Assembly (NCBI GenBank): GCA_002869185.1
Contig: PKTN01000010.1
Coordinates: forward strand, 105,274 to 169,273
Length of the DNA stretch: 64,000 bases
Source: Denitrovibrio sp.
GTDB taxonomy: Bacteria; Chrysiogenota; Deferribacteres; Deferribacterales; Geovibrionaceae
Reading direction: 5' to 3'
Both the position numbers and the translations under genes were made by a program. The notes below the pieces were generated by a model. It did no database searches and was not told the DNA's origin. It saw only the letters and a list, made by a program, of their open reading frames with translations. Of this stretch, positions 1 through 64,000 are shown piece by piece; the stretch's first letter is position 1, and every line of letters starts with the position of its first letter.

Positions 1-19
1 GGTGCTGACCCGCAAACAC

Positions 20-49
20 AAAAAAGGGAACCCGAAGGCTCCCTTTTTT
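20..49 (-). terminator. Rho-independent terminator after the peroxiredoxin gene (hairpin is symmetric, so potentially bidirectional)
   Basis: The minus-strand RNA reads GGGAGCC-UUCG-GGUUCCC followed by a U-run. It lies about 30 nt after the stop at 82-84. Confidence 0.7.
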
Positions 50-81
50 GATATGTGTGTGGTGTGTGATATGTGTAACTA

Positions 82-678
82 CTACTTTTCCCAACCGTCT
101 GGGTTGTTCTTGTAATAGTCTTTCATCTTTTCTGAATCAGGAACCATAGTCTCTTTACCAGGAGTCCATCCAGCAGGACAAACTTCACCGTGTTTACGAA
201 CGAACTGAAGAGCGTCAAGGTTTCTAATGATCTCATTCACGTTACGGCCGATACCGAGGTCGTGAATAAGCTCGAATTGTACGTTACCTTCTGGGTCGAT
301 AATGAATGTTCCACGTAGAGCCATACCAGGCTCAAGAAGAACACCATAATCTTCAGAGATAGATTTTGTAAAGTCAGCTACTAATGGGTAGTTGATATCA
401 CCGAGTCCGCCTTCGTTACGTGGAGTATTAATCCAAGCAAGGTGGCTAAACTTAGAGTCTGTAGAGACTCCGATAACTTCTGCGTCACGCTTCTGGAATT
501 CACCAAATGCGTCAGACATAGCGGTAATTTCAGTAGTGCATACAAATGTAAAATCCAATGGGTAAAAGAAAAGTACTACCCATTTCCCTTTATAATCTTC
601 GAGGTTGATACTTTTAAATTCTTTATTTACTACTGCGTCTGCTGTAAAAGTTGGTGCTTATTTTGTTACTAAGCTCAT
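82..678 (-). pseudogene. Typical 2-Cys peroxiredoxin (AhpC/TsaA-like), interrupted by an in-frame TAA at 658-660 (codon 7)
   Basis: ATG at 678-676 follows a GGAG RBS. The frame reads [52 protein letters not shown]. The peroxidatic Cys motif FTFVCTTE and the resolving Cys motif HGEVCPAGW are both present. The listed ORF 82-558 only starts at an internal TTG. Confidence 0.85.
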
Positions 679-775
679 TGGTCATCTCCTTTTAATCTGT
701 AATTTAAACAAGAATATATTAGAAGATAAAAATAGTCAAGATAAAAAAGACAAAAAAAGTCCGATTGGGTTTGTG

Positions 776-1318
776 TTAATAAATTCTGGTGTAATGGACT
801 AGCTCTGTCATGTCTTCCATGAAGAGTAGCTTATTGAAATAAGTTTGTTTTAATAGTCGTTTATCGTCTAGGAAGTGGAATAGGTTTATAGAATTGACAT
901 TAATGATATTAGCATCTTTAATGTATGTCCTGTTAGTTTCTATTGAGATGGTACCACTCGCTCTTTTTATATCGCAGCTATCTAAAGTCTCAATTCTTAT
1001 ACAGTCAAACCTATAAAAGTCAGAGTCTGGAGTGATTCTATAAGTGAAAGTTTTTTCACCGGCATTTTCGTATACATAGGTTTCTCTGAGGAAGATGACA
1101 CTCCCCTCTTTGTAACCTTCCATTTTAGCTGTGAAGGTTGTAGTTATAGCGCCATTAGTACTTTTTACTATCCCTTTGCCTTCGAATAGACCTATAAGGT
1201 CAGTCTCTATGTGGGCATTCTTGCCCATACCAATGCTGTATTCTGGGTGCGTGTATGCACATCCAGATAACAAGAAGGATGAAATGAGTATTAGTGCTAT
1301 GTATAATCTTTTATTCAT
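776..1318 (-). CDS. Lipoprotein of unknown function (possibly DUF3833-like)
   Basis: N-terminal signal peptide with lipobox (LLSGC). Size about 180 aa. The family assignment is from memory only. Confidence 0.5.
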   Translation of the reverse strand: MNKRLYIALILISSFLLSGCAYTHPEYSIGMGKNAHIETDLIGLFEGKGIVKSTNGAITTTFTAKMEGYKEGSVIFLRETYVYENAGEKTFTYRITPDSDFYRFDCIRIETLDSCDIKRASGTISIETNRTYIKDANIINVNSINLFHFLDDKRLLKQTYFNKLLFMEDMTELVHYTRIY

Positions 1319-1362
1319 AAAATAGATTATAAACTCTAGAACTATATATAGTCAAAGGTAAA

Positions 1363-1824
1363 TTAAAATTTCGGTTGTCTGACTATCTTACTCTTTTCTT
1401 TTCTCACTGTTTCAAGGTGTTCGTCCCATATGTACTTAGAAAGTATGTTTTCGTTTCTGATCTTTACATTTGTGAATTTAATGCCGCATAGTCCTTCTTT
1501 AACCCATACAATACGTCCGTATAAAGGTGTAAGAGCAAGATCGTTTTTATGCATAAATGACTCTTTACAAGAAAGACACTTTTCTCTACTCATCACTTCT
1601 GGAGTGGATATTTCTACCTCAAATCCGACATTTACTTTCCCATTATGGGCGATTCGAATACCACCAAGCGAAATATCTGTAGTTAGCGCACAGAAACAGT
1701 CGCCGTAAATAAATTTTTGTGTGTCTGGGTCGACACCTTCAACAAGAGTTACGCAAAAATGAAGAGATGCACTTACCCTTATGTGCTCTCGGCGATTCTC
1801 TTGAGTTCTTATATTATTGTCCAT
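1363..1824 (-). CDS. PilZ domain protein (c-di-GMP binding)
   Basis: RREHIRV (RxxxR) and DISLGG (D/NxSxxG) motifs. ATG at 1824 is preceded by GAGG. The longer listed ORF start at 1869 lacks an RBS. Confidence 0.65.
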   Translation of the reverse strand: MDNNIRTQENRREHIRVSASLHFCVTLVEGVDPDTQKFIYGDCFCALTTDISLGGIRIAHNGKVNVGFEVEISTPEVMSREKCLSCKESFMHKNDLALTPLYGRIVWVKEGLCGIKFTNVKIRNENILSKYIWDEHLETVRKEKSKIVRQPKF

Positions 1825-1901
1825 GTAAGCCTCTACTATGTAATATCGTACAAAAACGTGTGAACACAATAGAGAAAATTGTGAAAAGTAACTGACAGTG
1901 T

Positions 1902-3215
1902 TTAAGAATTTAATAAATAGTCATTAATAATAATTCTATGATCGAAAACTATATCATCAGGCAGAGCATTTATTTTGTAAAAGACGGCATTTTTAGCGTC
2001 ATCTCCAGCAGTCGGTTTTTGATCTGATTCGGTGGAGTAGACAACTGAAACTGTGTGCCCACGTTTATCTCTTGATGGGTCAGAGTATACACCAAGCATT
2101 GAGATACAGTCAGCATTTATCCCTGTCTCTTCAAGGAGTTCACGTCTAGCAGCATCTTCGACTTTTTCGCCATAGTCAACAAACCCACCAGGTAAAGCCC
2201 AGCCGTAAGGCTCGTTTTTACGCTCTATAAGTAGAAGCTCGTCACCATTTCTGACAATCATATCTACGGTTAGGCGAGGGCAGTAAAGAAAGTGAGCACC
2301 GTATTTGAATTCGAGCGAGCGATAAATCGTTTCGCAGTATGGAGCTTTCAGTCCATTTGCTTCGTGTGTTCTAATTACAGGTCCCAGAATTCCGTCAACT
2401 TCAGGATTTCTGTGCCTTTCTATATCTTGCAACATGCTTGTTTTATATTTATTTAGTGAGTCTCGGTGAGCGATTTTTTCTTTCCACTCTTTTTCGGTGA
2501 TAGTTACGCCATGCATCTTTGCAGCGGCTACAACTTCGAGCACCATATTCTCTATTAATGGACGGATAGTGTCGCTCTTTATCATAGGACCACAGGTACT
2601 TTCAAGTAGAGCGGATAGAGGATTGTATGCAACATTCCAAACAAGTTTACTCCAAAGTGTGTGATGCACATCTGGGCTTATGTCTGCTGAGATGTTACTC
2701 TTATCAAAGATAGCTTTCAATGCTATCTCAAACTTTTTAGATTGATCAGACCATGCACCAAATGATAGTGCACCCTGAGCTGAGTGAAAAACAGTTCCGA
2801 CAGGCTCTATTGCTGTGCCTATGAAAAGACTCGCCGCAATAGTACGTTCTTCGCCAAAAATATTAGCAACTATATCTGGGTTCTCGACTCCATTCTGAAA
2901 GGAGACGATACAACCATCTGCACTAAGTGAGTTTAGAAGTAATTGGCATGTTGTTGCTGTGTCTTGTGATTTTACACATAGAAATATGATATCGTATTTT
3001 CCTGTAGGATTCTCTACAGCGTTTACGGGAATCTCTATTTGACCATGGTTCCAGCTATTAAACTTTAAAAGACCTGTCTCTTGCATAGCTTTCAGGTGCT
3101 TCCCTCTAGCCATTAGTTCAATATTGTATCCTGCTTGTGCCATAAGACCGCCGTAAAAGCTTCCTATAGCGCCAGCGCCAGCGACTAGAATTCTCTTATC
3201 TGAAGACAATTTCAT
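1902..3215 (-). CDS. 2-dehydropantoate 2-reductase (PanE/ApbA) fused to a C-terminal NUDIX hydrolase domain
   Basis: N-terminal Rossmann motif ILVAGAGAIGSFYGG and a ketopantoate-reductase-like body. C-terminal Nudix box GGFVDYGEKVEDAARRELLEETGI. Confidence 0.7.
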   Translation of the reverse strand: MKLSSDKRILVAGAGAIGSFYGGLMAQAGYNIELMARGKHLKAMQETGLLKFNSWNHGQIEIPVNAVENPTGKYDIIFLCVKSQDTATTCQLLLNSLSADGCIVSFQNGVENPDIVANIFGEERTIAASLFIGTAIEPVGTVFHSAQGALSFGAWSDQSKKFEIALKAIFDKSNISADISPDVHHTLWSKLVWNVAYNPLSALLESTCGPMIKSDTIRPLIENMVLEVVAAAKMHGVTITEKEWKEKIAHRDSLNKYKTSMLQDIERHRNPEVDGILGPVIRTHEANGLKAPYCETIYRSLEFKYGAHFLYCPRLTVDMIVRNGDELLLIERKNEPYGWALPGGFVDYGEKVEDAARRELLEETGINADCISMLGVYSDPSRDKRGHTVSVVYSTESDQKPTAGDDAKNAVFYKINALPDDIVFDHRIIINDYLLNS

Positions 3216-5604
3216 CTTTTACCAGTTTAACTTTCAAGTTTTTGCGTTTGCTGAATTTCCCCTCAAGTAGCATTTCGCTGAGAGGATCCTCGATCTTAGC
3301 TTGAAGCAACCTTCTGATAGGTCTAGCTCCATAGTTATATTCGTATTCACCACTAACAAGATATGCTTTTACGTCTTCATCAATAGATATTTGCTTGTTC
3401 ATGATCTCAAGTCTTTCGTTTATCTCTTGAAGCTGTAAGTCAATGATCTTTATTAGGTCAGTTTTTCCAAGTGGTTTGAAAACTACAAGGTTATCAACTC
3501 TATTGATGAACTCAGGTGGGAACTTATCTTTAAGTTCTTTGTTAGCGTTATCACTGAAAACTTTGTAGTCGATCCCTTCTTCTGATTCTTCTTTAGTTTC
3601 AAAACCGACAAACTTTTTGTTCATGCTAAGTTTTGTACCCAAGTTTGATGTCATTATAATTATTGTATTTTTAAAGTTTACCTTGTGTCCGAGACTGTCA
3701 TTGATATGACCATCGTCTAGGATTTGCAGAAGGATGTTTAAAACTTCTGGGTGAGCTTTCTCAATTTCGTCAAATAAGACAACAGAGTATGGCTTTCTAC
3801 GAACCTGCTCGGTCAGCTTTCCACCCTCTTCGTATCCAACGTATCCCGGAGGTGCTCCGATAAGTATAGAGGAGTTATGTCTCTCCATAAATTCACTCAT
3901 ATCTATACGGATGAGTGAGTTCTCTGAGCCAAATACTATCTCAGCGAGTTTCTTTGCTACTTCTGTTTTACCAACTCCAGTAGGTCCCATAAAGATAAAT
4001 GAACCTAAAGGACGTGCAGGGTTAGAAAGTCCAGCAAAGCTACGTTTTACTGATCTAGAGAGAGCATCAACAGCTTCCTCCTGACCAATGATGAATTGTT
4101 TTATATCATTGTCTATATTGGCTATGCGAGCCATGTCGTCAGTCTTAAGCTTTTGTACAGGGATGCCTGTCATATGAGCTATAACTTCAGAAATATTTTC
4201 GAAGGAGAGTGATGGCCAAGCGAGATCGATCTCTTCTTCCCACTCTTTTTGAGCTACAGAGAGCTTGTTAGCCCACCGCTCAACATCTTTTGAGTGTTTC
4301 TCGATGTTGTCATAGTCATTGGCACGGAGCTTCTCGTCACGAACCTCTTTAAGGTTATCGAGTTTACTCTTAATGCGCAAAACATCATCAGGCATCTGGC
4401 GTGTCGCAAGCTTTAGCCTTGAGCAAGCTTCGTCTAGGACGTCTATACTCTTGTCTGGCTGAAACTTGTCAGTGATATATCTGTCTGTAAGGCGCGAAAT
4501 CTCTTCAAGTACGTCATGAGGGATAAACACCTTATGGAAATCTTCGTAAAAACGTTTGATACCGTCGAGAATAAGAACTGTCTCGTCATAGTCAGGTTGG
4601 TCGACGAGTATCGTTTGAAATCTACGGTTGAGTGCGCCATCCTTTTCAAAATTCTTTCTAAATTCGCTAAGAGTGGTAGCACCTATACACTGGAAAACGC
4701 CTCTTGCGAGAGCTGGTTTTAGCATGTTTGATGCGTCGATAGAGCCTTCTGCGGCTCCTGCACCTACGATAGTGTGAATTTCATCTATGAAAACAATGAC
4801 GTTTCCGTCAGTTTCTATCTCTTTTATGAGGTTCTTCATACGCTCTTCGAACTGACCACGGTATTTTGTGCCAGCGACAACATTACCAAGTTCAAGTGAG
4901 AAAAGTCTTTTGTTACGAAGGAAATCAGGTAGATCGTCACTAGCCATTTTAATAGCCAGCCCTTCGACTATAGCTGTTTTACCAACACCAGGCTCACCTA
5001 TGATAACTGCGTTATTTTTGATACGTCTGCCGAGAATCTGGATCATACGTGTTATCTCTGTCTCACGACCAATAACAGGATCAAGCTTCCCTTCTCTAGC
5101 AAGCTTTGTAAGGTCACGACCAAATTCATCAAGAGTAGGCGTTGCGGCCGTATCTTTATTTTTTGAATAAGTTTTTGACAGGTTTTGTATTTCTTCTCTA
5201 AGTGTGATGAGATCAAACCCTAGCTTAGAAAGGAGCATTGAAGCTTTACCTTTCTTTTCTCTGAGCAGACCAAGCATGATATGCTCAGTGTTCACATACT
5301 TATTTTTAAGTAGTTTAGATTCCTCAACAGAGTAGTCGAGAACAGTCTTACCATTTTGGCTGAAAGGCAAGCTACCTTTTATCATAAGGTTATGCCCTTT
5401 TTCACTTACACCCTTGACGTCATTCATGAGCATGGTTACGTCAATTCCGCGTCTACTGAAAATCTCTGCTTCAAGTCCAGAACGCTCTCTGAGCAGTCCT
5501 AGAAGTATGTGTTCTGTATCTATTGAGGTCTGCATCAGTCTCTCTGAAGCTTCCCTAGCAAAAAGTATTACCCTTCGGGCTCTATCTGTAAAAAGTTCAA
5601 ACAT
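3196..5604 (-). CDS. clpC: ATP-dependent Clp protease ATP-binding subunit ClpC (Clp/Hsp100, two AAA+ modules)
   Basis: Double Clp_N repeat ([13 protein letters not shown]...). Walker A motifs GEPGVGKT and GPTGVGKT. Length 802 aa with a short middle domain. Confidence 0.85.
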
Positions 5605-5775
5605 TTTATCGCCTCTCTCTTGCCATATTATATTGCTGATGGGGATAGTTTTTCAAGAGTAATCTTTATAAAGTTCAAATTAATTTAGACTAAATGACTC
5701 GCAATTTAGAATTGGGTTGACACAAGGAGCTCTGGGGCTGATAATATGCTAAGTATCTTGTGTTTGAGGTGTATT

Positions 5776-6318
5776 ATGGGAAATGAGAATCTTTTTGCTG
5801 TCACATTGATAGCTTCCGACAGACCAGGTATCGTAGCTGGCGTTTCAAAGGTTTTTTACGAGAATAATTTCAATATCGAAGACTCTAGCTCTAAGCTTTT
5901 ACAAGGGTTCTTCTCTGCGATATTCATAGTTAATTGCAAAGATGGTCGTTCAGTTGATGACGTTAAGCAGCTTTTTGTTAAGCTTGAGTCAGATATGGGC
6001 ATAGAAGTATATGTACAAACTATGAACGAATCAGTCCCTATGCAAGAAGGGGAGCATTATGTTATCTCTGTTTATGGAGCAGATAAATCGGGGATAGTTA
6101 ATAGTATTGCTGAGTATTTATCAGAAAAGAAAATAAATATCATGGATTTGCAGACAAAGGTTGCAGGTTCTGATGCGAGTCCTATATATATCATGGTCCT
6201 TGAAGTAATAATTGAAAACGATGCCGATGTTAAAGGCTGGGAAGAGGATCTGAAGAATATTTCCAGAGATCTTGGAACAGATGTAAATATTAGGCATATC
6301 GAAACATACGAGTTTTAG
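5776..6318 (+). CDS. Tandem ACT-domain protein (GcvR-like regulatory protein)
   Basis: Two ACT-like repeats (DRPGIVAGVS..., GADKSGIVNSIA...). ATG at 5776 follows GAGGTG. Confidence 0.55.
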   Translation: MGNENLFAVTLIASDRPGIVAGVSKVFYENNFNIEDSSSKLLQGFFSAIFIVNCKDGRSVDDVKQLFVKLESDMGIEVYVQTMNESVPMQEGEHYVISVYGADKSGIVNSIAEYLSEKKINIMDLQTKVAGSDASPIYIMVLEVIIENDADVKGWEEDLKNISRDLGTDVNIRHIETYEF

Positions 6319-6321
6319 CAA

Positions 6322-6825
6322 ATGGCAGAAAGAGAAGTTTTAATATATCCAGACCCTAGACTCAAAGAGATTGCTAGAGATGTTGATCTGGTTGATGATT
6401 ATATAAAGCAGGTTATTCAGGACCTAATAGATACAATGGAGATGTCAGGACATTCAACAGGTATCGCTGCTACTCAGATAGGTGAACCTGTGCGGATTGT
6501 TGTGGCTGATGCATCTAAGAACAAGAAATGCGAAGATAACCACGGTCGGCTTGTGATGATAAACCCAGAAATTCTAAAGTGGGAAGGGATGTTGCAGTTC
6601 CGTGAGGGGTGCATGTCTGTTCCTGACTTTACTGGAAACGTTAACCGAGCTAGGAAAATTCTTATCCGCTACCAAGACGAAAATTTAGAGTCAAAAGTGA
6701 TAGAAGCGGAAGGTTTTGAGGCTGTATTGTTACAACATGAGACTGACCATTTAGAAGGGACACTCTTTATCGATAGAGTGATATCTAAGCGTACAGACCT
6801 TTTTAGAAGGAAGAAGTATAAATAA
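6322..6825 (+). CDS. def: Peptide deformylase
   Basis: Motifs GIAATQIG, EGCMSVP and HETDHLEG. Confidence 0.9.
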   Translation: MAEREVLIYPDPRLKEIARDVDLVDDYIKQVIQDLIDTMEMSGHSTGIAATQIGEPVRIVVADASKNKKCEDNHGRLVMINPEILKWEGMLQFREGCMSVPDFTGNVNRARKILIRYQDENLESKVIEAEGFEAVLLQHETDHLEGTLFIDRVISKRTDLFRRKKYK

Positions 6826-6831
6826 GTATTA

Positions 6832-6965
6832 GTCATCATGAGGAGCGAAGGGACGTAATGGTCTCAGATTTCAGCAAACTAACAGTTTTTAGTCACTGTG
6901 ACTAATAACTGTAGCATAATATACGCTTGAGACTCCCACGGCTTTTGACAAAGCCTCAGAGTGAC
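6832..6965. repeat. MITE-like element with imperfect terminal inverted repeats (GTCAnnnTGAGG) and an internal 15-bp palindrome
   Basis: The left end is GTCATCATGAGGA. The right end reverse-complements to GTCACTCTGAGGC. The left end is a 13/13 inverted match to 49542-49554. Confidence 0.45.
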
Positions 6966-6983
6966 AAAAGAGAGGGAGAATAC

Positions 6984-7925
6984 ATGAAAATTCTTATAAC
7001 AGCAGAACTACCATTTGATGTTGAAGCATACCTTAAAGGGAATGAAGTAGACTATAACAAAGGGAAACCTCTCTCACCTAAAGAGCTTATGAAAAGGGCG
7101 AAAGACGTGGACGCTGTTATCTCTATGCTCTCTGACAAGATTGATAAAGACTTTCTAGCCTCGTGTGAAAACCTGAAAGTCGTGGCCAACTATGCAGTTG
7201 GCTATAACAACATAGATGTGCAGACCGCCACTGAAAAAGGTGTTGTTGTGTGCAATACTCCAGATGTCCTCACTCAAACTACTGCTGAACTTGGTTTTAC
7301 GCTTATGATGGCTGCCGCTAGACGGTTGCCTCAGAGTGAGCAGTTCACTCGTAATAAAAAATTCAAAGGGTGGAAACCAGACCTCTTTTTAGGGATGGAT
7401 CTATTCGGTAAAACTATCGGAATCTTTGGCTTTGGTCGTATAGGTCAGGCAGTTGCTAAGATGGCATCAGGTTTTAATATGAATATCGTCTATAACTCCA
7501 GGTCTAAGAAGACTCAGGCAGAGCTACTTACAGGTGCTACAAAGGTGAGTTTTGAAGATATGGTTAGGAAGTCTGATTTCGTTGTAATAACTGCTCCTGC
7601 AACAGAGGAGACTAAACATAAATTTACTCTCGAAACATTTAAACAAATGAAATCATCAGCCGTTGTTGTAAATATTGGTCGTGGGGAAATCATCAAAGAG
7701 AAGGATCTTGTGACAGCTTTGCAGAATAATATGATCTTTTCTGCTGGGCTTGATGTTTATGAATTCGAACCAAAGATCGACGAAGGTCTTTTTAAACTTG
7801 ATAATGTTGTTCTCGCTCCACATATTGGTAGTGGAAGTTATGCTACCCGTGAGGCAATGGCAAAACTTTGCTGTGACAGTGTTCTTAAGGTCTATAAAGG
7901 CGAAACTCCTAAAAATATCGTCTGA
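6984..7925 (+). CDS. D-2-hydroxyacid dehydrogenase (glyoxylate/hydroxypyruvate reductase-like)
   Basis: NAD-binding motif GIFGFGRIGQAVA. Catalytic region NIGRGEII...APHIGS. ATG at 6984 follows GAGGGAG. Confidence 0.8.
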   Translation: MKILITAELPFDVEAYLKGNEVDYNKGKPLSPKELMKRAKDVDAVISMLSDKIDKDFLASCENLKVVANYAVGYNNIDVQTATEKGVVVCNTPDVLTQTTAELGFTLMMAAARRLPQSEQFTRNKKFKGWKPDLFLGMDLFGKTIGIFGFGRIGQAVAKMASGFNMNIVYNSRSKKTQAELLTGATKVSFEDMVRKSDFVVITAPATEETKHKFTLETFKQMKSSAVVVNIGRGEIIKEKDLVTALQNNMIFSAGLDVYEFEPKIDEGLFKLDNVVLAPHIGSGSYATREAMAKLCCDSVLKVYKGETPKNIV

Positions 7926-7959
7926 ATCGCCTCGTATTTACCGCAAAGAAAATTAATAG

Positions 7960-7994
7960 TTGACAAAGATACATATATATTTCTATATATATGT
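7960..7994 (+). promoter_or_regulatory. Putative promoter (TTGACA) overlapped by a perfect 10-bp inverted repeat operator
   Basis: TTGACA at 7960-7965. ACATATATAT (7971-7980), spacer TTCT, ATATATATGT (7985-7994). It lies 28 nt upstream of the Cys-rich permease gene. Confidence 0.45.
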
Positions 7995-8021
7995 AAATGT
8001 TGTTAATTTAAAGGTCGAGTA

Positions 8022-9068
8022 ATGATATACATACAAAAGTATTTTAGTTCATTTTGGGAGATGACTCTCCTTATGCACGCATATATTATCTTTTGTTTAA
8101 TAGTTGCGGGTGTCATAAAAGAATTCCTATCAGACGAATACATAAAGAAGAATCTTGGTGGAACTGGTCTCTGGGCTGTTGTGAAAGCAACACTTCTTGG
8201 GCTACCCTTGCCACTATGCTCTTGTGGAGTTATTCCGCTGGCCGCATCACTCAGAAAGAGCGGTGCAGGGAAGGGTGCTGTAACAAGCTTTTTTATCTCT
8301 ACCCCAATGACTGGTGCTGATTCTATTATCGCTACTTATGGTGTTTTTGGTTGGATAATCACTCTTTTCAGAGTTGTTAGTGCATCAATCGCTGCAATTC
8401 TAGCTGGTTTTTTTACTGATAAATTTACAGGAGATGATGAATTCGCCGGACCTTCTGGCTGTGGATGCTCTGGTGGTTGTTGTTGTACTGTCGAAGTGGC
8501 AAAACCTACAGCTTTTGACAGAGTAAAAGGGATTTTTCGCTACGCTTTCGTTGAGCTATTGGGTGACCTTGCGTATCCGCTTCTCGCTGGGCTTTTGATG
8601 GCGGCACTCATTACACTATTTATCACACCTGAAATAACAGGGAACAGAACTGGGATAGTATTCGGCTATCTTCTTGCATTTACCGCAGGGGTACCACTTT
8701 ATGTTTGTTCTATTTCAGCTATACCTATAGCCTTATCATTTCTAGTCGCTGGGTTTTCCCCCGGTGCGGCGTTCATTTTTTTAGCTGCTGCTCCTGCGAC
8801 AAATATCATCGCACTCAGTGTTGTGAAGAATATGCTTGGTAAACGTGGGGTAGCTATCTATTTGACTTCTATTATTTTAGTGACACTAGCAACGGCACTT
8901 ATTGTAGATTATCTATATTTGAATACCGGACTCAGTTTTAATGGATTTACTGGAGAAGATGAGGCATTTGGAATGCTGGAGACAGTGACAGCGTCAGCCT
9001 TTTTGATAATTATTACTTTGATAAGTCTAAAACAGAAACTGTTCAGAAAAAATCATAACCACCACTAG
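8022..9068 (+). CDS. Multi-pass permease (DUF318/ArsP-like) with a Cys-rich loop; putative metal(loid) transporter
   Basis: About 8-10 hydrophobic segments. Motifs LPLCSCGVIPL and CGCSGGCCC. Confidence 0.55.
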   Translation: MIYIQKYFSSFWEMTLLMHAYIIFCLIVAGVIKEFLSDEYIKKNLGGTGLWAVVKATLLGLPLPLCSCGVIPLAASLRKSGAGKGAVTSFFISTPMTGADSIIATYGVFGWIITLFRVVSASIAAILAGFFTDKFTGDDEFAGPSGCGCSGGCCCTVEVAKPTAFDRVKGIFRYAFVELLGDLAYPLLAGLLMAALITLFITPEITGNRTGIVFGYLLAFTAGVPLYVCSISAIPIALSFLVAGFSPGAAFIFLAAAPATNIIALSVVKNMLGKRGVAIYLTSIILVTLATALIVDYLYLNTGLSFNGFTGEDEAFGMLETVTASAFLIIITLISLKQKLFRKNHNHH

Positions 9069-9181
9069 AGGTGATGTAAATCAGACAGCGAATATCTACA
9101 TAACCCACATCCCTCGCCCATAAAGGGTGAGGAATGATAGGTTGTAAATTGAGTTATAGCATGCCTCAAGCTGCTACATTG

Positions 9182-10003
9182 TTATATAAATGATTCGATT
9201 AGTTTAGATACATCTTTAGCCTTTATCTCTGTTGAGATTTCAGGGTGACGCTCATCGTATGATGGTCTATCGTATTTGCTATAAAGACCGAGATAATATT
9301 TATCTGGCTCAGTGGCAAGTGCTATAGCCTTTTCAGGTGACGGCATCTCTGTTAGTTTCTCTGTTCGCTCATCATAATAATCATACTTATAATCTCCGCC
9401 AAATGTTACACACGGCTGTAGAACGTCAATGATAGCGAAACCTTTGTGCTGTATACCTCCAGCGATAAGCTCTGCTAATTGTTCTGATTCTCCAGAATAC
9501 CCACGTGCCACGTATGTAGCTCCGTTAGCCATAGCGAGAACAAGTGGATTTATCTGAGCATCAACAACGCCAAACGGTGTCGATTTAGAGATAGTCCCTT
9601 CCACAGCAGTAGGTGCTGCTTGACCTGTAGTCAGTCCGTACACTTTGTTGTGATGGACTATATATGTGACATTAATGTTTCTACGGATTGCGTGGATAAG
9701 GTGTCCAACACCCATTCCGTAGCCGTCTCCGTCGCCACCATTTACTATTACGTTGAGCTCTGGATTAGCGAGTTTTACGCCTGTTGCCACTGGGAGAGTC
9801 CTTCCGTGTAGAGCGTGGAAAGCGTAACTACGAACATGGTTTACCATCTTACCAGAGCAACCGATACCAGAGACGAGAGCGATCTTTTGTGGCTCTAGTT
9901 CGAGTGAAGCGAGTGCTTTCTTTATGCTGTTCCATATGGCGAAGTTTCCGCAACCAGGGCACCATACAGGGATTTTACCAGTGTTATAAGTTAAAGGTTT
10001 CAT
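9182..10003 (-). CDS. 2-oxoacid:ferredoxin (acceptor) oxidoreductase, beta (TPP-binding) subunit
   Basis: Motifs WCPGCGNFAI and GGDGDGYGMG. The start overlaps the alpha-subunit stop (TAATG). Confidence 0.85.
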   Translation of the reverse strand: MKPLTYNTGKIPVWCPGCGNFAIWNSIKKALASLELEPQKIALVSGIGCSGKMVNHVRSYAFHALHGRTLPVATGVKLANPELNVIVNGGDGDGYGMGVGHLIHAIRRNINVTYIVHHNKVYGLTTGQAAPTAVEGTISKSTPFGVVDAQINPLVLAMANGATYVARGYSGESEQLAELIAGGIQHKGFAIIDVLQPCVTFGGDYKYDYYDERTEKLTEMPSPEKAIALATEPDKYYLGLYSKYDRPSYDERHPEISTEIKAKDVSKLIESFI

Positions 10004-11691
10004 TAAAGCACCTCCTTAACGTATTCTAGGACTTCTTCGGTAAAGAATGGTCGTCCATCGTATTTAAGGAATTTTTTATTAATCATAATTCCAGTATTTT
10101 CAGCGATTAGAGCACCTAGTTGTGCCGTCTTATTATTTTCGAACATAGTCAGGTTCTTACTTTTCATAAGTTCAGTCACTTTGTCCCAATCGATAGGGTG
10201 TACCGATGGGAAGTAGATAAAGTTAAACCTGTCATCAAACTTCATAGCTTCAAGCAGAACCTGTTTCATAGAGCCGAAGCATACAAAGGTCATCTCTGCA
10301 TCTTCTTTGCCTATAAGGTATGGTTGAGGCATTTCAGCAGTTACGAATGGTTGCTTGCTGAAACGTCTATCTGTCTGAGTTATTCTATTTTCTGCTGTGT
10401 CAGAGACAAAGCCTATTTCATCGTGTTCGTTACTACTAGCTATAAAGAGTCCACCATCTGTTCCGGGGATGCTACGTGTACATACACCATCTTTAGTCTC
10501 TTTAAATCTTTCGAAGTGAGCAACAGGGTTTTCTGAGTCGCCTTCAAAAATGAGTCCTCTATCTACCTCGCCGTATTCTGGGTCTAGCTCACCAGACATG
10601 AAGGCTGATTCTGATAAAAATTTATCTAAAAGAACTATAACTGGTATCTGATATTTCTCTGCTAGGTTGAAAGCATCAAAAGTAAATTTATAAGCCTCTT
10701 CGATATCCCCAGGTGTATATATAGCTCTAAGGAACTCACCTTGTGATGCATGGAGTGCGTATTGCAAATCAGCTTGCTCTGTCCATGTAGGAAGTCCTGT
10801 GGCTGGTCCCGGTCTCTGTGAGAGTGCCACAACTAACGGTATCTCAGTGATAGCAGCGAGTCCAAAGCCTTCGTTCATAAGAGCGAAGCCTCCACCTGAT
10901 GTACCCGTCATAGCTCTAGCCCCTGCGTGTGCAGCCCCTATTGCCATGTTTATTCCTGAAATCTCATCCTCTGCGTGTTTAACTGTGATGCCGAAATCAC
11001 GTGCTTGTTTAGCTAGGTAGTGCAGAATGGAGCTTGCTGGTGTCATAGGGTATGTGCTGAAGAAATTTACGCCAGCTCTGATAGCCCCTATGCATACTGC
11101 CTCGTTACCTGACATGAAGGCGTTAGTTTCACAATCGTCGTTAGATGTAAAATCAAGCCCTTCAAGTTGGCAACTGCAAGCATCGTAGCCAGCAATAGCA
11201 GCTTGAACGTTAGCCTCTGCAATCTTTTCTGGGTAGCTAGTTCTGACAACCTATTCCATGATCTCTTTAGGAAGACCAAGGGCCGCTATGGATGCTCCAA
11301 GCGCCACTGTGTTCTTCATAATATCTTTACCCTCTATGTCAGCAATTATCTGCTTGAGAGGTACGTCAATTTTTTTGCCATTTGCTGTGTCGCCCTTTTT
11401 GAGATTAGCAAAATCTCCGATAACTACTGTGTCATCTCTGAATTCTTCTCTCTCAAAGCAAACATCAGCGAGTGCGATATAAATATCAATATCCTTCATT
11501 GGTGCTGTGACTGGTGTTCTGGAGAATACTATCTGGTAGCTATTGTATCCACCTCTAATTATTGACGGGTACTCTAAGTATCCGTGGACGAAATATCCGC
11601 ATTTTTTGAGAATATTCGCAAAAACAGGACCAAGGGAACTGATTCCGAATCCAGCGGGACCACCCACTTTCCAAACAAATGATTTGTCCAT
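10003..11691 (-). pseudogene. 2-oxoacid:ferredoxin oxidoreductase alpha subunit (fused gamma-alpha type), interrupted by an in-frame TAG at 11251-11253
   Basis: ORFs 11251-11691 (gamma-like domain) and 10003-11115 (alpha domain, YPMTPASS) are in the same frame. Translation across the join reads ...LGLPKEIME-TAG-VVRTSYPEKIAEANVQAAIAGYDA...FMSGNEAVCIGA with no other stop. Confidence 0.8.
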
Positions 11692-11702
11692 AGTTGCCTC
11701 TT

Positions 11703-12257
11703 TTAGTTTAAGTTATTTTCATTAAAAATTAGCGCTTCAAATCTATATATTTCAGTATCTGGCTCTTTCCAGTCATTTTGACTAAGACCAGCTTTAACGC
11801 ATGTTTGTTCCAAAAATTCTTTACTGTTCCAATCTCTCTCTGTTGCTACTTGTGGAAGAAGGACCCCTCTGCTGTTCCCTTTGATGATGTATATACCATC
11901 TCTGCCAACAGTGATCTCATCTGCTGTTGTTTTGACCATGGGAGACAGCACGGATATCTCTATCTCACACATTCCTAGTTCATCTTTTGAAACTGGACCA
12001 AACCTAGGGTCTGCAAATGCTGCTTGGCATGCCATCTCGGAGATGTTTTGTGCTATATTAATGTCGTCACGGAAATTACCTATGCAACCTCTAAGTCTGT
12101 TTCTTAGGTTGATAGTTACAAAACAACCACCATTGAAGTCAAGCTCATCAGGAACTGTTTCAAGACTATATATCTGATTGTCCTGTTTTGATCTTATGCT
12201 TTGTCTTGCTAATTTTAAAAGGAGTAAACGGGTCTCTCTTGAGAGCTGAAGCGTCAT
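11703..12257 (-). CDS. AMMECR1 domain protein (AmmeMemoRadiSam system protein A-like)
   Basis: LRGCIGNF motif. ATG at 12257 follows AGGTGA. Confidence 0.7.
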   Translation of the reverse strand: MTLQLSRETRLLLLKLARQSIRSKQDNQIYSLETVPDELDFNGGCFVTINLRNRLRGCIGNFRDDINIAQNISEMACQAAFADPRFGPVSKDELGMCEIEISVLSPMVKTTADEITVGRDGIYIIKGNSRGVLLPQVATERDWNSKEFLEQTCVKAGLSQNDWKEPDTEIYRFEALIFNENNLN

Positions 12258-12457
12258 ATGTGTCACCTGAAATAATAATAAGATTATTAACAATTAAAAC
12301 GTTTTGATATCGGTTTGTCAACATGGATAGGTATTCTCTTTTTTAATTTGATACTTTGGTAATCTGGTATAGGGCATTAGGATAAATTTGAAATTACTCA
12401 TTAATAAGAGTAAGGTATTTTTATAAACAAAGATATGGTCTGAAAGGTATTAAAAAA

Positions 12458-13933
12458 ATGAAACACATAAATAAGTTATATTTATTGATAATAATTCTGT
12501 TGTCGACAGTTGTTTGTCATGGAGCAGATCTGGAAAAAATGTATCAGCCTTATTATAAGCAACTTGATAAAGTGCGAGAGAATAAACAAGAAGAGCTAGT
12601 GAGATACTTAAAGAGAGTCGAAAGCGTAGCGAAAAGTATTGGATCCGACAGTGAAATGAAAGATTTATTTATTATGAAACGCCACTTATATAACCAAACC
12701 AAAACAGCAGCAATGACTCAAGAGCAAAAAGATATACAACAGTTTCTACGTAATTCAATTATAGATAGGTATATGGACAGATATCTAGTTTTTTATGACC
12801 TTCTTTTCATAGATGAAGCTGGAGATATCTTTTATACGAACAGAAGGCAAGGGGATTATCGTAAAAACATTTTTAAAGGAAAATTGGCAAAAACAGCCCT
12901 TTCAAAGCACCTTAAGAATGATTCAAAATATTCATTTGTAGATTATCAAAATTTTGAGGTCTCTGCTGAACCTTCTGCATTCTTTATGGTACCTTTTGTT
13001 ATGAACGGGAAAAAACTAGGATGGTTTGTATTACAGTTTGCTGTCAATCGAATTGATGATATGTTTTCGATCGAGTCTAATCTAGGTAGGACAGGTGAAG
13101 TTTTTTTAGTCAATGAAGACCAATATATGCTCACTGATTCTCGATTTACAGCAGAAAGTACTATTTTAAAAAAACACCTCTCTAGCGATAATATTTTACC
13201 AAAATTTAAAGAGAAGTCTGGTCATAAATTAGTAGTAGATTATCGTGGTTTTAGAGCTCTTTCATCATTTAACGTTATTTCAGTCTTGGGAAGTAAATGG
13301 CTCATTATTGCGAAAATTGATGAAGATGAAGTATTAACAAGTGAATACAAAAAGATGTCTAATCGAAAACAGAATATTTTCATCAAAGATACTATTAATT
13401 CAATAAATATAAAAAAAGTGGAAAAGTATATTTTAAAGAAAGACATAGAAGTAGATATGGATGAGTTCAAAAGAGCAACCAATGGTCAAACACTATATAC
13501 TCACTGAGTTTCAACATGTACTGCATTGATCTTTAGCCTAAAAGAAAAATTTGCATATATGGCACATATGAGTGGATATGATAAAATCTACGGAGGAGAT
13601 GGTACAGATTTATTAAATCACATCATGAAGCGTATTGATGAATTTGATGCTGTTAGAAATGAAAAACGTTTGATAAAAGTCTATATTGTTTCGCCTAATG
13701 TCAATTATGATAAAAATATCATCGATGCTCTGCTTAGATGGGGACTGATGCTCTCTCAGATAAATATCATCGTTAATCCTCAAGCTAAGTATGCTGATAT
13801 CTCACATGACTATACAACTCAAAAGACACTTATAAACTGGAATGTACAGATGAAAAAAGTAAAATATGGAATGTATATGGATGATGTTCATTCTTTAGCT
13901 GAATATTATTACAGAACGCGGGCTTCAAATTAA
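12458..13933 (+). pseudogene. Signal peptide plus Cache-like sensor domain joined, across an in-frame TGA (13505-13507), to a CheD-like deamidase-fold domain
   Basis: ORFs 12458-13507 and 13526-13933 share a frame. Cache signature GRTGEVFLVNEDQYMLTDSRF. The junction TLYTH-TGA-VSTCTALIFSLKEKFAYMAHMS resembles the CheD active site TLGLGSCVAVC...GAMAHVML. The Cys lies before the first possible start codon of the second ORF. Confidence 0.5.
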
Positions 13934-14229
13934 AATTAATTAGTTAGATAATAATTTGCTGTAGTGAACGTGTGTGAGAAATGTATTTTTTTTAATAAGA
14001 CATTTTAAAGCCTGTTTTAGCTGTCGTCCAATTAGCTTTTATAACAGAGTTTAAAAAACTAGATATATCTGATAAATTTCTCTGAATTGTTTGTTTTATT
14101 GAGGAAATTACAATAATAGCTGTATATTGTATACAATCTGGTTGACATGCAATACCTAGTATGTTAGTTAAAGTGATTGAGATTTTAACAGTGTTTGTAT
14201 CTTAGAAAACTTTTTTTCAGGAGTGTAAG

Positions 14230-14586
14230 ATGCCAAGGAAAGACCTTGAAACATACCCTAAGAAAACTGGGTACCGCAAACACCCTGGAATGGTAGCATG
14301 GCTTCTGCATAGAATCACTGGTGTGGTTATCGGATTATATCTGATACTTCACATCCTCGGTGTTTCTGGCGTTGTTGGCCCATTCTTGGCTGTTACTTCG
14401 CTTTCAGTTGTGAAAGCACTTCTTCTTGCAAGCTTCTCTTTTCATGCTTTTAATGGTGTGAGAATCGTCCTCATGGAATTCGGCGCTGCAGCCGAAAGAG
14501 AAACTTTCAAGAAATATTTTATGGCCGTAGTTTTTCTCACACTAGTAATAACAATTATCGGTATAATACCGATTTTTACGGCGTAA
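14230..14586 (+). CDS. sdhC: Succinate dehydrogenase/fumarate reductase cytochrome b subunit
   Basis: Three-TM protein of 118 aa, first gene of the sdh cluster. AGGAG RBS. Confidence 0.75.
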   Translation: MPRKDLETYPKKTGYRKHPGMVAWLLHRITGVVIGLYLILHILGVSGVVGPFLAVTSLSVVKALLLASFSFHAFNGVRIVLMEFGAAAERETFKKYFMAVVFLTLVITIIGIIPIFTA

Positions 14587-14601
14587 GGGGAGGACTGGAT
14601 T

Positions 14602-14910
14602 ATGAAAAACTACAAATACATGGGAACCAGCGATGCTGGTACTATAGGATGGCTTATGCAAAGAGTCTCAGGTATTATCCTGATTCTCGTTGTGTTCGTA
14701 CACTTTTTCTCCATGATCAAAGGCGGAGAGGCCGGTATGATGCAAATCATAGTTGGACCTGTTGCAGCATTTGGTGTGTTCCACACATTTAACGGCTTCA
14801 AAATGATCACAGACGATTATGTCCCTGGCGAAGGCTGGAGAGCAGTAATCTATGGTGCGTACTGGATACTCGCTATATCTCTCGTGATTCTCGCCGTTAA
14901 GACAATGTAA
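14602..14910 (+). CDS. sdhD: Succinate dehydrogenase hydrophobic membrane anchor subunit
   Basis: Three-TM protein of 102 aa located between sdhC and sdhA. Confidence 0.7.
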   Translation: MKNYKYMGTSDAGTIGWLMQRVSGIILILVVFVHFFSMIKGGEAGMMQIIVGPVAAFGVFHTFNGFKMITDDYVPGEGWRAVIYGAYWILAISLVILAVKTM

Positions 14911-14923
14911 GGAGTATTAAGGT

Positions 14924-16693
14924 ATGTCAGTAAAAATTGAATATCATAAGTTTGACGTAGTTGTTGTAGGAGCTGGTGGGGCTGGTCTTAATGCCGCTCA
15001 AGTTGCTTCACAACACTGCAAAACCGCTGTTGTGTCTGAGGTTTATCCTACTAGATCACACACCATTTCTGCTCAGGGTGGAATCTCTGCTGCACTTGGT
15101 AATCTAGAAGAAGACCACTGGCACTGGCACATGTTTGACACAGTGAAAGGTTCCGACTATCTCTGTGACCAGGATTCAGCTGAGTATATGACTAGGCTGG
15201 CTCCAGAGATGATCATTGCTCTCGAGCATATTGGTCTTCCTTTCTCTAGAACTCCAGAAGGCAAAATTGCCCAGAGACCATTTGGTGGTCACACTGCGGA
15301 GTTCGGTAAAAGAGCTGTAAAGAGAGCTTGTTATGCTGCTGACCGTACTGGTCACGCTATGCTCCAGACTCTTTATGAAAAATCAGTAGATCAGGGTACA
15401 CACTTCTATAGTGAGTTCTATGCACTTGAACTCCTTATGAATGACGGTCACGTCAATGGTGTACTTTGTTACGATATCCAGAACGGTGAACTCCACGTAT
15501 TTAACGCAAAAGCTGTTGTTTTTGCTACTGGTGGTAACTGCCGTATCTTCCAGACGAACTCTAACGCTCACATTAACACTGGTGACGGTCTTGCGCTTGC
15601 ATTGCGTAAAGGTCTTAGCTGGTCTGACGCAGAGTTCTTCCAGTACCATCCAACAGGAATCTACGGTGCTGGTAACCTCATTACTGAGGGTGTTCGTGGT
15701 GAGGGTGGTATCCTTCTCAACGACTCTGGCGAGCGTTTTATGGAGCGTTATGCTCCTACTATCAAGGACCTTGCACCGAGAGACATCGTTTCTCGTTCTA
15801 TGGCTCTTGAAGTACTTCAAGGAAGAGGCGTTGGTCCTAAAAAAGATCACGTTCTTCTTAAGATTGACCACATCGGTGCTGAAAACATTATGGAGAAGCT
15901 TCCTGGTATCCACGAACTTGCTCTTGTTTTCGCTGGTGTTGACTGTACAAAAGAACCAATCCCTGTAATGCCGACTGCTCACTACCAGAACGGTGGTATC
16001 CCAACTAACTATCATACGCAAGTTATTAAGGGTAACATGGATGGAGAAGAATACGTTCCTGGATTCTTCGCTGCTGGTGAATGTGCATCTGCTTCAGTTC
16101 ACGGTGCTAACAGACTTGGTACTAACTCACTTCTCGACCTCGTTGTATTTGGTCGTACTGCTGGTGAGCAAGCTGCTAAGTATGCTGCTGAAAACGCTCT
16201 TGTACCTCTTACAGAGGATGCAGGTAACGAAGGTATCGCAGCACTTCAGAAATATTCTAACGCTAACGGTAAGCACACTTTCGGAGAACTCTGGGGTGAT
16301 CTTACTGATGTTATGCAGAAGAAAATGTCTGTTTTCAGAACTGAAGAGCTCATGACTGAGTGTTATGCTGAACTTCTTGAGATCGAAGCTAAAATGGATG
16401 ACTACAAAATTAATGATAAGTCTTCTGTTTACAACCTTGACCTCATTGAGGCACTTGAACTTAACAACATGATACTTGTTGCTAAGGCTTGTACTCAAGC
16501 AGCTCTTCTCAGAAAAGAGTCTCGTGGTGGACACTTCCGTGATGATTGTCCAGACAGAGATGATGTAAACTTCCTCAAACACACAGAAGTGTACCTTGAA
16601 GAAGACCTTAAGACACCAAGAGTGGATTACAGAAAAGTACGTCAGCAGCCTATTAGTGTTGATGCTTTCCCACCAAAAGCTAGGGTTTACTAA
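14924..16693 (+). CDS. sdhA: Succinate dehydrogenase/fumarate reductase flavoprotein subunit
   Basis: Motifs VVVGAGGAGL, covalent-FAD site RSHTISAQGG, and HYQNGG. Length 589 aa. Confidence 0.92.
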   Translation: MSVKIEYHKFDVVVVGAGGAGLNAAQVASQHCKTAVVSEVYPTRSHTISAQGGISAALGNLEEDHWHWHMFDTVKGSDYLCDQDSAEYMTRLAPEMIIALEHIGLPFSRTPEGKIAQRPFGGHTAEFGKRAVKRACYAADRTGHAMLQTLYEKSVDQGTHFYSEFYALELLMNDGHVNGVLCYDIQNGELHVFNAKAVVFATGGNCRIFQTNSNAHINTGDGLALALRKGLSWSDAEFFQYHPTGIYGAGNLITEGVRGEGGILLNDSGERFMERYAPTIKDLAPRDIVSRSMALEVLQGRGVGPKKDHVLLKIDHIGAENIMEKLPGIHELALVFAGVDCTKEPIPVMPTAHYQNGGIPTNYHTQVIKGNMDGEEYVPGFFAAGECASASVHGANRLGTNSLLDLVVFGRTAGEQAAKYAAENALVPLTEDAGNEGIAALQKYSNANGKHTFGELWGDLTDVMQKKMSVFRTEELMTECYAELLEIEAKMDDYKINDKSSVYNLDLIEALELNNMILVAKACTQAALLRKESRGGHFRDDCPDRDDVNFLKHTEVYLEEDLKTPRVDYRKVRQQPISVDAFPPKARVY

Positions 16694-16710
16694 GGGGAGG
16701 ATGTAAGAAT

Positions 16711-17418
16711 ATGAAAACAGTTACTTTTGAAGTATTCAGGTATGATCCTGACAAAGATAAAGAAGCATATTATGACACGTTTCAGGTTGAACTTAGAAGA
16801 CCTGGATACCTGTTACTAGATGCTCTGAACCAGATCAAGTGGGAATTAGATCCTACTTTTACTTACCGTCGCTCATGCCGTGAAGGTGTTTGTGGTTCTG
16901 ACGGTATTAACGTAAACGGCGTTAACATGCTTTCATGTATGACTAAAGTCGAAGACCTCGGTTCTGATCACCTAATCATTCAGCCACTACCTGGTATGAA
17001 TGTAATGAGAGACTTGGTTACTGACGTTGATGATTTCTTTAACAAATTCATCACTGTTAAGCCTTACCTCATCAGAACATCACCAAACCCTGATAAGGAA
17101 ATCTACCAGTCTCCAGAAGATCGTAAAAAACTTGATGGTCTTTATGAGTGTATCCTTTGTGGATGTTGCTCATCTTCATGTCCTTCATACTGGGCTGACA
17201 AGAAGTATCTCGGACCAAACGCTTTCCTAAGAGCTTGGAGATACATCGTTGACTCAAGAGATGAAGGTGCTGATCAGCGTCTTCCAATGCTTAATGACAA
17301 GCACGGTGTATGGAGATGTCACACAATTTATAACTGTGTAGAGGCATGTCCAAAGGAACTTAATCCTACCGAAGCTATCGTTAACATTAGAAAGCTTCTT
17401 CTCGATAACCAAGTTTAA
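16711..17418 (+). CDS. sdhB: Succinate dehydrogenase/fumarate reductase iron-sulfur subunit
   Basis: Cys clusters for 2Fe-2S, 4Fe-4S and 3Fe-4S (CREGVCGSD, CILCGCCSSSC, CHTIYNCVEACP). Confidence 0.92.
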   Translation: MKTVTFEVFRYDPDKDKEAYYDTFQVELRRPGYLLLDALNQIKWELDPTFTYRRSCREGVCGSDGINVNGVNMLSCMTKVEDLGSDHLIIQPLPGMNVMRDLVTDVDDFFNKFITVKPYLIRTSPNPDKEIYQSPEDRKKLDGLYECILCGCCSSSCPSYWADKKYLGPNAFLRAWRYIVDSRDEGADQRLPMLNDKHGVWRCHTIYNCVEACPKELNPTEAIVNIRKLLLDNQV

Positions 17419-17444
17419 TACTTAGTTAGATGTGAAAATATATT

Positions 17445-17477
17445 AAGGGCTATCCTTCGGGTTAGCCCTTTTTTTTT
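17445..17477 (+). terminator. Rho-independent terminator of the sdh operon
   Basis: AAGGGCTA...TAGCCCTT stem with a UUCG-type loop, followed by a T-run of 9. Confidence 0.8.
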
Positions 17478-17602
17478 CGCCTAAAATCTCTATACGTTCT
17501 GTCAGGAATTGCGAGAAGCATAACGAAGAACCTATACAATTACATAAGCTGATAGTAACATTTAGGTATTGATCGAAACATGTGCTTGAGCTAGAATTGG
17601 TA

Positions 17603-18391
17603 ATGAAAAAAATGCTACTACTAATAACACTTCTTATATCATTTAACTTATACTCATCTGACCTTTTGAATAATGTCATAATAATATCTATAGATGCTTT
17701 ACATCCTGATGCTGTGACTGCTGAGAATGCACCAAACATATTTAAAGCAGCAAAGACTGGCGTAATAAAACTGAACGGAAAGAGTACTAACCCGCCAAAA
17801 ACATTAATATCTCACTCTGCTATGTTTACAGGTCTTACTCCTCAGAATGGTGGACGCAAAAGTAACGCTTGGCACAAGGGCGACGTGAATATAAAGCAAA
17901 GAACAATATTCAACATAGCAAAAGAGTTAGGGTATAATACAGGCTATATATACTCCAAAGGGAAGCTTGAATTCCTTAAAAATGGTACAATCGACTACTC
18001 AACATTTTCAAAAGAATATCCAATAGAAAGAACGAATGCTTATGTGAACATACATGATAAAAACTTTGTGTTTTTACATATTTCAGGACTAGATATAACA
18101 GGTCCTTTGTATGGCTGGTTGTCAAAAGAGTACATAGAAGATTTCAATTTTATAGATGAAGAGCTACAGGTACTTATTGAAACTGTTACAAAAAAGGAAA
18201 AATATCTACTTATCATAACGTCAGATCACGCAGGTCATGATAGAGCTCATGGGTGTAATCACCCTGACGATTATAAGCTCCCTTTTATAGCTGTTTCTGA
18301 CGTATTAGATGTAAAATCTAAATTGGTTGACCACTATGAAACATATATGCTAACAGATTATCTCAAATCAGTCGGTGTGTTCAAAAACTAA
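17603..18391 (+). CDS. Secreted alkaline-phosphatase-superfamily enzyme (nucleotide pyrophosphatase/phosphodiesterase-like)
   Basis: Signal peptide MKKMLLLITLLISF. Motifs SIDALHPD, PPKTLISHSAMFTGL and TSDHAGHD. Confidence 0.55.
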   Translation: MKKMLLLITLLISFNLYSSDLLNNVIIISIDALHPDAVTAENAPNIFKAAKTGVIKLNGKSTNPPKTLISHSAMFTGLTPQNGGRKSNAWHKGDVNIKQRTIFNIAKELGYNTGYIYSKGKLEFLKNGTIDYSTFSKEYPIERTNAYVNIHDKNFVFLHISGLDITGPLYGWLSKEYIEDFNFIDEELQVLIETVTKKEKYLLIITSDHAGHDRAHGCNHPDDYKLPFIAVSDVLDVKSKLVDHYETYMLTDYLKSVGVFKN

Positions 18392-18462
18392 GTTTACTAT
18401 TCTTCTTGTAATTCCATATAAACTGACTACATTATCTGTAAATAGATAATCGGAGTTAAATC

Positions 18463-19584
18463 ATGTTTTTTATAGTGGCATCGTTTGTGATGCTTTTCAT
18501 GGCTCTATTTAGCGTTCGCACGCTTTTTACTAGGGCTAAATATATTCGGTATGGATTGTTGCTCTTCCTTATGATGTATATCGCTGTGGGTGCGCGTGTA
18601 GCCATAGCAATGATAGGGCATAATGAACTTTTTATACTGCTGGCGTGGGTTGGATACGTCTCTATAGGCGTTGTGAGCATGTTGTTTTGTGCTGCCGTCG
18701 TCAAATTAGTTTTTAACACGACAGGCTATTTTTTGACCAAAACCACAGATAAATTTTCTCCATCAAGAAGGCAGTTTTTGTCTAATTCTCTAGGTACAGG
18801 CATGTCACTCGCAGTCCTTCCTATGGCAGGTTACGGTATTTATCGCGCTGTAGGTAAGCCAATCATAAAGAAAGTAAATCTTACTAACCCAAACATACAT
18901 GAAGGGCTGAAAGGGCTACGGATAGCGCAACTAACTGATATACACGTTGGTCCGACTATAGGTGCTGAAAAAGTTGAGCAGATAGTTGGTATGACAAATG
19001 AGCTAAATCCTGATATTGTTCTTATAACAGGAGATCTTGTGGATGGCTCCGCCAAATATATCTCAGACTATATACTCCCTCTCAAAGACCTAAAATCTAC
19101 CTATGGTACGTTTTTCGTAACAGGAAATCATGAGTATTACTCAGGTGCTAAAGCTTGGATAAAGGCTATCGAGAGCTTAGGGATTATAGTTTTAAATAAT
19201 ACTAACAGAATATTAAAGCATAAAGGTGCAGGCTTAATGGTAGCAGGTGTGCCAGATATACATGCAGATAGATTTGGATTTGAAACACATAAACCTGCAA
19301 AAGCTAAACATACAAATGAGCATTATGACTATTCGATAATTATGTCTCACAGACCAGAGGTAGCTGACGAAATAGCCGAGCACGGCTTTGATCTTCAGCT
19401 CTCAGGGCATACCCATGGCGGACAGTACTTCCCGTGGACGTTTGTTATCTATGCTTTCCAGAGATATGTGAGAGGGCTATATAAAATAGGTGATATGAAA
19501 CTATACGTCAGCCAAGGGACAGCTTATTGGGGACCTCCTATGAGGATTGGAGCTGAGTCCGAAATCACTTTGCTAACCTTATAA
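18463..19584 (+). CDS. Membrane-anchored metallophosphoesterase (YkuE-like)
   Basis: N-terminal TM helices. Motifs DIHVGP, GDLVDG, GNHEY and GHTHGGQ. Confidence 0.8.
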   Translation: MFFIVASFVMLFMALFSVRTLFTRAKYIRYGLLLFLMMYIAVGARVAIAMIGHNELFILLAWVGYVSIGVVSMLFCAAVVKLVFNTTGYFLTKTTDKFSPSRRQFLSNSLGTGMSLAVLPMAGYGIYRAVGKPIIKKVNLTNPNIHEGLKGLRIAQLTDIHVGPTIGAEKVEQIVGMTNELNPDIVLITGDLVDGSAKYISDYILPLKDLKSTYGTFFVTGNHEYYSGAKAWIKAIESLGIIVLNNTNRILKHKGAGLMVAGVPDIHADRFGFETHKPAKAKHTNEHYDYSIIMSHRPEVADEIAEHGFDLQLSGHTHGGQYFPWTFVIYAFQRYVRGLYKIGDMKLYVSQGTAYWGPPMRIGAESEITLLTL

Positions 19585-19692
19585 ACTTCGCAGGCCTGCG
19601 TTCCTTCTGCAAAATCTTTACTATGCATTATTCATAAAGTTTCTAACAGGAACAGCATAAGTATGGCAGTATAAAGTGTTAGCTAAAAGTAC

Positions 19693-20871
19693 TTACTTTG
19701 TTAAAAGTTTTTTGTTTATCTTAAGCATCGTAAGCGATGTTTTAATCTGGAGGATAGTAAATGGTATCAGTATTATAAAGTACGCTGGGCTAAACCGTTC
19801 GATGATGCCATTTTTGATAAGTCCGTAGAAAATAAAGAACATACCGAATACAAATATCGCAACACCTGGGCAGATAAGTGCATAAACTCCAGCACTCTTT
19901 TTGTCTCCATTCAGATATTCGTCAAAGTAGCCTATACGCTTCATCACTACATAGCCAATAATTCCAAACATGATTTGCAATGATAGCACCATAGAAGTGA
20001 ATACGAATAGAGTAGACATATCTCCGTGTGAGCCAAAATTGTGTGAGAGACCAAAGAACATACGGATTATTGTGATACCGAGCACAGTCATGATTGGGAT
20101 AGCAATCCATAGAGTAGGGCTAGCCTCTTTGCTTATTCCGTATCTGAAAATAGATTTAAGACCGAGTGTCATTTTTATAAAAGCTAGTGATACTGCTAGC
20201 ACTAAGAAGAAGATAGCTAAGAATAGGGATACGGCTGAGACAATTTTATTGTGAGTCATGGCGGCAGGGGCTGCGAAACCGACTGCTATCATAGCAAAAG
20301 CAAATATACCCATCATCTGTGAAAGGTTGTTGTTTTTAGCATAGTCAAACTCACCTTTTATTATAAAACTACTGAAATACTCTACAAAGATGCGTAGAGC
20401 ATAGATTCCTATAGCGAGGAAAGCGAGTATAGCTCCTGGAAACATATATTCGACTATAGTCCAAAGGTTTGGCACTGTAGCTGCGAAGAATGCGAAAGAG
20501 CAGTTAACTGTCATAGCGAGTGTTAGTGGTATAGCCATGAATGAAACTGCCTGATGTGAGTTCTTCATCTCGTGATACTTAGGTGTAGTTTTAAACTGAC
20601 GATATTCTTTAATATTCCATATGAGAAGCCTGATATGCAGATAAAAGAAGAGTATCATCGCTGCATAAACGGCAATTAGAAAGGCTGATACAAGTGGGTT
20701 AGAACCTGTGATAACTGGATAAATAAAATTAAATGTTGCAACAGGTGTTTTTGGATGGTTTACCATAAACATGAAGTAAACAAAGAAGGATACTGTAAGT
20801 CCACCAGCTCCAAGCGATGCTAAGAAGTAGACGGGTGTGTAATTTTCTTTGAGGTTTTTAATCATAGCCAT
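19693..20871 (-). CDS. Polytopic membrane transporter (about 10 TM; possibly TehA/Mae1-type)
   Basis: Hydrophobicity pattern only. The family assignment is weak. Confidence 0.35.
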   Translation of the reverse strand: MAMIKNLKENYTPVYFLASLGAGGLTVSFFVYFMFMVNHPKTPVATFNFIYPVITGSNPLVSAFLIAVYAAMILFFYLHIRLLIWNIKEYRQFKTTPKYHEMKNSHQAVSFMAIPLTLAMTVNCSFAFFAATVPNLWTIVEYMFPGAILAFLAIGIYALRIFVEYFSSFIIKGEFDYAKNNNLSQMMGIFAFAMIAVGFAAPAAMTHNKIVSAVSLFLAIFFLVLAVSLAFIKMTLGLKSIFRYGISKEASPTLWIAIPIMTVLGITIIRMFFGLSHNFGSHGDMSTLFVFTSMVLSLQIMFGIIGYVVMKRIGYFDEYLNGDKKSAGVYALICPGVAIFVFGMFFIFYGLIKNGIIERFSPAYFIILIPFTILQIKTSLTMLKINKKLLTK

Positions 20872-20958
20872 AATAATATCTCCTGAAGCAAGTTAATTTT
20901 AGAAGAAAGTACAATGGATTTATAATTGACGCAAGTAATATTTGATTATTTGAATATA

Positions 20959-22398
20959 TTAAAACTCTAGTATGTAGGCGAGCCCTTGTTCGTCTTTAAT
21001 GAGGCTCATCTTACCACCATGTTTTTCAATGATTACGTTAGCTATCACTATCCCCCAATAGTCGAACGATTGGGATAAAACCTGATGATTCCATGGTTGT
21101 AGCATGGTGTCAAGGATGGCGGATGGTACATCTACATCTGGAACTTTCAAAGAGACTTTCAGTCTGCAACCAACATCCTCTGTGGTAAGCTTAAACTTTA
21201 GAGGGGTAAATTCGTCAAAGTACCTTATTGAATCTTTTAGGATATAGCATAATGCCATCTTTAAGAAGACTGGGCTACCGTCGATATTGTGGCACTTTTG
21301 TGACTTGAGGTCGGTGGTCAGAGTATATTCATCTGTGAAATTATATAAAAACGCCGAAAAATTCTTGGAGAATGTTTTTGCTTCTAGCTCGCAAGCTAAA
21401 CTAGCCATAAAACTTGAAATGTCTATTACTTGCTCAAGCTGCATAGAAATTGCATTTGTATAGTCGTTATAACCAGTAACTATCTCTTCTATCAGTTTGA
21501 ATTTCTGTTCGATAATATTCCATTTATGCCCTTGAGAGTCATTTAACACAGTCTCTTGTCTGATCTTTCTGAAAAATCCAGCAGCAACAGTTAGTGCGTT
21601 TAGGATGTTATGTGATAGGTGCCTAGAGAATCCTGCTAAAATTGCTTTCTCTTCTAGCTTTTTCATATGTTGCTCTATGAGCAGCTTTTTACTTATATCT
21701 TCGAAGATAATCTCAAAATGCTTTTCACCATTACTTATGACCGTCATGTAAGCGTTCACTGTTATGAAAGCACCATTTGCAATCTTAAGCTTCATTTCTA
21801 GGTTCGATGTCTTCTCATCAGCTACGACTTTCATAGTTTTGAGGTAATTCTCTACATGTTCGTTATGGACTATATCAATGAAGTTTAAGCCTTCCCACTG
21901 ATCTCTGCTATATCCAGTGGTATCCACAAATTTCTGGTTTGCATACTGAACTATGTTTTTATCATCAATTTCTACGATACTTTCACCAGCTGAATTGATT
22001 ATATTTTCAAGTTTGTTTTTGAGAAATTCGATCTGATGGTTCTTATTGTCTATCATATTATAAAGCTCAACAAGCCCTTTATTCGCTTCACTCAGGAGCG
22101 CATTTTGTTCTTGTAGCATAGATATTTTGGCGATTCTAGGTGATATCGAGTAAGTCTTGACCGATAGCTTAATAGCCTCTAGCATACTCTCTGGCGAGAG
22201 GTCAGGGGAGACACTGACATTATATTCTGGGACATCAGCGGAGATGATAATATTGAGTCTTGCTTCTTTGAGCATCTCTTTATTATCAGTAATAATGACG
22301 TCTGCCTCGTTTGGGTTTGTGGTAAAGCTGAAGCACTCATTAAGTAGATTGTCTAGCTCTGGGTGCTGGAACAGCCTTTTATACAGTCTGGGTTTCAA
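20959..22398 (-). CDS. PAS-domain sensor with an H-box but a degenerate kinase ATP-binding domain (histidine-kinase-like)
   Basis: PAS segment SIVEIDDKNIVQYANQKFVDTTGYSRDQWEG. H-box-like FSRHLSHNILNAL. N-box and G-box positions read ILKDSIRY and DYWGIVIA instead of NLxxNA and GxGLGL. Confidence 0.55.
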   Translation of the reverse strand: MKPRLYKRLFQHPELDNLLNECFSFTTNPNEADVIITDNKEMLKEARLNIIISADVPEYNVSVSPDLSPESMLEAIKLSVKTYSISPRIAKISMLQEQNALLSEANKGLVELYNMIDNKNHQIEFLKNKLENIINSAGESIVEIDDKNIVQYANQKFVDTTGYSRDQWEGLNFIDIVHNEHVENYLKTMKVVADEKTSNLEMKLKIANGAFITVNAYMTVISNGEKHFEIIFEDISKKLLIEQHMKKLEEKAILAGFSRHLSHNILNALTVAAGFFRKIRQETVLNDSQGHKWNIIEQKFKLIEEIVTGYNDYTNAISMQLEQVIDISSFMASLACELEAKTFSKNFSAFLYNFTDEYTLTTDLKSQKCHNIDGSPVFLKMALCYILKDSIRYFDEFTPLKFKLTTEDVGCRLKVSLKVPDVDVPSAILDTMLQPWNHQVLSQSFDYWGIVIANVIIEKHGGKMSLIKDEQGLAYILEF

Positions 22399-24967
22399 TG
22401 TTTTTCGAGAGCTCCTCTCTAATTGTGTCTAGAGTTGTTTCACAGACAATTTTGTTACCATCATTATCCATGAGGTAGAATGAATCAACTACCCTGTCAA
22501 CATCTGTGGAGATCTTTGCTCTTTCAACACTCAGTTTCAATCTTGAGAATGTACACAGAATATCGTAAAGCAATCCTATCCTATCTTTTGCGTATATATC
22601 TACTACAGTGTACTGCGTGGAAACTTCATTGTCGAACACGATTTTGTCCTTTTTAGCAAATACATTAGACTGAGTCTTAAGTATGCTCTCGGATTGATTG
22701 ATTTGGCGGACAATATCTTTAGTATCTTTGATAGTATCTATGATCCTTTGTTTGAGGATATCTTGTTTTTCTGTAGGCATCTTTCTGCCAGCAAAAGGGT
22801 TATCTATTAATATGTTATCAATTGTGATGTCGTTTTCTAGTGTGAAAATCTTTGCCCACTTTATGTTGTAAGAGAGTGAAGTGAGAGCACCGCAAATCCT
22901 ACTGAGTAGACCGACTCTATCTTTCGTACAAACAATAACCTCAATAGTGTGCATGTCGTCTCTAATATCAAGCTCAACAATAATATTGTCACCTTCGACC
23001 TCTGATGCGAGTTGAAGATATCTTATAATATGGACAGCTTTAGTGGAATAAACGTATTCGTCATCGAGTGTTTTTGATTGCTCGAATATCTCAGGCATAT
23101 TTTTACATCGCTCTTCGAGTTTTTTTCTTCTCCTCTTTAGGACGATATCAAACTCTTCTTGAACGCTTTCGTTATTTATAGCTTTTTCCGACTTATTAAA
23201 AAGTTCTTTTAGTAAATTATTCTTCCATTCATTAAATGTTGCACCACCAACAGCATTCATATCTGCATAGGTTAGCAGGAATAGTATGCGTAGCTCTTCA
23301 ACAGAGTTAAGGAAGGATGTGAAGTGTTCTATGACATCAATGTCGTGCAGATCACGCCTCTGAGCTATGTGGCTCATGAGTAGGTGCTGCTCAACCATAC
23401 TACAAATGGTGTCATTGTCATCCATGCTAAGCCCTAGCCTGCTGCATATCTTTTTAGACATTTTAGCACCGACAATACTATGGTTTTTCCCTTGCCCTTT
23501 GCCTATATCATGAAGGAGTATAGATAAACTGAGTAAGTCTTTTCGTTCCATATCTTGCATAGCTTTTTGGTATTCGTTAAGTGATGGCGGGACGCTACCT
23601 GCGATCTTATCAATGTAATCGAGAGCGAGGATTGTATGCTCGTCAACGGTGTAGTGATGATAGTAGTCAAACTGAGGTCTACACTCTAGACCTTCAAATT
23701 CAGGGATGATTGTTTGGAGAACCCTGCACTTATACATGTTGCTAACTATGCGAAACGAATTAGGATATGAGCTGATAGTCTTTGTAAAAAGTGTTCCATA
23801 CTCTTTGATAAAAGCACTATCTATGAGGTAAAGGTTATCTCTGATTAGTTCACATATACTGTCTGAGAGCTTTAGACCTTTATTTGCGGCGAAAGAGAAG
23901 ACAGTGATAAGCTTCTTTGGGTTATCTTTAAAAATATCTTTAGAGCTGACAGTGAGCGTGTTTGCATATTGCATGTACCCATCTGAAAGTTTTGATATGT
24001 ATGTCTTTTTAATAAGTTTTCTAGCTGCGAGTTTAAGCATTGTTCTGTTAATTACTTTCTGCGTAATCTCAGCTGTTTGTTTAGCTCTGATGTAGTAGTC
24101 ACGCATGAAAAGTTCAACACTATGAACACTGTCAGTCCCAGAATAACCGAGGTGCTTAGCAACCTCCATCTGTGCATCTAGTGACATGATCTCGTATTTT
24201 CTATTGTGGTAATAATGGACTTCATTTCTTACGCTGAATAGTGCTCCGCAGTTTTCAATAAGAGCGCTATATTCGTCTTGAGTTAATATGCCATGTTTAA
24301 CAGTCTCTTGTAAGTTGCTAGTTTTATAGAGGATTTTACATATCCAGTAAATGGTGTTAATGTCTCGAATACCACCTGTTCCCTCTTTAATATTAGGTTC
24401 TAGCCTATATATTGAATCTCTGAATTTACTGTTTCTAGTTCTGACTCCGTCGATTTTCATCTTAAGGAATTCGGTTTTTCCCTTTTCCATAACCTTGTCA
24501 TTAATGATTTTTAGGAATGATTCATAATCTTTCTTCGATCCGAATAAGAACCTGTTATCTATGAAAGATGTTCTTACAACCTCGTCTTCCATAGCGGCTT
24601 TCATAACATCTTTTAGACCTTTGATTTGGATACCAGGGTTAGTCCCTAGATCCCACATTATGGTTGTGAATGCATTGATAAACTCTTCTTGTGCATGTGT
24701 CACACGCCCTCTGTGAAGTATAAGGATATCTATGTCTGAGTGAGGAGCCATCTGTTCTCTTGCATATCCACCAAGAGCCAAGACAGAAAGTTCATCGACA
24801 GGTCCTGATTTCTCAAGAGCCATTTTACAGACCTTAATAACTGTGTCATCAGTAAGTTCTGTTATCCGTTGTGATACCTGCCATGGTGTTGAATATGAGT
24901 GTCTGTTTTTTTTGATTTGTTGCCAAGTTTCGTGATAGTAGTTCTTTAGTTTTTCTATTGTTTGCAT
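22379..24967 (-). CDS. glnD: [Protein-PII] uridylyltransferase/uridylyl-removing enzyme
   Basis: Nucleotidyltransferase motif (LGGYAREQMAPHSDIDI), HD domain (LLHDIGKG) and two C-terminal ACT domains. Length 862 aa. Confidence 0.88.
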   Translation of the reverse strand: MQTIEKLKNYYHETWQQIKKNRHSYSTPWQVSQRITELTDDTVIKVCKMALEKSGPVDELSVLALGGYAREQMAPHSDIDILILHRGRVTHAQEEFINAFTTIMWDLGTNPGIQIKGLKDVMKAAMEDEVVRTSFIDNRFLFGSKKDYESFLKIINDKVMEKGKTEFLKMKIDGVRTRNSKFRDSIYRLEPNIKEGTGGIRDINTIYWICKILYKTSNLQETVKHGILTQDEYSALIENCGALFSVRNEVHYYHNRKYEIMSLDAQMEVAKHLGYSGTDSVHSVELFMRDYYIRAKQTAEITQKVINRTMLKLAARKLIKKTYISKLSDGYMQYANTLTVSSKDIFKDNPKKLITVFSFAANKGLKLSDSICELIRDNLYLIDSAFIKEYGTLFTKTISSYPNSFRIVSNMYKCRVLQTIIPEFEGLECRPQFDYYHHYTVDEHTILALDYIDKIAGSVPPSLNEYQKAMQDMERKDLLSLSILLHDIGKGQGKNHSIVGAKMSKKICSRLGLSMDDNDTICSMVEQHLLMSHIAQRRDLHDIDVIEHFTSFLNSVEELRILFLLTYADMNAVGGATFNEWKNNLLKELFNKSEKAINNESVQEEFDIVLKRRRKKLEERCKNMPEIFEQSKTLDDEYVYSTKAVHIIRYLQLASEVEGDNIIVELDIRDDMHTIEVIVCTKDRVGLLSRICGALTSLSYNIKWAKIFTLENDITIDNILIDNPFAGRKMPTEKQDILKQRIIDTIKDTKDIVRQINQSESILKTQSNVFAKKDKIVFDNEVSTQYTVVDIYAKDRIGLLYDILCTFSRLKLSVERAKISTDVDRVVDSFYLMDNDGNKIVCETTLDTIREELSKNIETQTV

Positions 24968-24970
24968 ATT

Positions 24971-25564
24971 TTAGTCGTACAGGAAATTTGTAAAATATAT
25001 ATCCTTAACCTTGATGTTAGGATAGTACCATGTTACCTCTGTTTGAATTATTGATTTGACTCGGTTTCGTTCAGGTGCAGTATTCATCTCGTTAGGTGGA
25101 AATGTAGACATTACACCATTAATTATAGTGATTATTTTTCCTCTGATTTTTATAATCTCAGTAGCACTTTTCTTGTCTTCGGTTTCTACAGAAAGATCGT
25201 ATCTATAGTAGTGTTTTTCCTTGCCACCAGCACTTGTCATAAGGTCTGTGAATTGAACTCGGTAGTGTCCACCACCAAAGTCTTTTTGAACGTCGTAAGA
25301 ACGGAATGCATCCTTGAGAGTTGTTGACTCTGAGACTAGCAGTTCCATACCACCACCGTATATAGTAGCAAAAACAACAAGTGTGAGGATTATTAAAAGA
25401 CCCGAGAGAATCATTATGATTCCGTTAAGAGAAATTAACGGTTTTTTGGGCTGTTCAACAGGTTTCTTCTTTGGTCCAGCATTCATTTCCATAGTAATAT
25501 AATATAACATTTCACTTTTTAAGTAAATCGGATATATTTCTTTAAAAGACATAAAAAAAGGCAC
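24971..25564 (-). CDS. FliL-like flagellar basal-body-associated protein (start uncertain; alternative ATG at 25492)
   Basis: Single N-terminal TM helix. The C-terminus ...VKDIYFTNFLYD resembles the FliL end motif. Confidence 0.45.
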   Translation of the reverse strand: MPFFMSFKEIYPIYLKSEMLYYITMEMNAGPKKKPVEQPKKPLISLNGIIMILSGLLIILTLVVFATIYGGGMELLVSESTTLKDAFRSYDVQKDFGGGHYRVQFTDLMTSAGGKEKHYYRYDLSVETEDKKSATEIIKIRGKIITIINGVMSTFPPNEMNTAPERNRVKSIIQTEVTWYYPNIKVKDIYFTNFLYD

Positions 25565-25631
25565 CCTCTAAGTGAAAGTGCCTTTTTAAAGAAATATGTA
25601 AAACCTACTGAGGACATAATTAATTAAAACT

Positions 25632-26900
25632 ATGTATGCATATATATATACCTTTGGATGTAAGGTTAATCAAGTGGAAAGTGAAAAAATTGTCAACGAA
25701 TTAACATGCTTCAACTTGGAATTAACAGAAAACATTAATAAAGCAGAAGTTATAATTTTCAACACTTGCGCTGTTACTGAACGTGCAGAGAAGAAATTTC
25801 GATCTATGATCAAAAAAGCAAAAATAGAGAATCCTTCTGTTCTTATCGCTGTAACTGGTTGTGCAGCGGAGAAAGAGAAAGAGAAGCTTAAAAGTCTTGG
25901 TGCGGATATAGTTGTGACCAATTCTGGCAAGATGGACATCCTAGAACATATCAAAAGCCGTACAGACCATCTTGAGAGTATATTTAGCTCTGATGGCTTT
26001 ATAGATGCCGAGAATATCTCTATGGCGACAAGAACCAGAGCATTCGTAAAGATACAGGATGGTTGTGATAGTAACTGTTCATATTGTATTATCCCGTCAT
26101 TAAGGGGGCTTCCTGTCAGCAGATCAACAGAATCGATACTCTCAGAAGTTAAAGGGCTTGTAGAAAAGGGCTATAAAGAGATTGTTCCTGTTGGGATACA
26201 TGTTGGTAAATACGGATTAGACCTTGATAATGACATAGACCTACCAGCTCTCGTTGAAAAGATTGTCCGGATCGAAGGTGATTTTAGGATACGTCTAACC
26301 TCTATAGAGCTGAATGAGATGACAGATAGGATGGTAAATTTGCTGGTTAATAATCAGGATAAAATTTGCAGACATTATCATATACCTCTTCAGAGTGGGT
26401 CGACTCATACTTTGCAGGTTATGAACAGAAAATATACAGCAGACGAATATATTAGCAAACTTAATGAACTCAAAATGAAGGTGCCAGATGCATCACTAGG
26501 AGCTGATATTATTGTAGGTTTCCCAGGTGAAACGGATGAGCATTTTAACGAGACGGTAGACACAGTCAGAAGATCAGGGCTGGAGCATATTCATGTTTTT
26601 TCATACTCAGATCGTTCGGGGACGGTTGCATCAGAGATGAAGAATAAGGTTCCTTCTAAGGTGAAAAGTGCAAGATCAAAAGAGCTGAGAGATATAGCTT
26701 CAGAACTTAAGGCTGTTGCTGCTAATAAAATGATAGGTAAAACACTGCGAGTCCTCACTCAGAAGGACAATACAGCGATTACTGATAACTATTTTACTGT
26801 TAAGTTTAAAGAAGGTGTTGAACCCAACCTGTTTTTAGATGTATTAATAACCAATGCTTATAAAGACGGAACTTTAAAAGGGGATATTGTAAATGAATGA
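25632..26900 (+). CDS. mtaB: tRNA t6A37 methylthiotransferase MtaB (radical SAM)
   Basis: N-terminal TFGCKVNQVESE, radical-SAM CDSNCSYCIIP, and a TRAM-like C-terminus. Confidence 0.8.
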   Translation: MYAYIYTFGCKVNQVESEKIVNELTCFNLELTENINKAEVIIFNTCAVTERAEKKFRSMIKKAKIENPSVLIAVTGCAAEKEKEKLKSLGADIVVTNSGKMDILEHIKSRTDHLESIFSSDGFIDAENISMATRTRAFVKIQDGCDSNCSYCIIPSLRGLPVSRSTESILSEVKGLVEKGYKEIVPVGIHVGKYGLDLDNDIDLPALVEKIVRIEGDFRIRLTSIELNEMTDRMVNLLVNNQDKICRHYHIPLQSGSTHTLQVMNRKYTADEYISKLNELKMKVPDASLGADIIVGFPGETDEHFNETVDTVRRSGLEHIHVFSYSDRSGTVASEMKNKVPSKVKSARSKELRDIASELKAVAANKMIGKTLRVLTQKDNTAITDNYFTVKFKEGVEPNLFLDVLITNAYKDGTLKGDIVNE

Positions 26901-28542
26901 AAAAATACTAGTCATAGGTGGAGTCGCTGCGGGTGCAACAGGTGCCGCAAAGGCGAGACGCACTAGCGAGACTGCTGATATTACTCTGATAGAAAAAGGT
27001 AAATATATATCTTTTGCTAACTGTGGTCTGCCATATTACACAGGTGGAACCATAAAGAAGCGTTCGAGTGTTTTGCTACATACTAGGCAGTCATTCGGCA
27101 AGCGATTTAATACTAACGTTGAGACAAAAACTGAAGCGATAAATATAGACCCAAAAGCTAAAATTGTTGAGCTACAGACGTCAAAAGGTTTAATTGAAAG
27201 ACCTTACGACAAGCTCTTACTCGCTGTTGGAGCGAAGACATTCATTCCGCCTATCGAAGGTGTTGATACTGTCCCATATTTCACTATGCGTACCGTAGAG
27301 GACGCTGATGCTGTAAAGAAGTTTGTGGAAACAAACAAACCTAAATCAGCCGTTATTATCGGTGCTGGTTTCATAGGTATAGAGATAGCGGAGGCGATGC
27401 TCCATTGTGATGTGAAGCCTTATGTTGTCGAGGCTCTTGATGAGGTTATGCCTAATTTTCCCAAGTCTGTCGCAATGAACCTGCGTGAAAAGATGACGCA
27501 AACTGGTTGCGAAGTAATCGTAAAAACATTCGTAAAAAAACTCGAACAAGCTGAGAATATAAAAGTCCATCTCTCTGATGGACGTGTGATAGATACTGAT
27601 ATGGTTCTTATGTGTACAGGTGTTAAACCTGCTGTTGATCTTGCTCTCACTGCTGGGGTGGAACTCGGCGAAAGAGGCGGAGTTCTGACGAATGATAGGA
27701 TGGAGACAAACATTCCTGATATATATGCCGCAGGTGATCTGGTAGAAAAGACGCACATAGTTACAGGCAAGAAGGTTCTTCTTCCACTTGCAGGTCCTGC
27801 CAATAGAGAAGGGCGTACTGCTGGTGCCAATATGGTTGGCGGTGATATGCGTTTTAAAGGCGTGCTTGGTTCTGCTGTTGTTGGCTTTGAAGGCTTTGTT
27901 ATGGCTCAGACTGGTCTAACGTACGATCAAGCAATTCAGGCTGGCTTTGATGCAGATTATGTCTATACAGAGGATGTAAACTGGGCATCTTACTATCCTG
28001 GCTATGGTCACATCTTTATGGTGACTACGTTTGACAAGAAGAGTGGCAGATTGCTTGGAGTTTCTGCTTGTGGTCCAGAAGGAACAGAGAAGCGTGCTGA
28101 TGAAGCGGCTGTTGCTATCTATGCAGGACTGACAGTTTATGATCTGGAAAATTTAGAGCTTTGCTATGCACCACCATTTGCATCAGCGAAAGAGAATATA
28201 AATATTGCTGGTTTCGTAGCATCAAACTCACTCCGTGGGCTTGGGTTCACCATTAAGCCAGAAGAGATACTGGAAAGGGTTCGTAAAAACGAAGATCTAC
28301 AGCTTTTAGATGTTCGTACTGAGATGGAATGCAAGATGTATATGATAGATGGTGCACAAAATATCTATCTGAATGAGTTAAGGGACAACCTTGATAAGTT
28401 AGACCAAAAACAACCAATTTATGTTTATTGTGCTGTCGGTTTCAGGGGCTATCAGGCAGTGCGAAGTCTTCGTAATCTTGGCTATGAGGCGTATAACGTA
28501 ACTGGCGGAATAGAAGCGTACGAAAGACTCAAAAAGCTTTGA
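26893..28542 (+). CDS. CoA-disulfide reductase/NADH oxidase-family flavoprotein with a C-terminal rhodanese domain
   Basis: Motif GGVAAGATGAAKARR, active-site SFANCGLPYY, and rhodanese loop YCAVGFRG. Confidence 0.8.
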   Translation: MNEKILVIGGVAAGATGAAKARRTSETADITLIEKGKYISFANCGLPYYTGGTIKKRSSVLLHTRQSFGKRFNTNVETKTEAINIDPKAKIVELQTSKGLIERPYDKLLLAVGAKTFIPPIEGVDTVPYFTMRTVEDADAVKKFVETNKPKSAVIIGAGFIGIEIAEAMLHCDVKPYVVEALDEVMPNFPKSVAMNLREKMTQTGCEVIVKTFVKKLEQAENIKVHLSDGRVIDTDMVLMCTGVKPAVDLALTAGVELGERGGVLTNDRMETNIPDIYAAGDLVEKTHIVTGKKVLLPLAGPANREGRTAGANMVGGDMRFKGVLGSAVVGFEGFVMAQTGLTYDQAIQAGFDADYVYTEDVNWASYYPGYGHIFMVTTFDKKSGRLLGVSACGPEGTEKRADEAAVAIYAGLTVYDLENLELCYAPPFASAKENINIAGFVASNSLRGLGFTIKPEEILERVRKNEDLQLLDVRTEMECKMYMIDGAQNIYLNELRDNLDKLDQKQPIYVYCAVGFRGYQAVRSLRNLGYEAYNVTGGIEAYERLKKL

Positions 28543-28605
28543 TATAAAGTATAAGAAGTGATAGATTGAAAAAATAATAGACAATAATTTCCACGAGGTA
28601 GTAGA

Positions 28606-29487
28606 TTGATGGATGCAATAATAGAGACCAACTTTGATGACATGAAGCTTCTCGCTAGAGGTAAAGTTAGAGACATTTATGACTTCGATGACAAGATGCT
28701 CATCGTTACAACAGACCGCCTTTCAGCGTTCGACGTTATCCTTCCTAATGGTGTGCCGGGCAAAGGGAAAATCCTTACAGAGATAGCTCTTTTCTGGTTC
28801 GAGCAAACGCAAGATTTAATACGCAATCATATAATAACATCCGATGTAGACAAGATGCCTGAAGTTTGTCACAAGTATAAAGACATTCTCGAAGGACGCT
28901 CTATGCTTGTTCACAAATGCCTTCCATTCCCTGTTGAGTGTGTTGCAAGAGGTTATATCACAGGTTCTGGTCTTAAAGATTATCAAAAGACAGGTAAAGT
29001 ATGTGGAATAGATCTTCCTAAAGGGCTTGTCGAGTCCGAGCGTATGCCTGAGACACTCTTCACCCCTGCAACTAAGGCAGAGGTTGGCGACCACGACGAG
29101 AACATCTCTTTCGAAAGAATGGCAGAGATAATCGGTCAGGAAAAAGCTGATAAACTTAAAGCTCTCACAATTAAAATCTACGAAACAGCTAGAGATATAG
29201 CAGACGAGAAGGGTATTATTATCGCTGACACTAAGTTCGAATTTGGCGAGCTAGATGGAGAGATAATCCTTATTGACGAGATACTTACCCCTGATTCTTC
29301 ACGTTTTTGGTTTAAAGAGAAATATGAGGCTGGCAAAACACAAGATAGTATGGATAAGCAGGTTGTTAGAAACTATCTCGAGACACTCGATTGGGACAAA
29401 ACAGCTCCTGGTCCTGTTCTTCCTGTTGAAGTTGTTGAAAAGACAGCTGCAGTTTACCGTAAAATCACAGATATCCTAAAAGGTTAA
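28606..29487 (+). CDS. purC: Phosphoribosylaminoimidazole-succinocarboxamide synthase
   Basis: Motifs [15 protein letters not shown] and ADTKFEFG. Start is TTG at 28606 or ATG at 28609. Confidence 0.9.
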
Positions 29488-29492
29488 TCACT

Positions 29493-29530
29493 AAAGGGGC
29501 ATGCTAATTCTTAGTCTGCCCCATTTTTTT
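29493..29530 (+). terminator. Rho-independent terminator after purC (overlaps the 3' end of the convergent LysR gene)
   Basis: GGGGCA (29496-29501) pairs with TGCCCC (29517-29522), followed by a T-run of 7. Confidence 0.65.
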
Positions 29531-30391
29531 GTTTAAAAATTCGATAAATAGCTTATTCGCTTTTGATATGTAACTTCCTTTTTTCCATGCAATACCTATA
29601 CTTGTAAATAATCTCGGCTCAAGTTTTGTAGAGACAATCTCTTTGTCATTTTCAATAACCTTTTTAAGAAAAGCAGAAATTCCGATATTATTAGCAGTTA
29701 AAGATTTAATAGTCTCTGTAAGATTAGATTCAAAAACTATATTTGGCTCTATCCCACTCGATTCCATAAGGTTTAAAAGGAGTTCTCTTAAGTGGTAGTT
29801 CCCTTTTCCAAAAAGTAAAAAATCTTCATTTTGTATGTCATTCAATGTTAGTGATTGTTTTTTACTTAGCGGATTATCTATAGATAAGCCTATGAGTATC
29901 TCTTCGTTGAATAAGAAGTGGCTATCGTATTCTGAAGAGATGTTATCAGTAGATATAATACCTAAGTCTATGTCGCCAGATGCAATTTTTGCTTTAATAC
30001 TGTTTGATGGTTCTGACTCTATGACCATTTTAATAGCGGGATATTGTTGTTTAAACTCTGCTAGTATTAGCGAGAAGTAGTAATTACCAAGCATTTCTGG
30101 AATACCTATATGTATGGTTCCTGTCTTTACACCTTTGAGATCATCAATTTCATTTTGTAGGCTGTCCATATCGGCTAGTATCTTTTCAGCGTGGTAGAAT
30201 ATCCTTCCGCCCTCTGGTGTTAAGCTGATCCCTTTGTTTAAGCGGTTTATAAGTTGTATGCCTATCTCTTCTTCTAGCTGCTTGATAGACATGCTGATAG
30301 CTGGTTGGGCGACAAAGAGTTTTTCTGCCGCTTTTGAGAAGCTTCCGCTATTAACAATTTCATAAAAGTATTCTAGCTGGCGAATGTTCAT
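29504..30391 (-). CDS. LysR-family transcriptional regulator
   Basis: N-terminal HTH MNIRQLEYFYEIVNSGSFSKAAEKLFVAQPAIS. Length 295 aa. Confidence 0.88.
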   Translation of the reverse strand: MNIRQLEYFYEIVNSGSFSKAAEKLFVAQPAISMSIKQLEEEIGIQLINRLNKGISLTPEGGRIFYHAEKILADMDSLQNEIDDLKGVKTGTIHIGIPEMLGNYYFSLILAEFKQQYPAIKMVIESEPSNSIKAKIASGDIDLGIISTDNISSEYDSHFLFNEEILIGLSIDNPLSKKQSLTLNDIQNEDFLLFGKGNYHLRELLLNLMESSGIEPNIVFESNLTETIKSLTANNIGISAFLKKVIENDKEIVSTKLEPRLFTSIGIAWKKGSYISKANKLFIEFLNKKMGQTKN

Positions 30392-30478
30392 AACTAATCC
30401 TTATGTGATATATAAAGAATATATATTTTGCTTATGTTAGCTTGTGTCATATATTAAATCAATAAAAAGGAGGCATAT

Positions 30479-30892
30479 ATGAAAGATACGATGAAAGAGG
30501 GTGTTGAGTACACACTAGAATTTAAAGTGACAGAGTCAAAGACGGTTCCAGAGCTATATCCAGAATCTGAACTGTTTGCGTCTATGCCAAGAGTTTTTGC
30601 TACAGGTTATATGGTTGGCTTTATGGAGTGGGCATGTATGGAAGCTCTTGCTCCTCACCTTGATGATGGAGAGCATAGCGTTGGTGTATCGGTGAACTTT
30701 TCTCATGTGGCTGCCACGCCACCGGGGATGATGGTAAAGGCTATCGCTAAATGCACTGGTGTTGAAGGTCAAAAGACTTCTTGGTACATTGAAGCGTATG
30801 ACGAGCAAGACCTTATAGGTAAAGGGACACACGATAGATTTACTATCAATGTGGATAGGTTTAACCAAAAACTTGAAAAGAAAGGAATATAA
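30479..30892 (+). CDS. Hotdog-fold thioesterase (fluoroacetyl-CoA thioesterase-like family)
   Basis: Motif VFATGYMVGFMEWAC. Length 137 aa. It is divergent from the LysR gene. Confidence 0.6.
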   Translation: MKDTMKEGVEYTLEFKVTESKTVPELYPESELFASMPRVFATGYMVGFMEWACMEALAPHLDDGEHSVGVSVNFSHVAATPPGMMVKAIAKCTGVEGQKTSWYIEAYDEQDLIGKGTHDRFTINVDRFNQKLEKKGI

Positions 30893-30909
30893 ATTATAGG
30901 GCGCAGGAT

Positions 30910-31320
30910 TTATTCTGCGTCCATACTTAATTGTTCAGCTACTTCGTTTCTATAGTCAGGCTCAATATCCCACGTAAGATCATATTCCACATCTCCATAT
31001 GTAGACGCATATTCATGACCCCACACTAGCATCATATTCAGAACAGGTTAGAATGATTTCCCAAAAGGTGTTAGAGAGTATTCAACTTTTGGTGGCACAA
31101 CAGGGTAAACCTTTCTGTATATTAACTTATCTTTTTCAAGTTCGCGTAACTGTTGTGTTAACATCTTTTGAGTAACTTTCGGAATTTTACGCTGGAGCTG
31201 ACCGAAGCGCCTTGTCTTTGCACGCAGGTGCCACATTATGAGGAGTTTCCATTTACCAGCGATCAAGTCCATTGATACTTCAATCGGACATGAGTATTCT
31301 TTATCGTTTAAATTAATCAT
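30910..31320 (-). pseudogene. HxlR-family transcriptional regulator, interrupted by an in-frame TAA at 31048-31050
   Basis: Motifs CPIEVSMDLIAGKWKLLIMWHL and VEYSLTPFGKSF-TAA-PVLNMMLVWGHEY. The conserved C-terminal helix and WG motif follow the stop in frame. The final TAA is at 30910-30912. The likely start is ATG 31320, which follows AAAGGA. Confidence 0.7.
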
Positions 31321-31410
31321 AGTATCCTTTTGGTATGTATAGCACATAATAGTGCATACTTGCTTATTTGATATTTATGTTACTATAATAGATAAAGATA
31401 GGAGGACGCA

Positions 31411-32397
31411 ATTACAAATTTTAAAGCTTTAGTCACCGAAGAGGTGGACGGAAAATATGTATCTACAATTAAAGAAAGAAATATAGCAGACCTACCTGAT
31501 GGTGAGGTTATTATAAACGTTAAATACTCATCGCTAAATTTCAAAGATGGTCTTTCAAGTGCAGGTAATAAAGGGGTAACAAGAAACTTCCCTCATACGC
31601 CTGGTATTGACGCTGCTGGTATTGTTGCAGAGTCGAGCGATGAATCTTTCAAAGCTGGTGACGAAGTTATAGTAACTGGTTATGATCTTGGTATGAACAC
31701 AAGTGGTGGTTTCTCAGAATACATCCGTGTTCCTGCTGGCTGGATTGTTAAGAAACCAGAGGGATTAACACTCAGAGAAGCAATGATTTATGGTACTGCT
31801 GGTTTCACGTCAGCTCTATCTGTTATCAAACTGCAGAACGCTGGAGTTACACCAGAGAAAGGAAAAGTTATTGTTACTGGCTCAACAGGTGGCGTTGGTT
31901 CTGTTGCTGTTGCAATGCTTGCAAAGCTTGGTTTTAGCGTAACAGGTGTTACAGGTAAGCCTGAGAAGGCAGAGTTTTTAAAGAGTCTTGGAGCTGATGA
32001 GATTATAACAAGAGAAGAAGCGATAGATGAGAGCAAAAGACCAATGTTGAAAGGTATATATGCAGGTACAGTTGATACTGTTGGTGGCTCAATCCTAGCT
32101 ACTGCTCTTAAGGCAACAGCGTATGAGGGTGCGGTTACAACTTGTGGTCTGACTCAGGCAGTAGAGCTTAATACTACAGTCTTCCCATTCATCCTTAGAG
32201 GTGTCTCACTCCTAGGAGTTGACTCTGTTGAGCTTCCACTTGCTACTAAGCAAGAGACTTGGAGAAGGATCGCTACAGATCTTAAGCTTGAAAATATAGA
32301 AGATCTTGCTGTTGATATATCCCTAGAAGAACTACCAGAATATCTCGGTATGATTTTGAAAGGTCAAACAGCTGGTAGGGTCGTAGTTAAAATATAA
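31411..32397 (+). CDS. YhdH/AcuI-family NADPH-dependent quinone/acrylyl-CoA reductase, apparently initiated at ATT
   Basis: Motifs SSLNFKDGLSSAGNKGVTRNFPHTPGIDAAG and GSTGGVGS. The conserved N-terminus (NFKALV...) lies upstream of the first canonical start, GTG 31444. ATT at 31411 sits 5 nt after AGGAGGA. Confidence 0.7.
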   Translation: MTNFKALVTEEVDGKYVSTIKERNIADLPDGEVIINVKYSSLNFKDGLSSAGNKGVTRNFPHTPGIDAAGIVAESSDESFKAGDEVIVTGYDLGMNTSGGFSEYIRVPAGWIVKKPEGLTLREAMIYGTAGFTSALSVIKLQNAGVTPEKGKVIVTGSTGGVGSVAVAMLAKLGFSVTGVTGKPEKAEFLKSLGADEIITREEAIDESKRPMLKGIYAGTVDTVGGSILATALKATAYEGAVTTCGLTQAVELNTTVFPFILRGVSLLGVDSVELPLATKQETWRRIATDLKLENIEDLAVDISLEELPEYLGMILKGQTAGRVVVKI

Positions 32398-32437
32398 TCA
32401 CAAAATGTCGTGGCGGGGCATTTCGCTTCGCTACGGC

Positions 32438-32758
32438 TTATTTATAGTCATCTCTAGCTGGGTGGAATACATCTACTAGCTCGCAGTCAGTTATAGCAAT
32501 TCCGCTATGTACAGCATTCGGTGGGATAACCACTATGTCAGTCTTTTCTAATATTTTTGTGACGCCGTCGACAGTCATCTCAAATTTACCACTTATAAGT
32601 TTTGTCATCTGCTCATGAAAGTGTGAGTGTTCCGGTAATTTTGTACCAGCTTTAAAGCTCCACTGCGAAAGGGTCATCCCGTCAGTGTGTACCATTTTCG
32701 CTTCTGCACCTTCAATAATATTTTTTGTTTTGATTTCGTTCATATTAACAAATGGCAT
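32438..32758 (-). CDS. Cupin domain protein
   Basis: Motifs LPEHSHFHEQ and IPPNAVHSG. Length 106 aa. Confidence 0.7.
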   Translation of the reverse strand: MPFVNMNEIKTKNIIEGAEAKMVHTDGMTLSQWSFKAGTKLPEHSHFHEQMTKLISGKFEMTVDGVTKILEKTDIVVIPPNAVHSGIAITDCELVDVFHPARDDYK

Positions 32759-32908
32759 AGTTGTTCCCCCTAATGAGTATGATTATAAAACAATAATTGC
32801 AAAAATGTAAAACTTTATAAATAGCCTTATTTACAAGTAAGAGAAGCTGATATAGAATATCATTTGCGTTTTATTATTTCTGTTTTGTTTTAATGGAGGA
32901 GGGATACA

Positions 32909-34546
32909 ATGAAGAATTGTAAGGGTTTCTTACCGAAAATTATGGGCGTGCTGTTTTTTCAGGGTGGTATAGCAGTTGCTATCTTTGTAATTAATCGTAA
33001 TTTTATAAAAAAAGCTTCGAGTATGCCGAGTGATGAGCTCAGTTCATATCTAATGGGTGCAGTAGCTAAATCAACAACATACTCAGTTGGTCTTCTTGTT
33101 ATTGGTTTGATTGTGGCTGTTATTATTGCATTCTATATAAATAATAATTTTTTAAATAGTTTAGATAATGTTTCTGAAGTTCTTAGAAGTCTTGAAAATG
33201 GTGATCTAACAAACAGGGTTAAGGATGGGGATGCAGGTAGCCTTTGTGCCCTTGGCAAGCTAGTTAATCAGACAATGGAGAAGGTCGACGATACTATATC
33301 CAGCTTTTACTTCGCATCTTCAAACATTGGAAGTGCCTCTAAGAATCTATTAGATATTTACGCATCTGTTGGTGATATGGTTAATAACGTTAATGACAGT
33401 GTCGTTAGTGTGAGTTCAGCTGCTGAAGAACTTAATGTTACAGGGCAGAACGTCTTGGATATGTGCCGTACTTCATCAGAAAGCATTGTTAATTGTAATC
33501 TTGAGGTAGCCATTGGTAAAAGCATTATCAGTGAGAATAGAGAAAGTATGGAAGAAATATCAGGTGGTATTAATTCTATAGTTGATGTTGTGACAGGTTT
33601 TCAGGTTCAGTCACAGGAGATTGGTCAGATAGTACTCTCTATTAACGAAATCGCAGATCAGACAAACTTACTTGCACTTAATGCTGCTATTGAGGCGGCT
33701 AGGGCTGGGGAGCATGGACGTGGATTTGCTGTTGTTGCTGACTAGGTTAGAAAACTAGCTGGCAAGACATCTGATTCAACTAAGCAGATCGAGGACGTTA
33801 TCAGAGATCTACAGGCTAGGATCAATGAAGTGAATAGCTCAGTTGAGAAATCTGTTAATCTTGTAGAAAAAGTGATCAGTCTCTCCGATAGTTCAGTAGA
33901 AGCTATCGAAAAAATAAATGAAAATATCAGCAATGTTGCTGAACAAATAGATGGTATCGTACATTCTAAAGAGGAAGAAACACAGGCTCTGAACGACGTG
34001 ACAAGAAGTACAACAGAGATCAGCAGTTCAACTGTAGAGATTATAAAAGTTGTAGAAGAGTCATCCCTTGCTGGTGAGAATCTGAGTGGACTTGCTAATA
34101 GTATTACTAAGAGTGCGGAAGTTTATAAATCTGACAAAATGAAAGAGTTTATGCCTTGGAGCGATAAACTTAAGCTTGGCGTTAAGATGTTTGATGATCA
34201 GCATAAAGAGCTCATTAGAATAATTAACAGCCTTTATGTTGCTATGAAAGACAACAGAGGAAATGACGCTCTTATTGAGATTCTTGACGAGCTTGTAAGC
34301 TACACTGTATATCACTTTGACAGTGAAGAAGAGATGTTTACTAAGCATGGATATCCTAGACAATCAGAACACGTCACAATCCATACAAACCTTAAGAATA
34401 CTGCTGGAGAACTAAGAGCGAAGATTATAGCAGGTGAGGCTGTAATAGGTTTTAACGTGATTAGCTTCCTGGAAAACTGGGTGAAAAATCATATCCTAGT
34501 AGAAGACATGAAATATGTAGACTTTTTTAAATCGAAAGGTCTTTAG
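32909..34546 (+). pseudogene. Methyl-accepting chemotaxis protein with a C-terminal hemerythrin domain, interrupted by an in-frame TAG at 33743-33745
   Basis: TM/HAMP region. Signalling hairpin [48 protein letters not shown]. The TAG replaces the near-invariant Glu of the VVADEVRKLA motif. ORFs 32909-33745 and 33830-34546 share a frame. Hemerythrin motifs: FDDQHKELI and YTVYHFDSEEEMF. Confidence 0.85.
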
Positions 34547-35483
34547 TCATCATTGGTATATAAATATTAAATGTAGTTCCAACACCAGGGGTGGATTTTA
34601 CTTCAACCCGCCCTTTGTGTTTTTCTGTAATCTCTTTTGCTATAACTAACCCAAGCCCTGTCCCTCTATTCTTAGTCGTAAAGAATGGAGTAAATAACTT
34701 ATTCAATATCTCTTCTGTTATTCCAGGTCCTTGGTCTATTATAGCTATCTTAACCATAGGTAGAGCTAATTTCTTCTTCTTGTTAATGTATTTGATAGTA
34801 GGGTCTATTGACAGATACATGTGCACAGTCCCTTCTTTTTGAGCCTCGCATGCATTCTTGATGAGATTATTTACAGCCATGAAAAGCTTTTTTCTATCAG
34901 CAAAAATGTCTGTTAGTGAAGGTTCTATCTGAACTTGCAGTCTAATATCAGGGAACAAGACTGATAGTGAGTCTTGTAGCTCTTCTAAAAAATCAGGTAG
35001 ACTGAATTCTGAGTACTCTATGTTCATCTCTGAGAGCATTCTTATGTTTTGCAATATATGCTTTATGCGCTCTGTTTCGTTCAGGATAATACCAGCACAT
35101 TTCTTTAGATATTCGTCATTACTCTTCGCGAGGATAAGCTGTGACGTTCCATCTATGACTGTTAGTGGGTTTTTCATTTCATGCTGAAAAGAGCTGATAT
35201 CGAATATCTCTTCAAGGTTAGGTCGGAATTCATCTACATTAAGTATGAGTACTCGAGTTGTTTCGCCTGACTCGATTGTCTTTATGCCAAAAAGTTTGTG
35301 CTGAATACGCATAAGGTTTTCGCCAGATCTGATATGACCAACGAGATAATCTTTAAAGTTCTTTAAACCAGAATCAAAACCTGTCTGTAGAAATTTTTCA
35401 CCTGCTGGGTTCATGTCGCATATCTTATCATCTTTGATTTCAAAGTATGCTGCACGTAGGTTATTTAAATTTAATTCTGACAT
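34527..35483 (-). CDS. Cytoplasmic sensor histidine kinase
   Basis: H-box FQHEMKNPLTVI, N-box NNLIKNACEA and G-box GTGLGLVIAKEI. Confidence 0.8.
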   Translation of the reverse strand: MSELNLNNLRAAYFEIKDDKICDMNPAGEKFLQTGFDSGLKNFKDYLVGHIRSGENLMRIQHKLFGIKTIESGETTRVLILNVDEFRPNLEEIFDISSFQHEMKNPLTVIDGTSQLILAKSNDEYLKKCAGIILNETERIKHILQNIRMLSEMNIEYSEFSLPDFLEELQDSLSVLFPDIRLQVQIEPSLTDIFADRKKLFMAVNNLIKNACEAQKEGTVHMYLSIDPTIKYINKKKKLALPMVKIAIIDQGPGITEEILNKLFTPFFTTKNRGTGLGLVIAKEITEKHKGRVEVKSTPGVGTTFNIYIPMMTKDLSI

Positions 35484-37739
35484 TTAGTTCTGCTCGGTCA
35501 TCGTCATAGGCTTTTCGAAAGGCTCAAATGTGTACTGCCCTGTAAAACTATTTGTTATTTTGTGAGACTCAGAGTCTACACGGAAGTAAGCGATATCTTT
35601 AGAGACTGGAAAAAGCATATTTCCAAAGTTATGATGAATACTTTTCGTAAATTTAACCCATGCAGGCAGAGCTGTGTTAGATCCAGCGCGATATTTACCA
35701 ATAGATTGGAAGTCATCGAATCCTACCCACACTCCACTTACGAGATCAGGCATGTAACCGATAAACCATGTGTCTTTATTGTCATTAGTAGTCCCTGTTT
35801 TACCTGCGATTAGCTTAGGTATTACAAGAGCTCTTTTACCTGTTCCGTTCACAACAACATTTCTCATCATGTCGATCATTATGTGTGCTGTACCTTCCTT
35901 TAAAACCTCTATAGGCTCAGAAGGCTGGTATTCTGCAACAATATCTCCTAAAGAGTTTTCTATCTTTGTGACATAGTAAGGTTCGTGCCTAACTCCTAGA
36001 TTTGGGAATGTAGAGAAGGCGAAAACCATCTCCATAAGTGATGCTGTTCCTGAACCTATACTTACAGAAAGATCACGGTTCAGCTCTTCTTTCATACCAA
36101 ATTTTCTTGCTTGGTTTATGATTTTACTGATCCCAACCTTTTCGGCAACCTTGATTGTGACTAGATTTCTCGATTTAGTTAGTGCTTCTTTAAGTGTGGT
36201 ATGTCCAAAGAATTTACCTGAGTAGTTTTCAGGTTTCCAAAACTCGCCTTCCTCTTCCATCTCTTTAATAACAGGCGCATCAAGTATTTGTGACATAACG
36301 TTCATTCCACTTTCGATAGCAGTAGAGTAAACGATAGGCTTAAAGAGTGACCCAACCTGACGTTTAGCTTGTTCTGCTCTGTTGAACATAGACTTGCGAT
36401 AGTCAAATCCACCAACCATAGCGTATATTTCACCTGTTTGTTGGTTAGCAGAGAGGAGTGCTGACTCTAGCTCTGGTTCCTGAGCCATACGGTAGCTTTG
36501 TTCTTCTTCATTCAGCAGAGTTACATATATAATATCATTAACATCAAGGATGCGTCTGAAATCTGTGTTTCTATAATAGCTTGCTTTATATGGTCTTGCC
36601 CATCTGTTTTCTTTGATGTTCAGTGTACCTTCGCTATTTAGCGTTTTTATCTGTACAAAGTTTTCTGAAACTTTAGTCACTAGAGCTTTTTCGAAACCTA
36701 GCTCTTGTAAATAATCTTTCTTAACTTCAAGAAGTTCTTCAAGCGTATCAGATTCTGAGTTGTATTTTACTAGTGCACCTCTGAAACCAAGTGTTTCTGT
36801 CATATCTAATAGATTGTTCTTAAGTGCATCTTCAGCATTTTTTTGGATATCGAGGTCAAGAGTTGTGTATACATTAAGACCTGCCGTTGCAACATCTTCA
36901 ACACCTTCAACCTTTTTTAAATGGCGTATTATAAAGTCGACAAAATAACCCGCAGCCATGTTTTTAGGTGGAATTTTGTCAATGATGATAGCTTCTTCCA
37001 TGGATGCTTTTTGGTATGTATCTTCATTTATGTAACCAGTTTCAAGCATTCTAAATAGGACGTGATTTCTTCTTTTAAGTGCTTTCTCAGGGTTAAGGTG
37101 AGGAGCATAGATGCCAGGAGCTTTTGGTACACCAGCTATCATAGCAGCCTCTGCTAGTGATAGGTCATTAACGCTTTTTGCGAAATAGTTGACAGCCGCA
37201 GCTTCAACACCATAGGCTCCACGTCCGAAATATACTTGGTTAAGGTACATCTCAAGTACCTTTTTCTTAGAAAGGGCTTTGTCGATGCGATAAGCAAGGA
37301 TAGCCTCTTTAACTTTTCTCTTAAGTTTCTTTTCAGGCGTTAGATATATGATCTTTATGAGTTGCTGAGTGAGAGTACTCCCCCCCTCTACAACACGTCC
37401 AGCTTTTATGTTTGTGATGAAAGCACGCATAATACCCATAAGGTCTACGCCACCGTGATCGTAAAAACGAGCATCTTCCACTGCGACCACTGCATTCTGT
37501 AGTGATTCTGGGATGTCACTTATATTAAGCGGGTAGCGTCTTTCAGAACCTAACTCTGCAATCGTCTTCCCATTTCTGTCATAAATGATTGTTGGTCTTT
37601 TGTACTCATAGTCTTTAAGGTCTTTAGTTGATGGAAGCTCAAGGCTGAGTTTATACATATATCCGAAAACTCCACCAGAGACAGCCAGTGTTGAAACGAC
37701 ACAAACAATAATAAAATATTTTAAAAGTCTTTTTAGCAT
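35484..37739 (-). CDS. Penicillin-binding protein 1A family (bifunctional transglycosylase/transpeptidase)
   Basis: Transglycosylase motifs EDARFYDHGG and GGSTLTQQ. Transpeptidase motifs SLFKP and KTGTTN. Confidence 0.88.
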   Translation of the reverse strand: MLKRLLKYFIIVCVVSTLAVSGGVFGYMYKLSLELPSTKDLKDYEYKRPTIIYDRNGKTIAELGSERRYPLNISDIPESLQNAVVAVEDARFYDHGGVDLMGIMRAFITNIKAGRVVEGGSTLTQQLIKIIYLTPEKKLKRKVKEAILAYRIDKALSKKKVLEMYLNQVYFGRGAYGVEAAAVNYFAKSVNDLSLAEAAMIAGVPKAPGIYAPHLNPEKALKRRNHVLFRMLETGYINEDTYQKASMEEAIIIDKIPPKNMAAGYFVDFIIRHLKKVEGVEDVATAGLNVYTTLDLDIQKNAEDALKNNLLDMTETLGFRGALVKYNSESDTLEELLEVKKDYLQELGFEKALVTKVSENFVQIKTLNSEGTLNIKENRWARPYKASYYRNTDFRRILDVNDIIYVTLLNEEEQSYRMAQEPELESALLSANQQTGEIYAMVGGFDYRKSMFNRAEQAKRQVGSLFKPIVYSTAIESGMNVMSQILDAPVIKEMEEEGEFWKPENYSGKFFGHTTLKEALTKSRNLVTIKVAEKVGISKIINQARKFGMKEELNRDLSVSIGSGTASLMEMVFAFSTFPNLGVRHEPYYVTKIENSLGDIVAEYQPSEPIEVLKEGTAHIMIDMMRNVVVNGTGKRALVIPKLIAGKTGTTNDNKDTWFIGYMPDLVSGVWVGFDDFQSIGKYRAGSNTALPAWVKFTKSIHHNFGNMLFPVSKDIAYFRVDSESHKITNSFTGQYTFEPFEKPMTMTEQN

Positions 37740-37782
37740 TTGTACTACCTATATTTCGATGACCATTTGGTCAGTAATTAGT

Positions 37783-39759
37783 TTATTTTTTTCCAGAAGA
37801 ATACTCAAAAAGCATATCACGAATCTTAGCAGCTTTCTCAAACTGAAGATTAGCCGCATATTCTTGCATTTTCTTCTTAAGTGCTTCGATATCTGCTTCA
37901 CGTGTACCCGATAATGTTATACCTATATCCTCGCTAATATCAATAGTTACATAGTCTTTTTCGTAAATTTATTCGAGGATATTGCTTATTTCGTTCTGAA
38001 TCGTAGTTGGAGTAATGTTATGTTCTTCGTTATAAGCTTTTTGTTTTTTCCGTCTACGCTCGGTTTCGTCCAGAGCTGCCTGCATAGATCGAGTAATTTT
38101 TTCAGCATAAAAGATAGCTCGTCCGTTCACATTTCTAGCTGCTCTACCAATTGTTTGTATGAGTGCTTTTTCTGATCTCAGGAAGCCCTCTTTGTCAGCA
38201 TCCAGAACAGCGACAAGGGTTACCTCTGGAATGTCTAGACCTTCTCGTAGGAGGTTGATACCAATCAATACATCAAATTCTCCAAGCCTAAGCCCTTTGA
38301 TGATCTGTATCCTCTCTAGTGTATCTATTTCTGAGTGAAGGTATTTTACCCTGATCCCCATATCGTCATAATATTTAGCAAGCTCTTCAGACATCCTCTT
38401 AGTTAGTGTTGTGATGAGGACTCTTTCCCCTTTATCTATTGTTTTAAGTATTTCATTGTAAAGATCGTCTACTTGGTTTCGGGATGGTTTCACCTCAATA
38501 GGTGGGTCCATGAGCCCAGTAGGACGAATAATCTGTTCAGCAAGTAGCCCCATAGATTCATTAATCTCGAATTCGTCAGGGGTCGCTGACACATACATTA
38601 TGCGGTTTGTCTTCTCTTGAAATTCTTCAAACTTTAGCGGTCTATTGTCGAGTGCGGCAGGGAGTCTGAATCCAAACTCAACTAGTGTAGTCTTTCTGCT
38701 TCTGTCACCGTTATACATCCCTCTAATCTGTGGGATCGTCATGTGTGATTCGTCAACTATGACGAGTGCATCTTTTGCTAGATAGCTGAGGAGAGTAGGG
38801 GGTGTTTCGCCAGGTTGTCTATTTTCTAGGATTCTAGAATAGTTCTCAACTCCATTACAATAGCCAGTTTCCAGCATCATCTCTATGTCATACATAGTCC
38901 TTTGGGTGAGACGTTGGGATTCGACTAGCTTGTTCAAACTGTCTAGCTCAGCACATCTTTGTGCAAGCTCTGTTTTTATCTTTGCTACTGCGTCTTCGAT
39001 ACGCAGACTTGTTGTTACATAGTGGGTGTTAGGGTATATGGCAATCTTAGGGCGATTACGGATAGTTTTACCAGTGATAGGGTCGAATTCGCTGATACGG
39101 TCAACCTCGTCACCGTAGAACTCGATGCGATATGCCACAGAATCTTCGTGCGCAGGGAAGACCTCAAGGGTGTCCCCCTTTAGCCTATAGATGCCACGGT
39201 GGAAATCGTACTCATTTCGCTCGTATTGTATCTCCATCAACTTTTTTAGGATCTCTTGTACATCGACTTCGTCATTAACCTCAAGGTTGACTAGCATCCC
39301 ATGATACGCCTCTGGAGAGCCTAGCCCGTATATGCATGACACTGATGCGACAATAAGCACATCTCGCCTCTCAAGCAAGCTTCTTGTGGCTGAGTGGCGT
39401 AGTTTGTCGATATCCTCGTTGATAGATGAGTCCTTCTCTATAAATGTGTCTGTTGTTGGTTTGTAAGCTTCAGGCTTGTAGTAGTCGTAGTAACTGACAA
39501 AATACTCTACAGCATTATCTGGGAAGAACTTTTTAAATTCACCATATAGTTGTGCCGCGAGAGTCTTGTTGTGTGCGATTACGATAGTAGGCACATTAAG
39601 TTGCTCGACGACATTTGCCATAGTGTATGTTTTACCAGAGCCAGTAACACCAAGTAGCACCTGTGCATTTTCGCCAGCTTTATAATTGGCTACTAAGCTT
39701 CTGATAGCTTCAGGTTGATCACCTGCTGGTTCGTAATTTGAGACGAGTTTAAAGTCCAT
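37783..39759 (-). pseudogene. uvrB: Excinuclease ABC subunit B, interrupted by an in-frame TAA at 37969-37971 just before the C-terminal UVR domain
   Basis: Walker A GVTGSGKT and helicase motifs. The frame continues ...ISNILE-TAA-IYEKDYV...LKKKMQEYAANLQFEKAAKIRDMLFEY (UVR domain). The final TAA is at 37783-37785. Confidence 0.88.
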
Positions 39760-39760
39760 A

Positions 39761-41614
39761 TTATATCTTTTTAAGTACTCTTTTATTATCTTTGTTTATG
39801 AAAAGCCCTGTTTTGTCGAGCTGTTCCATCATAGGGACGAGAATCTTTCTCGGTAGCTCAAAGTGCTTTTTCATCCCTTGTAAATCGACGTGACCTACAG
39901 CTTCGCACTCTTGAGTAGCCTTATCTATGAATGTATTCAGCATCTCCATTGTGACATGATTGTTACCTTCGATATTTTTCGCAAGGCTTCTATTGCACAA
40001 GTATTGGAGACATTTTTGTATCTTTTGTTCAGGGATGCCCATCTTTTCGGAAAGGCGGGCTTGGTTCGAAAGTGTAGGGTCTGTCATCATTAGTGTCAGT
40101 ACGGATGTGGCTAGTTCGTCAAAAGGATCTCTCTCTTTCTTCTTTAGCATCTGCCCATCAAATATGTAGTTTTGTTTTTGAGCCCTTTCAATGATTCGAT
40201 TAATGATATCGAAACGGACAGGCTCAGGAAGCTTATTGCATGTATGCTGTATTTTGCTGATAGCAAGGCTCTCTTGCTTGTTGAGAATCTCTATAGTGTT
40301 CTCAACGTAGTTCTCTAGGTTTTTGTTATCAAGGATAAACCCTTGAAAATTAGCTATATTAAGCTGAGCAAGCTTCATAGTTAGCTCATTTCTGATTAGT
40401 CCAGAGAACTGTATAGGTTCAGGTAACTCTAGTCCACAATGAAATATCTCTACGACCTTTTTTATTGCATTATCATAGTCATGTATACTTAGAAGGTTCA
40501 TAATATCTTTGGTATATTTTCTATTCGGATAGGTCTCTGCGATGCCTAATACTCGACCACCAGCGACACTCACTTGAGGACTTCCAAGTCTAATTATGAA
40601 TGGTTCGTCAAAGTATGGTGTTATCTCTTTGTCTAGCTTGATAAAGCAGTTTGCACTCTCACCAGGTGACAGTTTCTTTATGTCATAAAAGATGATTTTC
40701 GCTTCGCAGGATAATGCGCCTATATATAATGAATATGACTTGTTATGCTTTATAAGTACCTTGTCGGATATACCTTCAAAGATGTTTAGATTAGCATAAA
40801 TTCCTTTGGTTGTTTGAATCTTTGGGTTGTCTGAGAGAATGTCTCCACGTTTTATGTCATTGGTCGAAAAATCAGGTAGGTTAAGTGCTGTCCTTTCACC
40901 AGCTACAGATTTGCTGACAAGTTTATCGTGCACTTGGATGCTCTTTGTTTTGGCAGACTTGAGATTTCTTGTATTGTAAATGAGAGTGTCGTTTGTTACG
41001 GAGCCGAATAACGACGTTCCAGTGACAACTGTTCCACTCCCTTTTATGCTGAAAACTCTATCAGCACGGACAACATAGCATCTCTTTTGAAGTTTTGGCT
41101 GAACCTTGCCAGCACATATACCAATAGCCTCTTTTAACTCTTTTATACTAGCTGGATTTCTTGTGTCAGTTTTAATTATATCTATAATTTTTATTTTACT
41201 ATTTTCGAATAGCTCAACGATCTCTTCTTTTACCGTGTCGATCTGTTCGGTGGAGCACAGGTCTGATTTTGTGATAGCGACTACACAATAGGGAACGCCA
41301 ATCGTCCTGATAATGTTATAATGCTCGATAGTTTGAGGTTTGATACCTTCGCGACCATCCACACAGAAAAGTACCGAGTCAAAGCCGACAGAGCCAGCGA
41401 TCATAGTCTTTACAAGTCCTTCATGCCCTGGCACATCTACAAATGAGATGTTCGCCTGTTCAGTCTCCATCCCTGCGAAGCCTAGTTCTATGGTAATCCC
41501 TTTCTCTTTCTCTTCTTTTAGCCTGTCTGGGTCTTTTCCTGTCATGGCTAGAACGAGGGAAGATTTACCATGGTCAATGTGTCCTGCAGTACCAAATATG
41601 ACACTCTTTTTCAT
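39761..41614 (-). CDS. selB: Selenocysteine-specific translation elongation factor
   Basis: G-domain motifs [18 protein letters not shown] and TKSD, followed by a long winged-helix C-terminus. It overlaps selA by 4 nt. Confidence 0.85.
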
Positions 41615-42966
41615 ATAATACGCTCCAAAGCGTTTTTAATAGTTTCGAAGTCCTTTTTGTCGAGTGTGCGAACATCGAGTATAAACTTATCATCTGTTAC
41701 TCTACCGATGATAGGTACTATATTATTTCGCATAAGCTTTTCTATCTGCTGAGGTTTCCTTTTTGGTATGTTCAGGGCTACCCCGTATGATGGAATTTCT
41801 GCTGTGGGGCAGCTTCCTCCGCCAATTGTCGATTTAACCTCTATTATTGACGTAGCGCAAGGGAGCATTTCTGCTAGTCTTTTAGCTTTTTCTGATAATT
41901 CTGGTAGCTCTGCTGATAGCATCTTGTTGACAGGTATGTCGCCTGCAGAGCCATCTATATATTTACGAAAGACAGCTTGAAGGAGTGCTAGAGTTAGCTT
42001 GTCCACACGGAACATCCTCATTAGCTGGTTCTTTTTTATTTTGGATATTAGTGCTTTACTGCCGATGATAATGCCAGCTTGGGTTCCACCTAGCATCTTG
42101 TCACCGCTGAAGGAAATAAGATCGAATCCTGTCTTTACTATGTCAGGTATAGTTTGGTCATCACATATGCTGTCAGGAAGAACCTTTCTGAATAGTCCGC
42201 TACCAGCATCATAATACGACATAACATCAGCCTCTTTGGCAGATTGAGCTATCTCACCAAGAGTAGCTTCTTCACTGAAACCGATTATTTCGTAGTTACT
42301 TTTATGTATTTTCATCATCATAGCGGTCTTGTTAGATACCGCCTTTGAATAGTCATCTACTCTCGTCTTATTAGTTGTGCCCACTTCTTTGAGCTTAGCA
42401 CCGCTTCTTGTCATTACGTCAGGTACACGGAAGCTTCCGCCTATCTCGACCAACTCTCCACGGCTTACTATCACTTCTTTGTTTTTCGCAAAAGTGTGAA
42501 GTATTAAAAAGACAGCGGATGCGTTGTTGTTGACGATGAGTGCGTCATCTGCACCTGTGAGGATTCGGAGGTATTCCGACACGTGGTGGTACCTGTCTCC
42601 ACGTTTTCCTTTTGCTACGTCATACTCAAGGTTGGCATAACCACATGCGATATCCATTGCCTCTTTGCATACATCTTCTGGTAGAGGGGATCTGCCTAAG
42701 TTTGTATGTATAGGGACACCTGTCGCGTTTATTACTTTATAAAGTGTTCCTTTAAGTGTGCGCTCGTATTCTGAATTTATTTTATCTGTTATCGCCTCAT
42801 GCTCAGGCATTGTGGCTGACTTCTCTATTAGATCGCGTCTGATATTTTCCAGAACTGTTCTGGTGGCTATCTTGACGAGCTCTGGGTTCATACCAGAGAA
42901 GGCTTTGTCTTGTATCAGTTTATCTATTTTTGGCAATTGCCTTAGTAGTGTGTTTTTGTTATCCAT
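41611..42966 (-). CDS. selA: L-seryl-tRNA(Sec) selenium transferase
   Basis: N-terminal LRQLPKIDKL and PLP-Lys motif FSGDKMLGG. The start is taken as ATG 42966. The ORF is open up to 43074. Confidence 0.82.
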   Translation of the reverse strand: MDNKNTLLRQLPKIDKLIQDKAFSGMNPELVKIATRTVLENIRRDLIEKSATMPEHEAITDKINSEYERTLKGTLYKVINATGVPIHTNLGRSPLPEDVCKEAMDIACGYANLEYDVAKGKRGDRYHHVSEYLRILTGADDALIVNNNASAVFLILHTFAKNKEVIVSRGELVEIGGSFRVPDVMTRSGAKLKEVGTTNKTRVDDYSKAVSNKTAMMMKIHKSNYEIIGFSEEATLGEIAQSAKEADVMSYYDAGSGLFRKVLPDSICDDQTIPDIVKTGFDLISFSGDKMLGGTQAGIIIGSKALISKIKKNQLMRMFRVDKLTLALLQAVFRKYIDGSAGDIPVNKMLSAELPELSEKAKRLAEMLPCATSIIEVKSTIGGGSCPTAEIPSYGVALNIPKRKPQQIEKLMRNNIVPIIGRVTDDKFILDVRTLDKKDFETIKNALERII

Positions 42967-43101
42967 AGTATATTTCCGCCCAATCAGTGATTCTACTATA
43001 TTACTCATAATATGACAAACCGCTTTTTTGTGACATTTTTTCTTACGAAAAGAGGAGTGATGATATATATTCAAGGTGTTATGAAAAACTAGGAGACGGA
43101 A

Positions 43102-44202
43102 ATGTATAATATAGATGAAAAACAGATGAATAAAGATTTGAAAGAGCTCTATGACAGGGCTGAACCATCTACTAAAGAGTTCGAAACCTCTAAATATATT
43201 AAATCAAGATTAGACGAGATGGGGCTAACTTATAAGGAAGCATTCGTCACTGGTCTGTTCGGCACACTTGATGTTGGAGCAAAAAAGACTATCGCACTTC
43301 GTTCTGACATGGACGCTCTCCCTTATAACGAAGCTTGCACAGAATATCGCCACCTTTGTGGTCACCACGCAAACATGACAACACTATTGACAGTGTTGGA
43401 AGTTATGGTTAAGATGAAAGATAAACTAAATGTGAACATAAGATATATATTCCAACCAGCGGAAGAGCTTGTAAGTGGCTCTGTTGAGATGATCAATGCG
43501 GGATGCATGGAGGGTGTGGACGAGATATTAGCATCACACACTTCCCCTGATATTGAATACGGTTTTGCTGCCCTTGTTGAAGGCGGAACTATGGCAGGAT
43601 CAAACCATTTTGATATTGTCTTCAAGGGTATGTCGACCCACGCAGCTATGCCACACATGGGTACAGATACTGTTACTGCAGCGGCTGAATATATAATGAG
43701 CTGTCAGACTATACTTACACGTAAAAAGTCTCCGATACTCGATGGTTTGATCTCTTTTGGTTCTATTAATGGTGGTTCTGCTGCTAATATTTTACCTGGT
43801 GAGCTTAGGCTGGCTGGGACATATAGGCACTTTGACAAATCTGTTAAGCAACTTATCGAACATGGTATGAAAGTACGCTTAAAGGCTATTGAAGATTTTT
43901 ATGGTATCATGGGTGAATTCACGATACATGAAGGGACTCCTCCTGTTATATGCGACAAGAGTATAGTTAGTAAATTACATAAGATATGTGAAGAGAAGGG
44001 GATAGTAGTTACAGAGTACGAGAAGAGTATGGGTGGCGAAGATTTCGCTTTCTATCTCGAGCATGCTCCAGGTGCTTTCATCTGGCAGGGTGTAAGGCAG
44101 GGTGATTCGCATCCTCCACTTCATAATTCTAAATATACAGTGCCAGAGGGCGCAACTCTTCCAGCGGTCAAACTGCTCTCAGAATACCTCTTAGCACAAT
44201 AA
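43102..44202 (+). CDS. M20-family amidohydrolase (N-acyl-L-amino acid amidohydrolase/hippuricase-like)
   Basis: Motifs RSDMDALP and CGHHA. The dimerisation-domain pattern is typical of M20D. Confidence 0.7.
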   Translation: MYNIDEKQMNKDLKELYDRAEPSTKEFETSKYIKSRLDEMGLTYKEAFVTGLFGTLDVGAKKTIALRSDMDALPYNEACTEYRHLCGHHANMTTLLTVLEVMVKMKDKLNVNIRYIFQPAEELVSGSVEMINAGCMEGVDEILASHTSPDIEYGFAALVEGGTMAGSNHFDIVFKGMSTHAAMPHMGTDTVTAAAEYIMSCQTILTRKKSPILDGLISFGSINGGSAANILPGELRLAGTYRHFDKSVKQLIEHGMKVRLKAIEDFYGIMGEFTIHEGTPPVICDKSIVSKLHKICEEKGIVVTEYEKSMGGEDFAFYLEHAPGAFIWQGVRQGDSHPPLHNSKYTVPEGATLPAVKLLSEYLLAQ

Positions 44203-44212
44203 AGGTGACAAT

Positions 44213-45352
44213 GTGACTAGTGATATAGCTATCGAAGCCCTAAAACTAAGATGTGTTAAGAAGATGGACGAGACTATAATGGAGCGTATCTACGCTGGCG
44301 CAGGTAGCATAAAAGATGCACTCAGGCTAGATATGGCAACATTAAAGAGTTTTGGGATTAAGAAAGAGGTAGCTGAGAATATCATCACGTTAGATATAGA
44401 TAAGGAACTATTCAAAAGCGAGCTTGAAGCACTTAAAAAAGTTAGTGCTAATATTATATGTATAGATGATGACGAATATCCAGAAATGTTGCGAGAGACG
44501 AAGGGTGCTCCATGCCTCCTTTTTGTCCGTGGTGATGCCGAAGTTATGCTTAAACCGTCTATAGCCATGGTTGGTTCTAGGAACGCTAGTAGAGCTGCTT
44601 GTGACTTTAGCAAACGACTTGGGGCTGATTTGGCTGAGGCTGGGTTTAATGTTGTCAGTGGGTTCGCTAGTGGTATAGACGTTAACGCACATCTTGGTGC
44701 AGTAGAAAAGGGCGTTACTACTGCTGTTATGGGTTGTGGTGTTAATCACTTCTTCCCAGAGATCAACCGCAAACATATAGATAAGGTTATAGATAATGGA
44801 TGTATTATAACAGAATACCTTTCGAACATACATCCAGCTGCGAGGAATTTCCCTCGTAGGAATCGTATAATAAGTGGTCTCTCCTATGGCGTGATAGTCG
44901 TTGAGGCATCAGACAGGAGTGGTTCACTAATCACAGCGAGGCTTGCAGGTGAGCAGGGGCGTGATGTTTATGCGGTACCAACTTTTCCTGATAATAGAAA
45001 TAATGCTACAAACGCCCTCCTGAAAGAGGGTGCAACACTCATCGAATCATATTATGACGTCATAGAAGAGCTGAAATACAACATTTCAGATATCAAAGAA
45101 GTTGACAAGCAAGAGACGAGTGTATTAGAGTTTGATAGCCCTGAACAAGCTAAGCTCTTTGACCTATTGATGAGGGGAACGCTGAATCCGGACGAACTCA
45201 GTGCCAAGTCAGGGTTTGATATTGAGCAGGTAGTAATAAACCTTGCACAAATGGAGCTTGAAGAATATGTTGTCAGGGAAATCGACGGTAAGTACCGGGC
45301 TGCCGGAGGACTCAATGGACAAAATTGTCATAGCACTAAATCTTGTAATTGA
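44213..45352 (+). CDS. dprA: DNA-processing protein DprA (Smf)
   Basis: Motifs VGSRNAS, GFASGIDVNAH and SGSLITA. GTG start follows AAGGTGA. Confidence 0.85.
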   Translation: MTSDIAIEALKLRCVKKMDETIMERIYAGAGSIKDALRLDMATLKSFGIKKEVAENIITLDIDKELFKSELEALKKVSANIICIDDDEYPEMLRETKGAPCLLFVRGDAEVMLKPSIAMVGSRNASRAACDFSKRLGADLAEAGFNVVSGFASGIDVNAHLGAVEKGVTTAVMGCGVNHFFPEINRKHIDKVIDNGCIITEYLSNIHPAARNFPRRNRIISGLSYGVIVVEASDRSGSLITARLAGEQGRDVYAVPTFPDNRNNATNALLKEGATLIESYYDVIEELKYNISDIKEVDKQETSVLEFDSPEQAKLFDLLMRGTLNPDELSAKSGFDIEQVVINLAQMELEEYVVREIDGKYRAAGGLNGQNCHSTKSCN

Positions 45353-45731
45353 CTACTTAGAACTGAGTGAAAAAACGACTGAAATTGATATCAAAGATTA
45401 CCTCTTTAATACGGGATTTGATGACCATGAGGTTAGACAAGTTCTTGGTGTACTTGATATATCTAATTTTGGTGGAAACCTTTGGTTCAGAGTTTTTACA
45501 AAGAAAGAAAAGAAGATGCTCACTTATGAAGCTATATGTTTCTTGCAAAAGCTTCACCTTTCTGGCATTCTCGACCCACTTGGTCTTGAAGATGTTATAG
45601 ACAACGCCTTGGCCGGAGATGGGTATAAGGTGGATGTCGATTCTATAAAACACCTTGCTCTCTATAGCCTTATGGAGCGTAAGTCTCTCTATTCCTCTGG
45701 AGTAGAGGATGACGAAGAATATTTGAATTGA
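45315..45731 (+). CDS. smg: Smg protein (DUF494)
   Basis: It sits in the conserved dprA-smg-topA arrangement. ATG at 45315 follows GGAGGA. It overlaps the dprA 3' end. Confidence 0.65.
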   Translation: MDKIVIALNLVIDYLELSEKTTEIDIKDYLFNTGFDDHEVRQVLGVLDISNFGGNLWFRVFTKKEKKMLTYEAICFLQKLHLSGILDPLGLEDVIDNALAGDGYKVDVDSIKHLALYSLMERKSLYSSGVEDDEEYLN

Positions 45732-45744
45732 TACGGAATAATAT

Positions 45745-48093
45745 ATGCCTAAAAATCTAGTAATAGTGGAATCACCAGCAAAAGCGCGAACAATCGAGAA
45801 ATACCTTGGACGTACCTATAAGGTAATGGCTTCTGTAGGTCACGTGAAAGACCTTCCTGCCAGTAGTCTTGGTGTTGATATTGAAAACAATTTCGAACCT
45901 AAATACTCTATCATAAGGGGTAAAAAGAAGGTTATCGATGAACTTAAGAAAGTAGCTAACTCAGCTACTAACATCTATCTGGCGCCTGACCCCGACCGTG
46001 AAGGGGAGGCTATCGCTTGGCACATAGCCGAAGAGATGGGTAAGAAGAATAAAGATAAGATACACCGTGTACTCTTTAATGAGATCACAAAAAAAGGTGT
46101 TGAAGACGGTATCAAAAACAAAGGTATCATAAACGAAAACAGAACCAATGCACAGCAGGCGAGACGTATCCTCGACAGGCTTGTTGGTTATCTTGTCAGT
46201 CCACTCCTTTGGAAAGCTCTTAAATATGGTCTTTCCGCTGGGCGTGTTCAGTCCGTCGCTCTTAGACTCCTTGTCGAAAGGGAAGAAGAGATAGAGAAGT
46301 TTAAGCCGGAAGAGTATTGGCTTATCGACGCTATCTTTGACGGTGGTAAAAAAGCAGCACTCAAAGCCAGACTTGAAAAGAAGGATGGCAAAAAGTATAA
46401 AGTCAAAACTGGGGAAGAGGCAGAGCAGGTCTTGTCAGCACTTAAAGCTTGTGACTATAATGTCGCTGAGGTTATCCGCAAGGAGACCTATGAACGTGCA
46501 CCACTCCCTTTCATCACATCGAAGCTTCAGCAGGAAGCAGCGAGGAAACTTAGCTTTTCCGCTAAAAGGACTATGATGCTCGCACAACGCCTTTACGAAG
46601 GTGTAGAGCTTGGTAACGAAGGTCCTGTTGGTCTCATCACATACATGAGAACTGACTCCACAAGGGTCTCTCCTGACGCTGTGGCAGAGGCTAAAGATTA
46701 TATCACTAAGCAGTATGGCGAAAACTACCTCACAAAGGGTAGAAAGACTGCTACTAAAAAGAAGAATGTTCAGGATGCTCACGAGGCTATACGTCCGACA
46801 TCTGTTTCTATCACACCTGATAGTGTTAAAAACATTCTTGATGCTGATCAATATAAACTTTATAAACTGATCTGGGATAGATTCGTCGCTAGTAATATGT
46901 CTGACGCTGTCTATGACCTGAACACTATAAATATCGCAAATGGTCCTTACTCTCTGAAATCTCAGGGTAAAGTTCTTAAATTTCCAGGATTCCAAACACT
47001 CTATATTGAAGGTAAGGATGAGAATGGAGAGAAAGACCAAGAGGTTATCTTTGACGTAAAAGAGGGTGAGAAACTTAAAGCTCAGAAAGAAGAGAGCAAG
47101 CAGATGTTTACTCAGCCACCTGCAAGATATTCAGAAGCGACACTAGTTAAAACACTTGAATCAGAAGGGATTGGTAGACCGTCTACTTATGCGGCGATCA
47201 TCTCTACACTTATAGATAGAACATACGCAAGTATGGAAGAGAAGCGCTTTAAGCCTACAGAGCTTGGGCGTGTTGTTTGCTCACTGCTGGTTGCTAACTT
47301 CGATAGGATTTTTGATCCGAAGTTTACTGCTGGTATGGAAGAGGAACTCGACGGTATTGAAGATGGTACGCTTACATGGAAAGGTGTTCTCGCTGATTTC
47401 TATGAGAAGTTTAAACCTGATCTTGAAAAGGCAGAGAAGCAGTTCTCCGCTAACCTTACTGTCGATGTGAAGTGTCCTACATGTGGCAAAGACCTCACTA
47501 TCAAACACGGTCGTAACGGTAACTTTGTTGCTTGCACTTCATACCCTGAATGTAAATTTACATCAAACTATGAAAGGCTTGAAGACGGCTCATTTAAACT
47601 TGTACCAAAAGAGGAAGATAAGCCTTCTGGTATCGAGTGTGAGAAATGTGGCAAAGAGCTTGTATTCAAAAGAACTCGTTTCGGTGAAGTACTGGCTTGC
47701 CCTGGATATCCTGAATGTAAAAACATCAAAAATTACGTTAAATTACCTGACGAAACTATAAAAGTTCTTTCTGCTGGCGAAGAGATAGGAACACCTTGCC
47801 CTAAATGTGGTAGTGGTCTTACAATCAAAGGTGGACGTAATGGTATGTTTATCGGATGTACCAAATACCCTGATTGCGATTTCACTGGTAATATGGAAGT
47901 GAACGAGAAAGGGGACATCATACCTAAGTTTGACAAGGTTGATGAGAATGTTAAATGTGAGAATTGTGGTAAACCTATGACACTCAAGAAGAGTCGTCGT
48001 GGTAAGTTCTTCGCATGTACAGGTTACCCAGAATGCAAAACTGCAAAGTCAACAATAGTTCTGGAAGACGGCACTATTACTGTTAAAGAATAA
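45745..48093 (+). CDS. topA: DNA topoisomerase I with four C-terminal C4 zinc-ribbon repeats
   Basis: TOPRIM motif VIVESPAKARTIEKYLG, active-site region ITYMRTDS, and repeated CPxCG...C motifs. Confidence 0.92.
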   Translation: MPKNLVIVESPAKARTIEKYLGRTYKVMASVGHVKDLPASSLGVDIENNFEPKYSIIRGKKKVIDELKKVANSATNIYLAPDPDREGEAIAWHIAEEMGKKNKDKIHRVLFNEITKKGVEDGIKNKGIINENRTNAQQARRILDRLVGYLVSPLLWKALKYGLSAGRVQSVALRLLVEREEEIEKFKPEEYWLIDAIFDGGKKAALKARLEKKDGKKYKVKTGEEAEQVLSALKACDYNVAEVIRKETYERAPLPFITSKLQQEAARKLSFSAKRTMMLAQRLYEGVELGNEGPVGLITYMRTDSTRVSPDAVAEAKDYITKQYGENYLTKGRKTATKKKNVQDAHEAIRPTSVSITPDSVKNILDADQYKLYKLIWDRFVASNMSDAVYDLNTINIANGPYSLKSQGKVLKFPGFQTLYIEGKDENGEKDQEVIFDVKEGEKLKAQKEESKQMFTQPPARYSEATLVKTLESEGIGRPSTYAAIISTLIDRTYASMEEKRFKPTELGRVVCSLLVANFDRIFDPKFTAGMEEELDGIEDGTLTWKGVLADFYEKFKPDLEKAEKQFSANLTVDVKCPTCGKDLTIKHGRNGNFVACTSYPECKFTSNYERLEDGSFKLVPKEEDKPSGIECEKCGKELVFKRTRFGEVLACPGYPECKNIKNYVKLPDETIKVLSAGEEIGTPCPKCGSGLTIKGGRNGMFIGCTKYPDCDFTGNMEVNEKGDIIPKFDKVDENVKCENCGKPMTLKKSRRGKFFACTGYPECKTAKSTIVLEDGTITVKE

Positions 48094-49377
48094 ATGGATA
48101 AAATCGTAAATATAGTTGGTGGCGGTCTTGCTGGTTGTGAGGCCGCTTACTTTTTGGCAGAGAAGGGGTTTAGCGTAAAGCTTTACGAGATGCGCCCGCA
48201 AGTTCAAACCCCTGCACACGAAACCGAATTCCTCGGTGAGCTTGTTTGCTCCAATTCCCTTAAAAGCACATTGCCCGACACATCTAGTGGCTTACTAAAA
48301 GCTGAAATAGAAATCCTCGGCTCAGTTGTGTTAAAAGTTGCTGAGCAGTGTAAAGTGCCTGCAGGTAACGCTCTGGCTGTTGATAGGACAGATTTCGCTA
48401 AAGGGATGGACGACATTATCCGCAACCACCCAAATATCGAAGTGATAGGCGAGGAGCTGACAGATATACCAGCTGACAGACCTTGCATCATAGCGACCGG
48501 TCCACTCACATCTGACAAAATGGCAGAGAGCATAAAAAGACGCTTTGGTGGCGGTCTATACTTCTTTGATGCAATAGCTCCAGTCATTTCATTCGATTCT
48601 GTTGATATGGAAAAAGCATTCTTTAAGAGCAGATGGGAGAAGGGTGACGATGATTATCTGAACCTAGGGATGAACAAAGAGGAATACGAACTCTTCTATA
48701 ACGAGTTAATAGGGTCTGATCAGGTTGAGTTTAAAGATTTTGAAAAACTGAATGTTTATGAAGGTTGTATGCCTATCGAAGTGATGGCAAAACGTGGTCC
48801 TCAGACACTCACTTTTGGTCCTTTCCGCCCTGTTGGTCTCAGACACCCAGTTACCGAACAGAAATATTATGCTGTTATACAGCTTCGTAAAGAGAATAAA
48901 GAGGGGACAGCTTATAACCTTGTTGGCTGTCAGACTAAGATGAAGATAGGCGAGCAACAGCGTGTTTTTCGTTTAGTTCCGGGGTTAGAAAATGCAGAAT
49001 TTCTTCGTTATGGCTCTATACACAGAAACACATACATACATTCACCGGGTAATCTGAAGCGTACATTTCAGGTTATAGGTGATGAGAAACTATATTTTGC
49101 TGGGCAGATAACTGGTGTTGAAGGCTACTTGGAGTCAGCGGCATCAGGCTTACTCGCGGCTTATTCTCTTGTTAATCCAGAATTTGATGGCTTTCACGAA
49201 GAGACAGCTCTAGGTGCACTTGCACGTCATGTATCAGGTGAGGTTGCTGAGAACAAGAAAGAGTTTGTTCCGTCTAATTTTCACTTCGGCATGGTTCCGG
49301 GGCATGGTAAGAAGATTCGCGATAAAAAACTTAAGAAACGTATGTATGCCGAAAGAGCACTCTCTCATTACAAATAA
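48094..49377 (+). CDS. trmFO: Methylenetetrahydrofolate-tRNA-(uracil-5-)-methyltransferase
   Basis: Motifs GGGLAGCEAA, CSNSLK and YFAGQITGVEGY. Confidence 0.88.
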   Translation: MDKIVNIVGGGLAGCEAAYFLAEKGFSVKLYEMRPQVQTPAHETEFLGELVCSNSLKSTLPDTSSGLLKAEIEILGSVVLKVAEQCKVPAGNALAVDRTDFAKGMDDIIRNHPNIEVIGEELTDIPADRPCIIATGPLTSDKMAESIKRRFGGGLYFFDAIAPVISFDSVDMEKAFFKSRWEKGDDDYLNLGMNKEEYELFYNELIGSDQVEFKDFEKLNVYEGCMPIEVMAKRGPQTLTFGPFRPVGLRHPVTEQKYYAVIQLRKENKEGTAYNLVGCQTKMKIGEQQRVFRLVPGLENAEFLRYGSIHRNTYIHSPGNLKRTFQVIGDEKLYFAGQITGVEGYLESAASGLLAAYSLVNPEFDGFHEETALGALARHVSGEVAENKKEFVPSNFHFGMVPGHGKKIRDKKLKKRMYAERALSHYK

Positions 49378-49512
49378 GTTTTGTATTTCTGCGTCAGTCT
49401 CTTTTCAGTAAAACTCACATATTATATATATGCTCGTTTCACATTCAAAGAATCTTCCTTGAACTACTCGCTTATTTCTAATGATAAAATACTCTTTAAC
49501 TTTTATATATGC

Positions 49513-49554
49513 GTCATTCTGAGTGTAGTGAAGAATCTCAGTCCTCATGATGAC
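49513..49554. repeat. Short copy of the GTCAT..TGAG inverted-repeat element
   Basis: GTCATTCTGAG...CTCAGTCCTCATGATGAC. The right end is an exact 13-nt inverted match to 6832-6844. Confidence 0.45.
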
Positions 49555-49606
49555 GAGTGAGTTTGTAGACTCACATCGTGAGTCGTATAAGCGTGGGAGT
49601 ATATTA

Positions 49607-49674
49607 AATTATCTCGAAGTGAGCCACAAGGTGCTAACCTTGAATTATCTCGAAGTAAGCTACAAGCTGCTGAC
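49607..49674. repeat. Tandem direct repeat, two 32-nt copies with a 36-nt period
   Basis: AATTATCTCGAAGTGAGCCACAAGGTGCTAAC compared with AATTATCTCGAAGTAAGCTACAAGCTGCTGAC gives 28/32 identical. Confidence 0.7.
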
Positions 49675-49763
49675 TAATTGAACATGGATGTTCATACACG
49701 AAGCGAACCTGTTAAGGTTCTAGCGGAGTGAGAGCTAAGTCTGACTTGTTAGATTTAGCGAGT

Positions 49764-49795
49764 ATTGAAAAACTACACGATGTAGGTTTTTCAAT
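49764..49795 (-). terminator. Hairpin terminator candidate directly after the full-length DUF1460 reading frame
   Basis: The minus-strand RNA reads AUUGAAAAACCUACA-UCG-UGUAGUUUUUCAAU. It begins 3 nt after the TAA at 49799-49801. Confidence 0.45.
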
Positions 49796-49798
49796 AGT

Positions 49799-50539
49799 TT
49801 ATTGAGGGCGGAATACGATGATACCTTTGATCTCTTTGACATAATCCTTGAAGGGATAGTCGGTCACTTTCATAAGCTTAGATTATGTATTCCTAAAGAA
49901 CTCACCTTTTTTATTCTTGATAAAGATACCCGTATGGGTAACATCTAGACCTTGCTTGTCGCTATAAATACCGATGTAGTCTCCTGTCTGGAGAAGTTTA
50001 ATTACATCTTTGCTTACCTGATTACCCGGAATATAGTTGACCATTCGCATGGTCTGTGGAACATTTTTAAGACAGTTAGTTTTATCGGATTTTCTGTTAA
50101 TTATTTTTTCAACAGTTGTAGCACCCGGTAGTCCAGATGTGATGTCTCTGACTGTGTTGTTTTCACCAGAGACCCAGTCTGTAAAGAAATGCTTACGTTT
50201 TGCATAGTTAACTTCACCGTTGAAATATCTTACTTTTTTCAGATTCTCGATAAAATTATCAACTCTGACAGAGAGTCGGAGTGCTTCAACATAGTCTAAA
50301 AACGTAAAACAATCCATCCCGTCAAGGTTAATGACAAGCTCTTCTTTATCATCAGGGCTCCCTTTCATTGTGCGAGCCATGTATGGTGTGTCGATAAATT
50401 TGCTAGATATGAAAGCTATACGTTCGCCGACTTTATCTATATGTACGGATTCAGTAAGAATCATATTTGCTTTATTTGTCTGCCACCCGACAAGAAAGAC
50501 GAGTGTCGCTATCAGAATTAATTTATATATTGTTTTCAC
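49799..50539 (-). pseudogene. DUF1460 (N-acetylmuramoyl-L-alanine amidase-like) protein, interrupted by an in-frame TAA at 49883-49885
   Basis: Signal or anchor sequence MKTIYKLILIATLVFLVGW. The frame continues ...GEFFRNT-TAA-SKLMKVTDYPFKDYVKEIKGIIVFRPQ, matching my recollection of the family C-terminus (..HASS..kV.....Y....GI.v.R). Confidence 0.6.
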
Positions 50540-50975
50540 TTATTACCCTTATCCCATGCCTTCGTAGGAGAGCCGTACAGACCCCCTCGCCAGACTTAGT
50601 TGTTCCATTAAATTCGCCAGTATAGATCATTGTGCTACCGCATGAAGGGCTACGCTCTTTCAGAACAGCAAACTCTACATCGTTATCTCTGGCTAGCTCT
50701 AGAGCTTTTTTAGCACCTATGATAAAAGCACCCGAGCAGTCTGTTCCTTTGTTTCCTAAGACGAGAGTGTCACCATCTATAACATCCGAGCCACTCATCC
50801 CTTGTATCTCACATGCCTCACGTGGCACGTTTAGACCGCCCAAAACCTCTGGGCAGACAGGGATTATATTATATCGTTCAGCAAGTTTTGCGATAGCGTC
50901 ACTTATCTCAACGACTTCAGCATTATATCTAACGTTCTCACCCATAAGGCAAGCACTCACTAGGATATTTTTCAT
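50523..50975 (-). CDS. DUF523 protein (2-thiouracil desulfurase TudS-like)
   Basis: Motifs VSACLMGENVRYN and CPEVLGGL. ATG is at 50975. Confidence 0.65.
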   Translation of the reverse strand: MKNILVSACLMGENVRYNAEVVEISDAIAKLAERYNIIPVCPEVLGGLNVPREACEIQGMSGSDVIDGDTLVLGNKGTDCSGAFIIGAKKALELARDNDVEFAVLKERSPSCGSTMIYTGEFNGTTKSGEGVCTALLRRHGIRVISENNI

Positions 50976-51053
50976 AGGATTATTATTGCACAAATTATCG
51001 TATTTGCGAACCATTTGATTGAATAAAAATAGATAACGTCCGATAATATATAT

Positions 51054-51956
51054 ATGAATATTGATAAAGCTGTAGCCGTCTTTCTGAAGTTTATGCATCA
51101 GGAGAAGGGCGCTTCAGAACACACAATCAAAAATTACTCCCGTGATCTAGCTGATCTTTGCACATATCTGGAAGAATCGAAGATAGAGAATATTGAGGAT
51201 GTAGACTTTTTTACCCTACGTGGTTTTGTGGCTATGCTCTTTGATAAGGGGCTTGCAAAATCTACCATAGAAAGAAAGATTGCCTGTCTTAAATCTTGCT
51301 TTGCCTATATGCAAAAGAAGAATCGAATGGACGATAACCCAGCTAGAATGCTGAAGTTTCCTAAGAAGGAGCAGAAGGCCTTTAAGGTTTTCAACATAGA
51401 TAGTGTGATAGCGCTCCTCGATGCACCTGATAAGGCTGACGCTGCTGGAATGCGTGATGCTTTACTATTAGAGCTGATGTATGGCACGGGTGTACGAGTG
51501 AGTGAGCTTGTTGGGCTAAACGTTTCAGATGTTGATTTTGGTGGGATGCGTATACTTGTACGTGGTAAAGGGAAGAAAGAACGTATAGTCCCTGTGGCTG
51601 ATATGCATATTAGTATGATAAATGATTATATTGATATGAAGCAGGATATCTGTAACGGATATTTAGCTGACCACGAGGTTTTGTTTATTAATAAATATGG
51701 AGATAGGCTCACAGATCGGTCAGTTAGGCGCATCGTTGAAAAGTATTTGAAAATTGCTGGATTACCGATAGATTTTTCACCACACTCATTTAGGCATTCG
51801 TATGCTACGCATCTTCTTGAGGGTGGGGCTGACCTTCGAACTATTCAACAGCTTTTGGGGCATGAATCACTTACCACTACTCAGAAATATACACATATGA
51901 ACTTAACCGAGCTACTTCGAGTTTATGATCAGGCACATCCAAAAGCTAAAGGTTAG
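51054..51956 (+). CDS. Tyrosine site-specific recombinase, XerC/XerD family
   Basis: Motifs GVRVSELVGL, HSFRHSYATHLLEGGADLRTIQQLLGH and QKYTH. Confidence 0.85.
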   Translation: MNIDKAVAVFLKFMHQEKGASEHTIKNYSRDLADLCTYLEESKIENIEDVDFFTLRGFVAMLFDKGLAKSTIERKIACLKSCFAYMQKKNRMDDNPARMLKFPKKEQKAFKVFNIDSVIALLDAPDKADAAGMRDALLLELMYGTGVRVSELVGLNVSDVDFGGMRILVRGKGKKERIVPVADMHISMINDYIDMKQDICNGYLADHEVLFINKYGDRLTDRSVRRIVEKYLKIAGLPIDFSPHSFRHSYATHLLEGGADLRTIQQLLGHESLTTTQKYTHMNLTELLRVYDQAHPKAKG

Positions 51957-52018
51957 CATCCTCTATTATATGTAATCAACATGCTGCACACTCATAGTTG
52001 AACTCAGAAAGAAAAAAA

Positions 52019-52654
52019 TTATTTTTCTACGTCTGCAATAACTTCAAACTCACCCGTTTCTAAGTTGAAATTATAAACTTAGCCAGTACCTATAATGTAA
52101 TACCAACCGTAAAGATTAATCTTTCCTTCGTCGTACCTTTTTCTAATGTATGGATAGCTGAGCAGGTTAGACATCTGCTTAACGATATTTAGCTGTTCTG
52201 TGATCCACTCTCTATGTGCTTTGTCTGCATCTGGGTGTTTAAGTAGGACTTCGTTCTTTACACTTTGAGCTTGCTCAAGCCAGTGGGCAACGTTTGGAAG
52301 CTGCGCAATTTCTTGTTCTTCAAAATACAAGGCAGCGCATCCACCGCAGTTTGAATGACCACAAACTACAATATTCTCAACCTCAAGAGCGTTGACAGCA
52401 TATTCGATAGCTGATGTCGTCGAAGCGTATTCAGCGGATATACGATATGGTGGGACGATGTTTGCAATATTGCGAACGACAAAAAGCTCACCTGGCAGAG
52501 TCTTAGTTATAAGACCAGGAACAACCCTTGAATCTGAACAACCGATAAATAGTGTGTGTGGTGCCTGTTCTCTGTCTAGTGATTCAAATAATTTCTTATT
52601 CTTTTCAAAACTCGTTTCACGAAATTTTATAGTTCCAGTAAATAACTTATCCAT
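52019..52654 (-). pseudogene. Beta-class carbonic anhydrase, interrupted by an in-frame TAA at 52079-52081
   Basis: Motifs CSDSRV and GHSNCGG. The frame continues ...LYGWYYIIGTG-TAA-VYNFNLETGEFEVIADVEK, resembling the CynT-type C-terminus [25 protein letters not shown]. Confidence 0.78.
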
Positions 52655-52703
52655 AGTGAACTCCAAAACATAAACAAAAACTGTTCTATAATTACTATAC
52701 CAC

Positions 52704-52739
52704 AAAAAAAAGGCCGAAGTATATAATAACTTCGACCTT
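52704..52739 (-). terminator. Rho-independent terminator after pckA
   Basis: The minus-strand RNA reads AAGGUCGAAGU-loop-ACUUCGGCCUU followed by a U-run of 8. Confidence 0.75.
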
Positions 52740-52761
52740 AATTTAGTAATTTATTTAATTA

Positions 52762-54351
52762 TTAAACTCTTGGACCACCAGCGATGATTTCAGCGTCAGT
52801 ACCTTCTTCATATTTTTTGAAGTTAGCTTTGAAGTCTTGAGCAAGTTGTGTCAGCTGAGCTTTGTAAGCAGCAGCGTCGCCCCAGCTCTCTTCAGGGTGG
52901 ATAACATCTGATGGGATGTTGCCGAGAGTTTTAGGAATACCGAATCCAAAGATTTCGTCTTCTACGAATTCTGATTTGTCGATATCACCGTTAAGGATTG
53001 ATGTGATTATTTCACGTGTGTGGCTGATCTTAAACCTAGAACCAACACCGTGAGGACCGCCTGTTAGACCAGTGTTTACAAGGTAGCAAGTTACGTTGTT
53101 TTTAACGATTTTGTCACCGAGCAGTTTTGCATAAACAGATGGATGCCAAACCATGAAAGGCTCACCGAAACATGATGAGAACACAGCTTTAGGCTCTGTA
53201 ACACCCTTTTCAGTACCTGCAACCTTCGCTGTGTAACCAGAGATAAAGTGGTACATAGCTTGTGGTACAGTAAGTTTTGATACAGGAGGTAGAACACCAA
53301 AAGCGTCATATGTAAGGAATATGATATTTTTAGGAAGTCCACCTTTACCTGATGGTTCGATGTTTTCTATAGACTCAAGAGGGTATGAAGCTCTTGTGTT
53401 TTCTGTAATGCTGTCGTCGTCTAGGTCACAGTTACGCTCTGCATCCATTACAACATTTTCGAGGATAGTTCCGTGCATTTGTGTTGTCTTGAAGATATCA
53501 GGCTCCATCTCTTTAGAGAGGTTGATAACTTTTGCGTAGCAACCGCCTTCGATGTTGAAAACACCCTTATCGTCCCAACCGTGCTCGTCGTCACCGATAA
53601 GCGCTCTGTCTTGATCAGTTGAAAGTGTAGTTTTACCTGTTCCTGAAAGACCGAAGAAGAGAGCAACGTCCCCTTCTTTACCTATGTTAGCAGAACAGTG
53701 CATAGACATAATATCTTGTTTAGGGAGGAGGTAGTTCATAACAGTGAAGATAGATTTCTTCATTTCGCCTGCGTAGCATGTTCCACCGATGATAACTATC
53801 TTTTTAGCGAAGTTAAGGATAACAAAGTTTTCGCTGTTGATACCGTCAATCTCAGGATCCCCTTTGAAATCAGGACAACATAAGATAGTGAAGTCAGCTG
53901 TGAAGTTTTCGAGTTTAGCTGCATCTGGTTCTTGGATGAACATGTTTCTTATGAAAAGGTTTTGCCATGCGTATGTGTTAATAGCACGAACTTTGATTCT
54001 TGATGCTTCGTCAGCACCAGCGTAGCACTCTTGAACGTAAACGTCCTTTTGTTGGAGGTATGCACAGAGTTTGTTATATAGAGCGTCGAATTTTTCTTGA
54101 CTGATAGGAACGTTACCTTTAGACCAGTTAACGTCATTTTTTGTAGAGTCTTCTTCAACGATGAATTTATCGTTAGGTGAACGACCAGTTACAGCGCCTG
54201 TAAGGCAAACCATTGATCCGCCCTTTGCCAATTGACCTTCGTTATTATTGAGAATCTCTTCATAAAGCTCTGGAGCTGTAAGATTTTTTTTGATCTCGCC
54301 TAGGTTTTTGAGACCGTAAACCTCTAGGCCTTTAAGTTCATTATTGCTCAC
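52762..54351 (-). CDS. pckA: Phosphoenolpyruvate carboxykinase (ATP)
   Basis: Kinase-1a motif GLSGTGKTT and GDDEHGW. GTG start follows GGAGGA. Confidence 0.92.
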   Translation of the reverse strand: MSNNELKGLEVYGLKNLGEIKKNLTAPELYEEILNNNEGQLAKGGSMVCLTGAVTGRSPNDKFIVEEDSTKNDVNWSKGNVPISQEKFDALYNKLCAYLQQKDVYVQECYAGADEASRIKVRAINTYAWQNLFIRNMFIQEPDAAKLENFTADFTILCCPDFKGDPEIDGINSENFVILNFAKKIVIIGGTCYAGEMKKSIFTVMNYLLPKQDIMSMHCSANIGKEGDVALFFGLSGTGKTTLSTDQDRALIGDDEHGWDDKGVFNIEGGCYAKVINLSKEMEPDIFKTTQMHGTILENVVMDAERNCDLDDDSITENTRASYPLESIENIEPSGKGGLPKNIIFLTYDAFGVLPPVSKLTVPQAMYHFISGYTAKVAGTEKGVTEPKAVFSSCFGEPFMVWHPSVYAKLLGDKIVKNNVTCYLVNTGLTGGPHGVGSRFKISHTREIITSILNGDIDKSEFVEDEIFGFGIPKTLGNIPSDVIHPEESWGDAAAYKAQLTQLAQDFKANFKKYEEGTDAEIIAGGPRV

Positions 54352-54808
54352 TCTGTCCTCCTGAATATGTTATGGATATTAAAATAGTTTTGCAAACTTT
54401 AGGGGGAGTGTACTTTAATATGGTGGTATGTTCAAGCATAAATTTAACTAACAAATGGTCTTAATCCCTTTTCTGATACAGGTTTGAGTGTAATAAGCGT
54501 TATTAGTTTTTCCGATACTGAACATATGAGCATTAAAGTAAACTATAGCTTTTCTATTGATTACAATAAGTTAAAATGACTAAAAAGATACTTTGTAATA
54601 CTAATTAACATTTATAAATTATTTATAATAATATTGTAGACTAATTATACGAGTACTATGCTTTTCATATTAAATTTACTAAATATTTATAATCTTTTAT
54701 TGAAAATTAAATAGTCTAGATAAAATCTATAAAGAGACAAAAAAGGTCTTTAAGTTGATTAGGTACTGAACTATCATATAAATAGATTTTTATTGAAAGC
54801 CTTATTTA

Positions 54809-55057
54809 TTGGAGGTAGTCATGGCATATGCAATTTCTGCATGTGGGGGATCTGGCTCAGGGGCAAATGTTTATAGTGACGAAGGTACTTACGAGGCTTC
54901 TGTAGATAGTGACGGAAACGCAGTGCCTCTTATTCTTACAAGCGACTCAGAGGGGCGTGCAACTGTTACTTCCCTGTCATCGGGTAACGTCTATACTGTT
55001 CAGACTGTGGATTTGGATGGCAACCCTGTTGGTGATATTACACTTGGTTTTTTATAA
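54809..55057 (+). CDS. Small putative lipoprotein fragment (possibly the N-terminal part of the downstream DUF1566 gene)
   Basis: AISAC lipobox-like sequence near the N-terminus. Ends at TAA 55055-55057. The same frame stays open for 45 more codons. Confidence 0.3.
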   Translation: MEVVMAYAISACGGSGSGANVYSDEGTYEASVDSDGNAVPLILTSDSEGRATVTSLSSGNVYTVQTVDLDGNPVGDITLGFL

Positions 55058-55112
55058 GAGAGTGTGTCAGGAACTTCTGTCGATTTAACTCAGCCTCAGT
55101 CAAGGGTAGCTG

Positions 55113-55529
55113 GTGACGACATCACTGCTGATGATATGGGTATTTTGCAGGTTAGTGATACAGATGAGGAAAAATTTGTCAATTACTACAAATAATCTTA
55201 TGTGGCAGGATTCAGCTATAGTGGCGTCGAATCAGAAGACATGGTCAAACGGCATAAGCTATTGTGAGAATCTGGATTTCGCTAGCCATACGGACTGGAG
55301 GCTCCCAAACGTCAACGAGTATCGCTCAATTATGGACTATACTCAGGCTGATTATCTAAACACTATATTCGAAAATGTGAACGCCACAGGGCAGTACTGG
55401 ACATCAACAACTAAGGCTGCAGATAGTGATTTTGCGTATTCGATATCGATACCTTTTAAAGGAAATCTGGTGGACAGTATAAAAGCTTTGGATAGTTTGG
55501 ACATAAGATGTGTCCGCTCTACAGACTAA
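55113..55529 (+). CDS. DUF1566 (Lcl C-terminal) domain protein; start and N-terminus uncertain
   Basis: Motif NLMWQD...TWSNGISYCENL...HTDWRLPNVNEYRSI. No signal peptide is present in this frame. Confidence 0.55.
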   Translation: MTTSLLMIWVFCRLVIQMRKNLSITTNNLMWQDSAIVASNQKTWSNGISYCENLDFASHTDWRLPNVNEYRSIMDYTQADYLNTIFENVNATGQYWTSTTKAADSDFAYSISIPFKGNLVDSIKALDSLDIRCVRSTD

Positions 55530-55612
55530 ATAATAATGCGGGGTTGTAAAAGACCCCGTTTTTTTTCATATTTCTTGCATTTCTTGTTCCCTACTAATAT
55601 AATCCATCGGAT

Positions 55613-55903
55613 ATGGACACTTTTTTCATAACAGCAGACGATAAACACATTAAAAAAGAGAAAGAGAAGGCTCGTGAACTTCGAAAGAAGGGCTGGTGGA
55701 AAAACAAGCTAGCTGAAGGTGTGTGTCACTATTGTAATGGAAAATTTCCAGCCTCGGAGCTAACTATGGATCATGTAGTTCCTGTCTCCAGAGGCGGATA
55801 CAGCACAAAGGGGAATGTCGTCCCTTGTTGCAAAGAGTGCAACAGTAAGAAAAAGTACCTCTTGCCTATTGAGTGGGAAGAGTACTTAAACGGTAATAAA
55901 TAG
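55613..55903 (+). CDS. Small stand-alone HNH endonuclease
   Basis: Motif CHYCNGKF...DHVVPVSRGG...N..PCCKECNSKK. Confidence 0.75.
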   Translation: MDTFFITADDKHIKKEKEKARELRKKGWWKNKLAEGVCHYCNGKFPASELTMDHVVPVSRGGYSTKGNVVPCCKECNSKKKYLLPIEWEEYLNGNK

Positions 55904-56051
55904 AGATTCTTTTTATCAGCTTCTGCGTTAAAAAATATTCATTTACGAAAGAATAAATTTTATATTTTTAGCCTTGAATCTGAGTAAAAATAATACTCTA
56001 CAGAATAATAAATTGTCATTCAGGATGACGTATAGAAGTTGGAGAATACAT

Positions 56052-58688
56052 ATGACTATGACAGGACATGAGATCAGACAGAAATTTCTGGATTACTTCG
56101 CAAAGAATGGGCATACAATTGTCGGTTCATCATCAATTGTTCCACATGATGACCCTACACTCCTTTTCGCCAATGCGGGTATGAACCAGTTTAAAGATAC
56201 ATTCCTAGGACGTGAGACTCGTGCATATACTAGAGCGACTACAAGCCAAAAGGTTGTACGCGCAGGTGGAAAGCATAACGACCTTGAAAACGTAGGTGTT
56301 ACTTCACGTCACCATACATTCTTTGAGATGCTTGGTAACTTCTCTTTTGGAGACTACTTCAAAGAGGATGCTATAAAATTTGGTTGGGAATTTCTCACCA
56401 AAGAGATGGGGCTCCCAGCTGATAAAATGTTTGTCTCTGTCTATAACGATGACGAAGAGGCTGCGGACATCTGGAGAGATGTTATAGGGCTTGATGCTAA
56501 AGATGTAGAATATAGAGGCGAGAAGGATAACTTCTGGTCTATGGGTGACACAGGTCCTTGTGGTCCTTGTTCTGAGATACATATAGACCAAGGTGTTGAC
56601 ACAGGCTGTCAGGAACCGGGTTGTGATAGAAACTGTGAATGCGACAGACACCTTGAGCTTTGGAATCTTGTTTTCATGCAGTACGATAGAAGCGAAGATG
56701 GTGTCCTTACGCCACTTCCGAAACCTTCTATCGATACAGGTATGGGGCTTGAACGTGTTGCATCTGTTGTGCAGGGCGTTACAAGTAATTACGACACTGA
56801 CCTCTTTCAACCTATCCTTAAATATATTGCAGAGCTTGCTGGTAAAGAGTATGGAGCAGACGAGAAGGATAGCGTTTCTATGAGAGTTATCGCTGACCAT
56901 AGCCGGGCTACAACATTCCTTGTTGGCGACGGTGTTCTTCCTGCAAACGAAGGTCGTGGCTATGTTCTCAGACGTATTATGAGACGTGCTATGAGACACG
57001 GTCGTATGCTTGGTATGGACGGAACATTCTTTTATAAAGTGTGTGAGTTCGTAGTGGATTTTATGAAAGGGCACTACATAGAGCTGGCAGATAAAAAACC
57101 TTTCATAGCAAAGGTTGTAACAAACGAAGAGCAGTCATTCAGTAGAACACTAAATACTGGACTTAAGATTATAGATGAGCTTTTAGAGAAGTACAAAGAC
57201 AGCAAAGTTATTGCTGGTGACGATATCTTTAAGCTTTATGATACATTCGGTTTCCCTGTTGATCTTCTCGCTGATGTGGCAGAGGACAACTGTTATGCTC
57301 TAGACACTGTTGGCTTCGAAGCTGAGATGAAAGAGCAACAAGAGCGTGCGAAAAAATCATGGTCAGGCGGAAGTGGTGAGCAGAAGGTCGCTGACATCTA
57401 CCTTAAACTTGCGAGTAGCATTAAATCAGAATTCATTGGCTATGACGAGCTAAGCGTTGAGTCAGAAGTTATGGCTATTATCAAAGACGACAAAGAGGTA
57501 GACCTAGCTGAAGGTGAGTGCGATATCATACTTGCTAAGACACCTTTCTATGCAGAGGGTGGTGGTCAGGCTGGAGACATTGGTTATATAAAAACAGATA
57601 GTGCTGTCTTTAGAGTGACAGGTACACATAAGTATGGCGAAGGTATGGTCGCAATGAACGGTTGTATAGAGCTTGGCTCTATCAAAAAGGGCGAAGTTGC
57701 AAAGGCTGAGGTAGATAAGACAGCTAGAAATGCAACTGAGAAGAACCACACTGCTACGCACCTTCTTCATAAAGGACTGCAAATGGTACTTGGCGATCAC
57801 GTTCGTCAGGCTGGTTCACAAGTTAACCCTGAGAGACTTAGATTCGACTTTAACCACTATGCGCCAGTGTCAGCTGAAGAGATAGCTCTTATTGAGCAAA
57901 TTGTTAATGAATCTATCCAAGAAAATATAGCTCTTAGAAAGAGCTTGATGAATATTGACGACGCTGTTAAGGCTGGTGCTATGGCTCTCTTCGGTGAGAA
58001 GTATGGTAGCGAAGTTCGCGTTGTTGAAGTTGGCGATTTCAGTAAGGAGCTTTGTGGTGGTTGCCACGTTGAGCGTACTGGAGATATCGGACTTGTTAAG
58101 GTCGTGAGCGAAGCTTCTGTAGCTTCTGGTGTTCGTAGGATCGAGGCTGTGACTGGGATGGTCGCTGTTGCTGGTCTCCAAAAAGCTGATGCACTTATCA
58201 AAGATGGTGCAAGACTCCTTAAAACTACTCCAGATGCACTCTATGAGCGTATGGAAGAGCTGACCGATAGCCTTCGTGAAAAGGAAAGAGAATTAAAGAA
58301 ACTTGCTGATCAGGCAGCATCGAAAGAAGCGGCTGGTCTTATGGATGATGTTCAGGAAGTTAACGGTATAAAGGTACTCGCAGTTAAGATGTCTAATGCA
58401 GATGTCGACGCTATGCGTACATTTGTGGATACTGCTAGAGACAAGATAGGAAGCGGTGTTGTTGTTGTTGGTGCTGAAACAGACGGAAAAGTTCTCTTTG
58501 TCTGTGGTGTTACCAAAGATACTATCGGCAAGGTGAAAGCTGGAGATATCGTTCGTGATGTTGCGAAGATTGCTGGCGGTGGCGGTGGTGGTAGACCTGA
58601 TATGGCTCAGGCTGGTGGAAAGCACCCAGAGAAACTTGACGAGGCTATAGCTAGCGTTGTGAAGATAGTGGACGGTCTTAGTGGTTAA
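56052..58688 (+). CDS. alaS: Alanine-tRNA ligase
   Basis: Motifs FANAGMNQFK and HHTFFEMLGNFSFGDYFK, editing-domain HTATHLL, and C-terminal GGGGGRPDMAQAGG. ATG at 56052 follows GGAG. Confidence 0.93.
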   Translation: MTMTGHEIRQKFLDYFAKNGHTIVGSSSIVPHDDPTLLFANAGMNQFKDTFLGRETRAYTRATTSQKVVRAGGKHNDLENVGVTSRHHTFFEMLGNFSFGDYFKEDAIKFGWEFLTKEMGLPADKMFVSVYNDDEEAADIWRDVIGLDAKDVEYRGEKDNFWSMGDTGPCGPCSEIHIDQGVDTGCQEPGCDRNCECDRHLELWNLVFMQYDRSEDGVLTPLPKPSIDTGMGLERVASVVQGVTSNYDTDLFQPILKYIAELAGKEYGADEKDSVSMRVIADHSRATTFLVGDGVLPANEGRGYVLRRIMRRAMRHGRMLGMDGTFFYKVCEFVVDFMKGHYIELADKKPFIAKVVTNEEQSFSRTLNTGLKIIDELLEKYKDSKVIAGDDIFKLYDTFGFPVDLLADVAEDNCYALDTVGFEAEMKEQQERAKKSWSGGSGEQKVADIYLKLASSIKSEFIGYDELSVESEVMAIIKDDKEVDLAEGECDIILAKTPFYAEGGGQAGDIGYIKTDSAVFRVTGTHKYGEGMVAMNGCIELGSIKKGEVAKAEVDKTARNATEKNHTATHLLHKGLQMVLGDHVRQAGSQVNPERLRFDFNHYAPVSAEEIALIEQIVNESIQENIALRKSLMNIDDAVKAGAMALFGEKYGSEVRVVEVGDFSKELCGGCHVERTGDIGLVKVVSEASVASGVRRIEAVTGMVAVAGLQKADALIKDGARLLKTTPDALYERMEELTDSLREKERELKKLADQAASKEAAGLMDDVQEVNGIKVLAVKMSNADVDAMRTFVDTARDKIGSGVVVVGAETDGKVLFVCGVTKDTIGKVKAGDIVRDVAKIAGGGGGGRPDMAQAGGKHPEKLDEAIASVVKIVDGLSG

Positions 58689-59244
58689 ACACTGCACAGC
58701 TGATTTTATAGAACAAAAACTGAATAATTATAAACGAAAAGAGATGGCGGCTACTAAACGTGTGGCCGCCGTTTTATTGCCCATAGTTAAGGGTGAGAAT
58801 GAGTGCTCTGTGATCTTTACTAAAAGGGTCAGAGATCTGAATCACCACGGAGGGGAGGTCTCTTTCCCCGGTGGAACTATGGATCCAGATGATAAAAGCC
58901 TTGTTTTTACTGCGCTTCGTGAGACGCACGAAGAGATAGGTGTTAAGCCTGATAATGTGAGGGTTCTTGGCGTTATGGATGATGAGCTCTCAAGGTGGGG
59001 ACACAGGGTCACTCCTGTAGTTGGTTTAATAGAAAAAGCTGATTTTAAACTCCAAGAAACAGAGGTTGATAGGCTATATCAGGTTCCTGTTTCACATCTT
59101 CTAAACCCAAATATCTACTATAGTGAAACTTGGACAAGAGATACTGAGACAAGAGAAGTACATTTTTATCGCTACAAGAATGATATAATCTGGGGTTTGA
59201 CAGCTCGTATCTTAAAAGATTTTTTAGATTACATGGTTAGTTAA
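58681..59244 (+). CDS. NUDIX hydrolase, CoA pyrophosphatase-like
   Basis: Nudix box FPGGTMDPDDKSLVFTALRETHEEIGV. The start is uncertain: GTG 58681 overlaps the alaS stop, or ATG 58744. Confidence 0.6.
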   Translation: MVKHCTADFIEQKLNNYKRKEMAATKRVAAVLLPIVKGENECSVIFTKRVRDLNHHGGEVSFPGGTMDPDDKSLVFTALRETHEEIGVKPDNVRVLGVMDDELSRWGHRVTPVVGLIEKADFKLQETEVDRLYQVPVSHLLNPNIYYSETWTRDTETREVHFYRYKNDIIWGLTARILKDFLDYMVS

Positions 59245-59326
59245 AAGCAAAATATATATGTAGTCTTTATATAGACATTATTCTTATTTTCGTTTATCCT
59301 ACTTTGAGTAAAGAATCATAAAATAT

Positions 59327-59806
59327 ATGGAGGCTTTGGTGAAAGCAGAATTTGTAAACCCCTTCATTGCATCAACAATAAATGTATTTGAGACCATGAC
59401 TGGACTTAGCCCTGTAAAAGGTGATTTATATATAAAATCAGACCAAAACCTGCAGTATGACGTTTCTGCTGTTATAGGTATCGTAGGTGACGTCGTTGGT
59501 TATTGTTCTGTTAGTCTTCCTGAAGGTCTAGCTAAACGTGTCGCTTCTATCTTTCTCATGGAAGAGATCGAAGAGATTAATACTGATGTTGGTGACGCTA
59601 TTGGTGAGCTTATCAATATGATAGCCGGTAGCACAAAGAAGATTTTTACAGATAAGGGTAAGAAATTCAGTATTTCTGTACCTAATGTTATCACTGGTAG
59701 AGGTCACACAATTCAACGTCCAACACATATCATTTGTGTTGGTGTCAAATTCACACTAGATGATCAATCATTTGTTGTCGAAATAGCTTTGAAAGAAAAA
59801 AAATAA
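59327..59806 (+). CDS. cheX: Chemotaxis CheY-P phosphatase CheX
   Basis: N-terminal AEFVNPFIASTINVFETM and GELINMIAG motif. GTG at 59339 follows GGAGG and may be the true start. Confidence 0.7.
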   Translation: MEALVKAEFVNPFIASTINVFETMTGLSPVKGDLYIKSDQNLQYDVSAVIGIVGDVVGYCSVSLPEGLAKRVASIFLMEEIEEINTDVGDAIGELINMIAGSTKKIFTDKGKKFSISVPNVITGRGHTIQRPTHIICVGVKFTLDDQSFVVEIALKEKK

Positions 59807-59882
59807 GGTATATTATTACTATAGGGTGACAAAAGTTACTTTTATGTAGTTTGCTTTTTTTCAATTCAAAGGGGGAAAAAAT

Positions 59883-62800
59883 ATGAATCCTTCGTATTTT
59901 TCATGCATTACCAAGTCAGATTTTGGAGAGTATAAGTGCGATCTTTTGGACGAAAGACACACTAAGGTTTTTGGTAAATATAAAGAGACGAACTCTGTTC
60001 TTTTCGATTTTAGCGGATTGGTTATCGGGCAAATACCTGTCAATATGCTTAATTTTCTTTCAGATAAAGACCTTGAAGGTTTTGTCGTACATCTTTTCGG
60101 TACCTTAAACGAGAGGCGTAAAAAGAAAGTTTATATGAAAGTAGACAACCTTGATAATGCTGATTTCTTTATAGGGAATTTTAGCATGATCTCTGTTGTT
60201 ACAGACGATAGACCATTTCTTTATGATAGTATATGGGGCTACTTAGAAGAGAAAGATTATAAAAATATGTTTATTCTGCACCCTATATTTAATATTGAAA
60301 GGTATGGAAAGGGTAATCTTGTTAAAATTTCCGAAACTTCTATAGGTTCTAGAAATGAATCTTTTGTTATGATCTTTTTGGAGAATAACGAAACAGGTAC
60401 ACTCAAAGAGACTGGGAAAAACATCCTTCATATCTACGAAAATGCAATGGTCGCTGTGGATGATTTCCATAAAATTACAGAACTACTTCATAATCTTGCA
60501 ACTGAATATCGCTCTAAGGCGATTGATGTTTCCAGATTCATCAACTGGCTACTACAAGATAATTTTATCTTCCAAGGTGCCAGAGTTATTGATATAGATA
60601 AAGGTAAGAAGTGCCACACATGCAATAAACTAGGAATCTTTAAACTTGATTCTTCTGATCCTGACTATGAGTCGATCAGTAATTGCGTGGAAAATGATAA
60701 ATTCAACTTTGTTGAAGGCTATCCTGTTGTTGTTGATAAATCACTTGTCCGCTCTCAAATGAAAGAGAGGGGATATCTTAATAGAGTTTTGTTTCTAGAT
60801 AAGAGCGAAAAGGCCACCAGAGTGATCTGTGTACTTGGACTCTTTTCTAATAAAGGTCGCAAGGCTCAACCACTTGATATACCTATTATAAAAGAGAAAG
60901 TTAAATGGACTTTGGAGCATTTCAATTTTGTTCATGGTTCACACGACTATAAATGGGTTCGTGATCTTATCGACACATTCCCTAAAGTTGAGCTTTTCAA
61001 CTTTACTCGGAAGCTTATGGTAGAGATGCTTGAGCTTATTATCTCGATGCAGGGGACAAATCAGATTCGTATTTGCTATAGAGACTTCAGACCTCTGAAT
61101 AATCTTTTCTTCTTTGTAGCTATGCCTTCGGAGAGATTCTCTTCTGAGCTTATTAAAGATATGGAAGACTATCTTACTAAACATTTTAAAGCGTCACTTT
61201 TGGATATTTCTATAAGACAGGATGAGCATAAGCGTTACTTTATGCATTTCCACCTTTTTGTTCATGACACTAATGTGCTTGAGTCTATTGATGAGACGAA
61301 AGTTAAAATCAAGATTCTGAGCATGATGCAAACATGGGACTCCAGCCTATATGACGTTTTACGTGAAAGGCTAGGCGGTTCAGAAGTTGACCATACTTAT
61401 AATAAATACTTAAACAGGTTTAGTGAAACATATAAGTCTAGAAACTCAGCTGAGGCTACTTTTGGTGATATACATATCTTAGAAAAACTCAAAGGTGTTT
61501 CTTCCAGACTTTATACAGATAATGATAAAGCAGTACTTAAAATATACGCGAATACAAGATATCTACTTACAGAGCTTATGCCTATTCTTGATAATATCGG
61601 ATTGAAGGTATACGAAGAGGATACATACTATCTGAGTGAGAACGGAAACAAGCTATTTGTAAATGCTGTATATTTTGCAGATATAGAAAATCCCGCTGGC
61701 TTTTGTGAAGCTTATAGAGATGTAATACCAACACTTATAACTAAGGTTCTTACAGGTTTTGTTGAGAGTGACAAGCTTAACGGTCTTGCTCTTTGTCAGA
61801 AACTAACATATAGGCAGATTGGTATACTCCGCGGTCTGAGAAACTTTATCAGACAGATAGAGAGTAGTTTCACACTTAAGACACTCAATACAGAACTGCT
61901 TAATAACTCTGCAACAGCAAAGCTTATCGTAAAGCTGTTTGAAGAGAAATATAATCCTGCTATCAAAAAACCTGTTATCGACAGTATTATCTCTGAAATA
62001 ATGGAAAATGTTGATAAAGTTATGTCTGTGGCCGAAGATAAGGCGCTCAGATATTACATGTGGGTTATTGGCGGCATAGTTCGTACTAACTATTTCAAGG
62101 TTCCAGAGAGGGAGTACATCTCATTTAAAATTGCGTCTAAGACTTTGGATATTATCCACGAACCAAGACCAATGTTTGAGATTTTTGTACACTCAGCTCA
62201 GATGGACGGAGTTCACCTCAGAGGTGGCAAGGTCGCAAGAGGCGGACTTAGGTTCTCTGACAGAATTGACGACTTCCGTACAGAAGTTCTTGGGCTTGTA
62301 AAAGCGCAAATGGTTAAGAATGCTGTTATCGTACCTGTCGGTTCTAAGGGTGGTTTCATCGTTAAGAATAGGCTCGCAGATAGGGCCGCAGACAAAGAGA
62401 ATGTAATAGCTCAGTACAAGAACTATATTAGAGCTCTACTTGATATTACAGATAACTATAAAGGGGGGAAGGTTGTCCACCCTGATAATGTGAAACTATA
62501 TGACCAAAAAGATCCATACCTTGTCGTGGCAGCAGATAAGGGGACAGCTACTTTTAGTGACCTCGCGAACTCTGTGTCAGTAGATAGAGGCTTTTGGCTG
62601 GGCGATGCTTTTGCATCAGGCGGAAGCACTGGCTACGACCATAAGAAGGTTGGTATCACAGCTAAGGGTGCGTGGGAATCTGTTAAGAGACATTTCCGTG
62701 AGCTCGGTAGGAATATACAAAAAGAACCTTTTACTGTTGTTGCCATTGGTGACATGGCAGGGGATGTTTTCGGAAACGGCATGCTCCTATCAAAACAGAT

Positions 62801-64000
62801 AAAGCTACAGGCTGCATTTAACCACATGCACATCTTTATCGATCCAGACCCAGACCCTGCTACATCATTTATTGAACGTGCACGTCTTTTTAAGCTTGCA
62901 ACAGCGGCTACATGGATGGACTACGATCGTGCGATAATGTCAGATGGTGGTGGAATATACGAAAGATCAGCGAAGAAGATCGATTTGAATGCAAAAGTTC
63001 GCGAGATGCTTGGTACTGATAAGACTGTTGTGACAGGGGAAGAACTGCTTAACCTTATCCTTAAGATGAAGGCAGACCTGCTTTGGAATGGTGGTATCGG
63101 TACATATATTAGATCTACTGCGGAGACTAATGCACAGGTTGGTGACCCTGCAAATGATGGTCTTAGGATAGATGCTAGTGAATGTAACTTCAAGGTGATA
63201 GGCGAGGGTGGAAACCTAGGTATGACACAGCGTGCGAGGATAGAGCTTGATATAAATGGTGTCCTTGTGAACACTGATGCTCTTGATAACTCAGCTGGTG
63301 TTGATATGTCTGACCACGAAGTTAACCTTAAGATTATGTTTGATAAACTGCTGAACGATGGACTACTTGAGTCTGTACCAGCAAGAAATAAATACATTGA
63401 GAAGATGACTAAAGCGGTTGAGAAGCTTGTTTTATCAGATAACTACCATCAATCTATGGTTATTAGCTGTGGACTTATGCGTTACGAATCTAACCCAATA
63501 GTCTATAGAGAGATGGCAAGATATCTTAGTGATATAGGACTTCTTGACTTCCGTATTGAGAATATAGAGTTTGTTGACCAAGATAGAGCTCCTACTAGAC
63601 CAGAGCTTTGCGTGTTGCTCGCTTACTCTAAAATATTCCTTTATAACAGTATCGAGGGAGACCTTGATGTTGAGAGTGAACTTGTTAAGCGTGAGTATAT
63701 GGATTATTACCCTGTTGATACTCAGCAACGCTTTGGTGACAAGCTATTCGAACATTCTCTAAGAAGAGAGATCGCGGCTACTGTTGTTGTGAACAGACTG
63801 ACAAATCAAGCTGGGGCGACATTCTTCTTTGAGCTGTATAAAAATAATAACGTTAGCTTTACTAAGCTGACTGAGAGCTATCTCCTTTGTGAAGAGCTCC
63901 TTAACTGTAAGCCACTTAGGGCTGATCTTGAGAAACTTGATAACAAAGCTGAAGCTTTTGCAATCTATGAAGGTCTTATCGAAATTGAGAAGACACTAAA
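59883..64000 (+). CDS. Large NAD-specific glutamate dehydrogenase (Bac_GDH family), 3'-partial at the window end
   Basis: The frame is open from ATG 59883 to the window end. It is absent from the ORF track because it has no stop in the window. Motifs: VVTDDRPFLYDS and HLRGGKVARGGLRFSDRIDDFRTEVLGLVKAQMVKNAVIVPVGSKGGF. Confidence 0.85.
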   Translation, partial: MNPSYFSCITKSDFGEYKCDLLDERHTKVFGKYKETNSVLFDFSGLVIGQIPVNMLNFLSDKDLEGFVVHLFGTLNERRKKKVYMKVDNLDNADFFIGNFSMISVVTDDRPFLYDSIWGYLEEKDYKNMFILHPIFNIERYGKGNLVKISETSIGSRNESFVMIFLENNETGTLKETGKNILHIYENAMVAVDDFHKITELLHNLATEYRSKAIDVSRFINWLLQDNFIFQGARVIDIDKGKKCHTCNKLGIFKLDSSDPDYESISNCVENDKFNFVEGYPVVVDKSLVRSQMKERGYLNRVLFLDKSEKATRVICVLGLFSNKGRKAQPLDIPIIKEKVKWTLEHFNFVHGSHDYKWVRDLIDTFPKVELFNFTRKLMVEMLELIISMQGTNQIRICYRDFRPLNNLFFFVAMPSERFSSELIKDMEDYLTKHFKASLLDISIRQDEHKRYFMHFHLFVHDTNVLESIDETKVKIKILSMMQTWDSSLYDVLRERLGGSEVDHTYNKYLNRFSETYKSRNSAEATFGDIHILEKLKGVSSRLYTDNDKAVLKIYANTRYLLTELMPILDNIGLKVYEEDTYYLSENGNKLFVNAVYFADIENPAGFCEAYRDVIPTLITKVLTGFVESDKLNGLALCQKLTYRQIGILRGLRNFIRQIESSFTLKTLNTELLNNSATAKLIVKLFEEKYNPAIKKPVIDSIISEIMENVDKVMSVAEDKALRYYMWVIGGIVRTNYFKVPEREYISFKIASKTLDIIHEPRPMFEIFVHSAQMDGVHLRGGKVARGGLRFSDRIDDFRTEVLGLVKAQMVKNAVIVPVGSKGGFIVKNRLADRAADKENVIAQYKNYIRALLDITDNYKGGKVVHPDNVKLYDQKDPYLVVAADKGTATFSDLANSVSVDRGFWLGDAFASGGSTGYDHKKVGITAKGAWESVKRHFRELGRNIQKEPFTVVAIGDMAGDVFGNGMLLSKQIKLQAAFNHMHIFIDPDPDPATSFIERARLFKLATAATWMDYDRAIMSDGGGIYERSAKKIDLNAKVREMLGTDKTVVTGEELLNLILKMKADLLWNGGIGTYIRSTAETNAQVGDPANDGLRIDASECNFKVIGEGGNLGMTQRARIELDINGVLVNTDALDNSAGVDMSDHEVNLKIMFDKLLNDGLLESVPARNKYIEKMTKAVEKLVLSDNYHQSMVISCGLMRYESNPIVYREMARYLSDIGLLDFRIENIEFVDQDRAPTRPELCVLLAYSKIFLYNSIEGDLDVESELVKREYMDYYPVDTQQRFGDKLFEHSLRREIAATVVVNRLTNQAGATFFFELYKNNNVSFTKLTESYLLCEELLNCKPLRADLEKLDNKAEAFAIYEGLIEIEKTL

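Follow-up and report, generated by a model that had tools for sequence, protein, structure and literature searches.

In-frame stop codons in conserved genes of a Denitrovibrio metagenome-assembled genome: G:C to T:A changes that probably reflect consensus errors from oxidative guanine damage

The stretch of DNA analysed here (hereafter the window: 64,000 nucleotides of the Denitrovibrio sp. contig PKTN01000010.1) raises the question of why conserved genes should each be interrupted by a single in-frame stop codon while the reading frame is otherwise kept. An earlier note, made from the letters alone, had counted eight to nine such genes and had proposed three explanations: (a) a burst of G:C to T:A transversions, caused by hypermutation or by an 8-oxoG artefact, (b) uniform substitution errors or deliberate perturbation, and (c) suppression or readthrough. 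All nine of the stop codons that it had listed (9/9) are present in the sequence, but only eight of them interrupt a gene that is intact in sibling assemblies; the ninth, a TAA in a lipoprotein gene that had already been flagged as uncertain, does not. The features concerned are as follows.

658-660, minus strand: TAA at codon 7 of the peroxiredoxin gene (82-678), where the siblings have TCA (Ser)
11251-11253, minus strand: TAG in the gene for 2-oxoacid:ferredoxin oxidoreductase alpha (10003-11691; 562 aa when intact)
13505-13507, plus strand: TGA in the gene for a dCache_1 protein (12458-13933; 491 aa when intact)
31048-31050, minus strand: TAA within the HxlR regulator gene (30910-31347; intact length 145 aa)
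31411-31413, plus strand: ATT where a zinc-ADH (acuI-like) gene (31411-32397; 328 aa) should have its ATG start
33743-33745, plus strand: TAG within the MCP-hemerythrin gene (32909-34546; ENA length 545 aa)
37969-37971, minus strand: TAA in uvrB (37783-39759; 658 aa when intact)
49883-49885, minus strand: TAA within the AmiA-like/DUF1460 gene (49799-50539; intact length 246 aa)
52079-52081, minus strand: TAA within the beta-carbonic anhydrase gene (52019-52654; intact length 211 aa)
55055-55057, plus strand: ordinary TAA stop at the end of a called 78-aa gene
537-63293, either strand: 45 G:C to T:A substitutions (on the plus strand, G to T in 26 and C to A in 19)

The window was compared with the ENA contig ERZ794999 NODE_106, the JGI contig 3300007102 Ga0102541_1044566 and the Logan contigs of SRR5894289, all of which proved to come from the same organism, with ~99.9% identity and no indels. 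Over the 63,636 bases aligned with NODE_106 the number of indels was likewise zero, so that the remark that there were almost no frameshifts had understated the case. All eight interrupted genes (8/8) are intact in sibling assemblies, and every window stop that is covered by the ENA or Logan assemblies reads there as a sense codon. Scans of metagenome contigs with an invariant 40-mer and 41-mer gave no matches, and a UvrB search of genome contigs found other species only, the best being Denitrovibrio sp. BM701 (88%).

Reading the ancestral codons from the siblings, which is the substitution-spectrum check that had been asked for, revealed that all eight stops are G:C to T:A changes. Serine codons were lost in peroxiredoxin (codon 7, TCA to TAA, plus-strand G to T at 659), in UvrB (codon 597, TCA to TAA at a Ser invariant across nine relatives, G to T at 37970) and in the AmiA-like/DUF1460 protein (codon 219, TCA to TAA, G to T at 49884). 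Glutamate codons were lost in 2-oxoacid:ferredoxin oxidoreductase alpha (codon 147, GAG to TAG, C to A at 11253), the HxlR regulator (codon 100, GAA to TAA, C to A at 31050), beta-carbonic anhydrase (codon 192, GAA to TAA, C to A at 52081) and MCP-hemerythrin (codon 279, GAG to TAG, G to T at 33743). The last of these falls on the Glu of the invariant VVADEVRKLA and is common to the window and the JGI/IMG contig; it had been deduced before as G to T from that residue, and the ancestral GAG is now seen in ENA. In the dCache_1 protein, the Gly codon 350 of the ENA contig, GGA, has become TGA in the window (G to T at 13505), and GenBank PLX66811.1 is the resulting 349-aa truncated product. The suspicion that ATT at 31411 was a lost ATG start was also borne out, by a G to T change at 31413 relative to the siblings; the relatives L011 and L012 begin with Met. 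In total, 8 of the 54 window genes are interrupted and one more has lost its start, and the interrupted share is far above that of a normal genome.

The codon at 55055-55057 shows no difference between assemblies. In-frame continuation past it meets the next stop after 46 codons, and the following gene (55200-55529) lies in a different frame. This TAA is a normal terminator and falls outside the phenomenon.

The window and NODE_106 differ at 50 positions; neither T to G nor A to C occurs among them, and 45 are G:C to T:A, a class that takes in every one of the eight stops as well as the lost ATG start. This is the burst that explanation (a) had anticipated. The 45 transversions comprise 24 missense, 9 synonymous, 8 nonsense, 1 start-loss and 3 intergenic changes, that is, 12 of 45 silent or intergenic, whereas the remaining five differences are all silent or intergenic (Fisher p = 0.003). 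Their density in the consensus is ~1.8 per 1000 G:C pairs. In the JGI contig the derived changes are all of the same class (11/11), eight of them private and three common to the window, against 42 private to the window in this comparison; the chance probability of three derived alleles occurring in both is ~1e-6. In all there are 58 variant sites, some of them close neighbours (for instance 13874/13938, 33743/33873 and 61824/61894). No derived G:C to T:A change was found in the ENA or Logan assemblies.

Analysis of the neighbouring bases showed that a purine lies next to the changed G on the 3′ side in 39 of the 45 cases, as compared with 22.7 expected (p = 5.6e-7). GG (17 vs 8.0 expected, 2.1x) and GA (22 vs 14.7, 1.5x) are over-represented, whereas GC (4 vs 9.7, 0.4x) and GT (2 vs 12.6, 0.16x) are depleted, and with all assemblies and both species (see below) pooled the proportion with a 3′ purine is 60/66. 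The context is thus pyrimidine-G-purine, with no motif outside the −1 and +1 bases. A G lying 5′ of a purine is the most readily oxidised guanine context. With respect to strand and position, the asymmetry within the window (26 G to T vs 19 C to A) shows no significant clustering in a runs test (p = 0.68); a run of 11 G to T changes at 32705-49884 gives p ~0.016, but it was chosen post hoc. No transcription-strand bias appeared in a hand tally (coding-strand G to T vs C to A, 21 vs 21), and the stops are not significantly clustered towards the C-termini (Kolmogorov-Smirnov p = 0.33).

The changes show no sign of purifying selection. Eight nonsense changes were observed where 4.5-6.2 would be expected by chance, so the eight broken genes are about what some 45 random G:C to T:A hits should produce; synonymous changes numbered 9, against 4.6-6.2 expected. 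Of seven missense sites compared with relatives, six are at residues invariant in every covering relative. The invariant residues struck include peroxiredoxin P48 (FVCPTE), UvrB Q95 (YYDYYQPEAY), TopA G236 and PBP1 P433.

The same load was found in a second species. Over 22 kb, the Denitrovibrio sp. BM701 MAG (L011) departs from an ENA contig of 189x coverage at 14 sites, and 12 of these are G:C to T:A, each with a 3′ purine (12/12); they include PBP1 E192* and UvrB Walker-A G40C. The load is therefore not confined to one organism or lineage. Although syntenic, the two species show opposite local strand preferences, which tells against an effect of the replication strand. The WGS and isolate names of the BM701 MAG point to the same study as that of the window. 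The variant proteins of the window are themselves in GenBank, as PLX66804, 66811, 66830, 66831 and 66839, labelled 'MAG: Denitrovibrio sp.', and other PLX accessions are attributed in PMC6797604 to Barnum et al. 2018, a study of perchlorate-reducing enrichments. An exact-protein look-up with the ClpC and CheX ORFs of the window gave no matches; the ClpC variant is nonetheless present in NCBI.

We consider it highly probable that the stops are consensus errors in the deposited MAG that stem from oxidative (8-oxoG-type) guanine damage and not from biology. The comparisons show directly the spectrum and its context, and also that there is no sign of selection, that two independent assemblies lack the changes and that a second species carries the same load. 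Guanines in the sequenced DNA would have been oxidised to 8-oxoG-type lesions, preferably where the G is the 5′ base of a GG or GA step; polymerases would then insert A opposite the lesion, giving G to T or, on the other strand, C to A. Such changes would have passed into the authors' assembly consensus at the density given above. Since TAA, TAG or TGA would arise from 10-14% of random coding G:C to T:A changes, ~45 hits in 64 kb would yield ~5-8 nonsense codons and no frameshifts. We infer that the lesion was 8-oxoG, that it formed not through heritable evolution but while the culture was harvested or the DNA extracted, sheared or amplified, and that minority alleles passed into the consensus at some step; a later paper of the same laboratory used Sickle, SGA correction and MEGAHIT (--no-mercy --min-count 3). 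Consensus-level presence at 24x and 189x speaks against an artefact, though, as library artefacts normally have a low allele fraction (PMC3616734), and the three alleles common to the window and the JGI contig require shared reads, hot spots or real shared ancestry.

Those three alleles (P ~1e-6) are what shared ancestry predicts, and they bring in the possibility of real in-vivo G:C to T:A mutations, from reactive chlorine or from a MutY, MutM or MutT defect, with one haplotype assembled; mutY, mutM and mutT themselves lie outside the window. The spectrum also matches that of MutY-deficient strains, in which changes are mostly C to A (PMC10995721), and the five silent, natural-looking SNPs of the window indicate that it is not simply the same consensus. 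In addition, the cultures respire perchlorate, and part of the damage could have taken place in living cells, the related chlorine oxyanions chlorite and hypochlorite being strong oxidants that damage cells oxidatively (bioRxiv 10.1101/781625). However, nonsense changes are at least as frequent as under neutrality, missense changes fall in invariant catalytic motifs, and extrapolation to the whole genome would mean the loss of ~17% of genes. Neither derived set is nested in the other (8 private to JGI vs 42 to the window), none of the changes occurs in the ENA or Logan assemblies, and the opposite strand preferences again do not favour a replication effect. The presence of the same load in a second species at 189x means that it is not the product of one mutator lineage. 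We therefore regard in-vivo mutation as rather unlikely, and within explanation (a) it is artefact or damage that fits better, while the mutator lineage fails on selection, nesting and the second species. A community-wide 8-oxoG load imposed by reactive chlorine species on bystander species, either as heritable sub-population mutations or as cellular lesions, seems to us quite improbable.

Generic noise or deliberate perturbation, uniform across the window, would account for changes scattered over its whole length and free of selection. It is contradicted by the narrow spectrum (45 G:C to T:A, with T to G and A to C both absent) and by the strong preference for a 3′ purine at the changed G; the same signature recurs in the JGI contig and the BM701 MAG, and the variant proteins were already in GenBank, which implies that the window was not altered after deposition. 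Explanation (b) is thus very improbable. Programmed recoding, whether by suppression, readthrough, selenocysteine or pyrrolysine insertion or a reassigned code, would explain why homology runs on past in-frame stops in conserved genes, and selA and selB do lie within the window. But ~99.9%-identical siblings have ordinary Ser, Glu and Gly codons at the stop positions, which refutes explanation (c), and the TGA derives from GGA (Gly) and not from a Cys or Sec position. All three stop codons are affected and the same codons terminate neighbouring genes normally, so the earlier judgement that plain codon reassignment is a misfit holds. The tRNA scan proposed for suppressors found no tRNA genes in the window, and no Rfam family reached its gathering score there. 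Recoding retains practically no probability in our view: the spectrum, the sibling sense codons and the recurrence in BM701 together exclude it and make a lineage-specific MutY-type mutator unlikely.

If the preferred reading of oxidative damage is correct, the main value of these observations concerns data quality, as public MAGs would carry G:C to T:A consensus errors at ~0.06-0.07% (window plus 22 kb of BM701). About one in six window genes is broken, and about a quarter to a third carry missense changes (24 changes, 13/54 genes). Such errors raise pseudogene counts, can mimic recoding or hypermutation, and corrupt catalytic motifs such as the UvrB Walker A and the peroxiredoxin FVCPTE. Users would do better to take the clean ENA/MGnify contigs, or to re-polish with the reads, which are stated to be in PRJNA387015. 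Should the damage prove biological instead, it would report directly on mutagenesis by reactive chlorine within a microbial community.

Among known systems, stop-codon recoding shares with the window the in-frame stops inside conserved genes, but here three stop codons are involved, siblings have sense codons, normal terminators lie nearby, and no suppressor tRNA or recoding element was found in the window. The accumulation of pseudogenes in reductive or host-restricted genomes is similar in the high interrupted share (8/54 plus one lost start); the window differs from it in having zero indels and a single mutational class, and in that the interrupted genes are intact in ~99.9%-identical siblings. 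GO-system (MutY/MutM) mutators, such as E. coli mutY mutation-accumulation lines (PMC10995721), show the same dominance of G:C to T:A, with many nonsense codons and no frameshifts. Unlike theirs, the load here spans MAGs of two species, its derived alleles are not nested (3 shared, 42 + 8 private), no purifying selection is seen even at invariant catalytic residues, and the changes are missing from independent assemblies. The 8-oxoG artefacts of sample preparation described by Costello et al. 2013 (Nucleic Acids Res 41:e67; PMC3616734) are C to A and G to T changes, strongest at CCG to CAG, that is, where G is followed by G. Low allele fraction and a read-orientation bias, with G to T in read 1 and C to A in read 2, are the defining marks of an 8-oxoG artefact. 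They differ from the present case in being mostly below 20% allele fraction in reads, whereas here the changes are in the consensus of deposited assemblies, and the context here is wider (pyrimidine-G-purine). They resemble it in the G:C to T:A class (45/50 in the window, 11/11 in JGI, 12/14 in BM701), in the enrichment of G before G, which here extends to both GG and GA, and in being independent of the biology of the organism or sample and not reproduced by independent data or assemblies.

Our analysis showed that the nine stop codons listed by the earlier note are all present in the window, at 658-660, 11251-11253, 13505-13507, 31048-31050, 33743-33745, 37969-37971, 49883-49885, 52079-52081 and 55055-55057. 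At eight of these, recognisable protein sequence resumes in the same frame past the stop, as in the MCP (VVAD*VRKLA). The ninth, TAA 55055-55057, is no interruption but an ordinary stop: the assemblies agree there, it closes a called gene of 78 aa, and the gene after it lies in another frame. The interrupted MCP gene (window 32909-34546; 545 aa when intact) encodes an MCP signalling domain and a C-terminal hemerythrin domain and is conserved in relatives; this domain pair points to a receptor that senses oxygen or iron.

The UvrB fragment of the window had 100% identity to a full-length 658-aa UvrB (P0001), compared with 87–89% to Denitrovibrio UvrB proteins. P0001 is encoded by three public contigs of the same organism:
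ENA ERZ794999 NODE_106, 85 kb, coverage 24
JGI/IMG 3300007102 Ga0102541_1044566, 173,582 bp
Logan contig of run SRR5894289

All alignments of the window with these siblings were free of gaps, at 99.87–99.97% identity. Against the ENA contig, tiled over window 1-27418 and 27783-64000, 50 positions differed and no indel was found, in agreement with the near absence of frameshifts noted before. On the + strand there were 26 G to T changes, 19 C to A changes and 5 transitions. The G:C to T:A burst that had been the leading hypothesis thus accounts for 45 of the 50 differences, including all eight gene-breaking stops (three TCA to TAA, two GAA to TAA, two GAG to TAG and one GGA to TGA) and the start loss reported for the acuI-like gene (ATG to ATT). 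The same load extends beyond 55529, where the earlier note ended, into the NAD-specific glutamate dehydrogenase gene (1569 aa, from window 59883 past the window end at 64000), which has five missense and two silent differences and no stop.

The changes show a strong sequence context. On the G-bearing strand, 39 of the 45 changed Gs had a purine as 3′ neighbour (22.7 expected; p = 5.6e-7), and the 5′ base tended to be a pyrimidine; a search for a longer motif around the changed G found none. The observed numbers were 17 for GG (expected 8.0), 22 for GA (14.7), 4 for GC (9.7) and 2 for GT (12.6). This ranking matches the ease of one-electron guanine oxidation.

We then calculated expected effects from every possible G:C to T:A change in the coding layout of the window, without and with context weighting.

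Observed and expected effects of the G:C to T:A changes
Nonsense: observed 8, expected 4.5–6.2
Missense: observed 24, expected 30–33
Synonymous: observed 9, expected 4.6–6.2
Intergenic: observed 3, expected 2.3
Start loss: observed 1, expected 0.1

Nonsense changes are not depleted, and their count is the chance yield of this class. Seven missense sites were compared with nine related Deferribacterales genomes, and at six of them (peroxiredoxin P48 in FVCPTE, UvrB Q95 in YYDYYQPEAY, TopA G236, PBP1 P433, MCP G322 and ADH L154) the residue was invariant in every relative covering the site. The ancestral residues at two of the stops, UvrB S597 and MCP E279, were likewise invariant. Therefore, the transversions never passed through selection. 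By comparison, all five non-transversion differences were silent or intergenic, versus 12 of the 45 transversions (Fisher p = 0.003). Three of the nine synonymous transversions fall in a 1-kb patch (57452-58466) of the AlaRS gene (56052-58688), whose five differences (two C to A, one G to T, one G to A and one T to C) are all synonymous. This patch resembles natural polymorphism between strains or a short recombination tract, and suggests that the MAG consensus represents a strain mix slightly unlike that of the ENA, JGI and Logan contigs.

The JGI contig carries 11 variants, all G:C to T:A, of which eight are private and three (33743, 36442 and 53612) also occur in the window; the chance of three such coincidences is about 1e-6. 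One private change (L002 13254, window 36506) is nonsense and splits PBP1 into 411 and 334 aa, and the IMG gene calls of assembly 3300007102 are likewise affected, at lower density. No private variants were found in the ENA or Logan contigs.

Nor is the load specific to the organism of the window. In the MAG of a second Denitrovibrio species, BM701 (PKTM01000015.1, locus L011), UvrB has two Gly to Cys changes relative to its JGI/ENA counterpart, and PBP1 is interrupted. These G to T changes lie at L011 10118, 10907 and 12595:
UvrB G40C, in the Walker A motif (GVTGSGKT to GVTCSGKT)
UvrB G303C
PBP1 E192*

Against ENA NODE_9 (coverage 189), L011 differed at 14 sites in 21,974 bp without indels. 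Twelve were G:C to T:A, each with a 3′ purine, and the remaining two were silent. In the JGI version of this organism, a separate G to T nonsense change (L092 4815) splits DprA into 157 and 224 aa. Densities per bp were close in the two species (7.1e-4 in the window, 5.5e-4 in BM701) despite an eight-fold difference in coverage.

The cumulative GC skew climbs across the whole window (1-64000), which suggests a position within a single replichore, the + strand being the leading one. Between 32705 and 49884, a run of 11 successive changes consists of G to T on the + strand only (p about 0.016 for the longest run, picked post hoc), and in the syntenic BM701 stretch the run is on the opposite strand. 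Long stretches may thus come from one damaged template strand.

GenBank lists variant proteins of the window, labelled 'MAG: ... [Denitrovibrio sp.]', from a contig of 173,766 bp:
PLX66811.1, truncated dCache protein
PLX66830.1 and PLX66831.1, two halves of the MCP
PLX66804.1, ClpC variant
PLX66839.1, TopA variant

PMC6797604 ascribes other PLX accessions to the MAGs that Barnum et al. 2018 obtained from perchlorate-reducing enrichments; the reads were deposited in PRJNA387015 (bioRxiv 10.1101/781625). The window is therefore most probably a MAG contig deposited by that study, and its sequence is unchanged since deposition.

The variants being already in GenBank proteins, together with the narrow spectrum and strong context bias, rejects uniform errors or deliberate perturbation, which the earlier note had also proposed. 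Pseudogene decay fails on the absence of indels and the intact siblings. The third proposal of the earlier note, suppression or readthrough, is rejected as well: the siblings have sense codons, all three stops are used, the TGA arose from GGA, and neither a tRNA gene (tRNA scan, 64 kb) nor an Rfam family at gathering score, including SECIS, was found in the window. The window does contain the selenocysteine genes selB and selA (39761-43008, minus strand), directly upstream of uvrB in an order kept in related Deferribacterales loci L011-L017, with no tRNA-Sec gene in the window.

The eight stops arose as by-products of a G:C to T:A load with a guanine-oxidation context signature and without sign of selection; they do not belong to the organism's biology. 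This load is not the same in the two assembly versions of the authors (GenBank MAG and JGI/IMG contig), is missing from ENA and Logan, and is present in at least two species. Recurrence across species, non-nested allele sets and a load that would randomly inactivate about 17% of all genes are difficult to square with a lineage-specific MutY/MutM mutator. Within the burst hypothesis we thus consider an artefact clearly the more probable origin; damage or mutation inside the living culture is unlikely. The changes would then be damage-derived miscalls in the consensus rather than mutations inherited in a living lineage. For the three sites common to the window and the JGI contig, the simplest reading is shared reads with hot spots, and minority alleles would have entered the consensus irrespective of coverage, at both 24 and 189. 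Later methods of the same laboratory include PowerSoil extraction, 70 °C lysis, SGA error correction and MEGAHIT --min-count 3, and chlorite and hypochlorite are strongly oxidising chlorine oxyanions related to the perchlorate respired by the cultures (bioRxiv 10.1101/781625); the extraction and lysis conditions and these oxyanions make a chemical source of damage plausible.

These results are a warning on these public MAGs and an example of oxidative damage mimicking recoding or hypermutation. The 8-oxoG artefact that Costello et al. 2013 traced to shearing yields C to A and G to T changes at low allele fraction, strongest at CCG to CAG; the G to T changes appear in read 1 and the C to A changes in read 2 (PMC3616734). 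The context of the changes in the window agrees with this artefact.
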